Shown: one piece after another, positions 1 to 64,000 of the stretch
Layout of the letters: each line of letters opens with the position of its first letter
How positions within the stretch are numbered: position 1 is the stretch's first letter
Source: Cyanobacteria bacterium REEB446
GTDB lineage: Bacteria > Cyanobacteriota > Vampirovibrionia > LMEP-6097
Assembly (NCBI GenBank): GCA_018970325.1
Contig: JAGWWP010000003.1
Span: 15,737-79,736 of the forward strand
Reading direction: 5' to 3'
DNA: 64,000 nucleotides
Position numbers and translations under genes: made by a program
The notes under the pieces: model-generated
What the model was told of the DNA's origin: nothing
Seen by the model: the letters and a program-made list of their open reading frames with translations, nothing else
Databases searched by the model: none

Positions 1-55
1 TCGCGTGTCGCAAAGGACGACGAAAACGCAGAAATTGGAGTTCGGCTACAGTGCC
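1..55 (+). repeat. R1: core-containing element copy (GGCACTGTAGCC-type terminus), possibly cut by the window edge
   Basis: Exact core GAAAACGCAGAAATTGGAGTT at 23-43, followed by CGGCTACAGTGCC. Supplies the cobA stop codon. Confidence 0.85.
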
Positions 56-861
56 ATAATATGCTTGCCTAATACAAGTATACTTGGGCTAACAAAATTT
101 TCCTTTAAAGCTAGCTCTGGAATCTCTTTCACAGTTGAATATATAACTTTCTCTTTATCTAAAGTACCAGACTGTATGAGGATTGCAGGCATTAAATTTA
201 TTCGAGATAAATTCTCTTGTAAACCATTCATTAATAAACCTTCTCTAATCTGTGCAAGCTTATATAAACCCATATAAACTAGCAGGGTACCACCAGTCAT
301 TAAAAAAGCAGACCACGATTGAAACTTTTCATCACTTAGCTCATGTGCACTGACTATCATAACTGCATCACTTTTTTTCCTCAGAGTCAGAGGGATACCA
401 AGCGAGACTGGCACCGACAATCCACTTGTAAGACCAGGTACTATCTCCACCTGATATCCAGCATCTTTAGCTAACTGCATTTCCTCTACACCACGAGCAA
501 ATATAAAAGGATCTCCCCCTTTTAGACGTGCAACTTGCTTTCCCCGAGAGAGTTTCTCTAGAATCAAAGCATTAATATCATCTTGAGTTATATGCTTTTC
601 CGAACATTTTTTGCCGACATAAATCAGCTCAGTCTCTTTCTCTGATAGCCTTACTGTACATTTTTCAGTGATCTTAGATTGAAAAAAAACATTTCCAGAA
701 GCTTGCTTGAACAGATAATCTAAAATTTCAGTACTAACTAAATTATCGTAGAGAACTGTGTCCACTGCATTTAATAAGTTAATTGCTTTTAGCGTAAGTA
801 ACTCTGGGTCACCCGGCCCTGCACCGATAAGAAATAATTTTGCTCTTCTTTCTTCTGTCAT
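46..861 (-). CDS. cobA: uroporphyrinogen-III C-methyltransferase (SUMT)
   Basis: N-terminus LFLIGAGPGDPELLTLKA is typical of tetrapyrrole methylases. Last gene of the sir-cysH-sirC-cobA operon. Its TAG stop (46-48) lies inside repeat copy R1. Confidence 0.88.
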   Translation of the reverse strand: MTEERRAKLFLIGAGPGDPELLTLKAINLLNAVDTVLYDNLVSTEILDYLFKQASGNVFFQSKITEKCTVRLSEKETELIYVGKKCSEKHITQDDINALILEKLSRGKQVARLKGGDPFIFARGVEEMQLAKDAGYQVEIVPGLTSGLSVPVSLGIPLTLRKKSDAVMIVSAHELSDEKFQSWSAFLMTGGTLLVYMGLYKLAQIREGLLMNGLQENLSRINLMPAILIQSGTLDKEKVIYSTVKEIPELALKENFVSPSILVLGKHIMAL

Positions 862-883
862 GTAAGCAGTTTTATCACCAAGC

Positions 884-1534
884 TTAAATATTCTTTTCTT
901 TTTTACGCTCTAAAGAGGCTTTAATCCTAGCATTGCGTAAATTTTTAAAAGCTCTTTTTGTAAACCAGTTTATTAATTTTGAACGCCGAGGGAAATCCTC
1001 TTCTGATACTATTTTCGCCTGTACCTGCAAGCGAAACTCATTTACTATCTCGACTACATCTTTATACCTTTGCTCAATGAGCATACTTAAATCTTCTCTG
1101 AGTTTACGTGCGACACTAGGAGCCTTTCCATTAGTACTAATAGCTACTTTAATAGAACCACTATTGATAATACTTGGGACATAAAAATCACAATAATCAG
1201 GCTGATCTACTGAATTAGCAAGTATCATCTGATCGCGACAGCGAGTGACTATCATATTATTAATCTCAGGATTATCAGTCGCAGCTATCACGATAAAAGC
1301 TCCGACTTCATCCCCATAGGCGTAATCTCTTTCTAAAAAATCTATTTTCCTAATATTCGGAAATTCACCACGACACTCACGAATCTCGTCTATGATCTTA
1401 GGGGAAATAACGGTAAGCTTGGCTTCAGAAGCTAAAAGTCCCTGTAATTTTTGTAAAGCAATTAAGCCTCCGCCTATAATCAAAACCTTTTTATTATCCA
1501 GTTTTAAGAAAATTGGGTAAAGTGGGTTAGACAT
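884..1534 (-). CDS. sirC: precorrin-2 dehydrogenase / sirohydrochlorin ferrochelatase (CysG-N/Met8/SirC-like)
   Basis: N-terminal Rossmann motif KVLIIGGGLIA. Size and position between cysH and cobA fit this call. Confidence 0.8.
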   Translation of the reverse strand: MSNPLYPIFLKLDNKKVLIIGGGLIALQKLQGLLASEAKLTVISPKIIDEIRECRGEFPNIRKIDFLERDYAYGDEVGAFIVIAATDNPEINNMIVTRCRDQMILANSVDQPDYCDFYVPSIINSGSIKVAISTNGKAPSVARKLREDLSMLIEQRYKDVVEIVNEFRLQVQAKIVSEEDFPRRSKLINWFTKRAFKNLRNARIKASLERKKEKNI

Positions 1535-2280
1535 TAAATCACAAATTCCCCGCCCTGCTCAACTTCATGATCCTGTACATGAAGTCCGCATTCTATTTTA
1601 TCCTTACCAGCCCATCGACTATTTTTACGATCAGAGCCTATACTGGTACACGGCTTGCAGCCAATGCTCTCATAACCATTATCCAGTAATGGGTTATAGG
1701 GAACAGAGTTCTCGTGGATATACTTCCATATATCTGAGCGAGTCCATTTAATAAGAGGGTTAATCTTGCCTAATTTAAATTTTTTATCATACTCAAAAGC
1801 CAAAGCCTTGGCTCTATGCTCAGTTTGCTCACGTCTAATAGAGGTGATCCAAGCAAGCTTACCATCAAGCAATCCCTGAAGCGGAGCTAATTTGCGCATA
1901 AAGCAGCATTGGTCTGGATCACGCTCATAGAGCCTTTCACCATATTTTAAATCTTGCTCTAAGACACTAAGAGCAGGATGGTGCATTAAAATCTCAAAAT
2001 TATATTTTTCTTCTAATCTATCTTTCAGCTCTAGAGTTTCTTGAAATTGATAACCAGTGTCTAGATTAGCGATAGTGAAAGACTTAGCTTCTATAAGCTG
2101 ATTCTTAACCAAAGTATGCAGCATAGCCATAATGACACAGCCCTCTGGACCAAAGGCTGTCAGGAAAAGTATTTGACCATGCTTAGATAATTCATTTAAA
2201 GAATATTCTAAAACTTTTATCGCAGAAGAATCCTCGAACTGATTTCCTAAGGAGTTCCAATCAATAGCTTCGTTAGGCAT
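1534..2280 (-). CDS. cysH: adenylyl-/phosphoadenylyl-sulfate reductase (thioredoxin-dependent, Fe-S type)
   Basis: PAPS_reduct fold. C-terminal ECGLH motif plus a CC...CxxC cysteine set (DQCCFMRK, GCKPCT). Overlaps sir by 8 nt. Confidence 0.9.
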   Translation of the reverse strand: MPNEAIDWNSLGNQFEDSSAIKVLEYSLNELSKHGQILFLTAFGPEGCVIMAMLHTLVKNQLIEAKSFTIANLDTGYQFQETLELKDRLEEKYNFEILMHHPALSVLEQDLKYGERLYERDPDQCCFMRKLAPLQGLLDGKLAWITSIRREQTEHRAKALAFEYDKKFKLGKINPLIKWTRSDIWKYIHENSVPYNPLLDNGYESIGCKPCTSIGSDRKNSRWAGKDKIECGLHVQDHEVEQGGEFVI

Positions 2281-3874
2281 TTAGCTCCTGCTGTATTTTC
2301 TCTATCCCAAGCCTATCTATAAAATGCCTGAACTCTTCACCATTAGTGCGGTTTCTTTTATAGAAATTAAAAAGATTTTTTAAAGTCAAATGAATTTCTT
2401 TATGTAAGAACCTTCCATCAAGCGGCTTACCGAACTGTGCTTCATCAGCCAATCTACCACCAAGAAATATGCGAAAGGCATCTTGCATTTCACCACTCAG
2501 CTCATCTTTAACCTTACAACCCACTAAACCTATGTCAGCAATTGAATATTGAGCACAATTATTTGGGCAGCCCGTTACTGAAATCATTAGTTCTTCTCTA
2601 AAGTCTGGGAATTCTGCGTCTAAATAATTAAACAGTTCTTTAGCACGCGCCTTAGTCTCTACTATCGCTAAATTACAGAACTCAGTTCCAGTGCAAGCCA
2701 CACCCAGCTTAGTGAAAGCAGAGTACTCTACCTTCAAGCCATATTCCACAGCTTTTTTTAGGCAGTCTTCTAGCTTGGATTCTGGAACATTGACTAGAAT
2801 TAAATTCTGTTTATTCGTAGTTCTAACTTCATTAGTTAAAGAAAACTCTTCAGCTAATTTCGCTACATTATCTAGGTCTGGTAGATAAGTACGTCCACTA
2901 ACGAAAGCTATTCCTACAGCATAATTACCATTTTTCAGCTTAGTAATGCCAAGATGATCTCCATGACTTTCTTTTGGGCTAGGAAAATATTCTTCAGCCC
3001 CCGTCACCATAATTCTTAACAGAGAAACTCTTTCCAGCTCATATCCTAAAACTTTCTCCGTCTCTTCTAAAAACTTTTCTACACCCCAGTCTTCGACTAA
3101 GAATTTAATGCGAGCCTTATGCCTTTTATCTCTAAAGCCGTTATCTCGATAAACTGTGGTCACAGCCGTAATTACATCTTTAGCCTGCTCTCTATTAATA
3201 AAAACAGGGAAATTTTTAGCGATGATAGGCTTAGTACTTAGACCACCACCGACTTTTAGCGCAAAACCTTTTTGATTAGTTTCAGGATGATGCACAGCGA
3301 CTAAAGAAACACAGTTAATATCTGGCTGCGAGCACCAGTGAGAGCAACCTGTTACCGACATTTTATACTTACGTGGCAGATTAGAAAAATCACGATTTCT
3401 TGTCATAAAGCCATCTATTTCTAAAAGCTCTTTGCTGGCATCAAAGATTTCATCCTCAATTAAACCAGCTAATGGACAGCCTGTAACATTACGAGTAACA
3501 TCGCCGCAGCCTCCCACTACGTCCATTTGGACATCCTGTAATTCTGAAACTATAACGGGTATATCTTCGATCCTTAACCAGTGCATTTGCACTGCCTGCC
3601 TAGTCGTAATATCTATAACTCCCCGAGCATAACGCTTACCTAAATCTGAAAGCTTGTATATCTGCTTACTAGTAAGCTGCCCACCTGGCACTTTAATACG
3701 CATCATAAAGAAACCTTCTTCTTTAGGTTTCTGTGCGTAAATTCCATACCATTTAAATAATGGAACCAATTCTTGGTCTACGGCAGAAAATCCTGTTTTA
3801 GAAGCCTCTAATATATGGTCCCAGACATCTAAGCCATCCACTCGCTGTTTTAAACTTTCTATATCTCCAGCCAT
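2273..3874 (-). CDS. sir: sulfite (or nitrite) reductase hemoprotein, ferredoxin-type
   Basis: NIR_SIR family. Siroheme/4Fe-4S cysteine clusters CTGTEFCNLA and TGCPNNCAQ. Operon context with cysH. Confidence 0.88.
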   Translation of the reverse strand: MAGDIESLKQRVDGLDVWDHILEASKTGFSAVDQELVPLFKWYGIYAQKPKEEGFFMMRIKVPGGQLTSKQIYKLSDLGKRYARGVIDITTRQAVQMHWLRIEDIPVIVSELQDVQMDVVGGCGDVTRNVTGCPLAGLIEDEIFDASKELLEIDGFMTRNRDFSNLPRKYKMSVTGCSHWCSQPDINCVSLVAVHHPETNQKGFALKVGGGLSTKPIIAKNFPVFINREQAKDVITAVTTVYRDNGFRDKRHKARIKFLVEDWGVEKFLEETEKVLGYELERVSLLRIMVTGAEEYFPSPKESHGDHLGITKLKNGNYAVGIAFVSGRTYLPDLDNVAKLAEEFSLTNEVRTTNKQNLILVNVPESKLEDCLKKAVEYGLKVEYSAFTKLGVACTGTEFCNLAIVETKARAKELFNYLDAEFPDFREELMISVTGCPNNCAQYSIADIGLVGCKVKDELSGEMQDAFRIFLGGRLADEAQFGKPLDGRFLHKEIHLTLKNLFNFYKRNRTNGEEFRHFIDRLGIEKIQQELNA

Positions 3875-3996
3875 GGGTTTATTATAGCTTTTCGTAATTA
3901 AAATTAATCGGAATCATCCCTTGACGGACACTGCATCATTCGTGAAGTATAATTAAAAGACCAGAGCTTTTTGTTAAGGGGATTTGAGGAATTATT

Positions 3997-5886
3997 ATGA
4001 ACAGAGAAGAAGTAACTAATAATATAAAAGTCCCGAACAAGGATCTAGAAATACTACGAGAAAATTTTCCTCATTGCTTTGATAAACATGGAAATTTTCA
4101 GCTGGAGAAATTCAAAACCATTTTAAGTGAGAAGGAAATAAATTTTTCTAATGAAAGCTACAGCTTAGACTGGCTCGGGAAATCATACGCTAGGCTTTTA
4201 GCTAGTGAGCCTGCTAACACTTTATTAAAAGCAGATGAGAAGCATAATGCTAAACCAGAGAACATAAACTCCGAAAATCTACTCATAAAAGGCGATAACT
4301 TAGAGGTGCTAAAACACTTATCTAATGCCTATCATGAAAAAATTAAAATGATTTACATTGATCCTCCATATAATACGGGGAGTGATGACTTCGTCTATGA
4401 AGATGACAGAAAGTTTACACTGAGAGAGTTGCAACAACTTATTGGAGTTGATGAAGAAAAAGCGAAGCGAATTTTAGAGTTTACGAGATCGAAAAGCAAT
4501 AGCCATTCTGCGTGGCTGACATTTATGTATCCACGCCTTTATCTCGCTAAGCGATTACTGAGAGAGGATGGGGCTATTTTCATTTCTATTGATGATAATG
4601 AAGTTGCACAGTTGAAACTCTTAATGGATGAGGTTTTTGGAGAGGAGAATTTTGAGGGGCACATACATTGGCGGAGAAGGCATAATCAGCCAAACGATAA
4701 AACAAAAATGATTGGCTTAGTTGCTGAACACATTGTTTCGTATTCTAAAAACAAGGAAATATTTAAAAAATCAGGTACAGGGAAGATAGACCTCACGGGA
4801 GATTTTGCAAATCCTGACAATGACGATAGAGGGGATTGGGCATCAAAGCCTTGGAAAGTTGGTTCAGACCAATCAGGTAGTAGGTATGTTATTGAAAATC
4901 CTAAAAATAAGAAAAGATATGATGAAGAGTGGATGGGTGAAGAAACTACTTATTTATCTTTGTTAAAAGATAATCGAATTATTTTCCCCCGAAATGGAGA
5001 TGGATTACCTAGAAAAAAATATTTTCGCTTTGAAAGAGAAGAAGAAGGCCAATGTGCAACAAATTGGTGGAATCATGACCTCTTTGGAAATAATCAAGGC
5101 GCTAATGATGATATGGCTTCACTCTTCGGTGTTAAAAATGTGTTTAGCAATCCAAAGCCTGTTGAACTAATAAGAGGCCTTTTACAAATATCCAACTCAA
5201 AAAATAATGACATAATCCTAGACTTCTTCGCAGGCTCTGGAACTACGGGACATGCTGTGATGAAACTCAATGCCGAAGATGGTGCTAATCGAAAATATAT
5301 TATGGTGCAGATAGCTGAACCCATAGATTCGAAAAAGAATAAAACAGCTTATGATTTTGTTGCAGATGAATTAAAAGCAGAACCTACTATCTTTGAAATT
5401 ACTAAAGAAAGGCTTCGTAGAGCTGCTCGTAAAATAAAAGAAAAAAATTCTAAGCATGATTTAGGTTTTAAAATTTTTGAGACCATGCCTATCTGGGAAG
5501 ATTATGAGTTCCATGCAGAACGCTTCGAGAACACTCAGACCTTGTTTGATGTCGGTAAGCTAACTATAGAAGACACTGGAGCATTAATCACCACATGGAA
5601 AACTTATGATGGCATGCCCTTAAGTAAAGAACTAGAAGCCCTAGACTTAGATACTTATACTGCTCATTATGGTCATAATAAATTATATTTAATGAATAAA
5701 GGCTTTTCTACAGTGCATTTAAAAAGTTTGTTAGAGAGGATTGATACGGATAAAAATTTCAACCCTACTTCTATAATTGCATTTGGGCATCATTTTGAAA
5801 GCAAGAGCTTACGTGAACTTACTGAAAATATAAAGTCTTATGCAAATAAAAAGAATATTGATATAGAATTCACTGTAAGGTACTAA
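3997..5886 (+). CDS. mod: Type III restriction-modification system methyltransferase (Mod), N6-adenine, beta class
   Basis: Motif IV IYIDPPYNTGSD precedes motif I DFFAGSGTTGHAV. Followed 5 nt later by the res gene. Confidence 0.9.
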   Translation: MNREEVTNNIKVPNKDLEILRENFPHCFDKHGNFQLEKFKTILSEKEINFSNESYSLDWLGKSYARLLASEPANTLLKADEKHNAKPENINSENLLIKGDNLEVLKHLSNAYHEKIKMIYIDPPYNTGSDDFVYEDDRKFTLRELQQLIGVDEEKAKRILEFTRSKSNSHSAWLTFMYPRLYLAKRLLREDGAIFISIDDNEVAQLKLLMDEVFGEENFEGHIHWRRRHNQPNDKTKMIGLVAEHIVSYSKNKEIFKKSGTGKIDLTGDFANPDNDDRGDWASKPWKVGSDQSGSRYVIENPKNKKRYDEEWMGEETTYLSLLKDNRIIFPRNGDGLPRKKYFRFEREEEGQCATNWWNHDLFGNNQGANDDMASLFGVKNVFSNPKPVELIRGLLQISNSKNNDIILDFFAGSGTTGHAVMKLNAEDGANRKYIMVQIAEPIDSKKNKTAYDFVADELKAEPTIFEITKERLRRAARKIKEKNSKHDLGFKIFETMPIWEDYEFHAERFENTQTLFDVGKLTIEDTGALITTWKTYDGMPLSKELEALDLDTYTAHYGHNKLYLMNKGFSTVHLKSLLERIDTDKNFNPTSIIAFGHHFESKSLRELTENIKSYANKKNIDIEFTVRY

Positions 5887-5891
5887 TAGAG

Positions 5892-8765
5892 ATGAAGGGA
5901 TTTAATTTCGAGAAGAACCTAAGCCATCAATCACAGGCAGTTAAAAGCACAGTTAAGGTGTTTGAAAACATGCAAATAGAACAGGCTTCTGGAGTAAATC
6001 AAAACTATATTAATCCAGAGTTTGATTTCATGAGCAGCATGGAATACGCACGGAATATCGAACAAATTCAACAAAGTAACGGAATTACTGAAATATTGAG
6101 ATTTAACAGTAATATTCTCGACATAATGATGGAAACAGGTACAGGAAAGACTTACACTTATACCAAAACCATTTTTGAACTTAATAAACACTATGGCATT
6201 TTTAAATTTATTATAGTGGTCCCGACTCTTTCTATTAAAGCAGGAACGCTTGACTTTCTAAAATCAGCTAGTTGCAGAGAGCATTTCAGAGAACAATATA
6301 ACAAAACACTTAATCTGCACGTCGTTGAGAGTCAAAAAAATAATAAACGTAAAAAAAAAGCTTACATGCCCTCTGCTATAACGAATTTTGTACAAGCAGG
6401 TAGTTTCGAGAAAAATAGTATTCAGGTGATGCTTATTAATACAGGCATGATAAATTCCGAAACAATGCAAACAAGCTTTCACAAAAGCCTTTTGGACAAG
6501 CATACAGTCCCTTTTGATGCAATTAAGTCCACGCTGCCTTTTATAATTATTGATGAGCCTCATAAATTTGCGAAGGAGAATAAGACTTGGGCAAATATCA
6601 AAAAAATGCAAGCTCAGTTTATTCTGCGTTATGGAGCGACTTTCAATGGTTATGAAAATTTGGTCTATAACCTAACTGCAATTGATTCCTTTAATAAAAA
6701 CTTAGTGAAAGGTGTAATTGGGCACATAACTGAATTTGAGAATGGTAAAAACTCTATCGTAAAATTTATCGACTCAGACGGCACAGAAGCCAGCTTTGAA
6801 TTAACAGAAAACAATAAACATAAGACTATAAAACTTACTAAACAAGAAAGCCTTGCGAAAGTCCATCCAGAAATGACTAATTTAATAGTCGAGAATCTGA
6901 ATAAAAGTACAGTTGTCTTATCAAATGGTATTGAGATGAAGAAAGGGGATAAACTAAATCCATTTTCTTACGCTGAAACACTCCAAGAAACGATGATTAA
7001 AAAAGCCATCAAACATCATTTTGAAATAGAGAAGAAGCTACTTACTAGAGATGTAAAGGTAAAACCTATCACATTGTTCTTCATTGATAATATTGATGAA
7101 TACAGGAGTAAAGAAGGCTATATCAGAAAGACTCTCGAAGAGTGTATCAGGATTGAAATACAAGAGCTACTAAAAATAGAGGGTGATACTTTTTACAAAG
7201 CTTATCTAAAGAAGACTTTACTTGATCTACCTGGAACACACGCAGGTTATTTCTCTAAAGATAACCTAGAAAAAGATGAATCTATCGAGAAAGAGTTAAA
7301 CGAAATATTACATGATAAACAGGCCTTGCTTGATCTACAGAATATTAGGCGTTTTATTTTCTCGAAATGGACTCTACGTGAAGGATGGGACAATCCCAAT
7401 GTATTTCAGATTTGTAAGCTACGGAGCAGTGGAAGCGAAATATCTAAGCTACAAGAAGTTGGGCGTGGACTGCGTTTACCAGTAAATGAATACGGCAATC
7501 GTGTTAAGGACGAACAATTCTACCTAAATTATTTTGTAGATTTTACGGAAAGTGATTTCATAGATAAACTCGTAAACGAAATTAATCAAAAATCTGGAGC
7601 CATTTCGATTAACGAAGTCCCCGAAAAGCTTTCTGAGCCAATAATTAAGCGGATTTGTGAAGTTTATAAAACCTCTGAGGATAAGCTTTTAGAATTGCTT
7701 GACTCAAATAATGTAATCACACGCAGCAATTCATTCAAGACAAATGGCTTTGATTTTATTAAAGACAGATACCCATTGATTTTCAACGATATCAGCCCAA
7801 ATAAAATTATTAAAGCATCTGAGCCTAAAAAGAAAATCGCAGTAAGGGTCGAAAAGTATCAAGAGCTAAAAGATCTCTGGGAAAAATTAAATGAAAAAGT
7901 GATCTTGGAATACAAAATTGATCAGGAAGCCTGTTTCAAGAAACTTCTTACAGAGTTCTTAATAGAGCAGAAATATAGTTTTACATCTAGTGATGTCAGT
8001 ACAAGAATTTCAAAAGTTGAGATTATAGACGACAGAGCTATAACAGAATACTCCGAGTCAGTTTACGGCACAGAGACCATGTCAATTTCCACGATGAAGT
8101 ACAGTGATTTTCTCTTAGAACTAGCAAAAGCTTTAAGTATTAATATGAAGACATTGCATCAGGCATTCATTGATACCGATATAGATATAAACAGCTATTT
8201 AAGCCAAGGCACATTGCGGATCCTTAAAGAAAGATTTGATACTTATCTAATGGCGAATGCTATAGATAAGTTCAGCATAGAATATAAAAAAATCTCAAAT
8301 AGTATTCACCCAACCAAGCTTACAGACAGCTCTGGGAATGTGCTTAAAGAAATTTCTTCTTCTGATGTCGGTATTCAGTTTTCAGGAGAGGGAGTTGCTA
8401 AGAACTACCTACTTGAAGAACTCTACTATGACTCCGACTTAGAAAAAATAAATATAAAAACTGAGATACAGGAAGTAATTATATTTACCAAGATTCCAAA
8501 AAATTCAATTAAAATTCCTGTTGCTGGCGGTAGAACTTATTCCCCAGATTTCGCTTACGTACTGAGATTTAAAGATGGTCAGCAAAAATTACATTTTATT
8601 GTAGAAGCAAAAAATGTAACTAGTGAGAATGAGCTTAGAGAAGAAGAAAAATCAAAAATTAGACACGCCGAAAAGTTTTTTGGAGACAGTGTAAAAATTA
8701 AGTTTAAAACTCAATTTAGCAATGACAAAATAGCTGATCTAATTAAAAAGTGTTACATGGATTAA
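5892..8765 (+). CDS. res: Type III restriction enzyme Res subunit (SF2 helicase plus PD-(D/E)xK nuclease)
   Basis: Walker A METGTGKTYTY and DEAH-like IIIDEPHKF. C-terminal nuclease motif YSPDFAYV...FIVEAKN. Confidence 0.9.
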   Translation: MKGFNFEKNLSHQSQAVKSTVKVFENMQIEQASGVNQNYINPEFDFMSSMEYARNIEQIQQSNGITEILRFNSNILDIMMETGTGKTYTYTKTIFELNKHYGIFKFIIVVPTLSIKAGTLDFLKSASCREHFREQYNKTLNLHVVESQKNNKRKKKAYMPSAITNFVQAGSFEKNSIQVMLINTGMINSETMQTSFHKSLLDKHTVPFDAIKSTLPFIIIDEPHKFAKENKTWANIKKMQAQFILRYGATFNGYENLVYNLTAIDSFNKNLVKGVIGHITEFENGKNSIVKFIDSDGTEASFELTENNKHKTIKLTKQESLAKVHPEMTNLIVENLNKSTVVLSNGIEMKKGDKLNPFSYAETLQETMIKKAIKHHFEIEKKLLTRDVKVKPITLFFIDNIDEYRSKEGYIRKTLEECIRIEIQELLKIEGDTFYKAYLKKTLLDLPGTHAGYFSKDNLEKDESIEKELNEILHDKQALLDLQNIRRFIFSKWTLREGWDNPNVFQICKLRSSGSEISKLQEVGRGLRLPVNEYGNRVKDEQFYLNYFVDFTESDFIDKLVNEINQKSGAISINEVPEKLSEPIIKRICEVYKTSEDKLLELLDSNNVITRSNSFKTNGFDFIKDRYPLIFNDISPNKIIKASEPKKKIAVRVEKYQELKDLWEKLNEKVILEYKIDQEACFKKLLTEFLIEQKYSFTSSDVSTRISKVEIIDDRAITEYSESVYGTETMSISTMKYSDFLLELAKALSINMKTLHQAFIDTDIDINSYLSQGTLRILKERFDTYLMANAIDKFSIEYKKISNSIHPTKLTDSSGNVLKEISSSDVGIQFSGEGVAKNYLLEELYYDSDLEKINIKTEIQEVIIFTKIPKNSIKIPVAGGRTYSPDFAYVLRFKDGQQKLHFIVEAKNVTSENELREEEKSKIRHAEKFFGDSVKIKFKTQFSNDKIADLIKKCYMD

Positions 8766-10025
8766 ATATTTAACTATTTTCTCGGCAGCATCACCATTTC
8801 CATAGAATAAAGAATGGAGCTGCGGGCGAACTTCTGCTTGACTATTATTCATCAAGCGAGAGATAAGACTCTCTATTGCAAGTTTAATACTTTTAGAATC
8901 AGGACTTAGTCTCTCACTTAGACCCTGCTCTAAATATTCCTCTCTCTCTGCCTCCTCACGCATAACAAGAGTATATTTACTTAGATAAGCGGCTTCCTCC
9001 TGAACACCACCACTATCAGTAATTATAAAAAATGCATTCTGCATCAACTGTATAAACCCACAGTAAGTGACCGATTCCAGCAAATGAAGCCCTGAGATAT
9101 TCATAGATAATAGCTTTTCAGATAATTTTAAAAAATTCTCTCTTGCCTGCGGGTTAGTATGCAAACATACAACAAATTCGAGCATTTCTTGAGCATCTAG
9201 CGAAACTCCTATTTCCGCATTTGAGATTAACTCATTTTTAAAATTTCTTTCGCTTTTTTCTTTAAGAATTTGCAAAATACTCTTACAAAGTGCTTCCTGA
9301 AATCCATTATTAATATTCTCTCGTCTATGACTAGTGATTAAAATATATTTTTTATCTAGCTTAAATTCTTTCCTGGAACCCTGTTCAAGAATAGTAAAAT
9401 TTTTAAATTCAAAATCCTTACTATTAATTATGCTTTGAGCTTTAAAAAGAGCATCTATGCCTGTATTCCCAGTATTAAATATATTATGGGCGTGTAGCGA
9501 AACTCCAATTTCTGCGTTTTCATCGTCCTCATGATCACCGCTCCTCTTTTCTCGAATAAGTCTCTGATAGACCTTTTCACTAGGACAAAAATGATAATCC
9601 GCAATTTGACTAATAACACGCCGAGACAGTTCTTCTGGAAATGGGCTTCTGGGGTTAACTGTTCTTAAACCAGCTTCTACATGAGCGACTCTAATATGAT
9701 TATAAAAGGCTGCTAAAGCAGCCTGCACAGCACTTAGAGTATCTCCCTGCACTATAACTAAATCTGGTTTTTCTCTGCGAAACAAGAGATCTGCCTCAGT
9801 AAGAAGCTTTGCCGCTAACTCTGCAAGAGTATGTCCTTGATTCACTAGATTAAATTCATAATCTGGTCGTATACCCCAAAATTCCAGAAGATCACTGAGA
9901 ATGAGTTTATTGTGCTGGTTGGTGTGTATCCACTTAACTTCATGGCACTGCTTTTGAAACTCCAGATATACGGGTGCTAGTTTTATATATTCAGGTCTAG
10001 TACCGACTATAATAAAAATTTTCAT
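8739..10025 (-). CDS. wecB: UDP-N-acetylglucosamine 2-epimerase carrying two in-frame repeat insertions
   Basis: Matches MKIFIIVGTRPEYIKLAPV, VQGDT, HVEAGLRT and TDSGGVQEEA. Repeat-encoded DHEDDENAEIGVSLHA and SNAEIGVSLDA segments interrupt conserved blocks. Confidence 0.9.
   Translation of the reverse strand: MKIFIIVGTRPEYIKLAPVYLEFQKQCHEVKWIHTNQHNKLILSDLLEFWGIRPDYEFNLVNQGHTLAELAAKLLTEADLLFRREKPDLVIVQGDTLSAVQAALAAFYNHIRVAHVEAGLRTVNPRSPFPEELSRRVISQIADYHFCPSEKVYQRLIREKRSGDHEDDENAEIGVSLHAHNIFNTGNTGIDALFKAQSIINSKDFEFKNFTILEQGSRKEFKLDKKYILITSHRRENINNGFQEALCKSILQILKEKSERNFKNELISNAEIGVSLDAQEMLEFVVCLHTNPQARENFLKLSEKLLSMNISGLHLLESVTYCGFIQLMQNAFFIITDSGGVQEEAAYLSKYTLVMREEAEREEYLEQGLSERLSPDSKSIKLAIESLISRLMNNSQAEVRPQLHSLFYGNGDAAEKIVKYLIHVTLFN
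9191..9225 (-). repeat. R2: degenerate half-element inside wecB
   Basis: gagcatctagcgaaactcctatttccgcatttgag matches about 27 of 33 positions of the terminus-plus-core consensus. Encodes SNAEIGVSLDA. Confidence 0.7.
9488..9536 (-). repeat. R3: half-element (terminus, core, acidic arm) inside wecB
   Basis: gggcgtgtagcgaaactccaatttctgcgttttcatcgtcctcatgatc, with an exact core. Encodes DHEDDENAEIGVSLHA. Confidence 0.92.
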
Positions 10026-10056
10026 CGAAACTCCTAGTCTTATATAATACTAGTCA

Positions 10057-11292
10057 GTGGTTCAAGTTTCTTTAAATAAAATATCTAAAAAATATGATGA
10101 AAATTACATCATTAAAGACATCAGCCTAGAGTCTCAAGATAAAGAGTTTATAGTTTTAGTAGGACCTAGTGGTAGTGGTAAAAGTACGATTATTAGAATA
10201 ATTGCAGGATTAGAAGGTGATTTTGAAGGTGAATTAAAATTCGCTGGGGAAACCGTAAATGACTTAGCTGCAAAAGATCGTAAGCTCAGCATGGTTTTTC
10301 AGAATTATGCACTTTATCCTCATAAAACAGTTTTTGAGAATATCGCCTTCCCTTTAGTAATTAAATCTGAGCCTAAAAATCTAATTAAAGAAAAAGTACA
10401 TAAAGTAGCAGAGAAGCTTGATTTAATGAAATATCTAGAACGCAAACCTGGGCAGCTTTCTGGCGGGCAAAAGCAGAGGGTCGCCGTGGCGAGAGCGCTA
10501 ATTAAAGAACCGCAGCTTTTTTTAATGGATGAACCCTTAAGTAATCTTGATGCGAAGTTAAGAACCTCTACCAGGCAGGAAATACGTAAGCTTTATCAGG
10601 AATTAAACAGTACTTTTATCTATGTAACTCATGATCAAATCGAGGCTATGAGCCTTGGCGATAGAATCGCCATACTACATGAAGGTAAGATACAGCAGTT
10701 TGATACTCCATCCAAGATATATCATGAACCCGCAAACACTTTTGTTGCGAGCTTTATCGGCTCCCCCCCGACTAATTTACTCGAACCAAATTTAACTCTA
10801 TTTCAAGCTTTAAAAGAGGAACTGATCCCTAAACTCAATCGCGAAGATTTAATCATCGGTATTCGCCCAGAGTATTTATATTTAGCAGCAGAAATTGGAG
10901 ATTGCGAGCAGTCCCTTGAAGGGCGTGTAGCCGAACAAACAAGTTCAAGGCTGAGGAGGACGAATGACCGGAGTGTACTAGGTGTACACGAGGATCATGA
11001 GGACAACGAAAACGCAGAAAATGGAGTTCCGCTACACGCCCTTGAGGCAGAATTAGTTAATGTTGAGAACTTAGGTGAGGAGATTCTAGTTTACGCACGG
11101 CTAAATGAAAATTCAGGCAAGCTAAATGGTAGTGAATACTTGATAGCTAAAATTAATAATGCAGAGTATATCGAATTACTTCAAGAAAAATTCAGCTCCT
11201 TAAGTCCTGAAAGTCCAGTCAAATTACAGCTATTCTTTGATCCTAAAACGATTTACCTTTTTGATAAGCGATCTAGCATGCGAATCAGTTAG
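10057..11292 (+). CDS. ABC transporter ATP-binding protein (MalK/UgpC-like) with a roughly 50-aa repeat-derived insert
   Basis: GTG start. Walker A GPSGSGKST, signature LSGGQKQRV, Walker B LFLMDEPLSNLD. The insert sits in the C-terminal regulatory domain. Confidence 0.88.
   Translation: MVQVSLNKISKKYDENYIIKDISLESQDKEFIVLVGPSGSGKSTIIRIIAGLEGDFEGELKFAGETVNDLAAKDRKLSMVFQNYALYPHKTVFENIAFPLVIKSEPKNLIKEKVHKVAEKLDLMKYLERKPGQLSGGQKQRVAVARALIKEPQLFLMDEPLSNLDAKLRTSTRQEIRKLYQELNSTFIYVTHDQIEAMSLGDRIAILHEGKIQQFDTPSKIYHEPANTFVASFIGSPPTNLLEPNLTLFQALKEELIPKLNREDLIIGIRPEYLYLAAEIGDCEQSLEGRVAEQTSSRLRRTNDRSVLGVHEDHEDNENAENGVPLHALEAELVNVENLGEEILVYARLNENSGKLNGSEYLIAKINNAEYIELLQEKFSSLSPESPVKLQLFFDPKTIYLFDKRSSMRIS
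10888..10915 (+). repeat. R4a: solo half-element (core plus GGGACTGCTCGC-type terminus) in the ABC ATPase gene
   Basis: gcagaaattggagattgcgagcagtccc is identical in type to the right end of the purH copy. Confidence 0.8.
10921..11041 (+). mobile_element. R4b: full-length 121-bp palindromic element in the ABC ATPase gene
   Basis: 16-nt TIRs GGGCGTGTAGCCGAAC / GTTCCGCTACACGCCC (15 of 16). Flanked by TTGAA and TTGAG. Core has 1 mismatch. Confidence 0.92.
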
Positions 11293-11304
11293 AATATAAA
11301 GATT

Positions 11305-12114
11305 ATGGCGATCGGCTCTGAAACATCAGGAAAAAAAATAGACCTTAACTTAAACCTAGCTGAACACTATGGCTTAGGTAGAGAAGCTCTAGAAAGAGAT
11401 TTATTACCTTTCGCAAGCTCTGTAAGTATAGCTACTGGCGCACATACTGGGGATATCTTCCAAGCTAATCTTGCTTTAGAAGCTTGCCAAGCCTATCCTA
11501 ATACGAGCATAGGAGCTTTAATCTCTTATCCTGACGTTATTGGTTTCGGCATTAGAAAAGTTCAGCTAACTAGAGAGGAGCTTAGAGCCACTATTTTGGC
11601 TCAATTAGGAGCTTTAGCAGCTTTAGCTAAACAGTTTAACTATGAATTAAATCATGTCAGGATTCATGGATACCTTTATCACCAAATGCTTACGAATTAC
11701 TCTGTGGCAGAGACTGTCACTAAGACTATCCAAGACTTTAGTCAGTGGTTAATTATCGTCGCACCTTATAGTAAAGTCCTTAAAGAAGTTATATCGTGGG
11801 TTAATCTCAGAGTGAGTTATGAAGCTAGGGTAGATTTAAGATACGACAGTGAAGCACATCCCCTCGCTTATGAATATGATAAAGATGGGAATTTAGATAT
11901 AAATGTAATCGCAGATAGAGCAAGAAAGCTTATCTATGATTCTAAAGTGGTTTCAGAAGAAGGCGTAGAGAATAAAATCCAGTTTGAAACTATACATTTG
12001 CCAAGTTCCCCTAAAAATGCTCTAGAGATAGCTAAATTACTTAAGGGCATGGTGCCTGTATTAAGCTCTTTAAAAGAGTTTGATTATAGTGTTTATCTAC
12101 CAGAGTTTCTGTAA
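11305..12114 (+). CDS. LamB/YcsF (PxpA, 5-oxoprolinase subunit A) family protein, divergent
   Basis: Collinear with the PxpA pattern (IDLN..L.E, SS.SIA.G.H.GD, HV..HG.LY.Q). Several conserved D/H positions are substituted. Confidence 0.6.
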   Translation: MAIGSETSGKKIDLNLNLAEHYGLGREALERDLLPFASSVSIATGAHTGDIFQANLALEACQAYPNTSIGALISYPDVIGFGIRKVQLTREELRATILAQLGALAALAKQFNYELNHVRIHGYLYHQMLTNYSVAETVTKTIQDFSQWLIIVAPYSKVLKEVISWVNLRVSYEARVDLRYDSEAHPLAYEYDKDGNLDINVIADRARKLIYDSKVVSEEGVENKIQFETIHLPSSPKNALEIAKLLKGMVPVLSSLKEFDYSVYLPEFL

Positions 12115-12134
12115 GCGGTTATTCGTACTTTCCA

Positions 12135-12169
12135 AGCACCGCTGCATAACTCCATTCCCTGCATTTTTC
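12135..12169 (-). repeat. R17: possible decayed copy in the pxpA-like/crtB convergent spacer
   Basis: agcaccgctgcataactccattccctgcatttttc is about 70% identical to the terminus-plus-core consensus. Confidence 0.4.
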
Positions 12170-12178
12170 TCAGAATGC

Positions 12179-13009
12179 TTACTTATTCAGGAAAGATCCG
12201 AGCAAGACTAAGCTCTTTCCTACACTAGAAATTCTAATCCTTTTTTCGACTAGATGAAGAGCTGGCGTCTTTTTAATTTTATTAAACAATTTTAAATACA
12301 AAGAATAAGCAGCATAAACACCTAAACGCACACCTTGAGGGAGTTTTCTAATTCCGACAAGAGCGGCATCAAAATCCTTCTGAATGTCTGCTTCTAATTC
12401 TTTTTTCACTTCAGTACTAAAATTTTCTAAATCCAAATCGGGGAAATAAGTTCTACCCATGCCTTCATAATCAGCTTTTAAATCTCTTAAAAAATTTACT
12501 TTTTGAAAAGCTGATCCTAAGCTCATCGCAGGGCTTTTAAGCTCCTGATAGAGCTTGTCATCACCTTCACAGAATACTCTTAAACACATCAGCCCAACTA
12601 CTTCAGCTGAACCAAGTATATATTTTTTAAAGCTATTTGGGTCATATTCCTTTTTCTCTAAATCCATCGCCATGCTATCGAGAAAGCACTCTATGAGCTC
12701 ATTTTCTATAAAATACTTATTTACAGCCCATTGAAAACTGTTAAGGATTGGGTTTAAACTAACTTGACCCTGAATCGCTTTATATGTATCTGCTTTAAAC
12801 TCACTCAGTAAAGCAGCCTTATCATGCTCATGAAAAGTATCGACTATCTCATCAGCGAAACGCACGAAGCCATAAATGGCATAGATCGCAGCATGATATT
12901 TTCTGTCTAAAAGATAGATGCCAAGCGAAAAAGAACTGCTATAAGCATTAGTCGTAAGTTTACTGCATTTAAGACAGGTCTCATTATACAGAGCTAAATT
13001 AGTAGACAT
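12179..13009 (-). CDS. crtB: phytoene (or dehydrosqualene) synthase
   Basis: Squalene/phytoene synthase family: YSSSFSLGI, FVRFADEIVD, FLRDLKAD. Adjacent to crtI. Confidence 0.85.
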   Translation of the reverse strand: MSTNLALYNETCLKCSKLTTNAYSSSFSLGIYLLDRKYHAAIYAIYGFVRFADEIVDTFHEHDKAALLSEFKADTYKAIQGQVSLNPILNSFQWAVNKYFIENELIECFLDSMAMDLEKKEYDPNSFKKYILGSAEVVGLMCLRVFCEGDDKLYQELKSPAMSLGSAFQKVNFLRDLKADYEGMGRTYFPDLDLENFSTEVKKELEADIQKDFDAALVGIRKLPQGVRLGVYAAYSLYLKLFNKIKKTPALHLVEKRIRISSVGKSLVLLGSFLNK

Positions 13010-13061
13010 TACTTACTCCAAACTAACATCATAACTCAGTTACAAACAGCTTAGGCAAATT

Positions 13062-14540
13062 TTACTTAGAATATCTATGAGCTATTTCCTTTGCAACTAT
13101 TTCACCAGAAATTATAGAAGGAGGAATCCCTGGACCAGGTACAGTAAGCTGCCCAGCGTAATAAAGATTATGCACTCGCTTACTTTTCACTCTAGGCTTT
13201 AAAACTGCTGTCTGCTTAAGAGTATTAGCGAGACCATAAGCATTACCTTTAAAGGCATTATAGTCCTGAATAAAATCAGAGTGCGCATAAGTCTTTTTAT
13301 AAACTATATGATCTCTGATATTCTGCTTACAGAGTCTCTCTAGCCTATCCATGATCAAATTAAAGTAAGATTCTCTGAGAGCCTCATTATCATTTAGCAG
13401 TCCAGACGCTACTGGCATAAGTATAAATAAATTTTCATGACCTTCAGGAGCCACGCTCGGATCTGTTCTTGACGTACAGGACACATAGAAAAGAGGTCTA
13501 GTCGGCCACTGCGGTTCTTTATAAATCTCACGAGAATGCTCATCTAATGACTCATCAAAGAAAAGATTATGATGCTCTAAAGCTGGAATCTTTACATTAG
13601 TACCTAAATAATAGATAAGCCCAGATGGTGCCATAACTCTAGAATTCCAATAATCTTGAGAATAAGACTGATATTCTTCTATTAATAAATCTTTTTCAAC
13701 ATGAGCATAATCAGCTCCAGCCAAAACCACATCAGCATTAACTTCTAATCCTTTCACGCTGACCGTGTCTGCTAAACCATCTATTACATTAATTTTTTTC
13801 ACGGGACTAGATGAATACATCTCTACGCCTAAGTTTTCGCAGACTTTTACGAAGCCTTTTATAATCTCATTCATTCCACCCATCGGATACCAAGTTCCTA
13901 AAGCCATATCAGCATGATTCATCATGCTGTAAAGAGCAGGAGTCTCTTTAGCAGTAGCTCCTAAGAAAAGAATTGGGAATTCGACTATGCTTCTTAGCAT
14001 AATATTTTTAAAGTGTTTTTCACTATAAGATCTAAACGAATTAAATAAATCACACTGAAGCAAGCCACCGATTATCTCTAAATCTATAAACTCAAAAACG
14101 CTTAGACTTGGTTTTGGAATCATTTTCCTTAGAGCTATTTCATAGCGATACTGAGCCTCTTCTAAAAATTCTCTAAGCTTATCTGCTGAACCAGTTTCAT
14201 AGCTTTCAAAGAGAGCATAAATATCATCAAGATTACTCGGTAAGGAGATTTGCTCATTTTCACTGAAGAAAACCTTATACGAAGGCTCCAATCTTTTTAA
14301 TTCATAAAAATCACTAGTCTTTTTTCCAAAATCCGCGAAAAAATTATCAAATACCTCTGGCATCCAATACCAGCTAGGTCCCATATCAAATTTAAAACCA
14401 TTTTCCTCTAAAATCCTTGCTCGACCACCGAACTGTTCATTTTTTTCAAATAGTTTTACATTAAAACCATATTTGGCGAGATAAGCAGCTGAGCTTAAGC
14501 CTGCGAATCCTGAACCAATAACTATTGCTGTTTTAGACAT
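13062..14540 (-). CDS. crtI: phytoene desaturase
   Basis: FAD motif AIVIGSGFAGLSSAAYLAK...EKNEQFGGRA. GPSWYWMP block. About 490 aa, a CrtI-like length. Confidence 0.88.
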   Translation of the reverse strand: MSKTAIVIGSGFAGLSSAAYLAKYGFNVKLFEKNEQFGGRARILEENGFKFDMGPSWYWMPEVFDNFFADFGKKTSDFYELKRLEPSYKVFFSENEQISLPSNLDDIYALFESYETGSADKLREFLEEAQYRYEIALRKMIPKPSLSVFEFIDLEIIGGLLQCDLFNSFRSYSEKHFKNIMLRSIVEFPILFLGATAKETPALYSMMNHADMALGTWYPMGGMNEIIKGFVKVCENLGVEMYSSSPVKKINVIDGLADTVSVKGLEVNADVVLAGADYAHVEKDLLIEEYQSYSQDYWNSRVMAPSGLIYYLGTNVKIPALEHHNLFFDESLDEHSREIYKEPQWPTRPLFYVSCTSRTDPSVAPEGHENLFILMPVASGLLNDNEALRESYFNLIMDRLERLCKQNIRDHIVYKKTYAHSDFIQDYNAFKGNAYGLANTLKQTAVLKPRVKSKRVHNLYYAGQLTVPGPGIPPSIISGEIVAKEIAHRYSK

Positions 14541-14568
14541 ATTAAAGATACAGTTATAATCATAACTA

Positions 14569-15012
14569 ATGAGAATTTTTATTTTTGTTTTTTTAAGCCT
14601 CTTCTTCTTTAGTTCACTATACTTTAATTATCCAGCTTATCAAGTTCAAGCTGAGCTTGATGATGAAGTAGATATAAATGACCTTAACTCAGATAAAAAA
14701 TATTATGAGTTAGTAAATAAAAGATTTAAACCAGATCAAGATGAGTTTTACTTAGACTCTATTTATTCTTTAGGTGATAATAACTGGGCAAGCATATCTC
14801 GTTCAAAAGAAATCAGAGCAAGTGATTTGCATAGAAATGGCTTGAGTTATACAGTGGGTAGCCCGCTTAATGATTATTTAGTAATCGAAGAAATTATACC
14901 CTCAAAAAAATCAGTTATTATCCGTGATATAAGGAATGAGAATTTTTTCCAACTGAGAATGAGTTATGGTTCTGCTAAGTCAAGATTAATTCCTTTCGTA
15001 AATAAGAATTAA
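14569..15012 (+). CDS. hypothetical secreted or membrane-anchored protein
   Basis: ORF with a hydrophobic N-terminus (IFIFVFLSLFFFSSL). No recognisable motif. Confidence 0.4.
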   Translation: MRIFIFVFLSLFFFSSLYFNYPAYQVQAELDDEVDINDLNSDKKYYELVNKRFKPDQDEFYLDSIYSLGDNNWASISRSKEIRASDLHRNGLSYTVGSPLNDYLVIEEIIPSKKSVIIRDIRNENFFQLRMSYGSAKSRLIPFVNKN

Positions 15013-16169
15013 TCCGTATCGTAAACAAGAACTGAAGTAATTCTATATTTACCTAGTTTTTTAGAATTAGTAAAAACTGCGAGGTAATAGGTTCCAGTCG
15101 CTACTCTCCTCTCTATATTAAAATCTAAAATAGCTAAATCTGCCTCTAATTCAAGACCCTGAGAATTATAAAGACGGCCTTGTATCGCAAGTGAGGACTT
15201 TACTCTTTTGTTAGAGGGTCTTGCCATTAAAAACAGTTCGCCAGGCTCATCTACCGTGATCTTTATAATATCTACATCACCAATATAATCAATACTGGAC
15301 TTTATAGATTTTTTATAAGTATTTTTCTGAGGATTCTTTATGTTATTAATTTCTTTTCCTGCGAAATTAATAATAGAATCAGAGTTTTCGTCAATAACAC
15401 CGCCGATATGTGCAATGGATAGGCTGTAATTTACAGAAATTTGCTCTTCGCCCTGAATTACTATAATGTACTTCCCAGCGGCTAAATCATTAAAATACTG
15501 TTTAGCAGCAGAAGCATCAGCTTCTTGAATTAAATTATAATTCTGGTCATAGAGAGTAAATTTAAGGGGATAACTAGAACCCTCAAGCAGAAATTTTATA
15601 TTACCTTCTTGTTTTAAATCAAAACTAAAATAATCTGCATCACCATAATAGTTAATGGTCTTGTTAGTTACCACACCAGGAGCAACCTGTGGGTTGAGCG
15701 TAATAACTGCACTTGGATTTATATTATTAGCGACATCGTCGCTAAGACTATCTAAAGCTCGCTGCGTAACTTTCAGTGTATAAAAACTATTTAGATCACT
15801 ACGGTTATCTAATACAATAAAATACGTCCCCGCGGTAACTTCGTAAACTATATGAGAATTAGCTCCTGCACCATTATCTTTATCAAAAGTCAACAAAGTT
15901 TCGTTCTGTGTATAGAGCCTTAAATAGGGATCTACGTCACCAGAAGTTTCTATATCAAGGTAAGAATTGCCAGGCACGACAACCCTGTAAACATCAATAT
16001 CATCAGCGACCTCGAATAGACCCTGAACTTGGAAACTAGCTTGGAGATTAAAATCAAAATCTACTTTACTCTTAGGAGCGATATAATCTGGCTGATCCAG
16101 AGTAGCAAAGGAAGCCCCACAGCTAAGAAGAAAAATAATCAAAAGTAGAGTAAAAGTTCTTACTCTCAT
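15009..16169 (-). CDS. secreted (possibly lipo-)protein with repeated pre-peptidase C-terminal (PPC)-like modules
   Basis: Recurrent D.D.Y/F...V modules: DDIDVYRVVV, GDADYFSFDL, GDVDIIKITV. I prefer the start at MRVRTFTLLLIIFLLSCG (signal peptide, lipobox-like LLSC). The longer ORF to 16214 begins inside repeat R5. Confidence 0.6.
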   Translation of the reverse strand: MRVRTFTLLLIIFLLSCGASFATLDQPDYIAPKSKVDFDFNLQASFQVQGLFEVADDIDVYRVVVPGNSYLDIETSGDVDPYLRLYTQNETLLTFDKDNGAGANSHIVYEVTAGTYFIVLDNRSDLNSFYTLKVTQRALDSLSDDVANNINPSAVITLNPQVAPGVVTNKTINYYGDADYFSFDLKQEGNIKFLLEGSSYPLKFTLYDQNYNLIQEADASAAKQYFNDLAAGKYIIVIQGEEQISVNYSLSIAHIGGVIDENSDSIINFAGKEINNIKNPQKNTYKKSIKSSIDYIGDVDIIKITVDEPGELFLMARPSNKRVKSSLAIQGRLYNSQGLELEADLAILDFNIERRVATGTYYLAVFTNSKKLGKYRITSVLVYDTD

Positions 16170-16214
16170 AGCACTGTTGCCGAACTCCAATTTCTGCGTG
16201 TTCGTCGTCCTCAT
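16170..16214 (-). repeat. R5: half-element abutting the start codon of the PPC-repeat gene
   Basis: agcactgttgccgaactccaatttctgcgtgttcgtcgtcctcat, core with 1 mismatch. Creates an upstream in-frame ATG. Confidence 0.88.
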
Positions 16215-16250
16215 TTAAATTAAGTCTAGTGTATCAAAATTATAATTTTG

Positions 16251-17924
16251 TTAAGGGCGCTTCTGCACAATCTCCACATAAGGTAACGGTAAATATAGTT
16301 TCTCCCCGCTACGATAAAAAGCTTTAATTCTAGAGTCACCCGATTTACCACCTATAATTTTATAAGACGGCAATGAGGGATCGCTTAAAAAAGTCTCCAA
16401 ATGAGGGTCTATCTTTAAAGCTTCTATATAATGTGCCCTAGCTTGCTGCGAATCTTGATTCTGATAAATTAAAGAACTAATTAAAAACCAGTAAGCATCA
16501 TTACCAGTGTGCTTCAAAGCAAAATCTACAGATTCCCTCGCCTCCCTTAGGTGCATATTACTTAATTGTGCCGCAGCCAATGCCCCTCGAATATAAGGCA
16601 CTGCTGGAGCTAATTCCACTGCTTTTAATAAATCTTTTTCGCTATTGACTAAATCTGACTCTATGGTTTTCACACCACGCATTAAAAAATATAGAGGATG
16701 CTTAGTATCTGTAGCTATCGCCCTATTTAAATCACCTTGATCATAATGATAATGCCCAACAGTACTTGGCACTAAAATCATTAGACTTAAGACTAAAAAG
16801 CTTATTTGAGCTGGTTTTCGTAGATAAAAAGGTAATTTTTTAAAAATACTTTCAAAAAATAGATCAAAAAATTTAGTCCTTTCTCCTTTAATAAAGAGGT
16901 TTTTCCGCGCTCCTTGAAGAGAATTCAGGTCGACTTTAGGTAAATAACAGAGTGGCATTATGATTAGCCCCATAAGCAGGAATTGATTAAATGACTGTAA
17001 ATTACTATCAGCAACACCAATCAAAGCTAAGCAAGGCAAAGCCTGTGGTGCTTTAACTGCAACTAGATAGAATAGTGCTACCACTAAAATTAAACCTACT
17101 AAACCAAGCTCAAAAGCATAATGTATAAAAAGATTATGACCATGATTTACTTGCTCATTACTGTGGGCACCTAAAACCTGTTCTAAATGACGATGAACAG
17201 GAAAATCTAAGACGAAAGTCCCAAAACCATGGCCGAATAGAGGCTTCTGTAAAAAACCCTCAAAAGCTCCTTGCCAGATTAATAAGCGTGGTTGAATAGA
17301 TTTTTCTATAAAGTGAATTAACTTTTCTTTGAATATAAAACTTAAGCCAATTAAAACAGAAGCTAAAATATAAATCAATCTAGAGCGCAAATACACCCTA
17401 AAACTTAATACCTGAGCTAAAAAAGTTATTTTTTTATTTAAGAAGAATAGCATCACAAGGAAACTTAAATAAATAAAAGTACCTAAACGCACGCCAAGAA
17501 ATTTTCTTTTTAGTTTAGGTATTAAGCTGTCATCATCTCTTAGATAGATAACCAGAAATACTGGCACCCACATAAGTAAGCTTCCAAGCTCTGAAAGCGA
17601 GAATTTAAAAAAATCACATATGCCTAAAGCAATAAAAACTACTAATAATATTCTGAAACGCTTTCTCGTATCTAAATCTAACCAAAATTTAGATGCACCA
17701 AAAATTAAACAAGCAGAAGAGATTAATAAATACTCTAAACTCAGTCTAGAATTAGCTGCAAAGAAGTAGGTAATTAAAAATAAAAACCAAATTAAATAGT
17801 ATTGAGAGATTTTAGCAACCTGAGTGAGCGTAAAAATACCGATCAAAGCATGGATAAACCAAATACTCATCCCAATTGGTGAGCTAATAACAAAAATCAA
17901 TAAAAAGATTCCTAAACTCAGCAT
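16251..17924 (-). CDS. O-antigen ligase (Wzy_C)-like polytopic membrane protein with a C-terminal TPR region
   Basis: About 10 hydrophobic segments. HNLFIHYAFELGLVG motif is typical of the WaaL/Wzy_C family. TPR-like C-terminal third. Confidence 0.6.
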   Translation of the reverse strand: MLSLGIFLLIFVISSPIGMSIWFIHALIGIFTLTQVAKISQYYLIWFLFLITYFFAANSRLSLEYLLISSACLIFGASKFWLDLDTRKRFRILLVVFIALGICDFFKFSLSELGSLLMWVPVFLVIYLRDDDSLIPKLKRKFLGVRLGTFIYLSFLVMLFFLNKKITFLAQVLSFRVYLRSRLIYILASVLIGLSFIFKEKLIHFIEKSIQPRLLIWQGAFEGFLQKPLFGHGFGTFVLDFPVHRHLEQVLGAHSNEQVNHGHNLFIHYAFELGLVGLILVVALFYLVAVKAPQALPCLALIGVADSNLQSFNQFLLMGLIIMPLCYLPKVDLNSLQGARKNLFIKGERTKFFDLFFESIFKKLPFYLRKPAQISFLVLSLMILVPSTVGHYHYDQGDLNRAIATDTKHPLYFLMRGVKTIESDLVNSEKDLLKAVELAPAVPYIRGALAAAQLSNMHLREARESVDFALKHTGNDAYWFLISSLIYQNQDSQQARAHYIEALKIDPHLETFLSDPSLPSYKIIGGKSGDSRIKAFYRSGEKLYLPLPYVEIVQKRP

Positions 17925-17927
17925 CTG

Positions 17928-18596
17928 CTAGTCAGCGGCAGTATCTTGCGTAAATTTAATGGTAAATCTTCCTCTCGCTAAATTACTTTTAGTACCTAAG
18001 CCATCTTCATTTAAAACTCTAACCAAATCACCTTTCAAAGTTACTATATTTGGCTTACTAAGAGTTCTTGTAGCCGCTACCTTAGCTGTTTTAAACTTAA
18101 GAGTCACATTTTCTATACTCTCTACACTCTTCTTTACTTTAACTCCCTGCACTTTTAAAGCCTCGACTACAGAATCAGAAAAAGCTCCCACTATTGAATC
18201 AACAGATTTAAGACCTACTACTATTCTTTTTTGTCCTTTTAAAAACTCAGTACTGAAAAGGTTTTGAACAGCGTCAGTAACTATTCCAGGTAATAGGAAA
18301 GAATATTTTTTCTCTTCATCCGTATCTTCTTCAAGAGTTATATCCTCCCCAGATTCTCCATCTACGCTAGCTTCTAAGCTAACTAATTTAGAAGGCTTAG
18401 GATTTTTATCGTTTCCTTTATAAAAAGCATCTACTCTTGGTGATATTTCTTTATTAAATGGCGTTAAAGTAAACCTTGCATCCGCCTCAAAAGCATTAAC
18501 TGGTGACAAGCTAACTAAAAACGATAAAATCAGTATTACTGAAAAATTTAAAATCCCTCTAAACATAAATGAGTCTCCCATAATTTTTTTACCCAT
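17928..18596 (-). CDS. hypothetical secreted protein
   Basis: N-terminal signal-like segment and an acidic linker. No recognisable domain. Confidence 0.4.
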   Translation of the reverse strand: MGKKIMGDSFMFRGILNFSVILILSFLVSLSPVNAFEADARFTLTPFNKEISPRVDAFYKGNDKNPKPSKLVSLEASVDGESGEDITLEEDTDEEKKYSFLLPGIVTDAVQNLFSTEFLKGQKRIVVGLKSVDSIVGAFSDSVVEALKVQGVKVKKSVESIENVTLKFKTAKVAATRTLSKPNIVTLKGDLVRVLNEDGLGTKSNLARGRFTIKFTQDTAAD

Positions 18597-18718
18597 CTAG
18601 ACGAGAAGATTTATTAAAAAAACTTTACATTTAAACACTACGGAAGTAGGGTTAAGTCTAGCAAAGCTTTTAAGCTATTTAATAAAAGTTTAGTTTATTA
18701 AAAGATCATTTTAAAGGA

Positions 18719-20404
18719 CTAGTTATTAGGAACACGTAATACTGCTCCAGTGTCAGCACTGGTAACGAAATACGTATAACGTGCAAGCCAACCGTGCTTG
18801 ATTTTAGCTTCAAAAGGTAATTTCGCTGCAAGCCTCTTAAGAATCTCTTCATCAGATAGTCTTACATTAATACTCTGTTTAGGAATATCTATATCAATGA
18901 TATCTCCATTTTGAATAATACCAATAGGACCACCAGAAGCAGCTTCTGGTGATATATGCCCGATGCAAGCTCCTCTAGTTGCACCACTGAAGCGTCCATC
19001 AGTTATTAATGCTACTTTCCCGCCTAAACCAGCTCCCATAATGGCGCTAGTAGGAGCCAACATTTCTGGCATACCTGGTCCACCTTTCGGCCCTTCATAA
19101 ATAATGACGACTACATCGCCCTCTACTATTTGATTTGCGTATATGGCTTTTAAACACTCATCTTGAGAGGTAAAGACTTTTGCAGGTCCACTATGTACAA
19201 GCATCTCGGTTACTACACCTGCGGATTTAACTACGCCGCCAGCAGGGGCAATATTTCCAAATAAAGCAACTAAGCCACCTGTCTGTGAATAAGGATTATC
19301 TAATCTACGAATAATTCTTTCATCGAGAATATCAGCAGTGGCGATATTCTCGCCAAGAGTTTTTAAGGTAACAGTCGGCTTATCTAGATTTAATAAGCCT
19401 GGACGCTTAGCAAGCTCACTTAAGATAGCTGAAACGCCGCCAGCGCGATGCACATCTGCCATATGAATATCTGGCGAACTCGGACTCACTTTACAGATAT
19501 ATGGCGTGCGAGCAGCTATCATATTTAACCTTTCGATAGGATAGTCAAATCCAGCTTCCTGAGCTATCGCTAAAGTGTGCAAGACTGTATTAGAAGAACC
19601 TCCCATAGCTACATCTAGAGTGAAAGCATTATCTATACTGTCCATGGTGATAATATCTCTAGGTTTTAAATCTGCTTTAAAAATTTCCAGAATTTGACGA
19701 GCAGCACTGCGAGCTAATTCTAAGCGTCCATTATCTGTTGCTAATATAGAGCCATTTCCGGGTAATGCCATGCCGATAGCTTCTAAAAGACAGTTCATGC
19801 TATTAGCAGTAAACATGCCAGAGCAGCTGCCACAAGTCGGGCAGGCATTATCTTCTATCTCTTTAAGTTTTTTTTCATCAATATCCCCTTTCGCATAAGC
19901 ACCGACAGCCTCAAAAGCAGAAACTAAATCAACCTTAGTACCATCACTAAGAGTGCCAGCTTCCATAGGGCCACCTGAAACGAAAATAGTAGGAATATTT
20001 ACCCGAGCGGCTCCGAGCATCATACCAGGGACTATTTTATCGCAGTTCATGATACAGACTAAAGCATCAAGCCTGTGAGCTTCTACCACTGTCTCTAAGC
20101 AATCTGCAATCAACTCCCGGCTAGCAAGGCTATAACGCATACCGATATGTCCCATCGCAATACCATCATCCACACCAATAGTATTAAACTCAAAAGGCAC
20201 ACCACCAGCCTTACGAATCTCTTCCTTAACGACTCTACCAAATTCTTGAAGATGCACATGCCCTGGAATTAAGTCTATATAACTGTTACAAACACCGATG
20301 AAAGGTTTATCAAAATCACTATCGTCCTTAATTACTCCAGTAGCCTTGAGAAGACTTCTGTGTGGAGTTTTATCAAAACCTTTTTTAATTAGATCGCTGC
20401 GCAT
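18719..20404 (-). CDS. ilvD: dihydroxy-acid dehydratase
   Basis: Full-length IlvD/Edd family with CDKIVPGM and TDGRFSG motifs. Confidence 0.95.
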
Positions 20405-20462
20405 AAATATAATTTTAGCAAAACAAGCAAAACCACATAATACTATCTAGCACATATGAAAT

Positions 20463-21464
20463 TTACCGAGTCTCATTAATCCTTGCTATGATCCGATAAC
20501 TCAAAGCTTCAAATGTTTCATGGCATTTTGTTACAGCTTCGGCATGAGAGCCAATAGCACCATCTGCATGTTTTAGTAAAAACATAGGCTTGCGTGCCTC
20601 CTGAGAAAGAGGAGCTAAGCTATGGTAGTGTTTTATAAAAGCTATTTTATTTGGGTCATTATTAACAGAAACGTTAGTGTCTAATATTGTCTTTAAGATA
20701 TGTTCGTTATAGACATGTGGTATTCTATCAAACCACTGTGAAAAAGCTTTAACGGGTCTGTCTTCTTTTGCTGAATATTGCATAATGATGTAACCAAGCG
20801 GTAACATCTTGCCATCAGCAATTATGCTTTTATCTTTATTAGTTGGAAATTTATTAACCCTCTCCTCCCACTCTTCTTTCCAGCGTTTTATCGCCGCACC
20901 TAAATTTTTCATACCCTGTAAGGAAAATAGATCTGGAGCTACAGGTATTATGATGAAATTAGTACTAATGAGAACTGATCTATTAATGGCTCCTAAATTA
21001 GGTCCCACATCTATGAGTATGTAGTCGGCCTCACTGCGCTTAGATGCATCTTCTAGTAAAGTTTTAAAAATAGAACTTATTTTAAAAGCAAAAAATTCAC
21101 TATTAAGACAATCGGTCCACTTTTTACTTAACTGGTCTTCAAAGCTAGAAAGAGAGAGATCTCCAATCAATAAAGAAATATTTTCATTATCACTAATTGA
21201 TTCAATATGAACAGGAACATAGGCTTCCCCTTCAGTAATGGGTTCAAGTGAATCCAATATGGTCAAACTAACACCAGATTCACGATTAACAATCTCAGCC
21301 AGTCTTTCTTCAGAAAGAAACATTGAAGATAGATTGCATTGTGGATCTAAATCTACGGCAAGTACTTTGTGACCTAATTCCGATAGCATCCAAGCTACAT
21401 GATAGATACTTGTCGTTTTTCCAACTCCACCCTTGTTATTAAAAAAAACTATAGTATTCATCAT
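20463..21464 (-). CDS. ParA/MinD-like P-loop ATPase with a C-terminal extension
   Basis: Deviant Walker A FFNNKGGVGKTTS and DLDPQ motif. Its start codon overlaps the stop of the upstream AlbA_2 gene (TAATG). Confidence 0.75.
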   Translation of the reverse strand: MMNTIVFFNNKGGVGKTTSIYHVAWMLSELGHKVLAVDLDPQCNLSSMFLSEERLAEIVNRESGVSLTILDSLEPITEGEAYVPVHIESISDNENISLLIGDLSLSSFEDQLSKKWTDCLNSEFFAFKISSIFKTLLEDASKRSEADYILIDVGPNLGAINRSVLISTNFIIIPVAPDLFSLQGMKNLGAAIKRWKEEWEERVNKFPTNKDKSIIADGKMLPLGYIIMQYSAKEDRPVKAFSQWFDRIPHVYNEHILKTILDTNVSVNNDPNKIAFIKHYHSLAPLSQEARKPMFLLKHADGAIGSHAEAVTKCHETFEALSYRIIARINETR

Positions 21465-22657
21465 TATAATTTCTTATAAATAATCACTCCAAAGTGATTA
21501 GGCTGATCGTAGCTAAATTCAGCATCTGGATTGCCATTTAACTTCAATTCATTCTTTGCTGTTATTATACCTCTATTAAATTTATTTACATAGCCCAAGA
21601 TTTTTAGGACCTCGGCTAGAACTGGATTTCTATAGTCGTTTTGATGAGGGAAATTACTTGCAGTAGCTGCGCCATAGAGTCCGCCAGGATTTACGATTTC
21701 AATCCTGTCTAAAAACTCATAAAACCCAATTGGGGCATTTGATTCATAGTCTCTATGCATTATCGCGTTATTCAATAATTCTCTAATTGCCCGAGATGGG
21801 TATGAATGAATAAGTTTTTCAGATAAAGATGTATGGGAAACAGGTTTAGTCTCGACAAGATCTTTAATAAATAAGTCTAATTCGCTCATCACAGTAATTA
21901 GATCACCTACAAACTCTCTCTCTCTGAGAACTTCTGCATCCACCGACACTCCATGATATTTAACGTATTGTATATAAGCACCAGGTATATAATATTTAAC
22001 GTTGTCACAGAGAGTAAGCAAACTTGCATTAGTTGGATAACCTAGTTTTAAATCATAAAATCTAAGTGAGGCTAACTGATTTTTAATCTCACGGTGATTT
22101 TCTGCAAGTGTCTCTGAGTCAATCGCACGAGGAAGATAGCTTAGTTTAAATAGAGGGATATTTAAATCATCAAAACTAGCTTCTAGGCAAGGTCTAGCAT
22201 CAAATGTTTTGGCTTGAGATACTCTTTTCTCTAACAAACTCCTTTCTTCAGCTTCTGTAGCAACACCTTTTCTTGGACCAATTCTAATGTACACCCGCCC
22301 CTTAAATCTCACTGGTGGAAATGGATGTGGACTTACTCGAATAATTACGATATCTCCATCTTCAAGTGAAATTTTCTCAATATTTATATTAGGCTTTGGG
22401 AGAATATCACCTGAATCACGGAGTTCGCCAAGATTCTTTAATATTTCATCCGTGACTGCTGCTCCAATGGCTTCACCTGTCTTATCATCTACCCCTAAAA
22501 TTAAATAACTATCCTCAGTATGATTAGGAAGATTGTTGGAAAACGCACAAACAGCTTCGCTATATTTAGTTATATCTTTAAAAGAACGAGATTTCTCTAC
22601 CCGACTTGACTCCAGCTCAGAGAGTAGCTCCTCTAATTCATCTTCCGTCAGTGGCAT
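21464..22657 (-). CDS. AlbA_2 (Schlafen-like) plus HATPase_c_4 domain protein (family often mis-annotated as RecG-like or transcriptional regulator)
   Basis: N-terminal ESSRVE.K...AVCAFSN...YLILGVDD pattern. C-terminal LNNAIMHRDY...DRIEIVNPGGL pattern. Confidence 0.65.
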   Translation of the reverse strand: MPLTEDELEELLSELESSRVEKSRSFKDITKYSEAVCAFSNNLPNHTEDSYLILGVDDKTGEAIGAAVTDEILKNLGELRDSGDILPKPNINIEKISLEDGDIVIIRVSPHPFPPVRFKGRVYIRIGPRKGVATEAEERSLLEKRVSQAKTFDARPCLEASFDDLNIPLFKLSYLPRAIDSETLAENHREIKNQLASLRFYDLKLGYPTNASLLTLCDNVKYYIPGAYIQYVKYHGVSVDAEVLREREFVGDLITVMSELDLFIKDLVETKPVSHTSLSEKLIHSYPSRAIRELLNNAIMHRDYESNAPIGFYEFLDRIEIVNPGGLYGAATASNFPHQNDYRNPVLAEVLKILGYVNKFNRGIITAKNELKLNGNPDAEFSYDQPNHFGVIIYKKL

Positions 22658-22671
22658 AGAATAAGAAAACC

Positions 22672-24489
22672 CTACTCTGGCTCCACTAAAGATAAATACA
22701 GCTCATCCAACTGTTCCTGATCCACAGAGGAAGGCGCTGAAGTAAGCTGACAAAAAGCCGACTGATTTTTAGGAAAGGCGATAACGTCTCTAATACTATC
22801 CGTATTAGAAAGCAACATGATAAATCTATCTAAGCCTAAAGCTATGCCACCATGTGGAGGAGCGCCTAGTTCTAAAGCCTCTAATAAAAAGCCGAAACGC
22901 TCTTGAGCCGTTTCATCATCGATGTTTAAAGCTTTAAAAATTTTCTCTTGAACTTTTTTATTATGAACTCTGATAGAACCACCACCAAGTTCTATACCAT
23001 TAAAGACTATATCGTAAGCGTATGTTTTAACAGCAGCTGGATCAGTCTCTAATTTATCAACGTCTTGATTATGTGGAAGGGTGAATGGATGATGGTTAGC
23101 CTTATAGCGATTAGATCTTTCATCATATTCAAACATCGGAAAATTCACTACCCAAACGAGCTTTCTATCTTTAGGGTCTATAAGCCCATCTTTTTTAGCT
23201 AAGAATATTCTTAATTTAGCTAGAACATAATGAACAATTTTCGCCTTATCAGCTACGAAAAGCAATGCATCACCAGGTTCTATTTCTGCCTTCGCTTGAA
23301 GTTCTTGCATCTGCTCTTCAGTAAAGAATTTCGCGATAGGGGAACTGATCTCGAATTTACCTTCACCTATATCCTTAAAAGCTATCCAAGCAAGCCCTTT
23401 CGCTCCCATCTCTTTAGTAGTAACGAAATCTTTTAAATCATCGAAATCTTTTCTACTCAGCTTCGCTCCACCTTTATAATTAATAGCTTTTACTAAACCT
23501 CCACTATTAGCGACACCCGCAAAAGCCTGAAATTCAGACTTAGACATAAATTCAGTAAAGTCTATTAACTCCATACCGAATCTTAAATCTGGCGCATCTG
23601 AACCGAAACGATTAATCGCATCATCGTATTCTATTCTTGGAAATGGGATCTCCACCTCTACTCCAACAGCAGCAAAAGCCTTTTTAATAAGACCTTCAGT
23701 AACAGTGATAACATGTTCTTGATTGATAAAACTCATCTCAATGTCTACCTGAGTGAATTCCGGCTGCCTGTCAGCTCTAAGATCCTCATCTCTAAAGCAT
23801 CTTGCGATCTGATAGTATCTATTAACACCGCTCATCATTAGTAATTGTTTATAAATCTGCGGTGACTGTGGTAAAGCATAGAAATTATTCGGGTGAACTC
23901 TACTTGGTACTAAATAATCACGAGCTCCCTCTGGAGTGGATTTAGATAGAATCGGAGTCTCTATTTCAAGGAAACCTTCATCGCTAAGGTAATTACGCAC
24001 AGCGTGAACGACCTTATGCCTGTTTTCTAAATGCTTACGTTTATGTTCCTGTCTTAATTCTAGGTATCTATATCTCAATCTTAAATCTTCATTAACCTCT
24101 TCAACCTTATCTAAAGGGAAAGGTAAGACTTTAGATTCATTAAGTATTTCTACTTCAGAAGGATAAATCTCTATAGCACCCGATTTCAAAGAAGTGTTCT
24201 CTGAACCATCTGGTCTAACACTTACTATACCCTTAACAGCAATTACATATTCAGCTCTAACCTGCTGAAAAATTCTATGCACATCTGGGTTTTTATCTGG
24301 ATCAGCTACTAACTGAATCTGTCCTTTATGGTCTCTAAGCTCTAGAAAAACTATGCCACCTAGATCTCGACGAGTGTCTACCCAACCCGCGAGTACCACT
24401 TCTTGATTAACATTAGCTTCTACTAGGGTGCCACAGAGGTGCGTTCTAGTTAATCTAAAATTTTGTTCTACTTTACTTACAGTTTCCAC
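22672..24489 (-). CDS. aspS: aspartate--tRNA ligase
   Basis: Bacterial-type AspRS over its full length: FRDEDLRADRQPEFTQ, GGGSIR, LGLDR. Confidence 0.95.
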   Translation of the reverse strand: METVSKVEQNFRLTRTHLCGTLVEANVNQEVVLAGWVDTRRDLGGIVFLELRDHKGQIQLVADPDKNPDVHRIFQQVRAEYVIAVKGIVSVRPDGSENTSLKSGAIEIYPSEVEILNESKVLPFPLDKVEEVNEDLRLRYRYLELRQEHKRKHLENRHKVVHAVRNYLSDEGFLEIETPILSKSTPEGARDYLVPSRVHPNNFYALPQSPQIYKQLLMMSGVNRYYQIARCFRDEDLRADRQPEFTQVDIEMSFINQEHVITVTEGLIKKAFAAVGVEVEIPFPRIEYDDAINRFGSDAPDLRFGMELIDFTEFMSKSEFQAFAGVANSGGLVKAINYKGGAKLSRKDFDDLKDFVTTKEMGAKGLAWIAFKDIGEGKFEISSPIAKFFTEEQMQELQAKAEIEPGDALLFVADKAKIVHYVLAKLRIFLAKKDGLIDPKDRKLVWVVNFPMFEYDERSNRYKANHHPFTLPHNQDVDKLETDPAAVKTYAYDIVFNGIELGGGSIRVHNKKVQEKIFKALNIDDETAQERFGFLLEALELGAPPHGGIALGLDRFIMLLSNTDSIRDVIAFPKNQSAFCQLTSAPSSVDQEQLDELYLSLVEPE

Positions 24490-24534
24490 GAATACTACTT
24501 TATCATGTTTAGAAATTCATGGCATTAGGCTAAT

Positions 24535-25794
24535 CTAAACATCCAAAACTCGAATAATACTCTCTACAGCTTTAATCGAAGGTAGCTCCTGAATTTCTTT
24601 AAGCATCTGTTTCATCGACTTCTCAGAGATAGGATCTATCATAAAATCAGCTAAGGCAGAGTCCCCCTTAATTTCATACTGATCTATAAACCTCACGTTA
24701 GCGTTATTACGCTCAGTAATTAAACCTAAATCTTTTAAGACGCCTACTTTATCATGCATGGAAACCCTTATATAGAAAGGGTTTTTAACATCATTGATGG
24801 ATTTTAATTTAGCCTCTTCCGTATGCGGTGCCACCATAAACTGTGAGCTAATATTAGCTCCCTGATTCATTAACATCAGTAGATCACCAAGCACTGAACT
24901 CGCTGTAGCAAGCGAACCCGCTCCACGACCGATAAAAGTAAGCTCCCCCACCGCAGAGCCATCTATCATTACAGCATTATTCTCAGCATTTACATTAGCT
25001 AAAGTCTTTTCTTTAGGCACGAATACCGGGTGAACTCGAATATCTAATTCATCACCCTCATTTAGAGCTATAGCTAAAAGCTTAATCGCATAGCCTCTTT
25101 TTTCAGCTGACTTAATATCAGCCTGAGATATATTACGAATGCCTTCACGATAAATTTTCGTCATGTCGATTTTCTTGCCTGAAATAATCGAAGCTAAAAT
25201 AGCTATTTTATAAGCAGCATCATGACCATCTACATCATTAGTCGGGTCGGATTCTGCATAACCCAGTTCCTGAGCTTGAGCTAAAGCATCAGAGAAAGAA
25301 GCACCCTTTCTTTTCATTTGATCAAGAATAAAATTAGTAGTTCCATTAATAATCCCAAATAATCTCTTAATCACATTACCTTTAAGACTCTGTTTTAAAT
25401 TAGTGATAATCGGGATACCACCCGCCACGGCAGCTTCATAAAATATGGTCTTACCGTTAGCCTTAGCGACGGCGAATAACTCCTCACCAGCTGTCGCAAC
25501 GAGATCTTTATTCGCTGTAATAACGTGCTTTTTATTATTTAACGCTGTTATTAAGAGCTTTTTCGTAAGCTCTATGCCCCCCATTAATTCGACTACTACC
25601 TCTATATCTGGGTTGGTGACTACCTCTTCAGGGTTCTTAGTAAATAATGCTGTATCTAGTAATCCTAGATTGTGAGCCTTGGGTAGGTCTCTTACAGCGA
25701 CTTTCTGAACTTGAATTTCAGGATAATTCTTCAGTAGCTCAAGAAGCCCAGAGCCGACAGTACCACATCCTAGAATACCGATTTTAACTACCAC
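24535..25794 (-). CDS. hom: homoserine dehydrogenase
   Basis: N-terminal NAD motif IGILGCGTVGSG, catalytic domain and C-terminal ACT domain. Confidence 0.92.
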   Translation of the reverse strand: MVVKIGILGCGTVGSGLLELLKNYPEIQVQKVAVRDLPKAHNLGLLDTALFTKNPEEVVTNPDIEVVVELMGGIELTKKLLITALNNKKHVITANKDLVATAGEELFAVAKANGKTIFYEAAVAGGIPIITNLKQSLKGNVIKRLFGIINGTTNFILDQMKRKGASFSDALAQAQELGYAESDPTNDVDGHDAAYKIAILASIISGKKIDMTKIYREGIRNISQADIKSAEKRGYAIKLLAIALNEGDELDIRVHPVFVPKEKTLANVNAENNAVMIDGSAVGELTFIGRGAGSLATASSVLGDLLMLMNQGANISSQFMVAPHTEEAKLKSINDVKNPFYIRVSMHDKVGVLKDLGLITERNNANVRFIDQYEIKGDSALADFMIDPISEKSMKQMLKEIQELPSIKAVESIIRVLDV

Positions 25795-25887
25795 GTGAAT
25801 TAGTTTAGCTTATTCACATATGAGTCGAATAGATTTTAAAAATAAATTTATTTAGGCATGACCACTAACCATATTATTTAGTAATTA

Positions 25888-26388
25888 TTAAAGGAATGAG
25901 GCTAATGACGTAGCTTCTTTCTCCATATTAAAAGCTCCTACATAAAACCTTATAAGTTTAGCAAGATCTTCTTTGCATTCTCGAAGTCCCCAAGGACCAA
26001 TACCTTTCTTAAATTTAGCACCTAAGGCAATTAATTGCTCTGGTGATAGCCCCATTTGCTTAGCTACTGCTGCACTGACTTGTGTCATTTTTTCAGCTAT
26101 CACACAGATTTTAGAACTGATTTTTTCCCCGAGCTTCAAAGGATTTTGCGTCACTTGAGTTATATATTTAGTTATATCTTTTAATACGTTCCTCAAATCT
26201 TCTGGAGAGATTGGTAAGGAAATATTCTCTGGCTGACTAGTACTTACAGCCTGCGAGATTCCTTGAAGAGCACTCCTAGAATGAGATGAGGAGAGCCTAG
26301 TAGGCTGTCTTGATGGAGCTGGAGCTTCTTGCTTACCTAAACCTGGTATAAGACTAAAAAATCCTTTAATAGCATCTAACATGCCCAA
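25888..26388 (-). CDS. hypothetical protein
   Basis: ORF only. S/P-rich N-terminal half. No motif recognised. Confidence 0.35.
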   Translation of the reverse strand: MGMLDAIKGFFSLIPGLGKQEAPAPSRQPTRLSSSHSRSALQGISQAVSTSQPENISLPISPEDLRNVLKDITKYITQVTQNPLKLGEKISSKICVIAEKMTQVSAAVAKQMGLSPEQLIALGAKFKKGIGPWGLRECKEDLAKLIRFYVGAFNMEKEATSLASFL

Positions 26389-26494
26389 AACTATCTCCCT
26401 AAGACTCTTAAATTCATTTCCTTTTTAAATTAGAATCTATTGAAACTTACAAAGATCTAATTAATCTTGATTTGATAATAAGTAGTTAAATCTT

Positions 26495-27145
26495 CTACCA
26501 CCAATCTCTTTTGCTAGCTTCAAAGTCAATAATTTCTAAAATCTCACACTTTTCTTCTTTTGATTTATTTTCTTGTCTTCCACCCTGAGAGACATCAATA
26601 ATATAGACTTCTCCATTATCACGAATAATATAATTTTCTATGGCTCCCGCATCTCCATGGTATAGATCCCCCACCTTGTCATACTGTTCTGCCAAGTTTT
26701 TTCTTACCTGCAATAAAAAATCTTTACTTATACTAGGGTCTTTTAAAACATCACATAATGTTCTACCAATAATTTTTTCCATCTTTATACAATATTCGTC
26801 GCCCACATATCCATGGTCAATCACTTCAGGTACATTTACACCTTTATCTTTGAGTGCATTAAGCATATCAACTTCATTTGGATCAACCACTGATCCTCTT
26901 TTAATAACTACTTGATTACCAATATCTTCAACTCTACCTTCACCACCAGCATTTAGTTTTACTCCATCTGGAAATCTATCTCTTCCAGAATGATCAGATA
27001 CCATCATGTGAATCTGCACTCCGTTCGGCGTTGAAAGTGCTAAATATCTGTTTGATAATGGATCAAGAAGGTTTAAGCCCTGATCAATAACTTGGGCTAC
27101 TCTTTCGTCTACTCTCTTAGCAAAATTAATAGTTGCTTGCTTCAA
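26495..27145 (-). CDS. small atypical kinase-fold protein (Bud32/RIO/Kdo-kinase-like)
   Basis: G-loop-like GGEGRV..VVIKRG, ME.I.G..L block, and catalytic-loop-like YHGDAGAIENYII followed by IIDVSQ. Confidence 0.4.
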   Translation of the reverse strand: MKQATINFAKRVDERVAQVIDQGLNLLDPLSNRYLALSTPNGVQIHMMVSDHSGRDRFPDGVKLNAGGEGRVEDIGNQVVIKRGSVVDPNEVDMLNALKDKGVNVPEVIDHGYVGDEYCIKMEKIIGRTLCDVLKDPSISKDFLLQVRKNLAEQYDKVGDLYHGDAGAIENYIIRDNGEVYIIDVSQGGRQENKSKEEKCEILEIIDFEASKRDWW

Positions 27146-27226
27146 AGGTAGAAAATTTTTAAGTAATGGATTTTTTTATCAAACTCAAAAATTCTCATTT
27201 AAATACAAAGTTACAAAAATAATTGA

Positions 27227-28924
27227 TTAATTAACCTGCAAACTCGCGACCCCAGCCTGAATAGAAATAACTTTATCTGCATTTTTAATAGTCTCAAGCC
27301 TATGAGCTACCACCAACAGTGTTCTATTTTTACGAAAATGCTCTAACTCTTCTTGAATAAAGGCTTCTGTATTAAGATCTATTTTCGCTGTGGCTTCGTC
27401 TAATATTAAAAGCTGTGGCTCACTCACTACCGCTCTCGCGAAATTAATTAACTGTTCTTCTCCAGAAGAAATATTAGTGGCTCTTTCATTAAGTTTAGTA
27501 TCTAAATTCATGTTTAGTCTATCTAGAAAAGGCTTAGCTCTATCTAAATTAATATCCATGCGGCGTAGTTCTATATTAGAACGTAGATCGCCAGCAAATA
27601 TATATGAGTCTTGATGTATAACTCCCATAAATTCTCTTAAATCAGCTGAGGGAATGTCTTTTAAATCATGACCGTTAATTTTAATTTTACCTTGCTGCGG
27701 CTCATAGAGCCTAGTTATAAGTTTAATTATGCTGCTTTTGCCTGAACCAGTGGCTCCTACTATCGCCACGAATTCATAAGGCTTAATGCTAAAACTAACC
27801 CCTTTTAAAATCCAAGGACTGTCCTCTAAATCGCTGTAACGAAACCAAACATCATTAAACTCAATTAGATATTCACTCTTAAGATCTCTAGAATCGTTAC
27901 CCTCAACTAAGCATGGTGCTGGAGAATGCTTTAGTGACTGCTCTTTATCTTCAATAGCTCCAGTTTCTTTTAGTAGCTCATTTATTCTTTCCGCAGCAGT
28001 AAAACCAGACTGAATAATCGTAAATCTATCACTTAAATTACGCACTGGTTCAAAGAGAGACTGAGCATACTGCAAGAAAGATAGGAGTACACCTATAGTT
28101 AACGCTTGGCTCAAAAGAATCTCTTTACTTAAAAAAAGTAAAGCAAGCAAGCTGAATATACTCACCAGCTCAATCCCCGCAGAAAAATTAGCATCCGCCC
28201 AAATGCTCTTATCATTAGCTTTAAAATACTCTTGGTTAGAAGCATCGAAAATTCGTTTATTTTTATCAGCACAGTTAAGCATCTGTACGACTGAGATACC
28301 GACTATATTTTGCTGTAAAAAAGAATTTAAAACAGAAAGCTTCTGCCTCGCGAGATGATTAGATTTTCGAAAACTATCTTGAAAATATTTAGCTAAAAAA
28401 ATGACTGGAATTAAAAATGAGACGACACAGAGGCAGAGCTTCCAGTTAATCACTAACATGAAAACTATAATAGTTATTATATTTAAACAGTCGATAATTA
28501 CGGAAATCATACCGCCCGCAAAGCTGTCAGAAAGCTGTTCTACATCACTAGTAAGCCGCGTAACAGATCTGCCAACAGGATTTTTATCGAAAAAAGTCAT
28601 CGGCAGCTTTTCTAAATGATCAAAAAGCTTAAGCCGAATATCCGTAATGATTTTCTGAGCAGTACTGTTAATGACATAAATTTGCATCAAATGAACACAG
28701 AAATTAAAAAGAATAGCGCCAAGAAAAATGATTATATATATCTGTAACTCAGCATAGTTACCAGCTTTCAGAGGACCATCTATAGCTCTCTGCATCAAAT
28801 ATGGCTGTAAAGAAAAAGCGATAGAACTTAATGGCAATAAAATTAAAGAGAGTAAGAGTACCTTCCTATAAGGCTTAGCAAATTCAGTGATTAATTTAAG
28901 TAGTTCAAGGTCTTTATTTATCAC
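27227..28924 (-). CDS. ABC exporter, fused permease/ATPase (MdlB-like)
   Basis: Six-TM ABC_membrane region, then Walker A GATGSGKSS, signature ISSGEEQ, Walker B LLILDEATA. Confidence 0.85.
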   Translation of the reverse strand: MINKDLELLKLITEFAKPYRKVLLLSLILLPLSSIAFSLQPYLMQRAIDGPLKAGNYAELQIYIIIFLGAILFNFCVHLMQIYVINSTAQKIITDIRLKLFDHLEKLPMTFFDKNPVGRSVTRLTSDVEQLSDSFAGGMISVIIDCLNIITIIVFMLVINWKLCLCVVSFLIPVIFLAKYFQDSFRKSNHLARQKLSVLNSFLQQNIVGISVVQMLNCADKNKRIFDASNQEYFKANDKSIWADANFSAGIELVSIFSLLALLFLSKEILLSQALTIGVLLSFLQYAQSLFEPVRNLSDRFTIIQSGFTAAERINELLKETGAIEDKEQSLKHSPAPCLVEGNDSRDLKSEYLIEFNDVWFRYSDLEDSPWILKGVSFSIKPYEFVAIVGATGSGKSSIIKLITRLYEPQQGKIKINGHDLKDIPSADLREFMGVIHQDSYIFAGDLRSNIELRRMDINLDRAKPFLDRLNMNLDTKLNERATNISSGEEQLINFARAVVSEPQLLILDEATAKIDLNTEAFIQEELEHFRKNRTLLVVAHRLETIKNADKVISIQAGVASLQVN

Positions 28925-30561
28925 TAAATACCTCTCCCTTCTTTATTAATAATCATCCCATTTTCCATCACGAAAACCTCATCACAAAGCTCAGCTATCT
29001 GTGGCTTATGTGTAATAAATATCGTTGTTTTACCAGCTCTTAATTTATTAATATTAGTAAGAATCGTAGAAGCTATGGCATTATCCACACTGCTTAATGA
29101 ATCATCAAGAATCAGTACTTCTGGATTAATCGCAAGAGCTCTAGCTATCGCTATACGCTGCCTCTGCCCGCCCGACAGCGTTATACCGCGTTCACCTACT
29201 ATAGTTTCATAGCCATTTTCGAATTTCATAATTTCATCATGTATGCCCACGGCTTTAGCTAAAGCTTCTATCTCTAGATCACTAAGATCTTTAGCATAGG
29301 ATATATTTTCTTTAATGCTTGTAGAGAAGAGGAAATTTTCCTGCGGCACCATGTTTATCAGTCTGCGTAAGTCTTCTAGGTTAATATTTTTAAGATCTAT
29401 ATCATCTATTAAAATTTCAGCGGATTCTAACTCTCTTAGATGCATTAACTTCTTTCCTAACTGGCTTTTACCTGAGCCGATAGCACCGATAATCGCTATT
29501 TTCTTACCCTTCAGTATTTTCACCCCTAGAGTTTTAAAGTTAATCTCCGAATCAAAAGTACTTTTACGCACAGTGCTCTCAGTGTCCGCAATGCTTGGCA
29601 CAGTATTTAAAATATTCTCAATGCGCTCCGCACTCACTTGGACTCTATAGACTATTGTTATTAACCAACCGAGCATGGTGATTGGCCAAATCAATCTTTC
29701 AATATATAAAGAAAATGCAGCAAAATCACCAAAGCTAAAAGTCCCTTCTATAACAGCTTTACCACCAAGCCAAAGTAATAAAATAAAGCCAAGACTCGCA
29801 ATCACCTTCATTACTGGGCTAATTAGACTTCGTGCTCTTATTAAAAGAAGATATTCTTTAAGTAATCCATTATTTTCTTGTGAAAACCTCTCTATTTCAG
29901 CAGCTTCTTGCCCAAAGGTTTTAATAATATGAATCCCACTTAAATTCTGTTCTATAAAATTACTGATTTTAGCGAGTATCTCCTGCACCGACTCTTGGTG
30001 AGCTTTAATACTTCGGCTACATAAAGTAACACCCAGTATTAAGACTGGGATTAAAGCAAGAAAACTAATAGTCAGAATCTTATTAGTTTTATACATCAAT
30101 GGAACTATGACTATAAAAGCGATTGCACTGTTTAAAATATTCAGTATCGCAAAACCAGCCACTGCCCTAAAAGACTGAACATCATTACTGATAATAGAAA
30201 TCAAATCCCCAGCCTTTTTCTTTTCAAAAAAAGCAGGTTCTAAATGCAGTACATGATTGAAAATCTGTTTCTTTAAATCAAACTCCACTTGCCTGCCTAC
30301 GCCAAAAATTATATGACGTGATTTAGCTCTTAAAACAGCCATTAATATCGCTGCTCCACCCATGGATAGAAGAATTAAATTTAATTTACTTGAAAGTCCT
30401 GTACTGTTCAGCCCCCCAGCAGAATAAGCTTGCAATAAATCTACCGAATCCTTAACGAGCTGTGGAATATAAGCACCTAAGATATTTACCGCAATTAGAC
30501 AAACTGTACCCCAAAGATAGGAAGGTAAGTAATTAAAAATATGCCTATAAGGCTTTTTCAT
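28924..30561 (-). CDS. ABC exporter, fused permease/ATPase (MdlA-like)
   Basis: TM domain, then Walker A GAIGSGKSQ, signature LSGGQRQRI, Walker B VLILDDSLS. Abuts its partner gene. Confidence 0.85.
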   Translation of the reverse strand: MKKPYRHIFNYLPSYLWGTVCLIAVNILGAYIPQLVKDSVDLLQAYSAGGLNSTGLSSKLNLILLSMGGAAILMAVLRAKSRHIIFGVGRQVEFDLKKQIFNHVLHLEPAFFEKKKAGDLISIISNDVQSFRAVAGFAILNILNSAIAFIVIVPLMYKTNKILTISFLALIPVLILGVTLCSRSIKAHQESVQEILAKISNFIEQNLSGIHIIKTFGQEAAEIERFSQENNGLLKEYLLLIRARSLISPVMKVIASLGFILLLWLGGKAVIEGTFSFGDFAAFSLYIERLIWPITMLGWLITIVYRVQVSAERIENILNTVPSIADTESTVRKSTFDSEINFKTLGVKILKGKKIAIIGAIGSGKSQLGKKLMHLRELESAEILIDDIDLKNINLEDLRRLINMVPQENFLFSTSIKENISYAKDLSDLEIEALAKAVGIHDEIMKFENGYETIVGERGITLSGGQRQRIAIARALAINPEVLILDDSLSSVDNAIASTILTNINKLRAGKTTIFITHKPQIAELCDEVFVMENGMIINKEGRGI

Positions 30562-30605
30562 AAAATATCCACTTCGCTAATCAAAACAAGATTTAAACAA
30601 CATTC

Positions 30606-31511
30606 TTATAGTATCTCAGATAATTCACTAAAATCATTAATGACCTTTCTAGTTCTCTCGATAGAATTATTACTAGACGCTGATTTATCAAGATTCTCAG
30701 TATCTTTCAAAGCCTCTCTTACGACTTGTACCGTTAGCAGCCCAGCTCGTTCACTTGCCCTACATTCATCTTTAATATCAGTCAAAAATAAAATATGCTC
30801 TGGACTTACTTTAATATCATCAGCGATTTTCAAATAAGATTCATATTCTTTCTTAGAACCTATCTTAGTATCATAGAAACCAGAAAATAAATAACGAATA
30901 TCACCGAATTCAGAAAATTCAAAAAACAATCTCTGAGCTTGAATAGACCCTGATGAATAGACATAGATCGGCAAGCCTTTGCCTTTCATATTTAAGAAAA
31001 AATCAAGGGCATCTTGGTATAAAGGTGCCTTAAATAAACCTTTCCTAAAACCTTCTTGCCAGATTAATCCCTGTAAATCTTTTAGGGGGGTGATTTTTTT
31101 ATCTTCCAGACTCCAAGTTTTTAAAGCCTGAATAGCAGTATATACCTGTGTTTCAAAAACAGCATCTTGGGCGTGTAGCGAAACTCCAATTTCCGCGTTT
31201 TCGTCGTCCTCATGATCCTCATGTACATTGAGTACACTGCGGTCATTCGTCCTCCTCGGTCTTGAACTTGTTCGTTTGGCTACACGCCCATCTAAGTGCG
31301 ACAAAACTCCAATTTCTGCGTTTTCGCCCCTTTTGTTTTGCTTAAGCTCTTCTAAAGTAGCCTCAATAATAGAGAGTAAGACTGGATCATGCTCAAAGTT
31401 AGTTAATATAAAATCTTCTATTCTCTCGCTTGCATAAGGGAAAAGAACATCTTTAACAAAACTAATTGAACTAATAGTTCCTTCGATATCGGTAAGTATG
31501 GCTTTAGGCAT
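30606..31511 (-). CDS. mtnC: enolase-phosphatase E1 (methionine salvage) with a roughly 55-aa repeat-derived insert
   Basis: HAD motif AILTDIEGT. Operon with mtnD and mtnB. Contains one full 121-bp element plus an adjacent half-element. Confidence 0.85.
   Translation of the reverse strand: MPKAILTDIEGTISSISFVKDVLFPYASERIEDFILTNFEHDPVLLSIIEATLEELKQNKRGENAEIGVLSHLDGRVAKRTSSRPRRTNDRSVLNVHEDHEDDENAEIGVSLHAQDAVFETQVYTAIQALKTWSLEDKKITPLKDLQGLIWQEGFRKGLFKAPLYQDALDFFLNMKGKGLPIYVYSSGSIQAQRLFFEFSEFGDIRYLFSGFYDTKIGSKKEYESYLKIADDIKVSPEHILFLTDIKDECRASERAGLLTVQVVREALKDTENLDKSASSNNSIERTRKVINDFSELSEIL
31169..31289 (-). mobile_element. R6a: full-length 121-bp element inside mtnC
   Basis: TIRs GGGCGTGTAGCGAAAC / GTTTGGCTACACGCCC. 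Flanked by ATCTT and ATCTA. Encodes GRVAKRTSSRPRRTNDRSVLNVHEDHEDDENAEIGVSLHA. Confidence 0.93.
31296..31330 (-). repeat. R6b: half-element 6 nt from R6a inside mtnC
   Basis: gtgcgacaaaactccaatttctgcgttttcgcccc, with an exact core. Encodes GENAEIGVLSH. Confidence 0.88.
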
Positions 31512-31515
31512 GGTA

Positions 31516-32076
31516 TTAAATTATTGTATTGGAATTTTCCTGATTTAAATCAAAACGATGTGAAATCGATTCTTCATGATAACAAGGTATCCAGCCACTT
31601 TCATCACTAAAAAATCTCAGACACTTGAACTGTGGAGTCAAACCCATATCAAACCAATGCCAGGTATTAGCTGGAACTCTAATAAAGTCACCAGCAGAGC
31701 AAAGGATGCTATAGACTCTATCTAAATGATGGATGGTAAAGAGACCTGAGCCAGAAATAAAATACCTCACCTCATCATCTGCGTGTGTATGTTCTTTTAA
31801 AAATTTATTTCTCATGGCAGGAAAATCCTCACTATGAGCCAGTTCAGGATTTACAGACATTAAATCAACTGCTTTAAAACCATAATTATTTTTAATCTTT
31901 TCGATTTTATTTTCATAAAATTTAAGTACCTCTGCATCACTAAAATCTTCTACAGGAGGGGAATCCCAGCGATCTATAGATACTCCTGAAGAGCCTAAAG
32001 AATTTTGAATAAATTCTAAATCCTCTGATTCAGAGATTAGGTTTGCGGCTTCATCAAAAATTTTTAATAATGTCAT
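31516..32076 (-). CDS. mtnD: acireductone dioxygenase
   Basis: ARD cupin motifs: HTHADDEVRYF, VPANTWHWF. Confidence 0.88.
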   Translation of the reverse strand: MTLLKIFDEAANLISESEDLEFIQNSLGSSGVSIDRWDSPPVEDFSDAEVLKFYENKIEKIKNNYGFKAVDLMSVNPELAHSEDFPAMRNKFLKEHTHADDEVRYFISGSGLFTIHHLDRVYSILCSAGDFIRVPANTWHWFDMGLTPQFKCLRFFSDESGWIPCYHEESISHRFDLNQENSNTII

Positions 32077-32795
32077 ACTTCTACAACCTCTTCCTTGCCC
32101 TGCATAACTTTATTTAATTGCATCTCAAGTAAATAGGATTCAATTAAAGTATTCAAAGCATCTACGTGTCTAATCGTTTCACTCTGAGTGCTTCCCCAAG
32201 TATAAAGACCATGTCCCGCTAATAGATAAGCATGTAAAGGTTTTTCTGAATTAGCAAGCTTCTCAAGAACTGGCTGAATTAAATCAGCTAGTTCTTCTAT
32301 GTTTTGGTTATTAGGGAAGATCGGTAAAATTTCCGTATAATCATGAGTCAGAACACCCGAAAGAGCCTTTAAAAGCTCAAATCCCTCTAGTTTAAGTGCC
32401 TTAATTCCTTGCTTTAAAAGAACTTTAGATAGAACGGCACTAGATGATGAATGAAAGTGGGCTATAAACTTAGCGTTAGGGAAAGTTCTATATACCTGAG
32501 TATGCAAAAGAGTTTCAGCCGATGGTTTTAGAGACGGCGGCACAACTCCATTTTCTGCGTTTTCATCGTCCTCTTTTAAATTAGAAGCTTTAGCTCTACC
32601 GAGAAAATCCACTAGCATTAAATCCCCTTCTGTTAAAGTCGCTTTATCTTTACCAGAGACACTGATTAAAATTTCTTGATTTTCTAGGCGAGCAGAAAAA
32701 TTACCAGAAGTCGCTGGTACTAAGCCTTTTACTGCACAGAAATGAGCGACTTTAATTAGATCTTGTTTTATTGAGTCGAGATTAAGCACATTCAT
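32073..32795 (-). CDS. mtnB: methylthioribulose-1-phosphate dehydratase (class II aldolase/adducin fold) with a short repeat insert
   Basis: Aldolase_II family: PATSGNFS, HFHS, GHGLYTWG. Operon context. EDDENAENGV insert. Confidence 0.85.
   Translation of the reverse strand: MNVLNLDSIKQDLIKVAHFCAVKGLVPATSGNFSARLENQEILISVSGKDKATLTEGDLMLVDFLGRAKASNLKEDDENAENGVVPPSLKPSAETLLHTQVYRTFPNAKFIAHFHSSSSAVLSKVLLKQGIKALKLEGFELLKALSGVLTHDYTEILPIFPNNQNIEELADLIQPVLEKLANSEKPLHAYLLAGHGLYTWGSTQSETIRHVDALNTLIESYLLEMQLNKVMQGKEEVVEV
32536..32573 (-). repeat. R7: half-element inside mtnB
   Basis: ggcggcacaactccattttctgcgttttcatcgtcctc, core with 1 mismatch. Encodes EDDENAENGVVPP. Confidence 0.88.
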
Positions 32796-32841
32796 CGTTT
32801 ATAAATTATACTTATTAGTAACTTCCAGTATTAACAAATAA

Positions 32842-33678
32842 ATGAAACTCTTAGAATTAATTAAATTCGATACGAGCAATTTTCTTCAAGAAGAATATGA
32901 TTTATTAATCGGTGTCGATGAAGTCGGTAGAGGTTCTCTAGCTGGACCTGTAGTTTGTGCCGCTTTTTCATCAGAGCAGCTTTGCTGCATTGAGTTTCAA
33001 GATAAAAAAAAGAGTAAAAAAGCAGAGAAAGTTTTTATAGAAAGTGTTTTAAAGACCAGACCTATTTTAAAGAAATTAGATGATAGTAAAAAAGTAAAAA
33101 CCCAAGACCGAGAATTATTAGTAAATTCACTGAAAGACCAGCTTTACAGCACATTCTATGCGTTAGCAGAAAAATCAGCTGATTATATAGATGAGCAGGG
33201 TATAGTAAAAGCTATTTTTACCGCCATGAGCGAAGCTATCGCTAAAATTATTAATCAGTTTTATGAAGTTAATCAGCATTATCCTAAAAATATCTTAGTG
33301 TTAGTCGATGGTCCTAAGACCATTCCAGCACTAGAAGAATATGTCGAGGAATATTTATTTTCTAAAGCTAGTGGTGAAAAGACTTCCCTTGAAATGGATA
33401 AATTAAATTCAGCCCCTAAAATAGCCATCAAGCAGATAGCTATAAAAAAAGGCGATAGCCTAAGTGCTGCAATTGCAGCAGCAAGCAATATAGCAAAGGA
33501 TTTTCGCGATAAATTAATGAAGAATATTATTAAAAATGAACCCCATCTTTCGATCTACGGTTGGCAAACCAATGTTGGTTATGGTTCTTTAGCTCACCGC
33601 AGGGCTATTCAAAAACACCATCTAAGCATCTATCATCGCCGCAGTTTTTGTGAAGGCATCCTCTCTAATCAGAGCTAA
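32842..33678 (+). CDS. rnhB: ribonuclease HII
   Basis: IGVDEVGRGSLAGPVV catalytic motif, DDSK and HR.SF C-terminal motifs. Longer than usual (278 aa). Confidence 0.88.
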   Translation: MKLLELIKFDTSNFLQEEYDLLIGVDEVGRGSLAGPVVCAAFSSEQLCCIEFQDKKKSKKAEKVFIESVLKTRPILKKLDDSKKVKTQDRELLVNSLKDQLYSTFYALAEKSADYIDEQGIVKAIFTAMSEAIAKIINQFYEVNQHYPKNILVLVDGPKTIPALEEYVEEYLFSKASGEKTSLEMDKLNSAPKIAIKQIAIKKGDSLSAAIAAASNIAKDFRDKLMKNIIKNEPHLSIYGWQTNVGYGSLAHRRAIQKHHLSIYHRRSFCEGILSNQS

Positions 33679-35043
33679 TGCTCTTTCTGCAAGAAATTCA
33701 TTTTTAAGCCTTTTATCTTTTCTCAGCCTCTTTTCAAGCTTGTCTGGATTAGGGTTTATTAATGCCCAATTAGAATTAATCGGCTGAAAACGCTTAGGAT
33801 CAGCACTAGTAACATAATTCACTAATGCGCCAAGCATGGTTAATCGTGAGAGTGGTGTTTCTTGAGATCGCTTAATTTCACTTAAAATCCTTGAGACAAT
33901 GCTTCTAGCCACAACGATCCCCGTTCCCGCAGATTCTGTATAGCCCTCTACGCCAGTGATTTGACCTGCGAAATAAATATTAGGGTGGGTTTTTAAAGAA
34001 AGGTTTTCTGAAAGCAGAGTGGGGCTATTTAAAAATATATTTTGGTGCATAACCCCGTAACGTACTATATCTAAATTCTCTAAACTAGGGATCATAGAAA
34101 AAACTCGCTTCTGCTCTCCCCATTTAAGATTCGTCTGAAAACCGACTATGTTATAAAGTGAACCTAAAACATTATCCTGTCTAAGCTGCACTACTGCATA
34201 AGGTTTCTCATTAGGGCGGCGTGGATCTGTTAAACCAACAGGCTTTAAAGGACCGAATCTAAGTGTATCCTTCCCTCTTTCAGCTATCGCCTCAACTGGC
34301 ATACAGCCCTCAAAATAACGCATATTTTCTTTTTCGAAATCTTGTAGCTCAGCTCTCTCAGCGCTTAATAAAGCTTCTTGAAATCTATAATATTCATCAG
34401 CACTATAAAATGGACAGTTAATATAATCATCAGTTTCACCTTTCCCATAACGTGAGGCTTTAAAAGCGATATCCATATTTATACTTTCAGCTGTAAGTAT
34501 TGGACTTGCAGCATCAAAAAAATTCAGAAAATCCTTTCCTTGAGTAAGTTTCTGTACCTCCTGAGATAAATTCGGGCTAGTTAGAGGGCCTGAGGCGATG
34601 ATAAGAAATTTATTTTTATTATATTCAGAATTAGCTTCTAAAAAATCAGCAGGTATATTTATAAATTCTTCTCTAATAATCTCTATATAAGGATTTACAG
34701 ATATAGTCTCAGAAATAATCTCCGCGAACTTATCTCTATCCACAGCTAAAGCTTGCCCTGCTGGTACTTTACTTTTCAGAGCAGAATTTATTATAAGGCT
34801 ATCGAAAAGCTTCATCTCCTGAATTAAGACTCCACGAGCAGTGGTTAAAAACTCTGAACCTAAGCTGTTACTACAGACAAGTTCAGCGAAATTTTCTGTG
34901 TGATGAGCTGGCGTTTTAACTTTAGGACGCATTTCATAAAGTTTCATCCTAATATTTAGATCATAAGCTTTAGCGAATTTAGCGAGCTGAAAAGCAGTCT
35001 CAGTACCAGCTAGCCCAGCTCCTACTATGGTTATTTCGTACAC
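33622..35043 (-). CDS. trmFO: methylenetetrahydrofolate--tRNA-(uracil-5-)-methyltransferase
   Basis: N-terminus ITIVGAGLAGTETAFQLAK, LVCSNSLG and AGQITGVEGYTESAGTG blocks. Confidence 0.92.
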   Translation of the reverse strand: MYEITIVGAGLAGTETAFQLAKFAKAYDLNIRMKLYEMRPKVKTPAHHTENFAELVCSNSLGSEFLTTARGVLIQEMKLFDSLIINSALKSKVPAGQALAVDRDKFAEIISETISVNPYIEIIREEFINIPADFLEANSEYNKNKFLIIASGPLTSPNLSQEVQKLTQGKDFLNFFDAASPILTAESINMDIAFKASRYGKGETDDYINCPFYSADEYYRFQEALLSAERAELQDFEKENMRYFEGCMPVEAIAERGKDTLRFGPLKPVGLTDPRRPNEKPYAVVQLRQDNVLGSLYNIVGFQTNLKWGEQKRVFSMIPSLENLDIVRYGVMHQNIFLNSPTLLSENLSLKTHPNIYFAGQITGVEGYTESAGTGIVVARSIVSRILSEIKRSQETPLSRLTMLGALVNYVTSADPKRFQPINSNWALINPNPDKLEKRLRKDKRLKNEFLAERALALIREDAFTKTAAMIDA

Positions 35044-35062
35044 AGAGTCCTATTTTAGCAGA

Positions 35063-35110
35063 GGGCACTATTGCTGAACTCCAATTTCTGCGTTTTTGGC
35101 AATAGTGCCT
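35063..35110 (-). repeat. R8: short hairpin form (stem-core-stem) in the trmFO / AAA-ATPase divergent spacer
   Basis: Perfect 11-bp stem GGCACTATTGC / GCAATAGTGCC encloses the core (1 mismatch). Confidence 0.9.
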
Positions 35111-35295
35111 AGAAGGGTTTTAGTGCCGTCCGCAAACACCCACTTCTAGAATGATAAAACTAACTTTAACTAATAATCTCAAGTCGCCCAGTTATCTAAT
35201 TTTATACAGTTAACTAAATGAAATTAGATAATTTTATTATTTATAATATATTTTTATAGATATATTTAACTATTTGGGTATAATATTTTAGATAT

Positions 35296-36504
35296 ATGGC
35301 AGATAGAAAATTTCTTAGTGACCTTATATATAATGCCTGCACCTCTAAAAAGGTTACTCTATTATTCGGAGCTAGACAGGTAGGCAAAAGCACATTATTA
35401 AAACAGTTTTTAAACGAACAGGAGAAAAAAAAGAAAACCTATAAACTTATAAATGCTGATAACTATTACGATAGAGCATATTTTAATAATACCGATAAAA
35501 TAACTTTAATTAATGAACTGAGCCAATACGACTATCTCGCTATCGACGAAGCTCAAAAATTAGAAGAGATGGATCTCTTTATAAAAAACTTCGCGGATTA
35601 CGTGAAAACAGAAAGTCGCCTAATCTTGACTGGATCGTCTAGTATAGAGATTAAGAATCAGATTAAAGAGTCCAATGCTGGTAGAAAGCGAGAGATAGAG
35701 ATATATCCACCAGCTATATTTGAAATACATAAAGATGAAAAAACAGCGAAGACCAATCTTGAAGATCGTTTAATCTTCGGCTCTTACCCTGAAATATCTT
35801 TAAGTGATAAGCCTTTACACAGAGATGAAAAAATCGATTTACTCAGAAGCATAGTTAATGACTATCTCTTTAAAGATATTTTCACTTTAGACGGTCTTAA
35901 AAATGCTAGTAAGATAGAACACCTCGCTATGCTAGTGGCTTACAGAGCAGGACAGATATTAAACCTAAATGATTTAGCAAATGAATTACAGCTTAATCGA
36001 GCGACTGTAGAGAAATATTTAGAATTAATGGAGAAATCATTTCTGGTGTTTAAGCTAGATAGCTTTTCTAAAGAGGCTGCTACTTCACTGAAAAAACAGA
36101 ACCCCAGCAACGCCATTAAAAAACAAAAAAAATATTATTTTTATGATAATGGAATTAGAAATGCTTTAATCAATGACTTTTCTGGACTAGCTTTCAGAAG
36201 TGATATCGGGGCTTTATGGGAGAACTTTATAATCGCAGAGAAAAGAAAACTAAATAAATATATTCATAGAAATTCTCTTAAAACATATTTCTGGCGAGTA
36301 AAAGCAAATCTAGGAGATCAGGAGATAGACTTAATCGAAGAACTCGGCGACGGCAAATTAAATCATCTCTATGCTTATGAGCTTAAATACAGTAAAGAAG
36401 AAACTAAGATTAAAATCCCAAGCCAATGGGAGAAAGACTTTCCTCTAGCAAATTTCAATGTTATTAATCGCAGTAATTTTTATGAGTTTTTAGAAAATCT
36501 ATAG
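35296..36504 (+). CDS. AAA_14 ATPase with a C-terminal DUF4143 (restriction-endonuclease-like) domain
   Basis: Walker A LLFGARQVGKSTL, Walker B LAIDEAQK. C-terminal EIDLIEE...AYELKYS D/ExK-like motif. Confidence 0.75.
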   Translation: MADRKFLSDLIYNACTSKKVTLLFGARQVGKSTLLKQFLNEQEKKKKTYKLINADNYYDRAYFNNTDKITLINELSQYDYLAIDEAQKLEEMDLFIKNFADYVKTESRLILTGSSSIEIKNQIKESNAGRKREIEIYPPAIFEIHKDEKTAKTNLEDRLIFGSYPEISLSDKPLHRDEKIDLLRSIVNDYLFKDIFTLDGLKNASKIEHLAMLVAYRAGQILNLNDLANELQLNRATVEKYLELMEKSFLVFKLDSFSKEAATSLKKQNPSNAIKKQKKYYFYDNGIRNALINDFSGLAFRSDIGALWENFIIAEKRKLNKYIHRNSLKTYFWRVKANLGDQEIDLIEELGDGKLNHLYAYELKYSKEETKIKIPSQWEKDFPLANFNVINRSNFYEFLENL

Positions 36505-36516
36505 GAAGGTGGTTTC

Positions 36517-38358
36517 ATGCAACGCAAAATTACTGAACATGATTTAATACGGGAGCTAGGTAAATATAACCTTCAGGATGCTCTGCTCGAAATAGGAAAG
36601 GTATCTGAATACCTCTATGCTAATCCAGATGCCTCAGATGAAATTACTAATGGCTTTGCTTATAACGATAGGAAGGAAAAGATACTGGTCACTCAGGAGA
36701 GCCTAGCTTATTTAATTCAGTTACTTATCATCAGCGGTGCAAATGATACAAAGCCTTCATGCCTCAGTAAGAAAGGCGAGAAGCTAAATCATTTCCTCAA
36801 TGACAGTAGATATCTTTGGTATAACGTAGTTCATAAATCCCCAAAGCTGAAGCTGGAAAAAGGAAAAGAAATAAACATGAGAGATTCAGATATTTGGAAT
36901 GCTCAATTTTGGCTACATCTATGGGAAAGACAAGCTAAGTATCAAATTCAGAGAAAGTCTAACCGTAGGCACTTACTAGCTAGGCAGTATTTAATTTTTA
37001 TTAAAGCCTATAAACATCTCACGGAAAAAGATGCGAAGAAAGAAGAGTTTAAAAAACGTCATAAAAAACTATTTAGTGAAACTATTGCCACTGAAGCAAA
37101 GACCAATAGTATTAACCCAGAAATTAAATTTAAAGAAAAGTTTTCTTTATCTCTGAAGTATTTTCTAATATTTGTTTCCCTCGGAGTCCTACACGACAAA
37201 GAATTAAGTTGGCAGCGGGATAAGTATGTTTTTAATGGCTGCATAGACTACCAAAATATACGCTGGGAAGAAAAAGATCTTCAAAAAATACAAGCTCGCT
37301 TGCTTGAAGTAAATGAGTCAATAGAAAAGGATTCGATTATTAAAGCTCTAATGCCCTTCTCCCTCTCCTATAAAGAATTTCAAGAAAAAGCTAAAGAGTT
37401 AAATCCCATAAATCCACTAATGATCTATCCATTGATAAGACCTGATAGAAAATATAAAAACCGTTATCCTTTATTTCTTAGTCCTATATATCCGTATCTG
37501 AGAAACATAATTTTAGAAGATGGTCTATTTAATGCCCTAGATGATACTTATAGAGAAGAATTTAAGAGTGAAGGTCTCAGAGCTGCTCAGCCCTTTAGAA
37601 GCTTTTATGGGGATTTATTCGAGCAGTTTATTAAAGATCTATTTATTAATATCTATGGTGAAGAAAAAGTTATAGACCTAAATCTAGAAAAGGCTAAAAA
37701 GAAAGTCATAAATAAAAAAACCTTTAAAAATGAGGATCTCGTCAAAGTCTCAGATTTAAAAATTATTACGGATAAAAAAATTTATATTATTGAGATTAAA
37801 TCACTGAAATTAAACTATCACTTCGCACTTAAAGATATTTATGATGAAGATAAAATAGAAAAGAATATAGAAAAGCTCGCGGAGGGTGTTATTCAGCTTT
37901 ATAGTGAGAGTCTCGCCTGCAAACAATGTAATACTGAAATTGTCTCGAAGGAAGCCACTAAAACTAAAAAGAAAACTGAAATTATGCCAATATTAGTCAT
38001 TTCAGATCAAGCTTTTAGTTTAATTAGTACTTCAAATAAAGATGGGAACAGTATCTTCCAAGAAAAAATAATTAGCCTTGCTATTAAACATAATCTTTTA
38101 AATCCAGATAATAGAACTAAACAGCAGGGTCTAGATTTTAATTTCTATATATTGCCATTAAGATTTTTAGAAGGAAATTTTAATCGCTTAAAAAATAATG
38201 AGATTAGCTTAGAATATGCTTGTTATAAAAGTCATTCTAGGACTGTATTCTTTAATTACGATGAAAGTAAAAATACAGATAGCCCAAGCCTAGATCCTGA
38301 TATTGAGAACTCAAATAGTTATTATGATGAAGCGTTTGAAGAGTTAATGAAATTTTAA
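36517..38358 (+). CDS. hypothetical 613-aa protein with a candidate PD-(D/E)xK nuclease core
   Basis: No family recognised. GDLFEQFIKDLF helix followed by VSDLKIITDKKIYIIEIKS (a D...ExK arrangement). Lies 12 nt downstream of the AAA ATPase gene. Confidence 0.45.
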   Translation: MQRKITEHDLIRELGKYNLQDALLEIGKVSEYLYANPDASDEITNGFAYNDRKEKILVTQESLAYLIQLLIISGANDTKPSCLSKKGEKLNHFLNDSRYLWYNVVHKSPKLKLEKGKEINMRDSDIWNAQFWLHLWERQAKYQIQRKSNRRHLLARQYLIFIKAYKHLTEKDAKKEEFKKRHKKLFSETIATEAKTNSINPEIKFKEKFSLSLKYFLIFVSLGVLHDKELSWQRDKYVFNGCIDYQNIRWEEKDLQKIQARLLEVNESIEKDSIIKALMPFSLSYKEFQEKAKELNPINPLMIYPLIRPDRKYKNRYPLFLSPIYPYLRNIILEDGLFNALDDTYREEFKSEGLRAAQPFRSFYGDLFEQFIKDLFINIYGEEKVIDLNLEKAKKKVINKKTFKNEDLVKVSDLKIITDKKIYIIEIKSLKLNYHFALKDIYDEDKIEKNIEKLAEGVIQLYSESLACKQCNTEIVSKEATKTKKKTEIMPILVISDQAFSLISTSNKDGNSIFQEKIISLAIKHNLLNPDNRTKQQGLDFNFYILPLRFLEGNFNRLKNNEISLEYACYKSHSRTVFFNYDESKNTDSPSLDPDIENSNSYYDEAFEELMKF

Positions 38359-38371
38359 AACGCAGGCAGTT

Positions 38372-39586
38372 TTACCCACGATAAATCGGTAAAATAAACT
38401 TAAAAGCACTACCCTGTCCAAGCTCACTCTCACACCAGATCTTACCACCATGAGCTTCAATAATCTGCCTAGAGATCCATAAACCGAGTCCAGTGCCACC
38501 GATTTTACGTGTATCACTGTTATCTACTCGCATAAAACGCTCAAAAATCTGTCCTATATTCTCTTTAGGAATACCCATTCCATTATCACTAATGGATACA
38601 GAAATTTCATCAAAAAAATTCTCTGGACTCGCTGCCGTGACTATATCTATTTTACAGTTAATCACTTTTCTATCTGGCTTAGAAACCTCTATTGGTGAAT
38701 ACTTTATGGCATTCGAGAATAAATTATGAAATACCCTCTCTACAGCGACTACGTCACAGAGTATATAGGGCATATCAGAATTCACAGACCACTTAACCGA
38801 ATATGGTTTATGCTGATCCTGAATCTCATCCCATGCTTTTCTTGCAAGAGTCGATATCTCAACTGCCTCGAAATCGCTAAGAAATAATTCATCATTTGAC
38901 TCTAAGCGCGATAAATCAAGAAAATCATCTATTAGACCAGCGAGTTTTTTAGAAGCCTGATAGATTTCCTCTAAATATTTTTTTGTCAGCTCAGGGCTAT
39001 ATGAAGCATTTAACAAAAGCTCACTAAAGCCTAATATCGCAGACATCGGAGTCCTTAATTCGTGCGAAACAGTGCCTAATATCTGGGTCTTATTTTCGTT
39101 AAGCTTAACTAACCTTTCATTATTTAACTGAATATTCTCTAAAGCTGATAGTAAGGAAATTTGATCTAATATTGCACTCATCATTCTATTTAAAAGCTCT
39201 AAATCCTTCTTTGGGAGAGCGCCTGGGGACGGCTCGCATTCTTCAGCTTCTGCATTTTTAGCTAAATTACCAGCTGATTTAGTTCGGCTAAAAACAGTGA
39301 AGGCAGAACTAATATGGCCTTCAGTTTCTTTATGTATGTAATAAATCTTTTTAAATTCACTAGTGTCAGATTCAGTAATGGAAAATTTAGCTGCTTGCTT
39401 ATCCTCTTTCCGTGAATAATATATTTTCCCTTCGTAACCAGAAAGATAAAAATAAGCGAAGTCAGCATTTTGAGAAGAAAATTTTTCTACTAATAATTTA
39501 CAGGTCTTATTTGCAAGTTCTACAAAATTTTTAACATTTAAGATATCAATAAATTCGATTAAATTTTTGGCATCATTATTAGGCAT
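38372..39586 (-). CDS. cytoplasmic sensor histidine kinase (HisKA plus HATPase_c)
   Basis: H-box SHELRTPMSAILGFSELL, N-box and G-boxes (DNGMGIP, GGTGLGL). No TM segments. Contains a degenerate repeat copy. Confidence 0.85.
   Translation of the reverse strand: MPNNDAKNLIEFIDILNVKNFVELANKTCKLLVEKFSSQNADFAYFYLSGYEGKIYYSRKEDKQAAKFSITESDTSEFKKIYYIHKETEGHISSAFTVFSRTKSAGNLAKNAEAEECEPSPGALPKKDLELLNRMMSAILDQISLLSALENIQLNNERLVKLNENKTQILGTVSHELRTPMSAILGFSELLLNASYSPELTKKYLEEIYQASKKLAGLIDDFLDLSRLESNDELFLSDFEAVEISTLARKAWDEIQDQHKPYSVKWSVNSDMPYILCDVVAVERVFHNLFSNAIKYSPIEVSKPDRKVINCKIDIVTAASPENFFDEISVSISDNGMGIPKENIGQIFERFMRVDNSDTRKIGGTGLGLWISRQIIEAHGGKIWCESELGQGSAFKFILPIYRG
39225..39258 (-). repeat. R16: degenerate half-element inside the histidine kinase gene
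   Basis: gggacggctcgcattcttcagcttctgcattttt matches about 28 of 34 positions of the GGGACTGCTCGC-type end. Encodes KNAEAEECEPSP (compare NAEIEDCEQS in PurH). Confidence 0.65.
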
Positions 39587-39696
39587 TGCACTAGCTTTTG
39601 TATCTCAACAGGGCTTGAAAAATACTACATTTAGTCTTTTTCGATGAATCCTTAAGTTGCGGGCTTAACAGCAATATCATACAATTAAATACGATT

Positions 39697-41217
39697 ATGG
39701 ATTGGAATCTAGTATCTAAAATTCTGCTGCCTGAATTTATTATTCTTGGTGCAGTGCTTATAACCATTTTACTAAGTCTCATAGACAAGACTAAAAAATA
39801 TACTGGACTAGTAGCGACCTTCGCACTGTTTCTAGCAGCTTTGGTGGCAGCGATTAGCACTCAAGGCGAGGAAGTTACCAAAATCCTAAATTCAGCTTTT
39901 ATTTCCGATTCATTATCTAGATACTTAAGAGTTCTAATATATGGCATAGCCGCTCTTATCGCCTTAGCTGCGACTAAATATATAGAAAAGTTTGAAAGCC
40001 CTGCTGAGTATTTTCCTATATTTTTGACTGCGACACTAGGAGCAGGTTTCCTTGCTGGCGTAAATGATTTTCTCACTTTATTTATAGGACTTGAAACATT
40101 AGGACTCAGTGCTATTCTCTTAGTTTCCTACTCTAGAAAACTTCAAAAATCTAATGAATCTGCGATTAAATATCTTTTAACCGCAGCGGTAGCTACAGGT
40201 ATCTTACTGTTTGCGATTTCCTTACTCTATGGAATAACAGCTTCTACTAATTTCGCTCAAGTAGCTAGTAGAATAGTACAGTTAGAATCTATTTCTCTAC
40301 TTTCAGTACCTTTAAAAATATTAATATCAGCTTTATTGGTAGGGGCAATAGCCTTTAAACTAGCAGCAGCTCCTTTCCATAACTGGACACCAGATGTTTA
40401 TTACGGCGCACCGACGTCTAGCACTCTTTTCTTATCAGTCATTTCTAAAATAGCTGGTTTTGCGGTAGCGATAAGAGTCTTCGGAACAGTCTTTCATAAT
40501 GAATTCCTTTTACCTATGCTTTCTATCATCGCGGTACTTTCTATAATCGTCGGTAATTATGTAGGTATCATTCAAATCATCAGCAGAGGTTCAGTTAAAA
40601 AACTTTTAGCCTATTCTTCTATAGCTCAGTCTGGTTATTTATTAGTTGCACTTGCTTGTCTGAGATTAGAAAGTGTTGGCTCTTTACTGTTATACATCAC
40701 TATCTATGCGATCATGAACACCTGTGCTTTCGCCTGCGTAATATATTTTGAGCAAGAGACTGGTAGTGATAGTGTTTTCGACTTTGCAGGTTGGATTCAG
40801 AAAAAACCTATGCTTACTATTATTTTCTCTATCGCTCTCTTTAACCTAGCGGGCTTACCATTTGTTCCAGCTGGTTTTATCGCTAAATTCTTCCTCTTCT
40901 CTACATCATTTAGTTCTGGACTGATTTATGCACCATATTTAGTTATCATTGCTTTAATTGGTTCAGTTATAGCTCTTTTCTATTATTTATATTTAGCTAA
41001 ATTAATGATAGTAGATGAACCTTCCTTCGCTTTAAAGCAGTTAGAGACTGTAGAGGTAGTAGCTGTAACAGAGGGGACAAGCAAATGTGGATATTCATAT
41101 GATCCAGCAAGGCTTACAGCGATGCTATCTGTAGGTGTATTAATCATAGTAAGTATTTTTGGAATGGATTACCTTCAAGGTGTCTCAGAGATGGCTATCT
41201 ATAAGATAGGTGTTTAA
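39697..41217 (+). CDS. nuoN: NADH-quinone oxidoreductase subunit N (NdhB-like antiporter subunit)
   Basis: About 14 TM segments. Proton_antipo_M family blocks: LLPEFIILG, FKLAAAPFHNWTPDVY, LLAYSSIAQ. Confidence 0.88.
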   Translation: MDWNLVSKILLPEFIILGAVLITILLSLIDKTKKYTGLVATFALFLAALVAAISTQGEEVTKILNSAFISDSLSRYLRVLIYGIAALIALAATKYIEKFESPAEYFPIFLTATLGAGFLAGVNDFLTLFIGLETLGLSAILLVSYSRKLQKSNESAIKYLLTAAVATGILLFAISLLYGITASTNFAQVASRIVQLESISLLSVPLKILISALLVGAIAFKLAAAPFHNWTPDVYYGAPTSSTLFLSVISKIAGFAVAIRVFGTVFHNEFLLPMLSIIAVLSIIVGNYVGIIQIISRGSVKKLLAYSSIAQSGYLLVALACLRLESVGSLLLYITIYAIMNTCAFACVIYFEQETGSDSVFDFAGWIQKKPMLTIIFSIALFNLAGLPFVPAGFIAKFFLFSTSFSSGLIYAPYLVIIALIGSVIALFYYLYLAKLMIVDEPSFALKQLETVEVVAVTEGTSKCGYSYDPARLTAMLSVGVLIIVSIFGMDYLQGVSEMAIYKIGV

Positions 41218-41848
41218 GAAAATGGACGATAAAAAACTTAAGCTCTTAGAAAAAGACCTAACTGATACAGATTTAGAATTTTACTTAAAACAGGAACTTG
41301 TTTCGGTAGACTGCGAGATGATGGGTCTAAATGTTTATCGTGACAGATTGTGCCTAGTGCAGATCTCTGATGATGATCGCAATGTAAGGTTAGTTAAAAT
41401 TGAGCAAGGGCAAGATCTAGCACCTAATTTACAGAAACTATTTGAAAATGAAAATGTACTGAAGCTCTTTCACTTTGCTAGAACTGATGTGGCTTGGTTA
41501 AAATTCTGGCTGAATATTAGAGTTAAAAATTACTTCTGCACGAAGATAGCTAGTAAAATCGCTAGAACTTATACAGATAAACACGGCTTAAAAGATCTCT
41601 GCAAAGAGATTATCGGCAAAGATATTAGTAAAACTCAGCAAAGCAGTGACTGGGGCGGTTCTTACCTGAATAAAGATCAGCTTAACTACGCTGCAAATGA
41701 TGTTTATTTTCTGCCTGAAATTTATAGAACTCTGCGCACTATGCTAGTCAGAGAGGGGCGTTTAGAGTTAGCAGAAAAAGCGATTAAATGCATAGATACT
41801 ATGACGGAACTTGATAACCTTGGTTATTTAAGCATTCTAGAGCACTAG
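41210..41848 (+). CDS. DEDD 3'-5' exonuclease (RNase D-like)
   Basis: Exo I VDCEM, Exo II LFHFARTD, Exo III YAANDV. A start at the ATG at 41222 is more likely than the GTG at 41210. Confidence 0.75.
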   Translation: MFKKMDDKKLKLLEKDLTDTDLEFYLKQELVSVDCEMMGLNVYRDRLCLVQISDDDRNVRLVKIEQGQDLAPNLQKLFENENVLKLFHFARTDVAWLKFWLNIRVKNYFCTKIASKIARTYTDKHGLKDLCKEIIGKDISKTQQSSDWGGSYLNKDQLNYAANDVYFLPEIYRTLRTMLVREGRLELAEKAIKCIDTMTELDNLGYLSILEH

Positions 41849-42300
41849 GATTGAACCTGCTCATCAAGCATAAATCTCTTTTTCATTAAGACCTTCCCTG
41901 CTGGTGCGAGCTTCTCTAAGTCTTCCATCCCAGCCCAAAAGATATCATCTATCTCTGCCGCTGCCTGTATTCTACCTAAATAATCAAAGCTAAAGCAATT
42001 CATTATCACTATTCTAGGCTCCTGAAAACCGTAGGCTTCTGCCTCAAAGCGAGTAACAAGCTTTATAGACGAAGGTATAATATCTATCGTTATTTCTTCT
42101 TTACATTCTCTGATTAAAGCTTCTTCCAAACTCTCACTTGGATTTATTTTCCCACCTGGAAGATAGTAGTGTTCACGTCCACGTGAACGGCACATTAGGA
42201 CTTTATTTCCTTCTTGAATTATTCCAGCAACTACTTCAAATTTAATCATAGATGACTGCCTTTCACGGACTTTTTGAATTGCTATACTTAAGTTTTGCAT
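41845..42300 (-). CDS. NUDIX hydrolase (MutT-like)
   Basis: Nudix box GGKINPSESLEEALIRECKEEI. The true start is probably the internal MIKFEVVAGII (about 42249). Confidence 0.8.
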   Translation of the reverse strand: MQNLSIAIQKVRERQSSMIKFEVVAGIIQEGNKVLMCRSRGREHYYLPGGKINPSESLEEALIRECKEEITIDIIPSSIKLVTRFEAEAYGFQEPRIVIMNCFSFDYLGRIQAAAEIDDIFWAGMEDLEKLAPAGKVLMKKRFMLDEQVQS

Positions 42301-42301
42301 A

Positions 42302-43375
42302 ATGAACCTTACAAAATCAAATATCGAAAAAGATCAAATCGATTTTCCTGCTTTAAAAAATATAGTTTCACGCTTTCAACAAGCTCGCATACTGGTCATC
42401 GGTGATTTAATCGTTGATGAATACTTAAGAGGGATTCCCGAAAGAATATCGAGAGAAGCACCTGTAATTATTCTTCAATATATTAATTCTCGCTTTACTC
42501 TAGGAGGCTCTGCCAATGCTGCAAATAACCTTGCTAGCCTTTCTGCTAAAACCAGTTTGATGGGTGTAGTCGGGGAAGATAAAACAGCAGAACGATTAAG
42601 GGATATATGCAAAGAGAGAGATATAGAACTTTATTACTGCATAGATCCTAGCCGCCCTACCACGCTTAAAACTAGAGTTATCTCTAGTTCTAGCTCTGAT
42701 CCAGACACAGGAACAGTCTTAAAACAGCAAGTATTAAGAATAGATCATCAAATCAAAGACAAGCTAAATGACGAACTCAGTAAAAAACTTTTAGAGTCAT
42801 TTAAAGATACTATTCAAAACTACGATTTAATCCTGCTCTCAGATTATGGCAGTGGCGTACTTCATGAGGAGAATGTAAAAGAAATTATAGACTTAGCTAA
42901 GTATCATCAAAAAAAAGTCATAGTCGACAGTAATGGTAAATTTTCTAAATACGCTGGTGCTTACTGTCTTACCCCTAATCAGCCAGATGTAGAGGCGACG
43001 CTGGGCTGGAAAATTAAAACAGAAGAAGATTTATTTAAGGCTGGCATAGAGTTATTAAATCTAATCGGTACAGAGCAAATGCTTATTACTAGAGGTGCTA
43101 AAGGCATGGTTCTATTTACTAAATCAGAAGATGGCGTAAAAGCTGATCTAATTCCAGCCTTTAATATAAGTGAAGTTTTTGATGTGAGTGGCGCTGGAGA
43201 TACTGTTTCAGCCTGCTTTTCACTAGCTCTAGCCGTCGGCGCTACTAATTTAGAGGCTACTCTTTTGGGAAATATCGCAGCTAGTATAGTCGTAAGAAAA
43301 TATGGCACGGCGACGACGAATGTAGATGAACTATTACACGAGTTGGATTTTAAGGAAAAAGCTATTTCTGTTTAA
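42302..43375 (+). CDS. PfkB-family sugar kinase (RfaE/HldE domain I-like heptose-7-phosphate kinase)
   Basis: ILVIGDLIVDEY N-terminus and C-terminal DVSGAGDTV PfkB motif. Confidence 0.75.
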   Translation: MNLTKSNIEKDQIDFPALKNIVSRFQQARILVIGDLIVDEYLRGIPERISREAPVIILQYINSRFTLGGSANAANNLASLSAKTSLMGVVGEDKTAERLRDICKERDIELYYCIDPSRPTTLKTRVISSSSSDPDTGTVLKQQVLRIDHQIKDKLNDELSKKLLESFKDTIQNYDLILLSDYGSGVLHEENVKEIIDLAKYHQKKVIVDSNGKFSKYAGAYCLTPNQPDVEATLGWKIKTEEDLFKAGIELLNLIGTEQMLITRGAKGMVLFTKSEDGVKADLIPAFNISEVFDVSGAGDTVSACFSLALAVGATNLEATLLGNIAASIVVRKYGTATTNVDELLHELDFKEKAISV

Positions 43376-43399
43376 TGATAAAATTATCCATCCTCACCT

Positions 43400-45094
43400 A
43401 TGAAAAAAAAGGCTTTAATTTCTGTTTTCGATAAATCTAAGTTAGAAGAACTTTTAGAAGTTCTTGATACTGAATATGATTTTATCAGTAGCTCTGGCAC
43501 AGCGACTTTCATTAAAAATGCTGGTTATAAGGTAACTGAGGTTCAGGATCTTAGTAATTTCCCCGAAATACTTTCAGGCAGGGTGAAAACATTACATCCG
43601 AAGATTTTTGGAGCCATTCTTTATGACAGAAATAATCACCAGCACTTAGAAGAAATAGAAAAAGAGAATATAGTATCTATAGACCTTGTTATCGTTAATC
43701 TTTATCCTTTCGCAGAAGTTACCAAAAACCTTTCATTGAGTGGCACTGACTTAAATGGGACTGTAGCCAAACGAACAAGTTCAAGGCTGAGGAGGACGGA
43801 GGATCATGAGGACGACGAAAACGCAGAAATTGAAGATTGCGAGCAGTCCTATGCTGATTTAGATATAGCTATAGAAAATATAGATATAGGCGGACCAAGC
43901 CTTTTAAGAGCAGCTTCTAAAAATTTCAGGCACGTTATTACACTGTCTAATCCTGATCAATACGATGCTTTTACTGAGAGATATAAAAGTAAATCTCTAG
44001 ATCTAAATTACAGAAAACAGCTAGCTGCTGAGACTTTCAGAATGACCAGCGCCTATGATGCTGTAATAGAAAGATTTCTAGCTCAAGCTAATGCTGATTC
44101 GTTTAAGACTAATGCTGAAATTGACTTGACGGCAGAGAATTTATTACCAGAAAAGCTTACTTTAAATTTAGAAAGAGTTAAAACCTTAAGCTATGGTGAA
44201 AACCCTCATCAGCAGGCTGGTCTTTATGTAGAATCTAATTCAAAATATAGAGGGCTTGCTGATGCAAATAAACTACATGGAAAGGATCTAAGTTTTAATA
44301 ATTTACTTGATCTTTCTGCTGCCTATAACATCGTCCAAGAATATGGTCCAGAGATTCCTTGTGCCGTTATCGTTAAACACAATAATCCTTGCGGTGTCGC
44401 TATAGCTCCAAATATCACTTTAGCCTTTATAGAAGCCCTTGCAGCAGATTCTGTAAGCGCATTTGGTGGAGTGGTAGCTTTAAATAATCCCGTAGACATA
44501 GCTCTAGCAAATGAATTAAGTCAAATTTTCCTAGAAGCAGTTATAGCTCCGAGCTTCACCCCTGAAGCCTTTGCGATACTTACCCAGAAGAAAAATATCA
44601 GATTAATAGAGCATCCTAATTTTAAAAATTCTCAAAATCTTTTAGATATTAAAAAAATTGATGGTGGTTTCCTTATACAAACAGCTAATCATCAGCTTAT
44701 AGACCAGACTTTATTAAAAACCGTTACTAAGACGAGCATAGACGAAAGCCTGTGGGTGGATCTCATACTAGCTTTAAAAGTGGTTAAGCACGTTAAATCT
44801 AATGCTATAGTGACGACTCAAGGCGGCAGGACACTGGGAATCGGTGTAGGTCAGACGAATAGAGTGAAGTCAGTAGAAGATGCTCTGCGTAATTTTGATT
44901 TAGATACTAGGGGAGCAGTTATGGCTTCTGATGGTTTTTTCCCATTTGCTGATAATATACACCTTGCTGCCCAAAACCATATAGCTGCGATTATTCAACC
45001 AGGTGGTTCTATTCGTGATGAAGAAGTTATTAAAGCCTGTGACGAATTAGGGATTGCGATGGCGTTTACACATATAAGGCATTTTAAGCATTAA
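43400..45094 (+). CDS. purH: bifunctional AICAR formyltransferase / IMP cyclohydrolase with a 31-33 aa repeat insert
   Basis: MGS-like N-terminus (ALISVFDKS, RVKTLHP) and AICARFT domain. Insert VAKRTSSRLRRTEDHEDDENAEIEDCEQS. Confidence 0.93.
   Translation: MKKKALISVFDKSKLEELLEVLDTEYDFISSSGTATFIKNAGYKVTEVQDLSNFPEILSGRVKTLHPKIFGAILYDRNNHQHLEEIEKENIVSIDLVIVNLYPFAEVTKNLSLSGTDLNGTVAKRTSSRLRRTEDHEDDENAEIEDCEQSYADLDIAIENIDIGGPSLLRAASKNFRHVITLSNPDQYDAFTERYKSKSLDLNYRKQLAAETFRMTSAYDAVIERFLAQANADSFKTNAEIDLTAENLLPEKLTLNLERVKTLSYGENPHQQAGLYVESNSKYRGLADANKLHGKDLSFNNLLDLSAAYNIVQEYGPEIPCAVIVKHNNPCGVAIAPNITLAFIEALAADSVSAFGGVVALNNPVDIALANELSQIFLEAVIAPSFTPEAFAILTQKKNIRLIEHPNFKNSQNLLDIKKIDGGFLIQTANHQLIDQTLLKTVTKTSIDESLWVDLILALKVVKHVKSNAIVTTQGGRTLGIGVGQTNRVKSVEDALRNFDLDTRGAVMASDGFFPFADNIHLAAQNHIAAIIQPGGSIRDEEVIKACDELGIAMAFTHIRHFKH
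43757..43850 (+). mobile_element. R9: 94-bp internally deleted element inside purH
   Basis: Left arm gggactgtagccaaacgaacaagttcaaggctgaggaggacgga joins directly to ggatcatgaggacgacgaaaacgcagaaattgaagattgcgagcagtcc. It lacks the central palindrome. Confidence 0.9.
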
Positions 45095-45132
45095 GGACGT
45101 GTAGCGAAACTCTAATTGCTGCGTTTTCGCCC
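45095..45132 (-). repeat. R10: half-element filling the purH/prfB convergent spacer
   Basis: ggacgtgtagcgaaactctaattgctgcgttttcgccc, core with 2 mismatches. Starts 1 nt after the purH stop and ends 3 nt before the prfB stop. Confidence 0.85.
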
Positions 45133-45135
45133 GCC

Positions 45136-46267
45136 TTATGACCCTGTTTTAAACTTTAAAAACTCTCTAATAAATTCATCTAAAACTTCCGTACCGTTAA
45201 TTACAGCATCAACATCACGGGTCTCATACTTAGTTCTGTGATCCTTAACTCTTCCTTCGTCAAAGACATAGGAGCGAATAGCATTTCCCCAAGAAGCATT
45301 CAAAACTTCTCCTTTAAGCTCAGCGAGCTTCTTCTGCTCTTCCTCTTCCTGTAAGGCTAGCAGCTTAGATTTAATCTGTTCTATAGCTCTATCTTTATTT
45401 TGAGCTTGGCTGCGCTCTTGAGTACATTTCACAGCAAACCCAGTAGGTATGTGCCTTACCCTAACAGCTGTCTCGACTTTATTTACATTCTGTCCGCCCG
45501 CTCCACCAGAGCGCATAGTAGTAATTTCCAAATCAGATTCTTTAAAACCTTTTAGTTCAGTAGAACTATCTATTACAGGACAGACTTCAATCCCCGCAAA
45601 ACTGGTCTGCCTGCTATCAGCAGAAGATTTAAATGGAGATTTGCGCACTAGCCTGTGAACGCCTTTCTCCGCTGAAAGATAACCATAGGCATAAGGACCA
45701 GAAATTTTTAAAGATGCTGATTTAATCCCAGCTTCCTCGCCATCAGATTTATCTAAAAGCTCTACTGTAAAGCCTTTCGTTATCTCCGCCCAGCGTGTAT
45801 ACATTCTTAAAAGAATCTCTGCCCAATCCTGAGCATCAGTACCACCAGCTCCAGCATTGATATTTATAATCGCAGATGATTTATCATAATCCCCAGACAT
45901 CATCAGGAGAAACTCATAGTCCTCTAATTCTGTTAATAATTTAAAATATTCTTCGCGAATTAATTCATCTAGATCCTGCTTTTCGAATTCTTCCTCTGTC
46001 TCAGCTAGCATCTCCTGCATAGCTAAAAAATCTTCTAGACGCCTTGCCCAAGAGTCTATTTTATCTATCTGCTCTTTTTTAAAACTAATCTCTTTGGATA
46101 TAGCTTGAGCCTCGCTGACATTATTCCAAAAGCCCTCGACTAAGGTCTTCTCCTCTAAAATCTTTAATTCTTCTTTGAGCTCATTAAGGTCAAAGACACT
46201 CCTTGATTGAATTATATTTACTAGAAATTATCTCGGAATCTATAGCTGTTTGAAGATATTCTGGCAT
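45136..46267 (-). CDS. prfB: peptide chain release factor 2 (requires a programmed +1 frameshift)
   Basis: SPF and GGQ motifs. A 25-codon upstream frame ([25 protein letters not shown]) ends at CTT TGA C. The +1 frame then continues DLNELKEEL... into the long ORF. Confidence 0.9.
46189..46204 (-). promoter_or_regulatory. prfB +1 programmed frameshift site
   Basis: On the minus strand: AAGGAG (SD-like), TGT, then CTT TGA C. Same architecture as the classical RF2 autoregulatory site. Confidence 0.85.
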
Positions 46268-46304
46268 AGAGGGCTTATTTTAGCAGGAAAAGTTTATGTA
46301 CGTT

Positions 46305-46349
46305 GGGACTGCTCGCAAACCTGCAATTTCTGCATTTTTGAGCAGTCCC
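46305..46349 (-). repeat. R11: short hairpin form upstream of prfB
   Basis: Perfect 10-bp stem GGGACTGCTC / GAGCAGTCCC around a diverged core (cctgcaatttctgcattttt). Flanked by ACGTT and ATGTT. Confidence 0.85.
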
Positions 46350-46430
46350 ATGTTAACTAGACTATATAAGAATAAATTTTTAGGATTAGATTTATAATTT
46401 AGTAATTCCACCAAGCAAAGTTCTATCCCA

Positions 46431-47726
46431 ATGCTCACAGACTACAGTGAAATACGAAAGATACACAAGAAAAAGTTCTCTGAACAAGAAAGAGCTTGGT
46501 GCCAATTTTTCCGTGATGAAGCTCTTGCTACTTTTATGGCTTCATTTATTAAGCTCAATAAAGAAGAAAATCAGACAATCCGAATTTTAGATGCTGGTGC
46601 AGGAGATGGAATTCTTGCTTATGCTGCCGTACAACGCTGCTTAGATTTAGGTTATAAAAATATTGAAGTCTGTTTATATGAAATTGACAAAGACTTGATA
46701 AAGCTTTATAGATAGTAATTTTAAGTTTCTCCTTAAAAAACTGTCTAAGACGAAAATAAGCTTAAAATACCATATTTTTAATAAAGATTTTTTAAACTTT
46801 GATCCCAAGCACAGTAACAGTTTTGATATCGCAATATTAACCCTCCGTTTAAAAAAACTCTCTCTAGTAAACAAGATACTGTTGCACAAAATGAAATTCT
46901 ACAATCATGCGAGCAAAAGATAAATACAACAAGCCTATATACTAATCACTATGTTGATTTCATGAGCCTTTGCCTTGACTATCTCAATCATTCTGGACAA
47001 CTCATTTCTATAACACCTAGGAGTTTTACTTCTGGAGCTTATTTTAAAAACTTTAGAAATAAATTACTAAAAGAATCTAACTTAGAAGCTGTTCATCTCT
47101 TTTCATCAAGAAAAAGTATTTTTAAAAATAATTCCATTTACCAAGAAAATATCATTTGTAAATTTATTAAGGGAACCAAGCAGAATTCATCAATTTCGCT
47201 ATCCTGCTCTATTGATATGGACTTCAATAAATCTTTTACTCAGAAGAAATTACCTAATAAACTTCTAATCAAATCCTTTGTAAATGATAATTTCATATTC
47301 ATACCAGAGAATAATGCTCAAGCTAAAGCTATCAAGGAGTTGCAAAAATTTGAAGATGGATTTGATAATTTAGCTTTGTCAATTAATACCGGTCCAGTAG
47401 TGCCTTTTAGAGCAAAAGGTCTTTTATCTAAAGTTAAACATAAAAATTCCATCCCTCTGCTGGGGCTTAATAATGTGGAGATGCTGGCTGTAAACTGGTC
47501 AGAATATAATAAATATGAAGCTTACGGACTTGCAGCTTTTCTTAATTCAAGCCTTGTTGATAATTACTTCAGATCCCTTTCTGGAAGCACACAGATTAAT
47601 AAAAATGAGCTATTAACACTACGGTTACCTAGCCTGAAACAGTTAAGCCAGCTTGGTAAGAAACTTTTGAAAAAAGCTGAGGGATTTGACCAGAATATTA
47701 TTGATGAGCTTTTTGGGCGTTTATAA
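46431..47726 (+). pseudogene. N6-adenine DNA methyltransferase (PstI/BsuBI-like, gamma class) disrupted by two frameshifts
   Basis: Motif I ILDAGAGDGIL lies in frame 0. The middle segment DSNFKFLL...FDIAI lies in frame +1 (46712-46835). Motif IV NINPPF and ISITPRSFTSGAYFKNFR are back in frame 0. Confidence 0.75.
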
Positions 47727-47734
47727 TTATCAAT

Positions 47735-48229
47735 ATGACATATGATCTTAATGAATCAGTAAATAAATTAAAAAAAGTTATTCATACAACCCAAACTACA
47801 TATAGCATCGCAGAGATTCTCTCTTTATATAGAGATAATGAATTAATTTTAAGACCCCAATATCAAAGGTTTTTCCGCTGGTCACCTTTACAGAAAGCAA
47901 AATTAATTGAATCTATACTTCTTGAGATTCCCATGCCAATTTTCTTCGTATATTCAACCCGCGAAGGGACATTTGAGGTTATAGATGGACAGCAAAGACT
48001 GTCTACTATAATTGAGGGCTTTACTTCGAGCTGTTTACACGAAATTACCAAAATGAAAAATATTTCACAGAAAAATTTAGAAACTCGTCATCTGAATGCC
48101 CTTAATGTACTTCATTTTTTTGGCTCCTTTAACACAAAAGATACCCCCTACGAGCAAAGAGGATTTGAAAGGCCAGATATTAAACTTGCACATGAATTAT
48201 TAACTCATCTTATGGAAAAAACATCGTGA
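47735..48229 (+). pseudogene. truncated DUF262 (GmrSD N-terminal, ParB-like) gene
   Basis: LRPQYQRFFRW...IDGQQRLSTI motif, but only 164 aa. Family members are usually much longer, and sequence after the DGQQR block looks degenerate. Confidence 0.55.
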
Positions 48230-48382
48230 ATGAAAAGAGTTTAAAGCTTAAACATTTTGACTTTCGTATGAATCAGTGGAGCAAGCTGCTATCCGTATAT
48301 TCAAAAGCAACATTAGAATATTTAGAATTAATCAAAACTAATACAGACGATCTTCTTTACCGATGTTCAGGATAAAAGCTCC

Positions 48383-49153
48383 ATGCGCCTAAATAAATTC
48401 CTAGCCGATCAAGGACTCTGCTCCCGCAGACAAGCTGACATAAAAATCAGTCAAGGATTGGTTTCCGTAAATACCATTGCCGTAAGCCTAGGCTACTGCC
48501 TAGAAAGTGGTGACACTATTACTTATGAAGGTCGAGAATATATCTACAATCCACAAGACTCACAGAGATTAATTTATCTAGCATTAAATAAACCCGTGGG
48601 GGTGGAATGTACATGCAATAAAGAGATAGCAGGGAATTTAATTCATTTTTTAGAAAAAAAACCTGAATTTCAAGAATTAAATAAATTACTCATAAATAAT
48701 CAGAACGGCATGAAAGAAAGCAGGCCTCAGCTTCGCCTCTACCCCATCGGCAGACTGGATAAAAATTCACGAGGCTTACTAATTCTTACTAATGATGGTG
48801 ATATAACGCATAAACTCAGCCATCCTAAATTCGAGCATGAAAAAGAATATTTAGTTACAGTAGATAAACCAATCACCAAGAAGTTTTTAAAAGATTTAAG
48901 TGCTGGAGTTGAGATTATAATTAAAAAAAATGGCATTAAAGCGAGAACTTTACCATGCTTAGTGAATCAAGAATCAGAGACATCCTTTAAAATCATTCTA
49001 AAACAGGGTTATAAAAGACAAATTCGTCAATCCTGTAAAGTTTTAGGCTATAAAGTGGTGGATTTACTACGTTTTCGTATCGCAAAATTAAATTTATACG
49101 AATTATCACTAGATGAAGGTGAGTTCAAGCTAGTAGATAATTTATACTATTGA
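48383..49153 (+). CDS. RsuA/RluB/RluF-family pseudouridine synthase
   Basis: S4 domain MRLNKFLADQGLCSRRQAD. Catalytic GRLDKNSRGLLILTNDGD. Confidence 0.88.
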   Translation: MRLNKFLADQGLCSRRQADIKISQGLVSVNTIAVSLGYCLESGDTITYEGREYIYNPQDSQRLIYLALNKPVGVECTCNKEIAGNLIHFLEKKPEFQELNKLLINNQNGMKESRPQLRLYPIGRLDKNSRGLLILTNDGDITHKLSHPKFEHEKEYLVTVDKPITKKFLKDLSAGVEIIIKKNGIKARTLPCLVNQESETSFKIILKQGYKRQIRQSCKVLGYKVVDLLRFRIAKLNLYELSLDEGEFKLVDNLYY

Positions 49154-51343
49154 TTGATGCAACGAAAGATTTTAAGAATTCTTAAAAACAAAGTAGTAAT
49201 AGCTATACTAATTGCACTTTTAGCTTTACCCTTTTTATTCCGTCTCTCGGTACCTATATTAAATAGGATATTAGGTGCCCCATCTCTAGATATTTTAGAG
49301 AATTACCAGCCTATAGGTAGTATAGAAGTCTACGACTATAAAGATAAACTAGCTGGAGTGCTTCAGGGAGAGGAGGACAGGCAGGTTATACAGTTAGACC
49401 AAGTCTCAGACTTAGCTAAAAAATCCATTCTAGCTGCTGAAGATAGCCAGTTTTTTAAACACTCTGGTTTCAGTTTAACCAGTTTACTTAGAGCTGTAAT
49501 CACGAATATTAAAGCTGGGAAAGTAGTTCAAGGTGGTAGTACTCTTACGCAGCAGATGGTGAAGAATCTCTTTATCCGTGAAGATGAAAGGTATCAGAGA
49601 ACTTTAAGAAGAAAAGTTATAGAGCTTCTTATCGCTCTTGAAGTGGAAAGTAAATACTCTAAAGAAAGAATACTTGAGATATATCTAAACCAAGTCTATT
49701 TCGGTAATTTAGCTTATGGTATAGAAAGAGCAGCACAAAGATACTTTAGCAAACATGCAAGTAAGTTAGATTTATTAGAATCTTCTTATTTAGCTGGATT
49801 GTTAACCGCTCCTAGTCATCTTTCTAAAAATTTAAAAGAGGCACAAGTCCGCCAGCAGTATGTTTTAGACAGAATGTTGGAGTTAGGTTATATCACCAAA
49901 GAAGAATATGCTAAAGCAGATATTCATAAAATGCAGTTTAAAAAATCACAGGGAAACTTAGCTCAATATCCCTATTACTTTAGCTACGTAGAACAAGAGC
50001 TTAATAAGAGGTTTACCAGGAATCAGTTAAAGACTATGGGATTAAAAGTCTATACTGGCCTCGATCCTAAAGCCGAGATGGCTGCTGCTGAAATTATGGA
50101 AACTGGTATCAAGAATGCTGCCTCTGGAATTAATCAAGCGGCTTTAGTTACTATTGACGTGGAAACCGCTCAGGTAAGAGCTTTAGTAGGAGGAGTCGGT
50201 AATTTCTGGCAGAACCAATATAATAGAGCAACTAACGTACATACCATTGGTAGTGCTTTTAAACCCTTTGTGTACTTAACTGCTTTTATGAATGGTGTCA
50301 TAGATCAGAACACTATCATCAAAGATGAGCCTATAGTCTTCGATGACGCTTCTACAGAAAGCATGGTGTGGTCACCACAGAATTTCGACTTAGAATTTCA
50401 TGGACCTACGACGGCAAGAGCAGCTTTAATTTTCTCACGTAATATTCCAGCTATTAAAGTCGCTATGCAAGCTGGTCTTAACAACGTTATAGACACTGCA
50501 CATAAAGCAGGTATTAAATCTGAGATGCAGCCAAACTTATCACTAGCATTAGGATCTGGAGCATTTACTCCACTAGAAGTAGCGACTGCTTATTCTACCT
50601 TTGCTCGTGGTGGAGTTAGAGTAGAACCAATTCTTATTAGAAAAATTTTAGATAATAAAGGAAACTTAATAGAGAAAAATGATCCCGTAGCCGTAGATGC
50701 CCTTCCACAAAGGCATGTATCGTTATTAGTCGAAATTTTAAAAGATGTAGTTAACTATGGAACTGGTGCTTTAGCTAAAATCGAAGGACGAGTCGTCGCT
50801 GGTAAGACTGGTACTGCGGATGGTAGTAGAGATATATGGTTCACGGGATTCACTCCAGATACAGTTACCGTTGTTTGGGCTGGTAATGAAAGAAATCGAG
50901 AAGTGCTTTCTAGTTATGCGACTGGTGGTAGCACTCCAGCTTGGATATGGCGTGAATTTATGCTTAAGTATTATGAAAATAATCCAAGAGCAGCTGTTGA
51001 TTTTAAATTTAATAATAATTATGTATCAGCGAAGATAGATCCTCTTACGGGGCTTCTCGCTACTGAATACACTCCTAATCCAGTAGAGATGAGGTTTACA
51101 CCAGGTACAGAACCTAAGCGATATGCGCCAGTTCCAGACACTAGTGATATTAAATCTAGATCTGATGAAGCAGAGGATGAAAATTTTACGAATATTAATG
51201 ATCGTAAAATGTCAGAAGAAGATGAAAAGATTCAGATGCTTAAAAAAATTAACGAATCAGAAAAAGCTAAAAAGCCTGAGACTAAAAGAAATTTACCAGA
51301 GCCGAAAACTAAGCCTAATGCGACATTCAGCGAGTATCAATAA
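49154..51343 (+). CDS. class A penicillin-binding protein (glycosyltransferase plus transpeptidase)
   Basis: GT51 motifs EDSQFFKHSGF and GGSTLTQQ. Transpeptidase motifs SAFKP and KTGT. Charged C-terminal tail. Confidence 0.9.
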   Translation: MMQRKILRILKNKVVIAILIALLALPFLFRLSVPILNRILGAPSLDILENYQPIGSIEVYDYKDKLAGVLQGEEDRQVIQLDQVSDLAKKSILAAEDSQFFKHSGFSLTSLLRAVITNIKAGKVVQGGSTLTQQMVKNLFIREDERYQRTLRRKVIELLIALEVESKYSKERILEIYLNQVYFGNLAYGIERAAQRYFSKHASKLDLLESSYLAGLLTAPSHLSKNLKEAQVRQQYVLDRMLELGYITKEEYAKADIHKMQFKKSQGNLAQYPYYFSYVEQELNKRFTRNQLKTMGLKVYTGLDPKAEMAAAEIMETGIKNAASGINQAALVTIDVETAQVRALVGGVGNFWQNQYNRATNVHTIGSAFKPFVYLTAFMNGVIDQNTIIKDEPIVFDDASTESMVWSPQNFDLEFHGPTTARAALIFSRNIPAIKVAMQAGLNNVIDTAHKAGIKSEMQPNLSLALGSGAFTPLEVATAYSTFARGGVRVEPILIRKILDNKGNLIEKNDPVAVDALPQRHVSLLVEILKDVVNYGTGALAKIEGRVVAGKTGTADGSRDIWFTGFTPDTVTVVWAGNERNREVLSSYATGGSTPAWIWREFMLKYYENNPRAAVDFKFNNNYVSAKIDPLTGLLATEYTPNPVEMRFTPGTEPKRYAPVPDTSDIKSRSDEAEDENFTNINDRKMSEEDEKIQMLKKINESEKAKKPETKRNLPEPKTKPNATFSEYQ

Positions 51344-52071
51344 TGGATAAAAAAAATCGAATCTATGGCGCTAAGCTCATTTTAGAATACATCAAGTCTG
51401 GTGGTTCTATTTCCAAAATATGGTTAGCCAAAAGCTTAAATGCTCTAACTCAAGAAATCGAAGAATTAGCCAGAAAGCATAAAATCCCAGTAAATAAAGT
51501 CGAAAGAAAAGAATTAGATAAAATATCTGATGAATATAAGGGGAAATCTGTAATCGCAGAAGTTTCACCCATAACTCTTTATGATGAAAAGTTTTTATTA
51601 GAGCAAGGCGGTGACAGGACTTATATTTTTGCAGTAAATATAGAAGACCCACAGAATTTAGGAGCTATGCTTCGCTCAGTTCATGCTTTTTCTGCTGATG
51701 GCTTAATAGTTAGTAATCGCAACACTACGACTATAACTGACTCAGTTATTAGGGCTAGTGCTGGTGCAGTATTTAACACTAAAGTTATCAGAGTAGGAAA
51801 TATTAGTAATACGCTAAAAAAGCTTAAAGAAAATCAGTACTGGGTTTATGGTACTGACGTTAAATCAGAGAATAGTGAAGAAATCAGGAAAGTGAAATTC
51901 GATAAAAGATCGGTAATTTTACTGGGTAATGAAGGGAAAGGTCTTGGTCCAACCCTTAAAAAAGCCTGTGATTTTATGGTTCACATCCCCTGTGCATTTA
52001 ATAGTTTAAATGTTTCCGTCGCAACGGGCATAATATTAAGTAGCGTCTACGAACAAAGAAAAGATCAATGA
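51343..52071 (+). CDS. rlmB: SpoU/TrmH-family RNA 2'-O-methyltransferase (RlmB-like)
   Basis: SpoU_sub_bind N-terminus. Motifs DPQNLGAMLRS, LLGNEGKGL and SLNVSVA. Confidence 0.85.
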   Translation: MDKKNRIYGAKLILEYIKSGGSISKIWLAKSLNALTQEIEELARKHKIPVNKVERKELDKISDEYKGKSVIAEVSPITLYDEKFLLEQGGDRTYIFAVNIEDPQNLGAMLRSVHAFSADGLIVSNRNTTTITDSVIRASAGAVFNTKVIRVGNISNTLKKLKENQYWVYGTDVKSENSEEIRKVKFDKRSVILLGNEGKGLGPTLKKACDFMVHIPCAFNSLNVSVATGIILSSVYEQRKDQ

Positions 52072-53168
52072 TCAATCTTGATATGGAATTTAAGGATTAC
52101 TATAAAACTTTAAATATAAGTTTCGGAGCTAGTGACGAAGAAATTAAGAAATCCTATAAACAGTTAGCTAAAAAACATCATCCCGATAGTGATGGTGGCT
52201 CTGAAGAAAAATTTAAAGAAATACAAGAAGCTTACGAAGTTTTAAAAGACAAAGCTAAAAAAGATAAGTATGACTCAATGCATAACAGTCAGACTAATTT
52301 TTCCTCTAAAAACAATACCTATCAAAGTAAGTCTTCAAGCTATTCATACACGAATGGAAATCCTAACAGTTCTAATACAACAAATAATCAAGCTAACGCT
52401 AATTCACAAAGTAATACCAAGAATAATGACAATAATGCTTCTAGTGCAAACAATACGCAGCAAGCAAATAACCAGCAAAGCTATCAACAAAAACAATACA
52501 ATGACGTAAAATACAAAAACGCCAATACTAATTCTCAAAATAAAGAGAAAAGCTCAAACACTAAATCTAACGCTCCAAATGAATCCTTCAGTGATTTTTT
52601 CCAGATGTTTTTTGGGGAAAGTAAAGAAAAAGCTAAAGGTCTCAAAGGTGCTGATTATGAGATGAATATCGAGCTAGATTTAGAAGACGCTTATAATGGC
52701 AGCACTCGTAAACTTGAAATAACTAGTACTGGTCAAGGACAGAGAAGGCTAGAAGTTCTTATTCCACCAGGTGTTCGTGAAGGCAATAAAATAAAAGTCG
52801 CTGGTGAAGGTAAAGTCGGGAAAAATGGCGGTGAGAGCGGTGATTTATACCTAAAAGTAAAAATCAAAGAACATCCTCTTTTTAAAATGGATGGTGATGA
52901 TATACACAGTACTCTAGAATTAGAGCCCTATGAGGCTATACTAGGCACGGAGAAAGAAGTTCTAACACTTGGCTCTAAAGTAGAAATAGTAATTCCACCT
53001 CAGACTAATCATGGAAAAATACTTCGCCTAAGAGGGCGCGGGCTTATGAATACTAAAACTAAAGTACAGGGCGATCACTTTGTGCATACTGCGATTAAAA
53101 TTAAAGACCACTATACATTTGAAGAATTACAGCATTATAAAGCTATAAAAAAAATTAATCAAAATTGA
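52068..53168 (+). CDS. DnaJ-domain co-chaperone (CbpA-like, no zinc finger) with an N/S/Q-rich linker
   Basis: J domain DYYKTLNI...HHPD and DnaJ_C beta-domains. About 100 aa of Asn/Ser/Gln low complexity replaces the G/F region. Confidence 0.8.
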   Translation: MINLDMEFKDYYKTLNISFGASDEEIKKSYKQLAKKHHPDSDGGSEEKFKEIQEAYEVLKDKAKKDKYDSMHNSQTNFSSKNNTYQSKSSSYSYTNGNPNSSNTTNNQANANSQSNTKNNDNNASSANNTQQANNQQSYQQKQYNDVKYKNANTNSQNKEKSSNTKSNAPNESFSDFFQMFFGESKEKAKGLKGADYEMNIELDLEDAYNGSTRKLEITSTGQGQRRLEVLIPPGVREGNKIKVAGEGKVGKNGGESGDLYLKVKIKEHPLFKMDGDDIHSTLELEPYEAILGTEKEVLTLGSKVEIVIPPQTNHGKILRLRGRGLMNTKTKVQGDHFVHTAIKIKDHYTFEELQHYKAIKKINQN

Positions 53169-53214
53169 AAATGCGATTATGGAGCAGCTCCAAAGATGGA
53201 ATCTTACTAAGGGC

Positions 53215-53685
53215 TTAATATGCTAGATAGATAAAATCAGCCCTAGGATTAGTTCCTGTATTTTTCTGTTTTTTAATTTTCTCAGGCTTCACTGCCTTAA
53301 GCTCAAAATCAAAATCCTTCAAAAATTCAAAAGCCTTTAAATTATAGGCATAATTCTTACGATGTTCGACTAATTTTATAGAGGACTCTATCACTTTACC
53401 AGTCTCATCTATCTCAAAAGTATAACTACAAAACTGATCATTTCTGTGCTTATCTGTAGGCTTGTTAAAAAGGATCTGATCATTATCTAGTAAGAAAAAT
53501 TTCCATTTAAGATTCAGTTCCTGCGGCTCAATGCCTTTCACTGCGACATTATGAAAATCGATATTATAGGTTTTTAAGGTTTCAGCACGAAGAGGCATCG
53601 AAAAATTATTTAAGATGCAAGCTATAAACAAGCAAAGTATATAACTCAACGCAGGAAACCAATTTAAGCTTAATGACTTGTGCAT
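53215..53685 (-). CDS. hypothetical secreted protein
   Basis: Signal-like N-terminus. No motif recognised. Confidence 0.4.
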   Translation of the reverse strand: MHKSLSLNWFPALSYILCLFIACILNNFSMPLRAETLKTYNIDFHNVAVKGIEPQELNLKWKFFLLDNDQILFNKPTDKHRNDQFCSYTFEIDETGKVIESSIKLVEHRKNYAYNLKAFEFLKDFDFELKAVKPEKIKKQKNTGTNPRADFIYLAY

Positions 53686-53722
53686 GGATAAAAGTATTAT
53701 ACATTAAGCTAAAATAAGCTAA

Positions 53723-54976
53723 ATGCAAGCTTTAGCGAAGGAAACTATTCCCATTCACTGGAATCATGAAAACAGGTCTGTATCTATCATCGACCAAACT
53801 CTTCTACCTTATGAATTAAAGTGGGTAGAAATAAAGACTTATGAGGCGATGGCAAATGCTATTGAGAATATGCTTCTACGTGGAGCACCTTTAATCGGCA
53901 TCGCTGCTGCATATGGCATGGTACTTGCTTTACAGGAATTTATAGAGACTAACGCTCGTTATCACAGTTTAGAAAAAGATCATGAAAACAATGAAAATAT
54001 AAAAAATGCTGCTCTGAACCAGTCTTTAGAAGATAGATTAATTAATTTTCTAAACCAAGCCTCAAATAGACTACTTTCGACACGCCCGACTGCGGTAAAT
54101 CTAGCTTGGGCATTAGGAGAAATGGCAGCCACTATTCAAAAAAATCACAAAGATGAAGCTCTGCAATCGTCACTTGAGCAAAATACTTACTTGCAAAAAC
54201 TACACCAAATACTTTTAAATAAAGCTCTCTGGATTCAAGAAGATGATTATAATCGCTGCAAAGCAATGTCTGAACATGCTTTAGCTTTAGTAAAAAAGGA
54301 TTTTGCTGAAAAAATTAAAACACAAGGTGATAAGGTGGTTGAACAAACAGGTAAATTAAATGTTCTCACTCACTGTAATGCTGGCGCCTTAGCTACTGGC
54401 GGCTATGGCACTGCTTTAGGCTTAATCAGAAGTTTACATCGCGAAGGCTTACTTAATATGGTTTATTCTGACGAAACTCGCCCTCGCCAGCAGGGTTCTC
54501 GCCTCACCGCTTGGGAATTAGCACAGGAAGGCATTCCAGTCACTATGATCTGCGATACTATGGCAGGTTTTATGATGAATAAAGGAATGATAGACCTAGT
54601 AGTAGTAGGTAGTGATCGCATTACTGCAAATGGTGATGTCGCTAATAAAATAGGTACTTACCAAGTAGCGATTCTTGCAAAACATCACCAAATACCTTTC
54701 TATGTCCTAGCCCCAGAAAGCACTATAGATTTAAATTTAAAGACTGGCCATGAAATCGAGATAGAATATCGAAACACAGAAGAGGTTAGCCACATAAATG
54801 GCAAAGCCTGCACTTTTATTAAGAGGAACGACGAAAACGCAGAAATTGGAGTTCGAGAACAGTGCCGAGACTTAAATTCCGTTACTGAGGTGATGTTCCT
54901 TAACCCTGGCTTCGACGTCACTCCAAATTCATTAATTAGTGGAATAATTACAGAAAATGGCATAATCGGTATGTAG
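53723..54976 (+). CDS. mtnA: S-methyl-5-thioribose-1-phosphate isomerase
   Basis: IF-2B family blocks: RGAPLIGI, THCNAGALAT, VGSDRITANGDVANKIGT. Carries an in-frame half-element (NDENAEIGVREQC). Its TAG stop is supplied by full-length element R13. Confidence 0.9.
   Translation: MQALAKETIPIHWNHENRSVSIIDQTLLPYELKWVEIKTYEAMANAIENMLLRGAPLIGIAAAYGMVLALQEFIETNARYHSLEKDHENNENIKNAALNQSLEDRLINFLNQASNRLLSTRPTAVNLAWALGEMAATIQKNHKDEALQSSLEQNTYLQKLHQILLNKALWIQEDDYNRCKAMSEHALALVKKDFAEKIKTQGDKVVEQTGKLNVLTHCNAGALATGGYGTALGLIRSLHREGLLNMVYSDETRPRQQGSRLTAWELAQEGIPVTMICDTMAGFMMNKGMIDLVVVGSDRITANGDVANKIGTYQVAILAKHHQIPFYVLAPESTIDLNLKTGHEIEIEYRNTEEVSHINGKACTFIKRNDENAEIGVREQCRDLNSVTEVMFLNPGFDVTPNSLISGIITENGIIGM
54823..54866 (+). 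repeat. R12: half-element inside mtnA
   Basis: gaggaacgacgaaaacgcagaaattggagttcgagaacagtgcc, with an exact core. Encodes RNDENAEIGVREQC. Confidence 0.9.
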
Positions 54977-55087
54977 CCGAACGAACAAGTTCAAGGCTGA
55001 GGAGGACGAATGACCGCATTGCACCAAGCGTACATGAAGATCATGAGGACGACGAAAACGCAAAAATTGGAGTTCCGCTACACGCCC
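54967..55087 (+). mobile_element. R13: full-length 121-bp element at the 3' end of mtnA
   Basis: Flanked by a perfect 5-bp direct repeat ATAAT (54962-54966 and 55088-55092). The right TIR is intact and the left TIR is mutated (CGGTATGTAGCC). Its peptide frame is still open. Confidence 0.92.
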
Positions 55088-55117
55088 ATAATGCTAGAAT
55101 CAAATAAATAAGTATAT

Positions 55118-56101
55118 ATGAAAGTAGAACTTTTGACTGAAGAAAAAACCAAACTACCTATATTTCCAGATATTACTATCGAAACGAAAGCACAGATTAC
55201 AGGTACTTTAGAAAAAGTTGGGATGGAGAAAGTTGAACTTGCTCTTAAGCTTCAATCTAGTAAAGGAGAAATCACTCAAATTCCAGCTTTCGCAAACCTT
55301 TATGTCAGCCTAGATGCTCCTCATAAGAAAGGGATACATATGTCTAGGCTCTTATTACAAGCACATAAGACTTTTGATGAAGAGGCTTTAAGCTATGAAT
55401 CTCTTGGGGATTTAGTTAAGAAATTAAAAGAATCTCATGCAGATATGAGTTTAAATGCTTTTGTTGAAATCGAGTTTGATTATATGTTACGCAGACCAGC
55501 TCTAGTGAGCGATAACGATGCTTGGAGATCTTACCCAGTGGTTTTAAAAGCTGAGATAAACCATGTAGATGAAATATCCTTCACGACCAGCATTCGAATA
55601 ACCTACTCTAGTACCTGCCCTTGCTCGGCAGCACTATCAAGACAGCTTATACAAGAAGAGTTTTTAAAAACATTTGGGGATAAAGCTCCTAGTGTTACAG
55701 ATATATATAACTGGTTAGGTAAAGAAGAAAGCCAAGTAGCTACTCCTCATAGTCAAAGAAGCTATGCTGATGTAGATTTTCTGCATACTGGAGAGTCTAA
55801 ACTTAGTGGGACTGCTCGCAAACGTAAAAGTTCAAGCGAATCCCTCAATCTAGATGAGATGATAGATGGTCTAGAAAAGGCTATCTCTACACCGGTACAA
55901 GCAGCTGTCAAAAGAGAAGATGAACAAGAGTTCGCTAGGCTTAATGGCAGAAACTTTATGTTTAGTGAAGATGCTGCAAGAAGATTAAAGTTTTTCTGTG
56001 AGAGCCTAGAATACCTTTCAGATTTTAGTATTAAAGTACAGCATTTAGAGAGTCTTCATGCACATAATGCCGTAGCCTTTGCGAGAAAATCATCTAGCTG
56101 A
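55118..56101 (+). CDS. folE2: GTP cyclohydrolase FolE2/MptA family
   Basis: GIHMSRL, STCPCS, PHSQRS and ESLHAHNAVA blocks. Contains a degenerate left-arm repeat fragment. Confidence 0.85.
   Translation: MKVELLTEEKTKLPIFPDITIETKAQITGTLEKVGMEKVELALKLQSSKGEITQIPAFANLYVSLDAPHKKGIHMSRLLLQAHKTFDEEALSYESLGDLVKKLKESHADMSLNAFVEIEFDYMLRRPALVSDNDAWRSYPVVLKAEINHVDEISFTTSIRITYSSTCPCSAALSRQLIQEEFLKTFGDKAPSVTDIYNWLGKEESQVATPHSQRSYADVDFLHTGESKLSGTARKRKSSSESLNLDEMIDGLEKAISTPVQAAVKREDEQEFARLNGRNFMFSEDAARRLKFFCESLEYLSDFSIKVQHLESLHAHNAVAFARKSSS
55808..55843 (+). repeat. R14: left-arm fragment inside folE2
   Basis: gggactgctcgcaaacgtaaaagttcaagcgaatcc versus the purH left arm gggactgtagccaaacgaacaagttcaaggctgagg. 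Encodes GTARKRKSSSES. Confidence 0.6.
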
Positions 56102-56185
56102 ACTATGCAGAATTAACTAGACCACGTGAATATATGATTCTAGCCGCAATGCAAGAAACTGAGTTTTCTCATTGCCTCTTTAATT

Positions 56186-56602
56186 ATGTTAGACGCATTC
56201 GCTAAACACTCATCTATAGCTAGTATCGAAGTCGGCATTAATGCACTGATGGAAAGATATAACGCAACAGCTGGAAATATCGCTAACGCTGGCACTCCTA
56301 ATTATTTAGCTAAAGAAGTTAGCTTTGAAGATGACCTAAAAAGAATACAGGATAAACTGCGTTATAACACTGAACCTGAGCTGACTCAAACAGATGAGGG
56401 TCATTTTCACATTACAGCAAATAGTATCTACGAAGCTAAAGTAGAAATTGCAGAACCTGATCGCGATTTTATGACTACAAACAATACAGTAGATCTTGAA
56501 AGAGAGATACTAACACTAGGAAAAACAGCGATGAAATACCGTGCTGTAGCCACTATGGCTAGAAAAACTTTTGAAGGCTTAAACAGCATTATTAGAGGAT
56601 AA
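56186..56602 (+). CDS. flgB: flagellar basal-body rod protein FlgB
   Basis: Size, position ahead of flgC, and the NIANAGTPNY motif. Confidence 0.85.
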   Translation: MLDAFAKHSSIASIEVGINALMERYNATAGNIANAGTPNYLAKEVSFEDDLKRIQDKLRYNTEPELTQTDEGHFHITANSIYEAKVEIAEPDRDFMTTNNTVDLEREILTLGKTAMKYRAVATMARKTFEGLNSIIRG

Positions 56603-56610
56603 ATTAAATT

Positions 56611-57018
56611 ATGCAAAGCTATGACTTAATGGATATCGCAGGTAGCGCACTCAGAGCTGAAAGGCTGAGAATGGATGTTATCGCAGGTAATATCGCTAAC
56701 ATGAATACTACGCATGCCGCAGATGGCACAGTTCAACCATATTTAAGAAAACTAGTATCTTTTAAAACTATTATGGATGAACAAACTGGCATAGTAAAAG
56801 GGGTCGCCGCAGACAGCATCATAAACGATGTGGAAGCCTTAAACACAGTCTACGACCCTAGTCATCCTGATGCCGATAATAAAGGTTATGTCTATTATCC
56901 GAATATCTCTATAGAAGAGGAAATGACAGATTTAATTACTTCTAAATCAGCTTATCAAGCAAATATCACTAGTATTCAAACCTTTAAAGAGATGTTCCGT
57001 GCAGGATTGGAGATTTAA
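56611..57018 (+). CDS. flgC: flagellar basal-body rod protein FlgC
   Basis: SALRAERLRMDVIAGNIANMNTT N-terminus and YQAN C-terminal motif. Confidence 0.9.
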   Translation: MQSYDLMDIAGSALRAERLRMDVIAGNIANMNTTHAADGTVQPYLRKLVSFKTIMDEQTGIVKGVAADSIINDVEALNTVYDPSHPDADNKGYVYYPNISIEEEMTDLITSKSAYQANITSIQTFKEMFRAGLEI

Positions 57019-57037
57019 AACTCAGAGGAAATAAATT

Positions 57038-57358
57038 ATGGACGCAATAACTAACTTAAAACTTTTTAACACTTCCGTGGAAACACCTCTATTACAGGGA
57101 AGCACTGCCTATTACGACAAGCTGAAAAGTGGTTCAGTAGAGACATTTCAAGAGACTCTAGAAAAATCTATTGCGACACTGAACGATCTATCAACCAAAT
57201 CTGGAAAGGCAATGGAAGATTATATATCTGGCAAAAATATAGATGCAAGCTCAGTAATGCTTACTATGGAAAAATCTGGCATGGCAACGAATCTGGCCAT
57301 TCAAGTCAGAAATAGATTATTAGAGGGTTATAGAGAGCTTAACAGTATTCAAGTGTAG
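57038..57358 (+). CDS. fliE: flagellar hook-basal body complex protein FliE
   Basis: About 100 aa. Gene order flgB-flgC-fliE. C-terminal conserved region (V.VRN.L.E.Y.E...). Confidence 0.75.
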   Translation: MDAITNLKLFNTSVETPLLQGSTAYYDKLKSGSVETFQETLEKSIATLNDLSTKSGKAMEDYISGKNIDASSVMLTMEKSGMATNLAIQVRNRLLEGYRELNSIQV

Positions 57359-57398
57359 TTAATAAAAAAGTTTTAAATAAAAGGGTGATTGGAAGTAA

Positions 57399-59063
57399 AT
57401 GGCTGAAGTAGAAGAAAGACAAGGTGATCTAATTGAGGATGGGTCATCAGATGATATTTCCTCTGAATCAAAAAAGAAAGGACCTAATTTAGTCCTTATT
57501 ATTAGCATCTCTCTTCTTGTTGTAGTGACAGGCATAGCTGCTTATTTTATTTTCAAACCTAAATATACAGTACTGTTCTCAGGATTAGATACCTCTGATG
57601 CTGCTGCTATAAGCTCTTATTTAAAAAAAGAAAACATTAAATTTAAAATAGAAGGCGACGGCGATACCATACTTGTAGCTGGAACCTCTGTACCTAAACT
57701 ACGCTTAGATGTCGCTGGTAAAGGTATGCCAAAAGGAACTGGAGTTGGCTTTGAGCTTTTTGATAAAAAAGACATTACCGTAACTGACTTCGGTGAAAAA
57801 TTAAAATATCATCGCGCGCTCGAAGGAGAATTAGCTAGAACTATTTCTTCATTAGAAACTGTAAAAGTAGCAAGAGTACACTTAGTCATACCCAAGAAAA
57901 GTGTTTTTGCGAATAAAGAAGAACCAGCTAGTGCTTCTGTTGTTATAACGACGATGTACGGTAAAGACCTTACCCAAGATCAAGTTAAAGGTATTCAACA
58001 TTTAGTCGCAAGCTCTATACAAGGCTTACAACCAGACAAAGTACAGATTACAGACCACACTGGAAAATCTTTAGTCAGCTTTACTACTGAACAAGCTCTT
58101 TTTGCAAATAAGCTAGAAATGAATGAGCAAAGACAGAGAGACTTTGAAAAACGCCTAGAGAAAGATCTTCAGGGTCTTCTGAGTCCGATTCTTGGTGATG
58201 GCAATGTACTAGTTAACGTTAAAGCTGAATTGAATTTCGATGAAAAGGAAATGAATATTGAGACCTACGCTCCTACAGATGAAGCTGGCACGAAGCATGA
58301 TCCAGTCGTCAGAAGTGAAAAACTGGTAACTGAAAAATATGAGAAGAACTCTAATGAAGGAGTGCGTGGTATTCCAGGAACCAAAAATAATGTCCCAACA
58401 TTTACTGGAGTAGACGTAGAGAGCATTCAAGACGTAGGTCCTAGAAAAGATTACGTTAAAGAAGATAAAACCATTAACTATGAAGTCAGTCGCATGGTAG
58501 AAAAAGTTAAGAAAGCTACTGGTGTTATTAGAAAAATTTCTGTCGCCGTAGTAGTTAATAAGGATTTATCCCCACAAGAAAGAGCCGTACTTAGACAGAC
58601 TGTAACTGTAGCCTCTGGTATAGATACAGAAAGGGGTGATCAAGTCATAATTACTGGTATTAAATTCTCTACATCAAGATACATAGATCTTGAATCAATA
58701 GAAAGAGAGAAGAGTGAACAAGAGCTAAAACGCAAAGCCACTATCAAAAAATTCGCATTCTTACTTGGAACCCTGATTGTTGGTGGAATAATGACAGCAA
58801 TAATGTTAGCACTGATGAAACAAAGTATTAACTCTGATAACACAGAAGAATTAGATAAATTACTAGATGAAGATGAGGTAGCTATTTTGAGTGATATTGA
58901 TGATAAGATCGAAGAAGCTGAATTAGCTTATAGCAAAAAGATTAGCTTAGATGGTAATAAAACTATTACTAAGATGAAAGATGAATTACAGAAAACCATC
59001 GACGAGAATCCTAAAGCCGTAGCGAAAAGCTTAGAAAGTTACATAAATGAAGTAGGAATCTAA
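57399..59063 (+). CDS. fliF: flagellar M-ring protein FliF
   Basis: YscJ/FliF family: N-terminal TM, GTGVGFELFD, ALEGELARTI, a second TM near the C-terminus. Confidence 0.9.
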   Translation: MAEVEERQGDLIEDGSSDDISSESKKKGPNLVLIISISLLVVVTGIAAYFIFKPKYTVLFSGLDTSDAAAISSYLKKENIKFKIEGDGDTILVAGTSVPKLRLDVAGKGMPKGTGVGFELFDKKDITVTDFGEKLKYHRALEGELARTISSLETVKVARVHLVIPKKSVFANKEEPASASVVITTMYGKDLTQDQVKGIQHLVASSIQGLQPDKVQITDHTGKSLVSFTTEQALFANKLEMNEQRQRDFEKRLEKDLQGLLSPILGDGNVLVNVKAELNFDEKEMNIETYAPTDEAGTKHDPVVRSEKLVTEKYEKNSNEGVRGIPGTKNNVPTFTGVDVESIQDVGPRKDYVKEDKTINYEVSRMVEKVKKATGVIRKISVAVVVNKDLSPQERAVLRQTVTVASGIDTERGDQVIITGIKFSTSRYIDLESIEREKSEQELKRKATIKKFAFLLGTLIVGGIMTAIMLALMKQSINSDNTEELDKLLDEDEVAILSDIDDKIEEAELAYSKKISLDGNKTITKMKDELQKTIDENPKAVAKSLESYINEVGI

Positions 59064-59068
59064 ATTAA

Positions 59069-59854
59069 TTGAATTTAAACGACAAAAGAAAAAAAGTTTT
59101 TTCTAATAAACTGGAATCTCAGTCTAAACCAGTCGTTATCGGTGGTGTAAGTGATGACGAGATAAAGGATCTGCCGACTAAAGAGCAAATTCTAAGGGAA
59201 AGAATTACTGAAGCCGAAATTAAGGTCAGAAAATATTTACAGCAAGCCACCGAAAAGGCTGACGCTGAAGCTAACGCCATCATCACTCGCGCAAGAGAAG
59301 AAGAGCAGTTTATACGAGATACTGCTTATAATGAGGGATTTGAAAAAGGTGAGCAGGATGCAACTAACACAATACATGAGAAATTCAGCACTATACTTTC
59401 AAACAGTGCAAACATTCTAAACTCTCTTGAACAAGAAAAACGTGAAGCCTTAGAAGATGAAGAAAGCAGTGTATTAGATTTTATTTTCATTTTAGCCGAG
59501 AAAATTATTGGTAAAGAACTCTCTCTAGATAAAGAGTCTATGCTCGGTATGGTAAAAACTGCTATCTCAGAATTGAACTACAAGCAAGATGTCAGCCTAT
59601 TCCTCCCCCCAGAAACTGCTCTACATTTAAACAAAGTAAAAAAAACTATTCTAAGCGAATTTCCAGACTTAGAAAATTTAGTTATCGTGGCAGACTCTGC
59701 TCTTAAAGATGGGGATTTAATCGTCGAAAGTAAAAAAGAAAGGTTAGATTTCAGATTAGCAGCCCAAATAAACGCTCTCGCTGAGAATTTAAAACAGAAG
59801 CGTATCTTTAAAGCTGAAGAAATAAAACTTAAGACAGAAACAGAGGATATTTAA
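59069..59854 (+). CDS. fliH: flagellar assembly protein FliH (TTG start)
   Basis: Coiled-coil N-terminal half, AYNEGFEKGEQDA motif, position directly upstream of fliI. Confidence 0.7.
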   Translation: MNLNDKRKKVFSNKLESQSKPVVIGGVSDDEIKDLPTKEQILRERITEAEIKVRKYLQQATEKADAEANAIITRAREEEQFIRDTAYNEGFEKGEQDATNTIHEKFSTILSNSANILNSLEQEKREALEDEESSVLDFIFILAEKIIGKELSLDKESMLGMVKTAISELNYKQDVSLFLPPETALHLNKVKKTILSEFPDLENLVIVADSALKDGDLIVESKKERLDFRLAAQINALAENLKQKRIFKAEEIKLKTETEDI

Positions 59855-59889
59855 GCTTAAAAGCCTTAAGTAAAGAAGAGGATAAGCAT

Positions 59890-61197
59890 ATGAAACTAAA
59901 TTTTCCTGAATTAAAAAATGATTTAAAAGACTGCTCTCAAGTCCGCACACTAGGAAAGGTTTCTAAAATTATCGGTTTAACTATCGAAGCGGACGGACTA
60001 ATAGTGGAACTCGGCGAATTATGCCTAATTAAATCAAGAAATAATTACCTGAAAACCGAGGTAGTAGGCTTCAGAGACAATTACACACTATTAATGCCAC
60101 TTGGCGAAGTTCAAGAACTTAAAATGGGAGCAGAAGTAGTGCCTACTGGAAAACAAGTTTCCATTAAAGTAGGACCTCGGCTAAAAGGCAGAATTTTAGA
60201 TGCTTTCGGTGAACCACTCGACGAAGGAATTAAACTTAGAGCTGAACACACCGCTACGCAATGGCCAGCTAAAACTTTAAATCCCCTGAAAAAGAGTCGC
60301 ATAGAAGAACAGATGTTCTTTGGAGTCAGAGCCTTAGATGGTTTCTTATCCTGTGGAAAAGGGCAGCGTATGGGAATCTTCGCTGGTTCAGGTGTAGGTA
60401 AAAGTACTCTAATGGGCATGATCGCTAAAAACGCAGATGCCGATATTAACGTCATTGCCCTTATTGGTGAGCGAGGTAGAGAGGTAAGAGAATTTATCGA
60501 AGAAAGCTTAGGAGAAGAAGGTTTAAAAAAATCAGTAGTAGTAGTAGCTACAGGAGACCAGCCTAGCTTAATTAGAGTCAAAGCAGCTCTATTCGCTCAT
60601 TCTATAGCAGAATATTTCAGGGATGTAGAAGGGAAAAATGTTTTACTAATGTTAGACAGTGTTACACGTGTAGCTTTAGCTCAAAGAGAGATAGGACTAG
60701 CAGTAGGCGAACCGCCTGCGACTAGAGGTTACACACCTAGTGTATTTTCGTTAATTCCAAGACTACTAGAAAGAAGTGGCACTGGTGAGAAGGGCAGCAT
60801 CACAGCACTCTATACAGTTCTTGTAGAGGGTGATGATATGAATGAACCTATCAGTGACCTTGCTAGAGGTGTACTCGATGGTCACATAGTACTTTCGCGG
60901 AAACTAGCTCATAGAAATCATTTCCCCGCTATAGATGTACTCCAGTCAGTGAGCAGGGTTATGGGTAGCATCGTCACCCCAGAGCATAAAGAAGCAGCTA
61001 GCCTTCTTCGCACCTACATGGCAAGCTATGAAGATGCTAAAGACCTTATTAATATTGGGGCTTACCAGCGAGGTAATAACCCAGCTATAGATAAAGCTGT
61101 GGCAGCGATAGATAAGATCAATAATATCCTTAAACAGAAAACTGAAGATTACACTAGTTATGAGGAGTTATTACAGTTGTTACAGGCAGTTAAGTAG
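59890..61197 (+). CDS. fliI: flagellum-specific ATP synthase FliI
   Basis: Walker A GSGVGKSTL, Walker B LLMLDSVTR. F1/T3SS ATPase family over the full length. Confidence 0.93.
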   Translation: MKLNFPELKNDLKDCSQVRTLGKVSKIIGLTIEADGLIVELGELCLIKSRNNYLKTEVVGFRDNYTLLMPLGEVQELKMGAEVVPTGKQVSIKVGPRLKGRILDAFGEPLDEGIKLRAEHTATQWPAKTLNPLKKSRIEEQMFFGVRALDGFLSCGKGQRMGIFAGSGVGKSTLMGMIAKNADADINVIALIGERGREVREFIEESLGEEGLKKSVVVVATGDQPSLIRVKAALFAHSIAEYFRDVEGKNVLLMLDSVTRVALAQREIGLAVGEPPATRGYTPSVFSLIPRLLERSGTGEKGSITALYTVLVEGDDMNEPISDLARGVLDGHIVLSRKLAHRNHFPAIDVLQSVSRVMGSIVTPEHKEAASLLRTYMASYEDAKDLINIGAYQRGNNPAIDKAVAAIDKINNILKQKTEDYTSYEELLQLLQAVK

Positions 61198-61220
61198 GAT
61201 TATTGTTTATAAGTCAAAGC

Positions 61221-62618
61221 TTAACTTCTATGGACTAAATCGCCCCCCACATAAACCTCTTTAACTCTAGTCTTCTCTGCATCTAAAATTAAAGCATAAG
61301 GATCTACAGAATCCAAATCTAAATTGTCATCCATCACCTCAAAAACCACGTAATCAGCATACTTAGAGTCTTCTAGGCTGCCGATCTTATCATCCATGCC
61401 TATAGCTTTAGCAGCAGAGCTAGTTAATAATTCATACTGCCGCTGAACTCCAATTCCTGCGTTTCCCGCACTCCCTACGTTCTCAACAAGCAGTTTTAAC
61501 TCTGATCTTAAATCTAAATCATAATTAGAAGCTTTACTATCAGTTCCCAAGCCGTAATTCACACCATGAGACTGCTCCCAAAGAGGAATTTTCGCCATAT
61601 TATGCTTTAAAAACTGATTACTGCGGGGGCAACTAACTAAAGAAATCTCAGGGTGATTAACAAGCTCTTGAATCTCATTCTCTGAGAGATTTATAGCATG
61701 AGTTAATAAATATTTAAGAGACCGCGAGCATGCTCCATTCCCTGCACTAAGTACGTATTTCTTAAAATAATCCCAAGATGACTCAGCCTGTTTTCTATAT
61801 CTTTTCTTCAAATCCAAGACTCCAAGTGATTCCCAGAAATCATAAAGTAACTCTAATTCTTTATCTTCATTTATTAATAAACCTTCCATATCATCGGGCG
61901 TAAGATGATACTTCTGCAAAGCTCTATCTCCAGTATTGTGATTACGCTCAAAATCTACACCTCTAAAATACTTCTCCTCTAACTCATCTTCTGCGAAGTG
62001 CATTAATAAAAGAGGCAATATGTGAGACGCAGAAGAATCTTTAGCTAGAAATACCTGTATCTCTTCGAGTAATTCGCTAGAAACACTGTATAAAGAATGT
62101 GGTGAAAAAGCGAACTGAATTTTATGGCTCTGTATCATCAGCCTTAATTCTTCTACCGCCTTATTTAAAATACTTTTAGCTTGTTGTGGATCAGAACCGA
62201 AGAGCTCAAGTCCAATAATTCCTCTTAAACCAGTTTGCTGAAAAGCTTTTACGCTTGCATCTAAGTGTGAAGTATTATCTACTAAAAATGTTGTACCTGT
62301 ACTAAGTGCAAGTCTTGCTCCAGCTAGGCTTGCACTTACTGGATCGAAAGATTCATTTTGAACTTTATGCATTAAATCTTTTAACCAAGCAAAAAGATTT
62401 TTAGGCTTTAAATCTAAATGCGTATATGCAAGATGTGAGTGTAAATTTATAAATCCTGGTGAAATTATCTGTTTTTTGGCTAGGTTATCTGGTGTATTTA
62501 TTTCAGATAAGGCTGATACATTAGCTATATAACCATTTTCTGAGTTGATTTTAGCGTTTTTGACTAGTTCTTTTGAGTTCCTGATTATTATATTCTGGGT
62601 ATATTGATCTAGTACCAT
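61221..62618 (-). CDS. amidohydrolase-superfamily protein (deaminase/chlorohydrolase-like)
   Basis: Metal-binding HxH (FINLHSHLAY) and a C-terminal D motif region. Carries a degenerate repeat copy (GSAGNAGIGVQRQ). Confidence 0.7.
   Translation of the reverse strand: MVLDQYTQNIIIRNSKELVKNAKINSENGYIANVSALSEINTPDNLAKKQIISPGFINLHSHLAYTHLDLKPKNLFAWLKDLMHKVQNESFDPVSASLAGARLALSTGTTFLVDNTSHLDASVKAFQQTGLRGIIGLELFGSDPQQAKSILNKAVEELRLMIQSHKIQFAFSPHSLYSVSSELLEEIQVFLAKDSSASHILPLLLMHFAEDELEEKYFRGVDFERNHNTGDRALQKYHLTPDDMEGLLINEDKELELLYDFWESLGVLDLKKRYRKQAESSWDYFKKYVLSAGNGACSRSLKYLLTHAINLSENEIQELVNHPEISLVSCPRSNQFLKHNMAKIPLWEQSHGVNYGLGTDSKASNYDLDLRSELKLLVENVGSAGNAGIGVQRQYELLTSSAAKAIGMDDKIGSLEDSKYADYVVFEVMDDNLDLDSVDPYALILDAEKTRVKEVYVGGDLVHRS
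61436..61475 (-). repeat. R15: degenerate half-element inside the amidohydrolase gene
   Basis: catactgccgctgaactccaattcctgcgtttcccgcactc, core with 2 mismatches. Encodes GSAGNAGIGVQRQ. Confidence 0.75.
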
Positions 62619-62642
62619 AGCTTTTAGCTTAACACCAACAAA

Positions 62643-62972
62643 ATGTACGATATTATGCTTGAATTAGAAATTGTCCGGAATGAAGAGAAACATCTTGAAA
62701 TTGAGGTGGGTGGGCAATTGCTTTATAGTGAGGCTGAGAAATTTAAAGAGACTATTCTGCCATACTTAAAAGAACAGAATAAAGTAACCATAGATTGTAA
62801 AAGATTAGATTTTATTGATAGTGCGGGAATGGGTTCTTTTGTAAGACTCTGGAAAGAGTGTAAAATCATTGGAGCGGACCTTGAATTTCAGAATGTGGTA
62901 GATCACGTTCAAAACCTTTTAAAAATCGCAAGGTTACACCAATTAACAAGTATTAGTTCCCAGACTAGCTAA
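62643..62972 (+). CDS. STAS-domain anti-sigma-factor antagonist-like protein
   Basis: SpoIIAA-like size (109 aa) and a DFIDSAGMG phospho-serine motif. Confidence 0.75.
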   Translation: MYDIMLELEIVRNEEKHLEIEVGGQLLYSEAEKFKETILPYLKEQNKVTIDCKRLDFIDSAGMGSFVRLWKECKIIGADLEFQNVVDHVQNLLKIARLHQLTSISSQTS

Positions 62973-62973
62973 A

Positions 62974-64000
62974 GTGAAAAATAATTCTAAAACCACTGAC
63001 ACCGATAATATAGAAGAGACTGATAAAGCAAATGCAGAAAATGGACTTGTGCATCGGTCTCTAGAAGAATTACAAGCACAGCTCGAAAGCCTCACTAAAC
63101 AGCTTGAGGAAGAGCGCTTATTGAATGCAGAAAAAACTGCAATCATGGAAAAGACTTTAGCTGAGACTGAAAGATTATCTCTCTATTTACAAAACACCAC
63201 CTTCGCTTTAATGCAGGAAAGACAATCTGCCCATGCTCTTGCTGAAAGAGAAAGACTTTTAAATCAGTGGGTAGAAAAAGTTAACAGCTCACTTAACATC
63301 ACTCATATACTTAAATATCTAACTAAGCAGATGGCTAAATTCTTTAAAGTGAGTCGCTGTGGGATAGTTTTTTTACAAGGTAATAAATTTCAAGTCGTGG
63401 AGTTCTGTGAAGATGAGCATGGGCGTAACCTCGAATATAATTTACTGAAACGAGATGAATTTTTCTTTCGGATACTCAGATGTAAAAGACCTCTACAATT
63501 TGAAGAAATAAACCTTGAATACTCTAATCATTTCCTAGATGATGTTTTCTCTTTTCTTTCAGTACCCTTATTACTCAGGAACGAAGTCTTAGGCTTGATT
63601 TATTTACAAGACTGTTCAAGACACAATGACTGGCAAGATAATGATATTCAGTTATTACAAGCGATCTCTTATCCGTTAATGACAGCGATAGAAAGAGCAC
63701 GCTTATTTAAAAAATCACATGAAAGGACTAAACAAGCAGAACTCTTAAATAGCTTAACTAGCCAAATTCGCTCAAGTTTAAATCTTAAGGATATACTCTC
63801 TAGAACCGTTAACGAGTTAGGTTTTGCCGTAAAAGTCTCTCGCTGTTTCCTTTTCATGGATGATCACATTTCAGAAGAATTCTGTGCCACTGGTGTTCCC
63901 AATATAGCAGGGCAATGCAAGCATTTAATTCTCAATAAGTTAAATACTAAAGATATCTACGCGACGATAATCATCGAGAACCTGATTTCGACCGAAAATC
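62974..64000 (+). CDS. GAF-domain protein (at least 2 GAF domains), 3'-truncated by the window edge
   Basis: Not in the supplied ORF track. I translated it manually from the GTG at 62974 and found it open to the window end. Coiled-coil N-terminus, then two GAF-like blocks (VSRCGIVFL..., VSRCFLFMDD...). Confidence 0.6.
   Translation, partial: MKNNSKTTDTDNIEETDKANAENGLVHRSLEELQAQLESLTKQLEEERLLNAEKTAIMEKTLAETERLSLYLQNTTFALMQERQSAHALAERERLLNQWVEKVNSSLNITHILKYLTKQMAKFFKVSRCGIVFLQGNKFQVVEFCEDEHGRNLEYNLLKRDEFFFRILRCKRPLQFEEINLEYSNHFLDDVFSFLSVPLLLRNEVLGLIYLQDCSRHNDWQDNDIQLLQAISYPLMTAIERARLFKKSHERTKQAELLNSLTSQIRSSLNLKDILSRTVNELGFAVKVSRCFLFMDDHISEEFCATGVPNIAGQCKHLILNKLNTKDIYATIIIENLISTEN
63022..63054 (+). 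repeat. R18: possible decayed copy in the GAF-protein gene
   Basis: gataaagcaaatgcagaaaatggacttgtgcat contains the 12-nt run gcagaaaatgga, identical to R4b and R7. Encodes ANAENGLVH. Confidence 0.4.

Follow-up and report, generated by a model that had tools for sequence, protein, structure and literature searches.

The window analysed here is the whole 64,000-nucleotide (64 kb) stretch of contig JAGWWP010000003.1 from Cyanobacteria bacterium REEB446. It contains about 20 copies and fragments of a small repeat, which agrees with the 18 copies plus two doubtful ones counted in an earlier note on this DNA. The core GAAAACGCAGAAATTGGAGTT is exact at positions 22, 9501, 31305 and 54833 and has one mismatch at six sites, numbers identical to those given before; three further sites have two mismatches. 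These 13 matches compare with 0.01 expected, and none of 100 shuffled sequences reached 13. A profile derived from full-length copies also gave 13 matches in the window (E < 0.1). As had been described, both strands carry copies, and these lie in spacers as well as within genes: 13 of the 20 are in frame within ORFs, four extend over a start or stop codon and three are intergenic. The size classes noted earlier, 121 bp (three copies), 94 bp (one) and stem-core-stem forms of about 45 bp (two), were confirmed by their coordinates.

The 121-bp copies are located in frame in an ABC-ATPase gene (10921–11041, plus strand; target duplication TTGAA/TTGAG), in frame in mtnC, encoding enolase-phosphatase (31169–31289, minus strand), and at 54967–55087 (plus strand; target duplication ATAAT), where a TAG in the head of the element ends mtnA. 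Orthologous copies of the first and the last are present in the sister-genome loci L074 and L080, respectively. The 94-nt form, from which the central hairpin is deleted, is inserted in frame into the part of purH that encodes the interdomain linker (43757–43850, plus strand); in L083 this site carries the right end alone. The stem-core-stem forms were found upstream of trmFO (46 nt; 35065–35110, minus strand) and, with a diverged core, upstream of prfB (45 nt; 46305–46349, minus strand). Right-end solos, consisting of core and tail, are numerous. At 14–55 (plus strand) an antisense methylase gene (46–861) takes its final codons and TAG stop (46–48) from the tail. Others lie in frame in wecB (9487–9538, minus strand; DHEDDENAEIGVSLHA), at the 5′ end of ORF 15009–16214, whose listed ATG is inside the element (16170–16214, minus strand), in mtnC, separated by 2 nt from the full copy that follows downstream (31292–31328, minus strand), in frame in mtnB (43 nt; 32531–32573, minus strand; TAAAA repeats on the flanks), over the prfB stop codon between convergent genes (45095–45146, minus strand) and in frame in mtnA (54821–54866, plus strand).

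Inspection added, besides the prfB-proximal form, several degenerate pieces: an in-frame right-end remnant in wecB (9190–9239, minus strand; peptide SNAEIGVSLDA), a right-end remnant in the ABC-ATPase gene with 5 nt between its end and the full copy downstream (10885–10915, plus strand), a short copy between two convergent genes that is absent from L073 and L074 (12136–12175, minus strand), an in-frame left-end fragment in folE2 (55808–55840, plus strand; GTARKRKSS) and a diverged in-frame right-end remnant in a GAF-domain gene (63022–63062, plus strand; KANAENGLVHRSL). An amidohydrolase gene harbours an in-frame right-end remnant (61433–61466, minus strand; NAGIGVQRQY), at the site of a full copy in L062, and a strongly diverged, doubtful right-end remnant recognised by inspection (61567–61593, minus strand; AKIPLWEQS).

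The canonical unit is 121 bp long, gene-free and bordered by 16-bp terminal inverted repeats, which were present across the 72–82 full copies examined, with 88–96% of the stem positions paired. The interior is asymmetric and almost invariant and includes a small central hairpin. The heads, on the other hand, vary (39 distinct heads among 75 copies), which is the reverse of the generic bacterial MITE pattern of conserved termini. The terminal tetranucleotide is GTAG, GTTG, GCTG or GCTC; the GTAG reported previously for the termini is confined to one terminal subfamily (GGGCGTGTAGCC). The predicted fold is a long hairpin, with z scores of −6.7 for RNA and −3.5 for DNA. Its conservation at the nucleotide level extends to third codon positions, as anticipated for a DNA-level repeat family and not a protein domain. 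Variants of 202, 130, 94, 75 and 43–46 bp look like deletion derivatives.

The family is not confined to the window; the earlier note had named such confinement as a ground for rejecting its proposal. More than 108 additional loci were found across five species-level Vampirovibrionia/Melainabacteria/Caenarcaniphilales MAGs with 85–95% DNA identity, and the profile matched 273 times in 0.83 Mb of these sister-genome loci. All core matches were in Melainabacteria-type MAGs, except for a single 21-mer in a Zixibacteria contig (L004), which was taken as chance. Clean filled and empty orthologous sites in the sister genomes show that the element has been mobile: the mtnB solo is missing from L020, 45 nt are missing from L080 at the mtnA solo, and between L091 and L006 exactly 126 bp separate the filled from the empty site. 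Insertion sites differ at many places among the sister genomes, so that movement postdates their divergence. Full copies are flanked by a 5-bp A/T-rich target-site duplication, which matched at four or more of the five positions in 37 of 82 copies versus 5% in a mismatched-flank control; the target consensus is loose (H-W-R-A-D). The comparison with Rfam proposed earlier gave no window match at gathering score, and in E-value mode a 202-bp copy yielded only a chance scaRNA match (E = 8). No match to the element came from collections of plasmids and phages or from the literature that was searched. It is a non-coding mobile family without previous description.

With stop-to-stop frames serving as a proxy for curated genes, about 55% of the copies are within long open frames. 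Among the 125 ORF-embedded copies, 116 are read in sense frame 0, three in other sense frames and six antisense. Sense frame 0 of the element is stop-free and encodes a hydrophilic peptide of acidic and basic residues (GxVAERTSSRLRRTNDRSVLxVHEDHEDDENAEIGV...). Copies of length 3n+1 are often in sense ORFs, compared with 0 of 13 for the other length classes. Such copies stay in frame because the 5-bp duplication is added: for the canonical copy, 121 + 5 gives 126, which is divisible by three. The host genes encode real enzymes according to Pfam scans, and the inserts sit between the aligned blocks of solved PurH and MtnB homologues. In mtnC, sister populations form an allelic series with zero to three inserts at one site. 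An AlphaFold model of MtnC has a pLDDT above 90 for the host protein and of approximately 30 for residues 62–110 within the insert, which are devoid of secondary structure; the insert is thus predicted to form a disordered loop. The pattern suggests that insertions in the open phase are tolerated as disordered surface loops of housekeeping proteins, while selection would purge insertions in other phases and in antisense orientation. Copies outside ORFs, where antisense copies do occur, show a mild sense bias (28:13), and 35 lie between convergent genes versus four in divergent spacers.

Copies shrink by deletion between short internal direct repeats, giving the 94-, 75- and 43–46-nt forms and many right-end solos, and within genes only in-frame deletions persist. 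One such deletion was caught at an orthologous site, where L086 has the full and L085 the short form with ACGA microhomology; a second same-site derivative is the ABC-ATPase copy, full in L074 and shortened in L093. The solo half-elements of the earlier note can now be described as mostly in-frame deletion derivatives. Truncations peak at column 79. Right-end solos outnumber left-end fragments by 112 to about 25, a count biased towards right halves since related loci were fetched via the core, which lies in that half. The repeats flanking solos vary in length (2, 5 and 11 nt), and deletion accounts only in part for this variation and for the asymmetry of the solos.

The two ends of the element covary. 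In the terminal stem 96% of cells are paired, with double changes at 12 of 14 stem pairs, and none of 500 shuffles reached the observed values. The ends of each copy stay complementary though their sequences differ between copies and the interior hardly varies; propagation thus seems to depend on end pairing, whether by way of a folded single strand or by an enzyme that recognises structure. In orthologous copies, seven one-sided and no compensated stem changes have accumulated since divergence. On the sense strand, G-T mismatches exceed A-C mismatches in the terminal stem (48:28, p = 0.03), and the central hairpin has the reverse bias (0:7). A DDE transposase acting on duplex DNA would not require pairing between the two ends; end covariation is unexpected under such a reading.

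Pfam scans of all substantial ORFs detected no transposase, RAYT, reverse transcriptase or Y1 domain in the window, where the earlier note had likewise seen no mobilising gene. The sister-genome loci, which total about 0.83 Mb, contained no multicopy ORF and no transposase or autonomous element with these ends, and the metagenome matches to the longest (202-bp) variant included no autonomous partner. A transposase encoded elsewhere would generate the duplication by 5-bp staggered cuts at H-W-R-A-D targets. Most probably, the copies form a family of non-autonomous DNA transposons (MITEs) that is restricted to a single Melainabacteria lineage (Vampirovibrionia/Caenarcaniphilales) and behaves like the Rickettsia palindromic elements (RPEs). 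A bolder and rather unlikely proposal is that the mobilising machinery recognises the conserved asymmetric interior together with a terminal stem that needs only to be paired, whatever its sequence, with folded single-stranded DNA or RNA as substrate, yet integrates with a fixed 5-bp stagger. We know of no characterised bacterial transposition system that combines a folded-strand substrate with a fixed 5-bp staggered cut. If this were true, the 3n+1 (+5) length rule and the single hydrophilic frame would be transposon adaptations to life in genes, independent of the Rickettsia elements.

A single-stranded hairpin moved by a RAYT (HUH/Y1) transposase, as for REP/REPIN elements, would also explain dispersed repeats that fold as long hairpins, and the compensatory arm changes resemble those of REPINs (PMC3116915), as does GTAG in one terminal subfamily. 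REP/REPIN sequences, however, are extragenic and tied to a RAYT gene that they flank, and have conserved REP ends (PMC3116915, PMC3733652), with a GTAG (or CGTC) head on a 20–40-bp palindromic unit at each end. Here, GTAG varies between copies, each end pairs with the opposite one and not within itself, the ends are the variable part of the element where REPIN ends are invariant, and most copies are intragenic. The 5-bp target duplication also speaks against this origin. Transposition of the IS200/IS605 HUH type is not known to leave a target duplication, nor are REPINs. The HUH...Y pattern was absent from 1003 ORFs of about 0.9 Mb, a weak negative. The likeness to REP/REPIN raised in the earlier note did not hold, and we consider this explanation quite improbable. 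Improbable too is a small retro-mobile element, whose transcribed hairpin RNA would be reverse-transcribed into nicked targets to leave 5′-truncated copies. Such a route was reportedly proposed by Elhai and co-workers in 2008 for very small dispersed repeats of Nostoc, the SDRs, which are said to be mobile, 21–27 nt long, prone to nested or adjacent insertion and supported in their structure by compensatory changes. The SDRs resemble the present element in being very small mobile repeats of a cyanobacterial lineage with covarying structure; to our knowledge they lack both inverted-repeat termini and a fixed duplication, and in-frame residence in genes is not among their known traits. Retention of the 3′ (right) end in many copies cut at varied 5′ positions, solo flank repeats of unequal length, the modest G-T excess in the terminal stem and the mild sense bias outside ORFs would all fit reverse transcription. 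They are countered by the fixed duplication on full copies, by the opposite mismatch bias of the central hairpin, by antisense copies outside ORFs and by a window free of reverse transcriptase, while the column-79 peak and the size classes fit direct-repeat deletions.

A benefit to the host might be invoked instead, the repeat being a structured RNA, a regulatory motif such as a terminator or mRNA stabiliser, or a peptide module under selection, and not selfish DNA. The enrichment between convergent genes, the stable and covarying fold and the recurrence of the encoded peptide in many proteins are compatible with such a role. Over half of the copies, though, interrupt unrelated enzymes at non-homologous positions, close relatives differ in presence or absence (one mtnC site has zero to three copies), and conservation is nucleotide-level, third codon positions included. 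Resident copies decay without compensation, no Rfam family matches and the MtnC insert is predicted to be disordered, which makes a host benefit highly improbable. That the copies are artefacts of assembly or binning, produced by chimeric reads or by the collapse of repeats, is hardly credible: every source is a metagenome-assembled genome, and such repeats commonly break assemblies, but independent assemblies of five species share orthologous-site copies with diverged flanks and intact reading frames.

Small elements residing in frame within genes have a precedent in the RPEs, the known parallel (Ogata et al., 2000, via PMC2229807, PMC10969869). RPEs are approximately 100–150 bp long, with terminal inverted repeats, a long-hairpin fold and high copy number; many are in frame in conserved housekeeping genes via one open frame, the proteins are apparently functional and no cognate transposase is known (PMC2229807, PMC10969869). 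The present element shares all these traits and is likewise non-coding. It is regarded here as an analogue, with no sequence kinship expected. It differs in its unrelated host phylum, in its variable, covarying terminal repeats around a fixed interior, in movement after divergence at many sites of its sister genomes and in its clear 5-bp duplication, the corresponding entry for RPEs being ‘?’ (Table 1 of PMC2229807). Correia/NEMIS, ERIC, RUP and Coxiella QMITE1/2 are also small, with inverted-repeat termini, target-site duplication and size variants, and bacterial MITEs in general can give hairpin-forming transcripts and occasional in-frame ORF fusions (PMC2229807, PMC5896051). These are mainly intergenic; as a rule, their duplications are TA or others, and their termini are conserved and correspond to those of a known IS. 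The family described here has about half of its copies inside genes, a 5-bp duplication and variable termini, and no parent IS was found.

After the RPEs, the family would be the second large example of selfish DNA residing in protein-coding genes, in a host unrelated to Rickettsia. Many differing sites among MAGs of 85–95% identity open insertion tolerance and protein evolution to allele-by-allele study, for example in mtnC, and the combination of covarying ends with an unchanging interior makes one ask which feature the mobilising enzyme recognises. In practice, the repeats will fragment assemblies, inflate protein lengths and produce spurious ‘hypothetical proteins’ of 40–70 amino acids in annotations. 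Their copies also constitute dense strain markers for a poorly known lineage.

The element family in the window is real. Counting the 21-nt core in the window gave 13 occurrences at three mismatches or fewer, compared with 0.01 expected, and returned the same numbers of exact and one-mismatch cores as the earlier note. By reading of flanks and profile searches, which together defined the 121-bp unit, full copies were placed at 10921-11041 (+), 31169-31289 (-) and 54967-55087 (+). In addition, there are a 94-bp form (43757-43850), two stem-core-stem forms of 45-46 bp (35065-35110 and 46305-46349) and a dozen fragments, most of which retain the right end, so that the 64 kb hold about 20 pieces of the element in total.

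The anatomy of the element was derived from 72-82 full copies of the window and of the core-carrying loci. Its termini have the form GGSACYGYWGCNRAAC...GTTYNGCWRCRGTSCC, the outer 13-16 nt being inverted repeats, and enclose a nearly invariant interior of approximately 90 nt, AACGWRCAAGTTCAAGGCTGAGGAGGACGAATGACCGCAGTGTAC-loop-GTACATGAGGATCATGAGGACGACGAAAACGCAGAAATTGGAGTT. The strand folds as a long hairpin (RNA, -47 kcal/mol, z = -6.7; DNA, z = -3.5). A 5-bp direct repeat matching at four or more positions was found in the flanks of 37 of 82 copies, compared with 5% for mismatched flank pairs; the target consensus, H-W-R-A-D, is loose. In a 202-bp variant the central loop is replaced by about 81 extra nucleotides (L102:6414-6615, duplication AGAGG), and further size classes are 130, 94, 75 and 43-46 nt long.

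The terminal repeats vary from copy to copy yet covary. In a set of 75 distinct full copies, the head (left terminus) takes 39 different forms, and double compensatory changes were detected in 12 of the 14 stem pairs. Cells were paired in 96% of cases versus 81% in shuffles, and no shuffle or slid register came near the observed value. The central hairpin covaries likewise. Between species, orthologous copies showed seven one-sided stem changes and no compensated one in this small sample; the complementarity of the ends therefore seems to be kept in lineages that propagate and not mended in place. Usual MITEs have conserved ends and a free interior, whereas this element shows the reverse, and our data suggest that the ability of the ends to pair is important for mobility. 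As to the strand that folds, the ratios of G-T to A-C mismatches are contradictory, with 48:28 in the terminal stem and 0:7 in the central one.

Some complete copies lie directly beside older pieces. Fifteen of 77 (19%) start 2-8 nt (mode 5) past the tail of a right-end fragment, and the adjacent tail matches the copy's own tail at 9.7 of 14 positions versus 7.5 ± 0.4 by chance, a value reached in 0 of 2000 resamplings. Examples are found in the window at 10885-10920 and at L102:4362-4406. On the minus strand of L100:1745-2164, three full copies in tandem, approximately 11-12 nt apart in profile coordinates and flanked by AGGAGG, are followed by a right-end solo. This adjacency may reflect the insertion of new copies at the ends of existing ones or, alternatively, the decay of tandem dimers. 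Together with the covarying ends, the apparent preference for inserting beside element ends is a feature of the family that deserves attention.

Orthologous element sites vary among the sister genomes. Window positions 32531-73 plus TAAAA are missing from L020, positions 54821-66 are missing from L080, and L006 represents a clean empty site for the full copy of L091, the difference being exactly 126 bp. At one mtnC site, different populations have an empty site, a 10-aa remnant, a 16-aa solo, a solo plus the 121-bp copy, the 202-bp variant or tandem copies; with 0 to 3 copies at this site, the length of the protein ranges from 247 to 383 aa. The short forms are products of deletion. L085 keeps only the right end where L086 has a full copy, 99 nt being lost with the junction in an ACGA microhomology, and in L093 129 nt were lost between two cores. 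The 75-, 94-, 43- and 46-nt classes are explained by internal direct repeats, namely GAGGACGA, which is present twice, GAGAC/GGGAC of the head versus GAGGAC at column 79, and CGAAC versus CGAAAAC.

In a scan of one genome per species, the exact core pattern was found at 109 or more loci; as these were fetched via the core, right halves are over-sampled. Of the 109 matches listed, 108 come from five MAGs (DUDT01, JBJTTW01, JBMOEX01, CANHDW01 and RFQS01), and all comparison genomes are MAGs. The five are labelled Vampirovibrionia, Melainabacteria, Caenarcaniphilales, 'bacterium' and Proteobacteria, the last probably by mistake. The single match labelled 'Zixibacteria' (L004) was rejected as a chance 21-mer, its flanks being without similarity and its contig having 43% GC. 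Several retrieved loci share synteny with the window and are 85-95% identical to it in nucleotide sequence, which identifies the window, with a GC content of 36% and flagellar, methionine-salvage and sulphate-assimilation genes, as part of a sixth close relative. Thus, the family extends beyond the window and does not stem from an artefact in a single assembly. No family in Rfam matched the element, the plasmid collection gave no meaningful match, and the phage collection gave one negligible 40-nt match and nothing else. The sole match in the viral contig collection (L110:3612-3665) is just a solo copy, in frame in the type I restriction gene hsdR, and its contig looks chromosomal rather than viral. 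Literature searches on repeats of Melainabacteria and Caenarcaniphilales returned nothing relevant.

Residence in genes is strongly biased. Of the profile matches lying within stop-free frames of 300 nt or more, 116 were in sense frame 0, three in other sense frames and six in antisense, gene membership being defined here by stop-to-stop frames and not by curated genes. Among the sense frames of the element, frame 0 alone is free of stops; it reads GTVAERTSSRLRRTNDRSVLGVHEDHEDDENAEIGVRQQS. In antisense, one frame is open too but is seldom used; its peptide is hydrophobic and rich in Cys/His/Phe. Complete copies of 3n+1 length (46, 52, 58, 82, 121, 130, 202, 214 and 262) often lie within ORFs; such a length together with the 5-bp duplication keeps the reading frame. 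For the lengths 44, 57, 63, 75, 84, 122 and 192, 0 of 13 copies lie in a sense ORF. Non-ORF copies between co-directional genes are sense in 28 cases and antisense in 13, and 35 non-ORF copies occupy convergent spacers versus four in divergent ones. As both orientations occur outside ORFs, the extreme bias within genes is best read as selection rather than insertion preference.

The host genes encode ordinary enzymes (WecB, an ABC ATPase, MtnA/B/C, PurH, FolE2 and an amidohydrolase). Compared with the solved structures of PurH (4EHI) and of an MtnB-like protein (2IRP), the insert lies between aligned blocks. In the AlphaFold model of MtnC from the window, which was built from a shallow alignment of 16 sequences, the host fold has a pLDDT above 90, and the insert is placed between two helices, its residues 62-110 having a pLDDT of about 30 and no secondary structure. 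A protein domain is ruled out by the conservation at the nucleotide level, the intergenic copies and the presence or absence at orthologous sites. The strict constraint on frame and length makes it unlikely that the inserts are spliced out or bypassed in translation; if translated, they would yield peptides such as HEDHEDDENAEIGV. A peptide search of the protein database returned short hypothetical ORFs only and no census of host proteins. In several MAGs, gene callers place 'hypothetical proteins' of 33-70 aa on element copies (matches P0001-P0049); these ORFs are probably spurious. The methionine-salvage genes mtnC, mtnD (ARD), mtnB and mtnA are located at 30606-32795 (-) and 53723-54976 (+) of the window, and three of the four carry in-frame copies. 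For ORF 15009..16214, encoding a secreted PPC-domain protein, the first ATG falls within the element copy at 16170-16214, and translation probably starts instead at a Met further downstream, ahead of MRVRTFTLLL, which resembles a signal peptide.

No transposase, RAYT or reverse transcriptase was found in the window. In approximately 0.9 Mb of related DNA, a search for multicopy transposase-candidate ORFs yielded only ABC-ATPase paralogues, and a scan for the HUH/Y1 motif (HUH...Y pattern) gave no candidates. To look for an autonomous parent, metagenomes were scanned with a 20-mer diagnostic of the 202-bp variant. About ten matches were true, and each of these was a 202-type element (one cut off at a contig end); the remaining matches were unrelated high-GC contigs. 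A candidate 2.3-kb composite in L045/L069 proved to be two separate fragments flanking uvrB and not a transposon. A fixed duplication of 5 bp is of the kind left by DDE-type enzymes. Because the duplication of the element is fixed at 5 bp, we favour a trans-acting DDE transposase, which would move the element.

Apart from a known parent IS, the element has every testable hallmark of a MITE. Its behavioural analogues are the Rickettsia palindromic elements (RPEs), which reside in frame in housekeeping genes via one open frame and have no known transposase (PMC2229807, PMC10969869). REPINs likewise show compensatory changes between their arms (PMC3116915). However, REP/REPIN sequences are extragenic and are not known to leave a target duplication, whereas the element has such a duplication, is not restricted to extragenic sites and has neither a conserved GTAG head nor REP palindromes at its ends. 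The element represents a MITE family that had not been described before and that resides in genes in the manner of RPEs.

Some further features of the window were noted. A type III restriction-modification pair at 3997-8765 (+) is free of element copies; its Mod subunit contains N6_N4_Mtase and EcoP15I C-terminal domains, and its Res subunit ResIII and endonuclease domains. prfB (RF2) has a classical programmed +1 frameshift site, CTT TGA C, at 46189-46195 (-), preceded by an AGGAG-like sequence and located upstream of ORF 45136..46020, which represents the downstream frame only. A flagellar cluster at 56186-61197 (+) encodes a rod protein, FliE, FliF, FliH and FliI in a lineage that is a non-photosynthetic sister of cyanobacteria. 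At about 32-35 kb, the predominant gene orientation switches from minus to plus, with a change in the sign of the GC skew across the 10-15 kb that follow; a replication origin region may lie here.

Follow-up and report, generated by a model that had tools for sequence, protein, structure and literature searches.

Three complete copies of a short repeat, together with shortened forms and remnants, are scattered over the window, that is, the whole 64-kb stretch of DNA that was analysed, some within protein genes and some between them (Table 1). Each complete copy is 121 nt long, and the three can be aligned with one another without indels (nhmmer E-values ~1e-39). Their inverted 16-nt ends match at 15/16 positions in copies 1 and 2 and at 12/16 in copy 3, in which the mutated arm is the left end. 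The alignment confirmed the lengths and the inverted repeats which an earlier note on this DNA had reported, including the mutated left repeat of copy 3, and the flanking pentamers it gave for these copies and for the 45-nt hairpin form were also found. Beyond the terminal 16 nt, the arms extend imperfectly up to ~26 nt. Their tips differ among subfamilies, and their inner 13-26 nt are conserved (RAAC-NN-CAAKTTC). The interior is almost invariant and contains a 6-bp hairpin. Conservation that is higher in the interior than at the tips is the opposite of a classical MITE, and in this respect is against the explanation preferred below. The longest open frames within the 121-nt unit have 40 codons, and it has no transposase gene of its own. 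No Rfam family was matched in the window.

Table 1. Copies, shortened forms and remnants of the element in the window, with their flanking repeats and host genes.
Feature	Position	Strand	Details
Full copy 1, 121 nt	10921..11041	+	A-type arms GGGCGTGTAGCCGAAC / GTTCCGCTACACGCCC; in-frame in MalK-type ABC ATPase gene (10057-11292); encoded peptide GRVAEQTSSRLRRTNDRSVLGVHEDHEDNENAENGVPLHA
Target-site duplication of copy 1, left	10916..10920	+	TTGAA; right, TTGAG (11042-11046)
Older right-end remnant	10888..10915	+	B-type terminus, GCAGAAATTGGAGATTGCGAGCAGTCCC; one pentamer upstream of copy 1
Full copy 2, 121 nt	31169..31289	-	In-frame in mtnC (30606-31511, minus strand)
Target duplication of copy 2	31164-31168 and 31290-31294		ATCTT / ATCTA (+ strand)
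Older right-end remnant	31295..31330	-	ENAEIGVLSHL; adjoins copy 2, upstream in gene orientation
Full copy 3, 121 nt	54967..55087	+	Mutated left arm CGGTATGTAGCC
Flanks of copy 3	54962-54966 and 55088-55092		ATAAT / ATAAT
94-nt variant	43757..43850	+	Inner hairpin (27 nt) missing; arms GGGACTGTAGCC / GCGAGCAGTCCT; in-frame in purH (43400-45094)
45-nt hairpin form	46305..46349	-	Arms GGGACTGCTC.. / ..GAGCAGTCCC, core AAATGCAGAAATTGCAG; intergenic; flanks ACGTT/ATGTT
46-nt hairpin form	35064..35109	-	GGCACTATTGC arms; intergenic
Right-half remnant	9488..9538	-	In-frame in wecB; DHEDDENAEIGVSLHA
Second wecB remnant, more eroded	9190..9239	-	NAEIGVSLDA
Remnant	32539..32574	-	In-frame in mtnB; EDDENAENGV
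Remnant	54815..54866	+	In-frame in mtnA; NDENAEIGVREQC; 24 nt longer in L112
45-nt right-half remnant	16171..16215	-	5' end of ORF 15009-16214
Right-half remnant	45095..45154	-	Between convergent genes purH and prfB
Short form or right-half remnant	14..60	+	Window edge
Left-end remnant	55807..55833	+	In-frame in folE2; GGGACTGCTCGCAAACGTAAAAGTTC
Remnant	61434..61465	-	In-frame in amidohydrolase gene (61221-62618)

The same unit is found in related DNA. Five Vampirovibrionia MAGs plus the window hold 41 full copies at 32 distinct sites, and many remnants accompany them in ~423 kb of related DNA. The length is 121 nt at 30 of the 32 sites and likewise in subfamilies with other arms, so that the distribution is centred on the value first read from the window. 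An exhaustive search with the element peptide gave 82 cluster representatives. A word-indexed database search with the peptide returned short spurious ORFs alone and thus provided no census, and a metagenome scan with MtnA yielded two loci only, of which L112 served for the decay series. No match was obtained when viral contigs were scanned with the invariant element core, nor in an exact-protein look-up of the host gene. Repeats of Gemmataceae have GGCGTGTAGCC in common with the element, but were judged unrelated, being GC-rich and different in the interior.

The flanks carry a duplication of a fixed size. At 17 of 38 sites the two 5-nt flanks are identical (5/5), at 13 they match at 4/5 positions and at 8 at 3 or fewer, and a perfect 6-nt flanking repeat was seen at none. 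On average 4.0 of the 5 positions agree; permuted flanks give ~2.1 and shifted registers 0.9-1.7. The target consensus is AT-rich and palindromic, ATNAT preceded by Y and followed by R. With a match of at least 4/5 at 30 of 38 sites and none reaching 6 nt, the pentamers are borne out as target-site duplications (TSDs), as had been proposed from the window. A clear TSD is missing at the other 8 sites, a point against the main explanation. The mtnC gene offers an empty site. It is occupied in L118, where ATGAT stands on both sides of the 121 nt, and L119 and L120 carry a single AGGAT. The two alleles are exactly 126 nt apart, and their proteins have 299 and 257 aa, a difference of 42 aa; the shorter allele with a single pentamer is what the earlier note had proposed to look for at empty sites. 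The pentamer of copy 2 in the window is the same one that is found single in mtnC of L119 and L120. Since a 5-bp target duplication accompanies the 121 nt, each insertion adds 126 nt, or 42 codons. A second candidate empty site is L053, with a single ATAAT, against the occupied L045 and L037. For copy 3, no clean empty site was present in L112, which has an old remnant there instead.

We think it probable that the repeats are a family of non-autonomous, MITE-like DNA transposons, confined to a freshwater clade of Vampirovibrionia (Melainabacteria) and living in genes. The inverted ends, the fixed-length TSD with an empty site, and the small multicopy form without its own transposase are those of a MITE. 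A trans-acting enzyme, whose type we infer, would make a 5-bp staggered cut at the AT-rich palindromic target. The 64-kb window yielded neither a transposase nor an autonomous partner whose ends match, and the ~423 kb of related DNA, which consists of genome fragments, neither a mobilising enzyme nor a partner; this is against the main explanation. A scan of the 423 kb for inverted 11-mers 0.5-4 kb apart gave nothing but paired copies of the element. The single candidate, a pair in L058, was rejected as an autonomous element, as fliI, lgt and a gene for a sugar transferase lie between its two members, and no transposase.

The earlier note had hinted at the Tn3 family from the 5-bp duplication, and this was not confirmed. 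The Tn3-derived TIMEs are non-autonomous and duplicate 5 bp of AT-rich targets (AAATT, AATAT, AACAT), but they have 38-bp conserved Tn3-type repeats, are at least 262 bp long and are usually single-copy, for which Tn3-family transposition immunity was suggested as a possible cause (PMC4133298). The present element is like them in being non-autonomous, in its 5-bp AT-rich duplication and in tips that start with G runs. In contrast, its arms are variable, with 16 nt perfect and at most ~26 nt imperfect in place of the ~38-bp conserved repeats. It is also not of low copy number: there are dozens of copies, several of them per 8-kb locus, and neighbours lie one pentamer apart. Such tandem copies argue against Tn3-type immunity.

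The arms also bear on how the element is recognised. At least eight arm types exist, with the interior, the length and the TSD common to all, and several types occur within one 8-kb locus. Within a copy the two arms change together: they differ among subfamilies, and their complementarity is kept. In the terminal stem 13 of 16 pairs have changed on both sides, and 95% of the stem cells are paired over 39 copies, which none of 500 shuffles reached. Pair 56/66 of the inner hairpin is U-A in some copies and C-G in others, the hairpin loop is hypervariable, and the DNA fold has a z of -3.5. Co-varying arm types are unexpected for a sequence-reading DDE transposase and as such are against the main explanation. 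They are consistent with a mobile element recognised as a folded hairpin, either ssDNA or RNA, and not by its end sequence, which would be REPIN-like or a new structure-guided system with 5-bp staggered integration. REPINs are hairpin-forming mobile units of ~100 nt in which compensatory changes, their hallmark, keep the two sides paired, and their singlet remnants are interpreted as decayed units (PMC3116915); the size, the compensatory changes and the singlet remnants are all seen here too. However, REPINs lie outside genes, do not duplicate their target and have a linked RAYT gene (PMC3116915). The present element has a fixed 5-bp TSD and about half of its copies in genes, and the window yielded neither a Y1-transposase (RAYT) match nor any other candidate enzyme. 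The covariation could also be given by arm-to-arm conversion or by recombination between copies, and all four combinations of arm and hairpin variants are present. A fixed TSD with a palindromic target is, moreover, typical of DDE chemistry. Recognition of a folded hairpin is considered unlikely. We give a similarly low probability to a combined scheme, in which REPIN-like structural recognition would be joined to DDE-like integration, and the almost invariant interior, the divisibility by 3, the hydrophilic frame and the arm stops would be adaptations of selfish DNA to the genes of a compact genome. With the co-varying arms it can be tested directly whether sequence or shape is what is recognised in small bacterial repeats.

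Among the frames of the element only fwd0 and rev0 are open, and the other four contain stops. Between 16 and 18 of the 32 sites lie within long ORFs, every one in fwd0; rev0, though open, was never observed inside a gene. The fwd0 peptide GRVAKRTSSRLRRTNDRSVLGVHEDHEDDENAEIGVSLHA is stop-free and hydrophilic (GRAVY -1.08, against -0.10 for rev0). The hosts are unrelated housekeeping genes, for an ABC ATPase, MtnA/B/C, PurH, WecB, RadA, Sua5, a PabB-like protein and Dam. At 6 sites a TAG in the arm terminates a gene; for example, the stop codon of mtnA (53723-54976) is the TAG in the left arm of copy 3. Intergenic copies also exist, and both orientations are seen. Length variants in genes (94 and 112 nt) are multiples of 3 when the TSD is added, and the 122-nt variants are intergenic. 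It had been claimed from the window that an addition of 126 nt preserves the frame of every gene. The divisibility by 3 holds and about half of the copies are in-frame in genes, but this is not sufficient, since four of the six ways of insertion bring stops. Keeping of the frame is necessary, and survival in genes is limited to one orientation and phase. The length may be tuned to divisibility by 3 as an adaptation; within one family, the prior for length plus TSD to be divisible by 3 is one third.

In the preferred reading as a MITE-like transposon, the one open frame on one strand would give a charged, hydrophilic peptide of 40 residues, which is presumably translated and tolerated by the host protein. 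The junctions of host and insert would then read, for example, ...EQSLEGRVAEQ... and ...VPLHALEAEL.... Where the orientation and phase are right and the site is a tolerant protein loop, the insertion would persist as an extra loop. Insertions in frame +1, on either strand, would hit the arm TAG and persist only at the 3' ends of genes, where they supply the stop, and the remaining ones would be purged or intergenic. For the ABC ATPase, the AlphaFold2 model (mean pLDDT 46) was too poor for placing the insert, and a sequence search of the PDB aligned only the nucleotide-binding domain.

In-frame insertion of this kind has precedents. The Rickettsia palindromic elements (RPEs), studied by Ogata et al. 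(2000), are described in summaries as palindromic units of ~100-150 nt with terminal inverted repeats and many copies, nearly half of them in-frame in unrelated conserved protein genes, to which they add a conserved peptide; these summaries give no known associated transposase and list target duplication as unknown (PMC10969869, PMC2229807). The hallmark, in-frame insertion in conserved protein genes with addition of a conserved peptide, is present here, as are the size class, the inverted ends, the multicopy state with about half of the copies genic, and the lack of a transposase. By this analogy the element appears closest to the RPEs. It seems RPE-like in its working, its host phylum is unrelated, and it is assigned to no RPE family. 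In the Vampirovibrionia element, in contrast to the RPEs, the TSD is strictly 5 bp, the target has a consensus and there is an empty site, which makes the arithmetic of 42 codons explicit; the arms co-vary, and an arm TAG is re-used as stop codon. ERIC/RU-1 (127 bp) and the 107-bp Correia form also end in inverted repeats, duplicate their target, form a long stem-loop and have a contiguous open frame that is fused in-frame in genes, but the duplicated target is TA and they are mainly intergenic (PMC2229807). Here 5 bp are duplicated, roughly one copy in two is genic, and single genes hold several copies or tandem arrays. Since in-frame cases are already described for RPEs, ERIC/RU-1 and Correia elements, in-frame MITEs are not new, and the view that such length tuning was undescribed for bacterial MITEs went too far (PMC10969869, PMC2229807). 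The element would rather add a second and clearer example of selfish DNA within genes, a phylogenetically distant counterpart of the RPEs. The co-varying arms, and arrays of period 126 nt ascribed to repeated insertion at the same pentamer, go beyond the first reading of the window.

It could be supposed that the repeats are kept for a benefit to the host, as linker or loop modules of proteins or as mRNA hairpins acting as terminators or stabilisers. Indeed, all the host genes read the element in one peptide frame, remnants are kept in many orthologs of lineages 5-15% apart at the protein level, and between convergent genes the stop codon is in some cases provided by a copy. However, presence and absence are polymorphic among close relatives, erosion is fast and proceeds by deletions of many sizes, the hosts are unrelated and the insertion points lie in variable loops, and intergenic copies have either orientation. 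The evidence points to no single shared function, and a host benefit is very improbable.

Tandem arrays are also seen, as are the products of their deletion and expansion. Copy 1 and the remnant upstream of it form a tandem array with a period of 126 nt. Under transposition, later copies would land one pentamer from older ones because the duplicated pentamer lies where insertion is tolerated and can still serve well as a target, giving arrays of this period. Unequal recombination and microhomology deletions would then make the arrays grow, shrink and erode by multiples of 3 nt, and the erosion would leave remnants of the 'NAEIGVSLHA' type. A model of circular intermediates with homologous integration, tried for the pairs of remnant and copy, was rejected, since it puts the variable terminus on the opposite side to that seen. 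Alleles of the ABC ATPase from 367 to 450 aa, and of mtnC with 258, 301 and 383 aa, form tandem/decay series. The 367-aa ABC allele of L114 differs from that of the window by exactly 126 nt, located between direct repeats. It was rejected as an empty site, since the A-type terminus is retained, and is thus a product of recombination between tandem copies. Spread without any transposition, by homologous recombination, gene conversion or tandem duplication with pentamers due to chance or microhomology, is already disfavoured and hardly credible: some 126-nt differences do come from tandem-copy recombination, as between the window and L114, and half-element insertions have microhomology at their junctions, but the duplication is exactly 5 nt at 38 unrelated sites with different pentamers, the consensus of the target is a palindrome, the copies are sharply bounded by their inverted ends, the empty site is clean with a single pentamer, and the flanks have no mutual homology.

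Such insertions explain why housekeeping proteins of these uncultured bacteria differ in length by tens of residues among close relatives (ABC ATPase 367-450, MtnC 247-383, WecB 428-466 aa), and this variation affects gene calling in metagenomes, ortholog clustering and structure prediction. Single sites show the decay. L115 lacks the remnant at 16171..16215 and has a different one at a distance of 45 nt, and of the 94-nt variant in purH, L112 retains the last 30 nt only. At the wecB site 9488..9538 a longer copy is still present in L117, and the form in the window is thus a 108-nt deletion derivative.

The insertion is real and well supported, and mtnC has alleles both with and without it. 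MtnC orthologs range from 247 to 383 aa, and those of 299 aa (P0244, P0246) differ from those of 257 aa (P0252, P0262 and others) by one 42-residue block at the same point. In DNA, the occupied allele L118 reads ...AATCAAG ATGAT, then 121 nt (TGCACTGTTGCCGAAC...GTTCCGCAACAGTGCA), then ATGAT GCTATTTTT, whereas L119 and L120, the empty alleles, have ...AATCA(T/A)G AGGAT GCTATTTTT with a single pentamer. The gap between them is exactly 126 nt, the difference that the earlier note proposed as a check. Copy 2 lies at the identical pentamer with different arms (TAGAT ... AAGAT followed by GCTGTTTTT). Another candidate empty site is found in L053, which has one ATAAT where L045 and L037 have ATGAT on both sides.

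The window has a G+C of 36% and, by its proteins, belongs to Vampirovibrionia (Melainabacteria), a flagellated non-photosynthetic sister group of cyanobacteria. Its three full copies are indeed 121 nt each and align without any indel, and their 16-nt terminal inverted repeats and all flanking pentamers were confirmed as first read (see table). When one genome per species was scanned with the pattern GGCGTGTAGC-N(84-114)-GCTACACGCC, 37 low-G+C loci were found in five Vampirovibrionia/Caenarcaniphilales/Melainabacteria MAGs, one of them mislabelled as Proteobacteria. Searching with a profile of the window copies gave 41 full copies, which occupy 32 distinct sites. The length is centred on 121 nt, found at 30 of the 32 sites, with 126 and 130 nt at the other two; some alleles at intergenic sites measure 122 nt, and one allele within a gene measures 112 nt. 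Target-site duplication (TSD) was scored at 38 sites after copies with other arm types had been added. The 5-nt flanks agree fully at 17 sites, in four positions at 13 and in three or fewer at 8, so that 30 of 38 reach at least 4/5; a perfect 6-nt repeat occurs at none. On average 4.0 of the five positions match, whereas permuted flanks give about 2.1 and shifted registers 0.9-1.7. Thus a consistent duplication, a length centred on 121 nt and an empty site with a single pentamer agree with the insertion first proposed. The target consensus is AT-rich and palindromic (A-T-N-A-T, preceded by Y and followed by R), as would be expected if a symmetric enzyme cut the two strands 5 bp apart. At L058 6731-6856, a 126-nt copy that lacks a clear duplication splits lgt into two ORFs, which reflects either a frameshift or pseudogene, or an assembly error.

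Element copies, related sequences and neighbouring features (window coordinates unless a locus is named)
Feature	Location	Strand	Host or context	Ends and flanks
Copy 1, full element	10921-11041	+	in-frame, MalK-type ABC ATPase	ends pair 15/16; TTGAA/TTGAG
Copy 2, full element	31169-31289	-	in-frame, MtnC	ends pair 15/16; ATCTT/ATCTA
Copy 3, full element	54967-55087	+		ends pair 12/16; ATAAT/ATAAT
Hairpin form, 45 nt	46305-46349			ACGTT/ATGTT
94-nt variant of element			PurH	
Remnants of element			WecB (x2), MtnB, MtnA, FolE2, an amidohydrolase	
81-nt insert	L117 10960-11040; L117 ~9324-9431		also mtnC alleles P0250/P0251	
Mod	3997-5886		type III pair	
Res	5892-8765		type III pair	
Eco57I-like methylase fragments	46962-47723			
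GmrSD N-terminal domain protein	47735-48226			
Gemmataceae repeat, example	L001 3432-3541			

The earlier note held that every insertion keeps the reading frame. The footprint is divisible by 3, but most insertion modes meet stops. In the consensus only frame 0 is open on each strand: the forward peptide, GRVAKRTSSRLRRTNDRSVLGVHEDHEDDENAEIGVSLHA, is hydrophilic (GRAVY -1.08, 38% charged), and the reverse one is GRVAKLQFLRFRRPHDPHVHLVHCGHSSSSALNLFVWLHA (GRAVY -0.10). Frame 1 of either strand has a TAG within the arm (G GGC GTG TAG), and frame 2 stops after 14 codons. A length divisible by 3 is thus needed but not enough, and within genes only a single insertion mode out of the six persists. Indeed, 16-18 of the 32 sites lie within long ORFs, all in the forward frame; at six the arm TAG terminates the gene, as in copy 3, where the last MtnA residues are replaced, and about eight are intergenic. 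With a prior of 1/3, one family does not decide whether this divisibility is adaptive; it is consistent with a mostly coding landing space in a compact genome. An exhaustive peptide search gave 82 peptide-bearing cluster representatives, with hosts including RadA, WecB, Sua5, a chorismate-binding enzyme and Dam methylase. In a word-indexed search, all lineage-indicating source names were Melainabacteria, Vampirovibrionia or Cyanobacteria, and two sources were generic or mislabelled MAGs.

Other 121-nt copies are 93-100% identical in the interior and highly divergent at the tips (for example GGCACTGTTGCG, GGGACTGCTCGC, GGGACACTTGTC and CAGACTGCTGTC); the opposite arm is complementary every time, the TSD is again 5 bp, and several arm types occur within one 8-kb locus. 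Across 39 copies, 13 of the 16 terminal-stem pairs have changed on both sides and 95% of cells are paired, a level reached by none of 500 shuffles and lost in slid registers. Inner hairpin pair 56/66 is U-A in 26 copies and C-G in 12, and the 5-nt loop is hypervariable. An interior that is conserved with tips kept by pairing alone is the reverse of the textbook MITE and resembles REPINs, although REPINs make no TSD (PMC3116915). At three or more sites in relatives, an 81-nt structured insert (GGGTAATTTCTAGCGATGCCGAGAATGCGAGCCATGTAAATGGCTC...) lies in this inner loop, hypervariable in ordinary copies, and adds 27 aa in-frame.

As a single strand the element folds better than shuffles (z = -3.5), and in the main rival explanation the hairpin guides mobilisation; beside the duplication and palindromic target, we consider this unlikely. 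The preferred reading, which we hold to be probable, is a MITE-like element that an enzyme supplied in trans would mobilise; insertion would leave a 126-nt footprint with one hydrophilic frame, and the element would persist as a 42-residue loop. No transposase family was found among the 53 window ORFs of at least 130 aa, and the element was found neither in viral contigs nor in Rfam. A search for an autonomous partner, as inverted 11-mers 0.5-4 kb apart in 423 kb, returned only pairs of element copies; one candidate inverted pair encloses ordinary genes and was rejected.

In-frame repeats are themselves known, so the novelty first claimed was too strong. Palindromic repeats in-frame in conserved genes define the Rickettsia palindromic elements (RPEs; PMC10969869, PMC2229807), and frames fused to genes are likewise known from ERIC/RU-1 and the 107-bp Correia form (PMC2229807). 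For RPEs, however, the TSD is listed as unknown. What is new here is the host phylum (no literature combining Melainabacteria with MITEs was found), the explicit TSD with target consensus and empty site, the co-varying arms and the array dynamics. The hint of a Tn3 origin was not confirmed: like the element, Tn3-derived TIMEs duplicate 5 bp of AT-rich target, but their 38-bp conserved repeats and low copy number, which the authors suggest may reflect transposition immunity, are absent from the element (PMC4133298).

Of the copies with the arm type of copy 1 (A-type), about half have an older right-end remnant of like orientation exactly one pentamer to their left. The simplest reading is that the duplicated pentamer was targeted again; it still fits the target consensus and sits in a tolerant loop. 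That one mtnC pentamer has received two arm types supports such repeated targeting. These tandem pairs have a period of 126 nt and undergo recombination. The ABC ATPase alleles run through lengths of 367, 372, 378/380, 409/411, 415-423 and 436/450 aa. Between the window and the 367-aa allele, L114, the difference is exactly 126 nt and is bounded by two GCAGAAATTGGAG repeats; L114 was rejected as an empty site because it retains the A-type terminus, and is thus a contraction. The 258-aa MtnC allele is also a contraction, and P0237 (383 aa, alignment A3) has three tandem units of 41 aa each, from either unequal-recombination expansion or a repeat-induced assembly artefact.

Decay is seen in the WecB remnant of the window, which arose by loss of 108 nt from a longer copy kept in L117, and in the MtnA remnant, 24 nt longer in L112. 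Deletion endpoints concentrate at GATCATGAGGAC, which resembles the target/TSD (ATGAT); the left TSD and the element interior may thus share microhomology. Comparison of window 16100-16330 with L115 15860-16080 shows two different half-elements, each about 45 nt long, at positions that lie 45 nt from one another. Each position is cleanly empty in the other lineage, and the junctions show short microhomologies; either half-elements inserted de novo, or a full insertion was followed by deletion. A 77-nt segment with a remnant (12115-12191), between the LamB/YcsF-family and squalene/phytoene synthase genes, is missing from L115 and L117, where the synthase has 279 aa, not 276 aa.

A type III restriction-modification pair (3894-8844) is inserted between the sulfite reductase gene and wecB and is missing from the syntenic relatives L114 and L117; the lack of element copies in it suggests an island of recent origin. 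Positions ~46286-48376 do not align to the syntenic relative L112 and, given the methylase fragments and GmrSD-domain protein, form a variable defence islet. The pattern scan also retrieved about 70 loci of an unrelated repeat in Gemmataceae (Urbifossiella, Gemmata; high-G+C loci among L001-L111), a GC-rich palindrome of ~109 nt in more than 70 copies. Its arms start with GGCGTGTAGCC, as in the element, with CGTC just before, and the common 10-mer is probably a coincidence.

Follow-up and report, generated by a model that had tools for sequence, protein, structure and literature searches.

The segment 31164–31330 of the analyzed DNA contains a full copy of a palindromic repeat (31169–31289) and a partial right arm (31295–31328), both within an mtnC-like ORF (30606–31511). 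Similar segments occur in other housekeeping genes around it. The initial annotation of this DNA had proposed that all intragenic copies lie on the sense strand of their host genes with the core always read as ENAEIGV, and that purifying selection against disruptive insertions could explain this bias. The locus raises two questions: how a repeat comes to occupy many genes in a single orientation and frame, and whether the peptide it adds has a function. We analyzed the whole stretch of 64,000 nt (hereafter, the window) together with related loci, protein collections, and structural models.

Copies of the Repeat in the Window

The core GAAAACGCAGAAATTGGAGTT has 13 matches in the window at three or fewer mismatches, versus 0 expected, and 17 at five or fewer. 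A family profile revealed 20 copies or remnants in the 64 kb, which are given here by position and strand:

14–56, plus: right-arm remnant (core and right terminal repeat) in an ORF entering from the left window edge; reads DDENAEIGVRLQC, stop at about 70
9176–9222, minus: degenerate right-arm remnant, second wecB insert; SNAEIGVSLDAQ, sense frame 0
9483–9538, minus: right-arm copy in wecB; GDHEDDENAEIGVSLHA, sense frame 0
10888–10917, plus: partial right arm, belonging to another subfamily, within the ABC ATPase gene; end GCGAGCAGTCC, directly upstream of the next copy
10921–11041, plus: full 121-nt copy in the ABC ATPase gene; sense frame 0, duplication TTGAA/TTGAG
12136–12167, minus: degenerate right arm in the convergent spacer between 11293–12114 (plus) and the phytoene/squalene synthase gene (minus); longer in relative L010
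16170–16214, minus: right-arm copy immediately upstream of the start of the PPC-domain protein gene
31169–31289, minus: full 121-nt copy in mtnC; GRVAKRTSSRPRRTNDRSVLNVHEDHEDDENAEIGVSLHA, sense frame 0, flanks TAGAT/AAGAT, long hairpin fold
31295–31328, minus: partial right arm in mtnC adjoining the full copy; ENAEIGVLSHLD
32526–32573, minus: 48 nt inserted into mtnB; EDDENAENGVVPPSLK, composed of a 43-nt right arm and the 5-nt direct repeat TAAAA, in the sense ENAEIGV frame
35063–35110, minus: intergenic mini form of about 46 nt with left repeat, core and right repeat (GGCACTATTGC ... GCAATAGTGCC); a remnant in L021
39227–39259, minus: strongly degenerate remnant in the histidine kinase gene; KNAEAEECEPS, sense frame 0
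43754–43851, plus: internally deleted copy in purH; GTVAKRTSSRLRRTEDHEDDENAEIEDCEQS, sense frame 0
45094–45146, minus: right-arm copy in the spacer where purH and the release-factor gene converge
46305–46340, minus: degenerate right arm in the intergenic DNA that precedes the release-factor gene
54819–54866, plus: 45-nt right-arm insert in mtnA; RNDENAEIGVREQCR, sense frame 0
54968–55087, plus: full copy at the mtnA 3' end, between mtnA and folE2, entered in a different frame from the internal copies, with the mtnA stop codon supplied by the TAG in the left terminal repeat
55808–55836, plus: left-arm remnant in folE2, the only solo left arm of the window; GTARKRKSS, sense frame 0
61435–61466, minus: right-arm remnant in the amidohydrolase gene; GNAGIGVQRQ, sense frame 0
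63028–63062, plus: degenerate right-arm remnant near the N-terminus of the GAF-domain protein; ANAENGLVHRS, sense frame 0

Eleven genes, approximately 20% of those in the window, carry inserts, every one in the sense direction and read as ...HEDHEDDENAEIGV... Six copies (12136, 16170, 35063, 45094, 46305, and 54968) lie between genes or at gene edges. The ratio of solo right to solo left arms in the window is 14:1, and some of the right arms have 5-nt direct repeats of their own.

Structure of the Element

The element is a MITE-like palindromic repeat of 121 nt, and a second, long form has 202 nt. All subfamilies possess perfectly complementary terminal inverted repeats of 12–14 nt. The interior is asymmetric and at least 90% conserved; the terminal 12 nt differ by subfamily, both ends changing to match. 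Many copies are flanked by a 5-bp target-site duplication (TSD), and empty sites have a single copy of this sequence. Several duplications are perfect (AAGAT, AATTT, TTTTT, CAGAG, AATAT, CTGTT, and CAGAA for 121-nt copies; ATGAG/ATGAG and ATTAA/ATTAA for the 202-nt form). Together with the duplication, each insertion adds 126 or 207 nt, equal to 42 or 69 codons, and because both lengths are multiples of 3 the downstream reading frame is preserved.

The whole element folds into a long hairpin (z = -4.5; -59 kcal/mol as RNA). The only open frame of the 121- and 202-nt forms encodes a peptide of 40 or 67 residues, and no transposase ORF is present. Thus, the element has the hallmarks of a MITE: short length (less than approximately 500 bp), inverted ends, a duplication of fixed length, and dispersed polymorphic copies. 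An Rfam search of the whole window at gathering thresholds detected no known RNA family, and literature searches turned up no description of this repeat in Melainabacteria.

The Inserted Segments Are Not Ancestral

Solved homologues of MtnC, MtnB, PurH, and WecB do not have the inserted segment; for example, the wecB copy at 9483–9538 corresponds to a 16-residue gap versus PDB 3dzc. In distant and even close orthologues of MtnC and WecB the segment is either missing or of other length, and WecB proteins have 391–542 aa within the clade versus 365–395 aa outside. An exhaustive search of 1.84 billion protein representatives found the peptide in 81 clusters only; this is a minimum, since proteins with the insert are grouped together with orthologues that do not have it. 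The representatives that bear it are unrelated hosts (for example, RadA, TsaE, Sua5, a glycosyltransferase, and a Dam methylase). A search of a 5.8-billion-protein index returned short spurious ORFs on spacer copies only, and nothing on hosts. An ancestral domain carried by distant orthologues, which the initial annotation had named as a test of its proposal, is rejected by the insert-free structures and orthologues, the variable lengths, and the rarity of the peptide.

Comparison with MAGs that are 88–95% identical to the window revealed filled and empty orthologous sites. Copies present in the window are absent from mtnB in L021, from the site at 12148 in L080 and L079, from that at 16183 in L010, and from the mtnA site at 54819 in L086. 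Two further pairs of filled and empty sites are L098 versus L007 and L055 versus L026. For mtnC, relatives form an allelic series of 0 copies, core only, half, full, 1.3, and 3.3 copies. The two mtnC cores of the window are 123 nt apart, and in relative P0032 this unit has been amplified into a tandem array of 3.3 copies.

The gaps versus solved homologues and the low-pLDDT coils predicted for the three inserts that were modeled place the inserts at positions (surface or loop) that appear compatible with the fold of the host. In the AlphaFold model of MtnC, residues 64–109 form a coil between two helices with pLDDT below 50. In the AF2 model of WecB, predicted coils 164–177 (copy at 9483–9538; block pLDDT 59–67) and 270–283 (copy at 9176–9222; block pLDDT 65) lie in the blocks of lowest pLDDT.

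Orientation and Reading Frame

The orientation and frame census covered the window and at least 109 loci from closely related Vampirovibrionia MAGs, which were sampled via the core motif; genes were called by long-ORF heuristics rather than a trained gene finder. At least 215 cores were found, 54% of them intragenic among the matches listed. Among the intragenic cores in the matches listed, 111 of 116 are in sense frame 0, three in another sense frame, and two antisense (P = 3e-79 versus 1/6). When orthologous sites were merged, sense frame 0 accounted for 81 of 86 clusters among the matches listed (P = 1e-56). Spacers between co-directional genes differ sharply, with 18 sense and 19 antisense copies among the matches listed (Fisher's test versus intragenic, P = 3e-12). 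This indicates that insertion itself is not oriented and that the bias is imposed after insertion; oriented insertion was thus rejected.

These results bear directly on the initial annotation, which had chosen such a census beforehand as a test that could overturn its proposal. Its assignment of the intragenic window copies to the sense strand and the ENAEIGV frame holds, including the GAF gene that it had listed as possible, and extends beyond the window. That the core is always read in this frame is true of internal copies; the full copy at 54968–55087 is an exception, which mtnA enters in another frame. We also considered whether intergenic copies are insertions that had split genes. This was rejected, since computational excision re-created a long ORF across the site in no more than 12 of 99 cases among the matches listed, even by a permissive test, and several of these 12 ORFs are merely neighboring co-directional genes.

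Four of the six frames of the full element carry stop codons. Among the matches listed, sense frames 1 and 2 are stop-free in none of 31 genic full copies, and sense frame 0 is open also in 25 of 34 intergenic full copies. For the opposite strand, the initial annotation had correctly reported stops and had assigned them to one frame; in fact two antisense frames are stopped. The third is stop-free in approximately 70% of full copies and encodes a peptide that is less hydrophilic (mean GRAVY -0.27, versus -1.23 for the sense frame). Stop codons alone are therefore insufficient to explain the bias. Moreover, this antisense frame, though open, is used by none of 38 genic full copies among the matches listed, suggesting that properties of the peptide matter besides stop codons.

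Proposed Mechanism

The most probable explanation, to which we assign a probability of approximately 0.8, is that the element is a non-autonomous DNA transposon (MITE), selfish DNA that is filtered by purifying selection and analogous to the Rickettsia palindromic elements (RPEs). It inserts in either orientation into spacers and genes alike, as the spacer copies indicate. The total added length of 126 or 207 nt keeps the downstream frame, and the single stop-free sense frame supplies a hydrophilic peptide predicted to be disordered. Insertions in sense frame 0 that land in surface loops would be tolerated, and essentially all others would be purged, as the initial annotation had envisaged; both the contrast between biased intragenic and unbiased spacer copies and the non-ancestral nature of the inserts support this reading. 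The selection step assumes that the antisense-frame peptide is harmful, given that approximately 70% of full copies are open in that frame and that genic copies among the matches listed do not use it. In fixed copies, in-frame deletions then remove internal parts, chiefly of the left arm, and leave ...DDENAEIGV... remnants, a course that is seen at several orthologous sites. Some copies may also expand by unequal recombination between adjacent cores, as the allelic series suggests. The 5-bp duplication points to mobilization by a DDE-type enzyme acting in trans.

The window and the neighborhoods of solo left arms in approximately 750 kb of loci revealed neither a transposase nor a longer element with the same ends. 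The ORFs that follow solo left arms in these loci look ordinary and unlike transposases, as judged from their N-terminal sequences only, and searches of plasmid and phage collections yielded nothing that matches the 202-nt form. Two observations count against the MITE model. The 14:1 excess of right arms, some with their own direct repeats, is not predicted by random decay, and a constant interior with co-varying ends is the opposite of a typical MITE recognized by its transposase.

The same observations lend a limited degree of plausibility to another proposal, which we regard as unlikely, namely that this is a transposon lineage adapted to life inside genes, selected at its own level for coding compatibility and using an unconventional route of mobilization. 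Such adaptation is suggested by the multiple-of-3 lengths, by the frame that is open and maximally hydrophilic even in spacers, and by the constant interior. As to the route, co-varying ends together with solo right arms would suggest one that is structure-specific, one-ended, or single-strand, or that starts copying at the 3' end.

Is the Peptide Functional?

The peptide consensus in the initial annotation, G-R-V-A-(K/E)-(R/Q)-TSSR(L/P)RRTNDRSVL-x-VHEDHED(D/N)ENAE(I/N)GV(S/P)LHA, proved correct. The sense peptide is very hydrophilic, with a basic part followed by an acidic part, and is predicted to be disordered. It might have been recruited as a mobile module, charged or rich in His/Asp/Glu, that serves, for example, as a metal binder, a disordered linker, or a tag for interactions, and that positive selection keeps in housekeeping enzymes. 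The conserved interior is in line with this idea, as are the sense frame open even in intergenic full copies, the open frame 0 and the multiple-of-3 added length shared by the two forms, and the loops that have been struck repeatedly, such as those of MtnC and the ABC ATPase. However, spacer and genic copies are conserved to the same degree, and synonymous and non-synonymous differences from the consensus (82/106 in genic and 66/113 in intergenic copies, P = 0.20) occur in similar ratios; no purifying selection at the peptide level was detected. In addition, the presence, length, and copy number of the inserts vary at 88–95% DNA identity, empty alleles included; remnants of all lengths persist; disorder is predicted for the inserts (pLDDT below 50 in MtnC); and the hosts have no functional relation. 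We therefore consider recruitment improbable and find nothing that supports the metal binding or other peptide function suggested earlier. The inserted peptide is most likely tolerated junk.

Origin of the Short Copies

The bias might instead be built into insertion, for example by transcription- or translation-coupled targeting or by RNA-mediated copying with 5' truncation. The constant 3' end and variable 5' end of the solo right arms speak for this, as do the direct repeats of some short copies. It is also true that five of the six frames of short copies lack stops, and still essentially all of these copies are in sense frame 0. We nevertheless judge this explanation very unlikely. The co-directional spacer copies are evenly divided between the two orientations, and no mechanism of insertion is known to recognize a reading frame. 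At a given site, full and short alleles have junctions in common, indicating deletion in situ: P0041 (full) and P0049 (right half) have an identical right junction in MtnC. Long and short alleles also occur at the sites in purH (L090 retains 30 nt of the copy), the amidohydrolase gene (L068 has a near-full copy), and the ABC ATPase gene (L010 has the 202-nt form). The 5' boundaries of short forms cluster at an internal (CAT)GAGGACGACG motif, which resembles some target duplications too, and this clustering fits microhomology-mediated deletion. The frame of the short copies is thus mostly inherited from full copies.

Possible Mobilization by a RAYT or Removal of the Insert

It might also be asked whether the element is a REP/REPIN-type palindrome, moved as a single-stranded hairpin by a RAYT (IS200/IS605-like) transposase, and not a DDE-type MITE. 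Its hairpin is of REPIN-like size, the commonest terminal repeat (GGGCGTGTAGCC) contains GTAG, the ends co-vary in a way that preserves pairing rather than sequence, and convergent spacers are favored (34 versus 7 among the matches listed). On the other hand, GTAG is confined to the GGGCGTGTAGCC subfamily and is lacking in the GGCACTGTTGCC, GGGACTGCTCGC, and GAGACCGCTGCAC subfamilies, more than half of the copies among the matches listed are intragenic, and the stretches analyzed showed no RAYT gene. REP/RAYT and IS200/IS605 transposition creates no target-site duplication, whereas 5-bp duplications are clear here. Such an origin thus has very little probability.

Least probable of all is a possibility raised in the initial annotation, namely that the inserts are lost on the way to the mature protein, by RNA excision at the very stable hairpin, translational bypass, or protein splicing, since RNA-level removal predicts no constraint on orientation, frame, or stops and the constraint is nearly absolute, decayed remnants unable to form the hairpin remain in frame, and neither intein or intron features nor an Rfam match are found.

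Implications

This is the second large-scale case of in-frame gene colonization by selfish DNA after Rickettsia, independent of it and in another phylum; the hosts are Vampirovibrionia, relatives of cyanobacteria that do not photosynthesize. Until now, large-scale colonization of essential genes in frame rested essentially on one example, the RPEs, and a 2024 review considered it merely "conceivable" elsewhere (PMC10969869). The density found here, approximately one gene in five, is comparable to or higher than that of RPEs.

Relatives at 88–95% identity provide a natural allelic series (empty, remnant, half, full, and tandem) at one and the same codon in a given enzyme. It is therefore possible to test how much disordered insert an enzyme can accommodate, and where, how fast such inserts decay, and whether they seed new protein segments. 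The repeats also inflate and vary protein lengths, as in WecB, and they probably cause assembly chimeras and spurious small ORFs in the annotation of Vampirovibrionia MAGs.

Comparison with Known Systems

REP/REPIN sequences are palindromic hairpin doublets of approximately 100 nt, present in high copy number and mobilized by RAYT (PMC3733652). The element is like them in its hairpin, the GTAG of its commonest end, its many copies, and the preserved pairing of its ends. It differs in that REPs are extragenic and without target duplication, whereas here a 5-bp duplication is present, the copies are largely within genes, and most subfamilies lack GTAG.

Tn3-derived miniature elements (TIMEs) also have a 5-bp target-site duplication. 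The ends of our element start with GGG or GAG and are inverted over just 12–16 nt, versus the Tn3-type repeats of approximately 38 bp (GGGG...TAAG) of TIMEs, whose hosts have a Tn3-family transposase; the left arm of our element may resemble the inner part of a Tn3 repeat.

Correia/NEMIS, ERIC, RUP, BOX, and bcr1 are small hairpin-forming MITEs with occasional in-frame ORF fusion (PMC3184786, PMC10969869). They have in common with the present element the lack of transposase coding, inverted repeats, target duplication, many polymorphic copies, and a preference for the 3' ends of genes. Those MITEs, however, are overwhelmingly intergenic, with internal in-frame inserts being exceptional, whereas 54% of the cores among the matches listed are intragenic here. 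Moreover, the ends are the least conserved part of our element, and no parent IS was found in the window, beside solo left arms in the loci, or in plasmid and phage collections.

The closest parallel is RPE-1 and its relatives in Rickettsia (Ogata et al. 2000), the precedent that had been proposed for this repeat and that fits the one-frame inserts in unrelated hosts (111 of 116 among the matches listed). As summarized in PMC10969869 and PMC3184786, RPEs are dispersed palindromic repeats of approximately 100–150 nt, roughly half of whose copies lie in unrelated housekeeping genes in one orientation and frame and encode a conserved hydrophilic peptide. RPEs and the Vampirovibrionia element both occupy fold-compatible positions (predicted ones in the latter), decay in place, and have no known transposase. 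The differences are also clear, and a sequence relationship between the two is not expected. RPEs reside in alpha-proteobacteria, whereas the multi-copy genomes found here are Vampirovibrionia, Melainabacteria, or Caenarcaniphilales MAGs, with none named Rickettsiales among the matches listed. Unlike RPEs, our element has clear terminal inverted repeats, a 5-bp duplication, an added length divisible by 3, subfamilies with co-varying ends around a constant interior, and tandem amplification inside a gene (3.3 copies in one MtnC). Likened by description rather than by sequence comparison, the Vampirovibrionia element is best regarded as an analogue of the RPEs and not as a member of that family.

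Structure and Length Classes of the Element

The 21-nt core of the repeat, GAAAACGCAGAAATTGGAGTT, has 13 matches in the window at up to three mismatches (0 in 100 shuffles) and 17 at up to five. Using a family profile built from 61 full copies, we found 20 copies or remnants in the 64-kb window, whose G+C content is 36%. Three are full and mutually 86–88% identical, and one of these adjoins a partial copy:

10921-11041, plus strand, full copy in the ABC ATPase gene
31169-31289, minus strand, full copy in mtnC
31295-31328, minus strand, partial copy adjoining the mtnC full copy
54968-55087, plus strand, full copy at the 3' end of mtnA

The element ends form a perfect 12-nt inverted repeat (GGGCGTGTAGCC...GGCTACACGCCC), a small palindrome occupies the centre, and the whole is predicted to fold into one long hairpin (-59 kcal/mol, z = -4.5, with no shuffle equally stable). 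No Rfam family matched it. In the window and related loci it measures 121 nt end to end and is flanked by a 5-nt target-site duplication, often perfect (AAGAT, AATTT, TTTTT, CAGAG, AATAT, CTGTT, CAGAA); flanks of window copies include TTGAA/TTGAG and TAGAT/AAGAT. A variant of 202 nt keeps these arms around an 81-nt centre bearing two additional hairpins and is likewise duplicated at its target (ATGAG/ATGAG, ATTAA/ATTAA). With the duplication, each insertion thus lengthens its target by 126 or 207 nt, i.e., 42 or 69 codons, a multiple of three in either case. A 75-nt derivative, internally deleted with both ends kept, recurs at several sites in related MAGs, all intergenic (L067 ~2241-2326; L055 ~5628-5715 and 4341-4413); with its duplication it would add 80 nt and disrupt a reading frame.

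Subfamilies are set apart by the terminal 12 nt (GGGCGTGTAGCC, GGCACTGTTGCC, GGGACTGCTCGC, or GAGACCGCTGCAC), both ends always changing in matching fashion, and the interior of ~95 nt is at least 90% conserved over all of them.

Orientation and Frame of Genic Copies

Eleven window genes hold the element or a remnant: wecB (twice), the ABC ATPase, mtnC, mtnB, histidine kinase, purH, mtnA, folE2, amidohydrolase, and GAF protein genes. Thus 11 of ~56 window ORFs of at least 100 codons carry it. The initial annotation had proposed that all intragenic copies share one strand and one frame, and for internal copies this is borne out: every genic case in the window is on the sense strand, with the core translated as ENAEIGV or as a degenerate version (hereafter sense frame 0). 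The exception is 54968-55087, which mtnA enters in a different frame. Here the TAG of the terminal repeat GTGTAGCC is the mtnA stop codon, and the protein ends in GIIGM, versus GIMSV in the related locus L086 (~6700-6870); the insertion thus supplies the stop and rewrites the extreme C-terminus of MtnA. Nor are all copies gene inserts: six occupy spacers or gene edges, and another is in an ORF truncated by the window's left end.

A right-arm copy at 16170-16214 lies immediately 5' of the start codon of a gene for a secreted PPC-domain protein and adds an in-frame upstream ATG (MRTTNTQKLEFGNSA-MRVRTF...), which may influence the translation start or the 5' UTR; this site is empty in the related locus L010.

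A core scan over 185,579 species genomes returned at least 109 loci, nearly all from five MAGs labeled Vampirovibrionia, Melainabacteria, Caenarcaniphilales, "bacterium," and "Proteobacteria." Ten loci align to the window over kilobases at 88–95% DNA identity, so these MAGs are closely related to the source organism. The "Proteobacteria bacterium WB4_1_1465" MAG (L007, L009, L013, and other RFQS01 contigs) shows 92–95% DNA identity to the window and has the element in common with the Vampirovibrionia/Melainabacteria MAGs; its label is probably wrong.

Core census in the window and the 109 loci, among the matches listed
All cores: at least 215
Cores within long ORFs: 116 among the 215 listed
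Sense, frame 0: 111 of 116 genic cores
Sense, other frame: 3 of 116
Antisense: 2 of 116

This wider census therefore agrees with the window: 111 of the 116 genic cores listed are in sense frame 0 (P = 3e-79 against an expectation of 1/6), as are 81 of 86 clusters in the window and listed loci when orthologous sites are merged (P = 1e-56). One antisense core is a stray match on a gammaproteobacterial contig.

Origin of the Bias

Among intergenic copies between co-directional genes in the window and listed loci, 18 are sense versus 19 antisense (Fisher P = 3e-12 against genic copies), which indicates that the element inserts both ways round and that the bias arises after insertion. Few intergenic copies can be hidden gene disruptions: even by a permissive test, a spanning ORF reappears on excision in just 12 of 99. 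Spacer copies in the same sample are about fivefold more frequent between convergent than divergent genes (34 vs. 7), suggesting promoter-region avoidance or terminator-region preference.

In a six-frame analysis of full copies (31 genic, 34 intergenic), no genic copy and at most two intergenic copies lacked stops in sense frames 1 and 2, and two antisense frames carry stops in all, so that four of six frames are accounted for. For sense frame 0, the open fraction is 31/31 in genes and 25/34 in spacers. The opposite strand had been described as having stops in one frame and a hydrophobic peptide in another; stops are indeed present and the other frame is less hydrophilic, but the strand is not closed throughout, as one antisense frame is often open (21/31 genic, 24/34 intergenic). 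None of 38 genic full copies uses this frame (P ~2e-10 under equal acceptability of the two open frames). Mean GRAVY is -1.23 for the sense peptide (GRVAKRTSSRLRRTNDRSVL.VHEDHEDDENAEIGV...) and -0.27 for the antisense peptide (GRVAELQFLRFRCPHDP...SSSALNLFVRLH); the fifth frame is probably excluded because its peptide is less hydrophilic and contains Cys and Phe. Purifying selection would thereby remove every orientation and frame but one.

Host Proteins and the mtnC Allelic Series

The region 31164-31330 (minus strand) lies within a 301-codon ORF (30606-31511) encoding the enolase-phosphatase MtnC, which matches the human E-1 enzyme (1yns, E = 9e-40). MtnC orthologs form an allelic series at a single site, from 0 to 3.3 copies.

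MtnC length by insert
Distant orthologs lacking the insert: 222-240 aa
Clade members lacking the insert: 247-257 aa
Core alone: 258 aa
Right half: 271 aa
Full copy: 299 aa
Window MtnC, 1.3 copies: 301 aa
Long form: 322-324 aa
Tandem array of 3.3 units, each of 41 residues (P0032, from a relative): 383 aa

The P0032 array, placed where the window (31169-31328) has 1.3 copies, looks like the product of unequal recombination between two adjoining cores. A related locus, L108 (1744-2152), contains three head-to-tail copies with a period of ~127 nt in a noncoding stretch with stops in all frames, so tandem amplification is not confined to genes.

The peptide is not an ancestral domain: it varies among MtnC and WecB orthologs and is absent from the solved homologs of four hosts:

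MtnC 43-123 versus 1yns 51-89
MtnB 68-90 versus 2irp 71-76
PurH 108-153 versus 4ehi 131-136
WecB versus 3dzc, a clean 16-residue gap and a second gap

WecB measures 391-542 aa within the clade versus 365-395 aa outside. Among 1.84 billion representative proteins, searched exhaustively, just 81 clusters carry the peptide, and the longer proteins bearing it are unrelated (RadA, TsaE, Sua5, PMT-type glycosyltransferase, Dam methylase). One protein, P0293 (427 aa), has a RadA-like N-terminus (zinc ribbon and AAA) followed by a chorismate-binding C-terminus; the peptide sits where the two meet (residues 172-214), and the protein is probably a repeat-made assembly chimera.

The structural check proposed initially places the inserts in low-confidence coil in AlphaFold models: in MtnC (mean pLDDT 81), residues 64-109 fall below 50 between helices 43-66 and 112-135, and in WecB (mean pLDDT 91) the two inserts occupy coils 164-177 and 270-283. 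Differences from consensus in full copies are 82 synonymous/106 nonsynonymous in genes versus 66/113 in spacers (P = 0.20); this comparison detected no constraint on the peptide apart from the open frame, which favors tolerated junk rather than a gained function.

Probable Decay of Copies in Place

Full, right-arm, and core-only copies number 38/41/28 in genes and 38/35/23 in spacers, about the same mix (window and listed loci). Right-arm remnants have five of six frames without stops, yet every genic one reads in sense frame 0; this is best explained if short copies inherit their frame from full copies through in-place in-frame deletion. The right junction is the same in two MtnC orthologs, P0041 with a full copy and P0049 with a right half; purH keeps ~98 nt in the window (43754-43851) versus 30 nt in L090, the amidohydrolase gene has a remnant in the window and a nearly full copy in L068, and the ABC ATPase site pairs the 202-nt form in L010 with the 121-nt form in the window. 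Right solo arms outnumber left ones 14 to 1 in the window. Some short copies have 5-nt direct repeats of their own (mtnB: TAAAA), and the left ends of short copies tend to lie at an internal (CAT)GAGGACGACG motif. As this motif is similar to some target duplications, short copies possibly formed by microhomology-mediated deletion.

In the ABC ATPase gene (10888-11041), one subfamily's remnant lies beside another's full 121-nt copy at the same codon position, and L010 (7316-7551) has the 202-nt form within the identical TTGAA/TTGAG duplication, reflecting either repeated hits on permissive loops or in-place conversion of copies.

Mobilization and Comparison with Known Systems

The element shows terminal inverted repeats, the 5-bp duplication, insertion polymorphism, spacer copies in either orientation, and an added length divisible by three; a DDE-type transposase may mobilize it in trans. 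Searches of the window, of the sequence next to solo left arms in the loci, and of plasmid and phage collections turned up no partner transposon. The variable ends, which co-vary on either side of a conserved interior, are atypical of MITEs and leave room for a structure-dependent route. The element is unlike REP/REPIN sequences in its target duplication, its largely intragenic location, and the lack of a universal GTAG tag. The element agrees with MITEs in every respect that could be tested, a parent element excepted.

Among known systems, the Rickettsia palindromic elements come closest, being described as repeats of ~105–150 bp, nearly half of which lie in frame within unrelated genes and encode a conserved peptide (PMC10969869, PMC3184786). 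This precedent, raised initially, is apt, since our element likewise enters unrelated host genes in frame with one conserved peptide. However, the host phylum differs and the likeness is one of behavior as described, so the data do not support placing the element in that family. Our literature search found no description of the element in Melainabacteria. It is notable for its density, clear transposon hallmarks, and natural allelic series.
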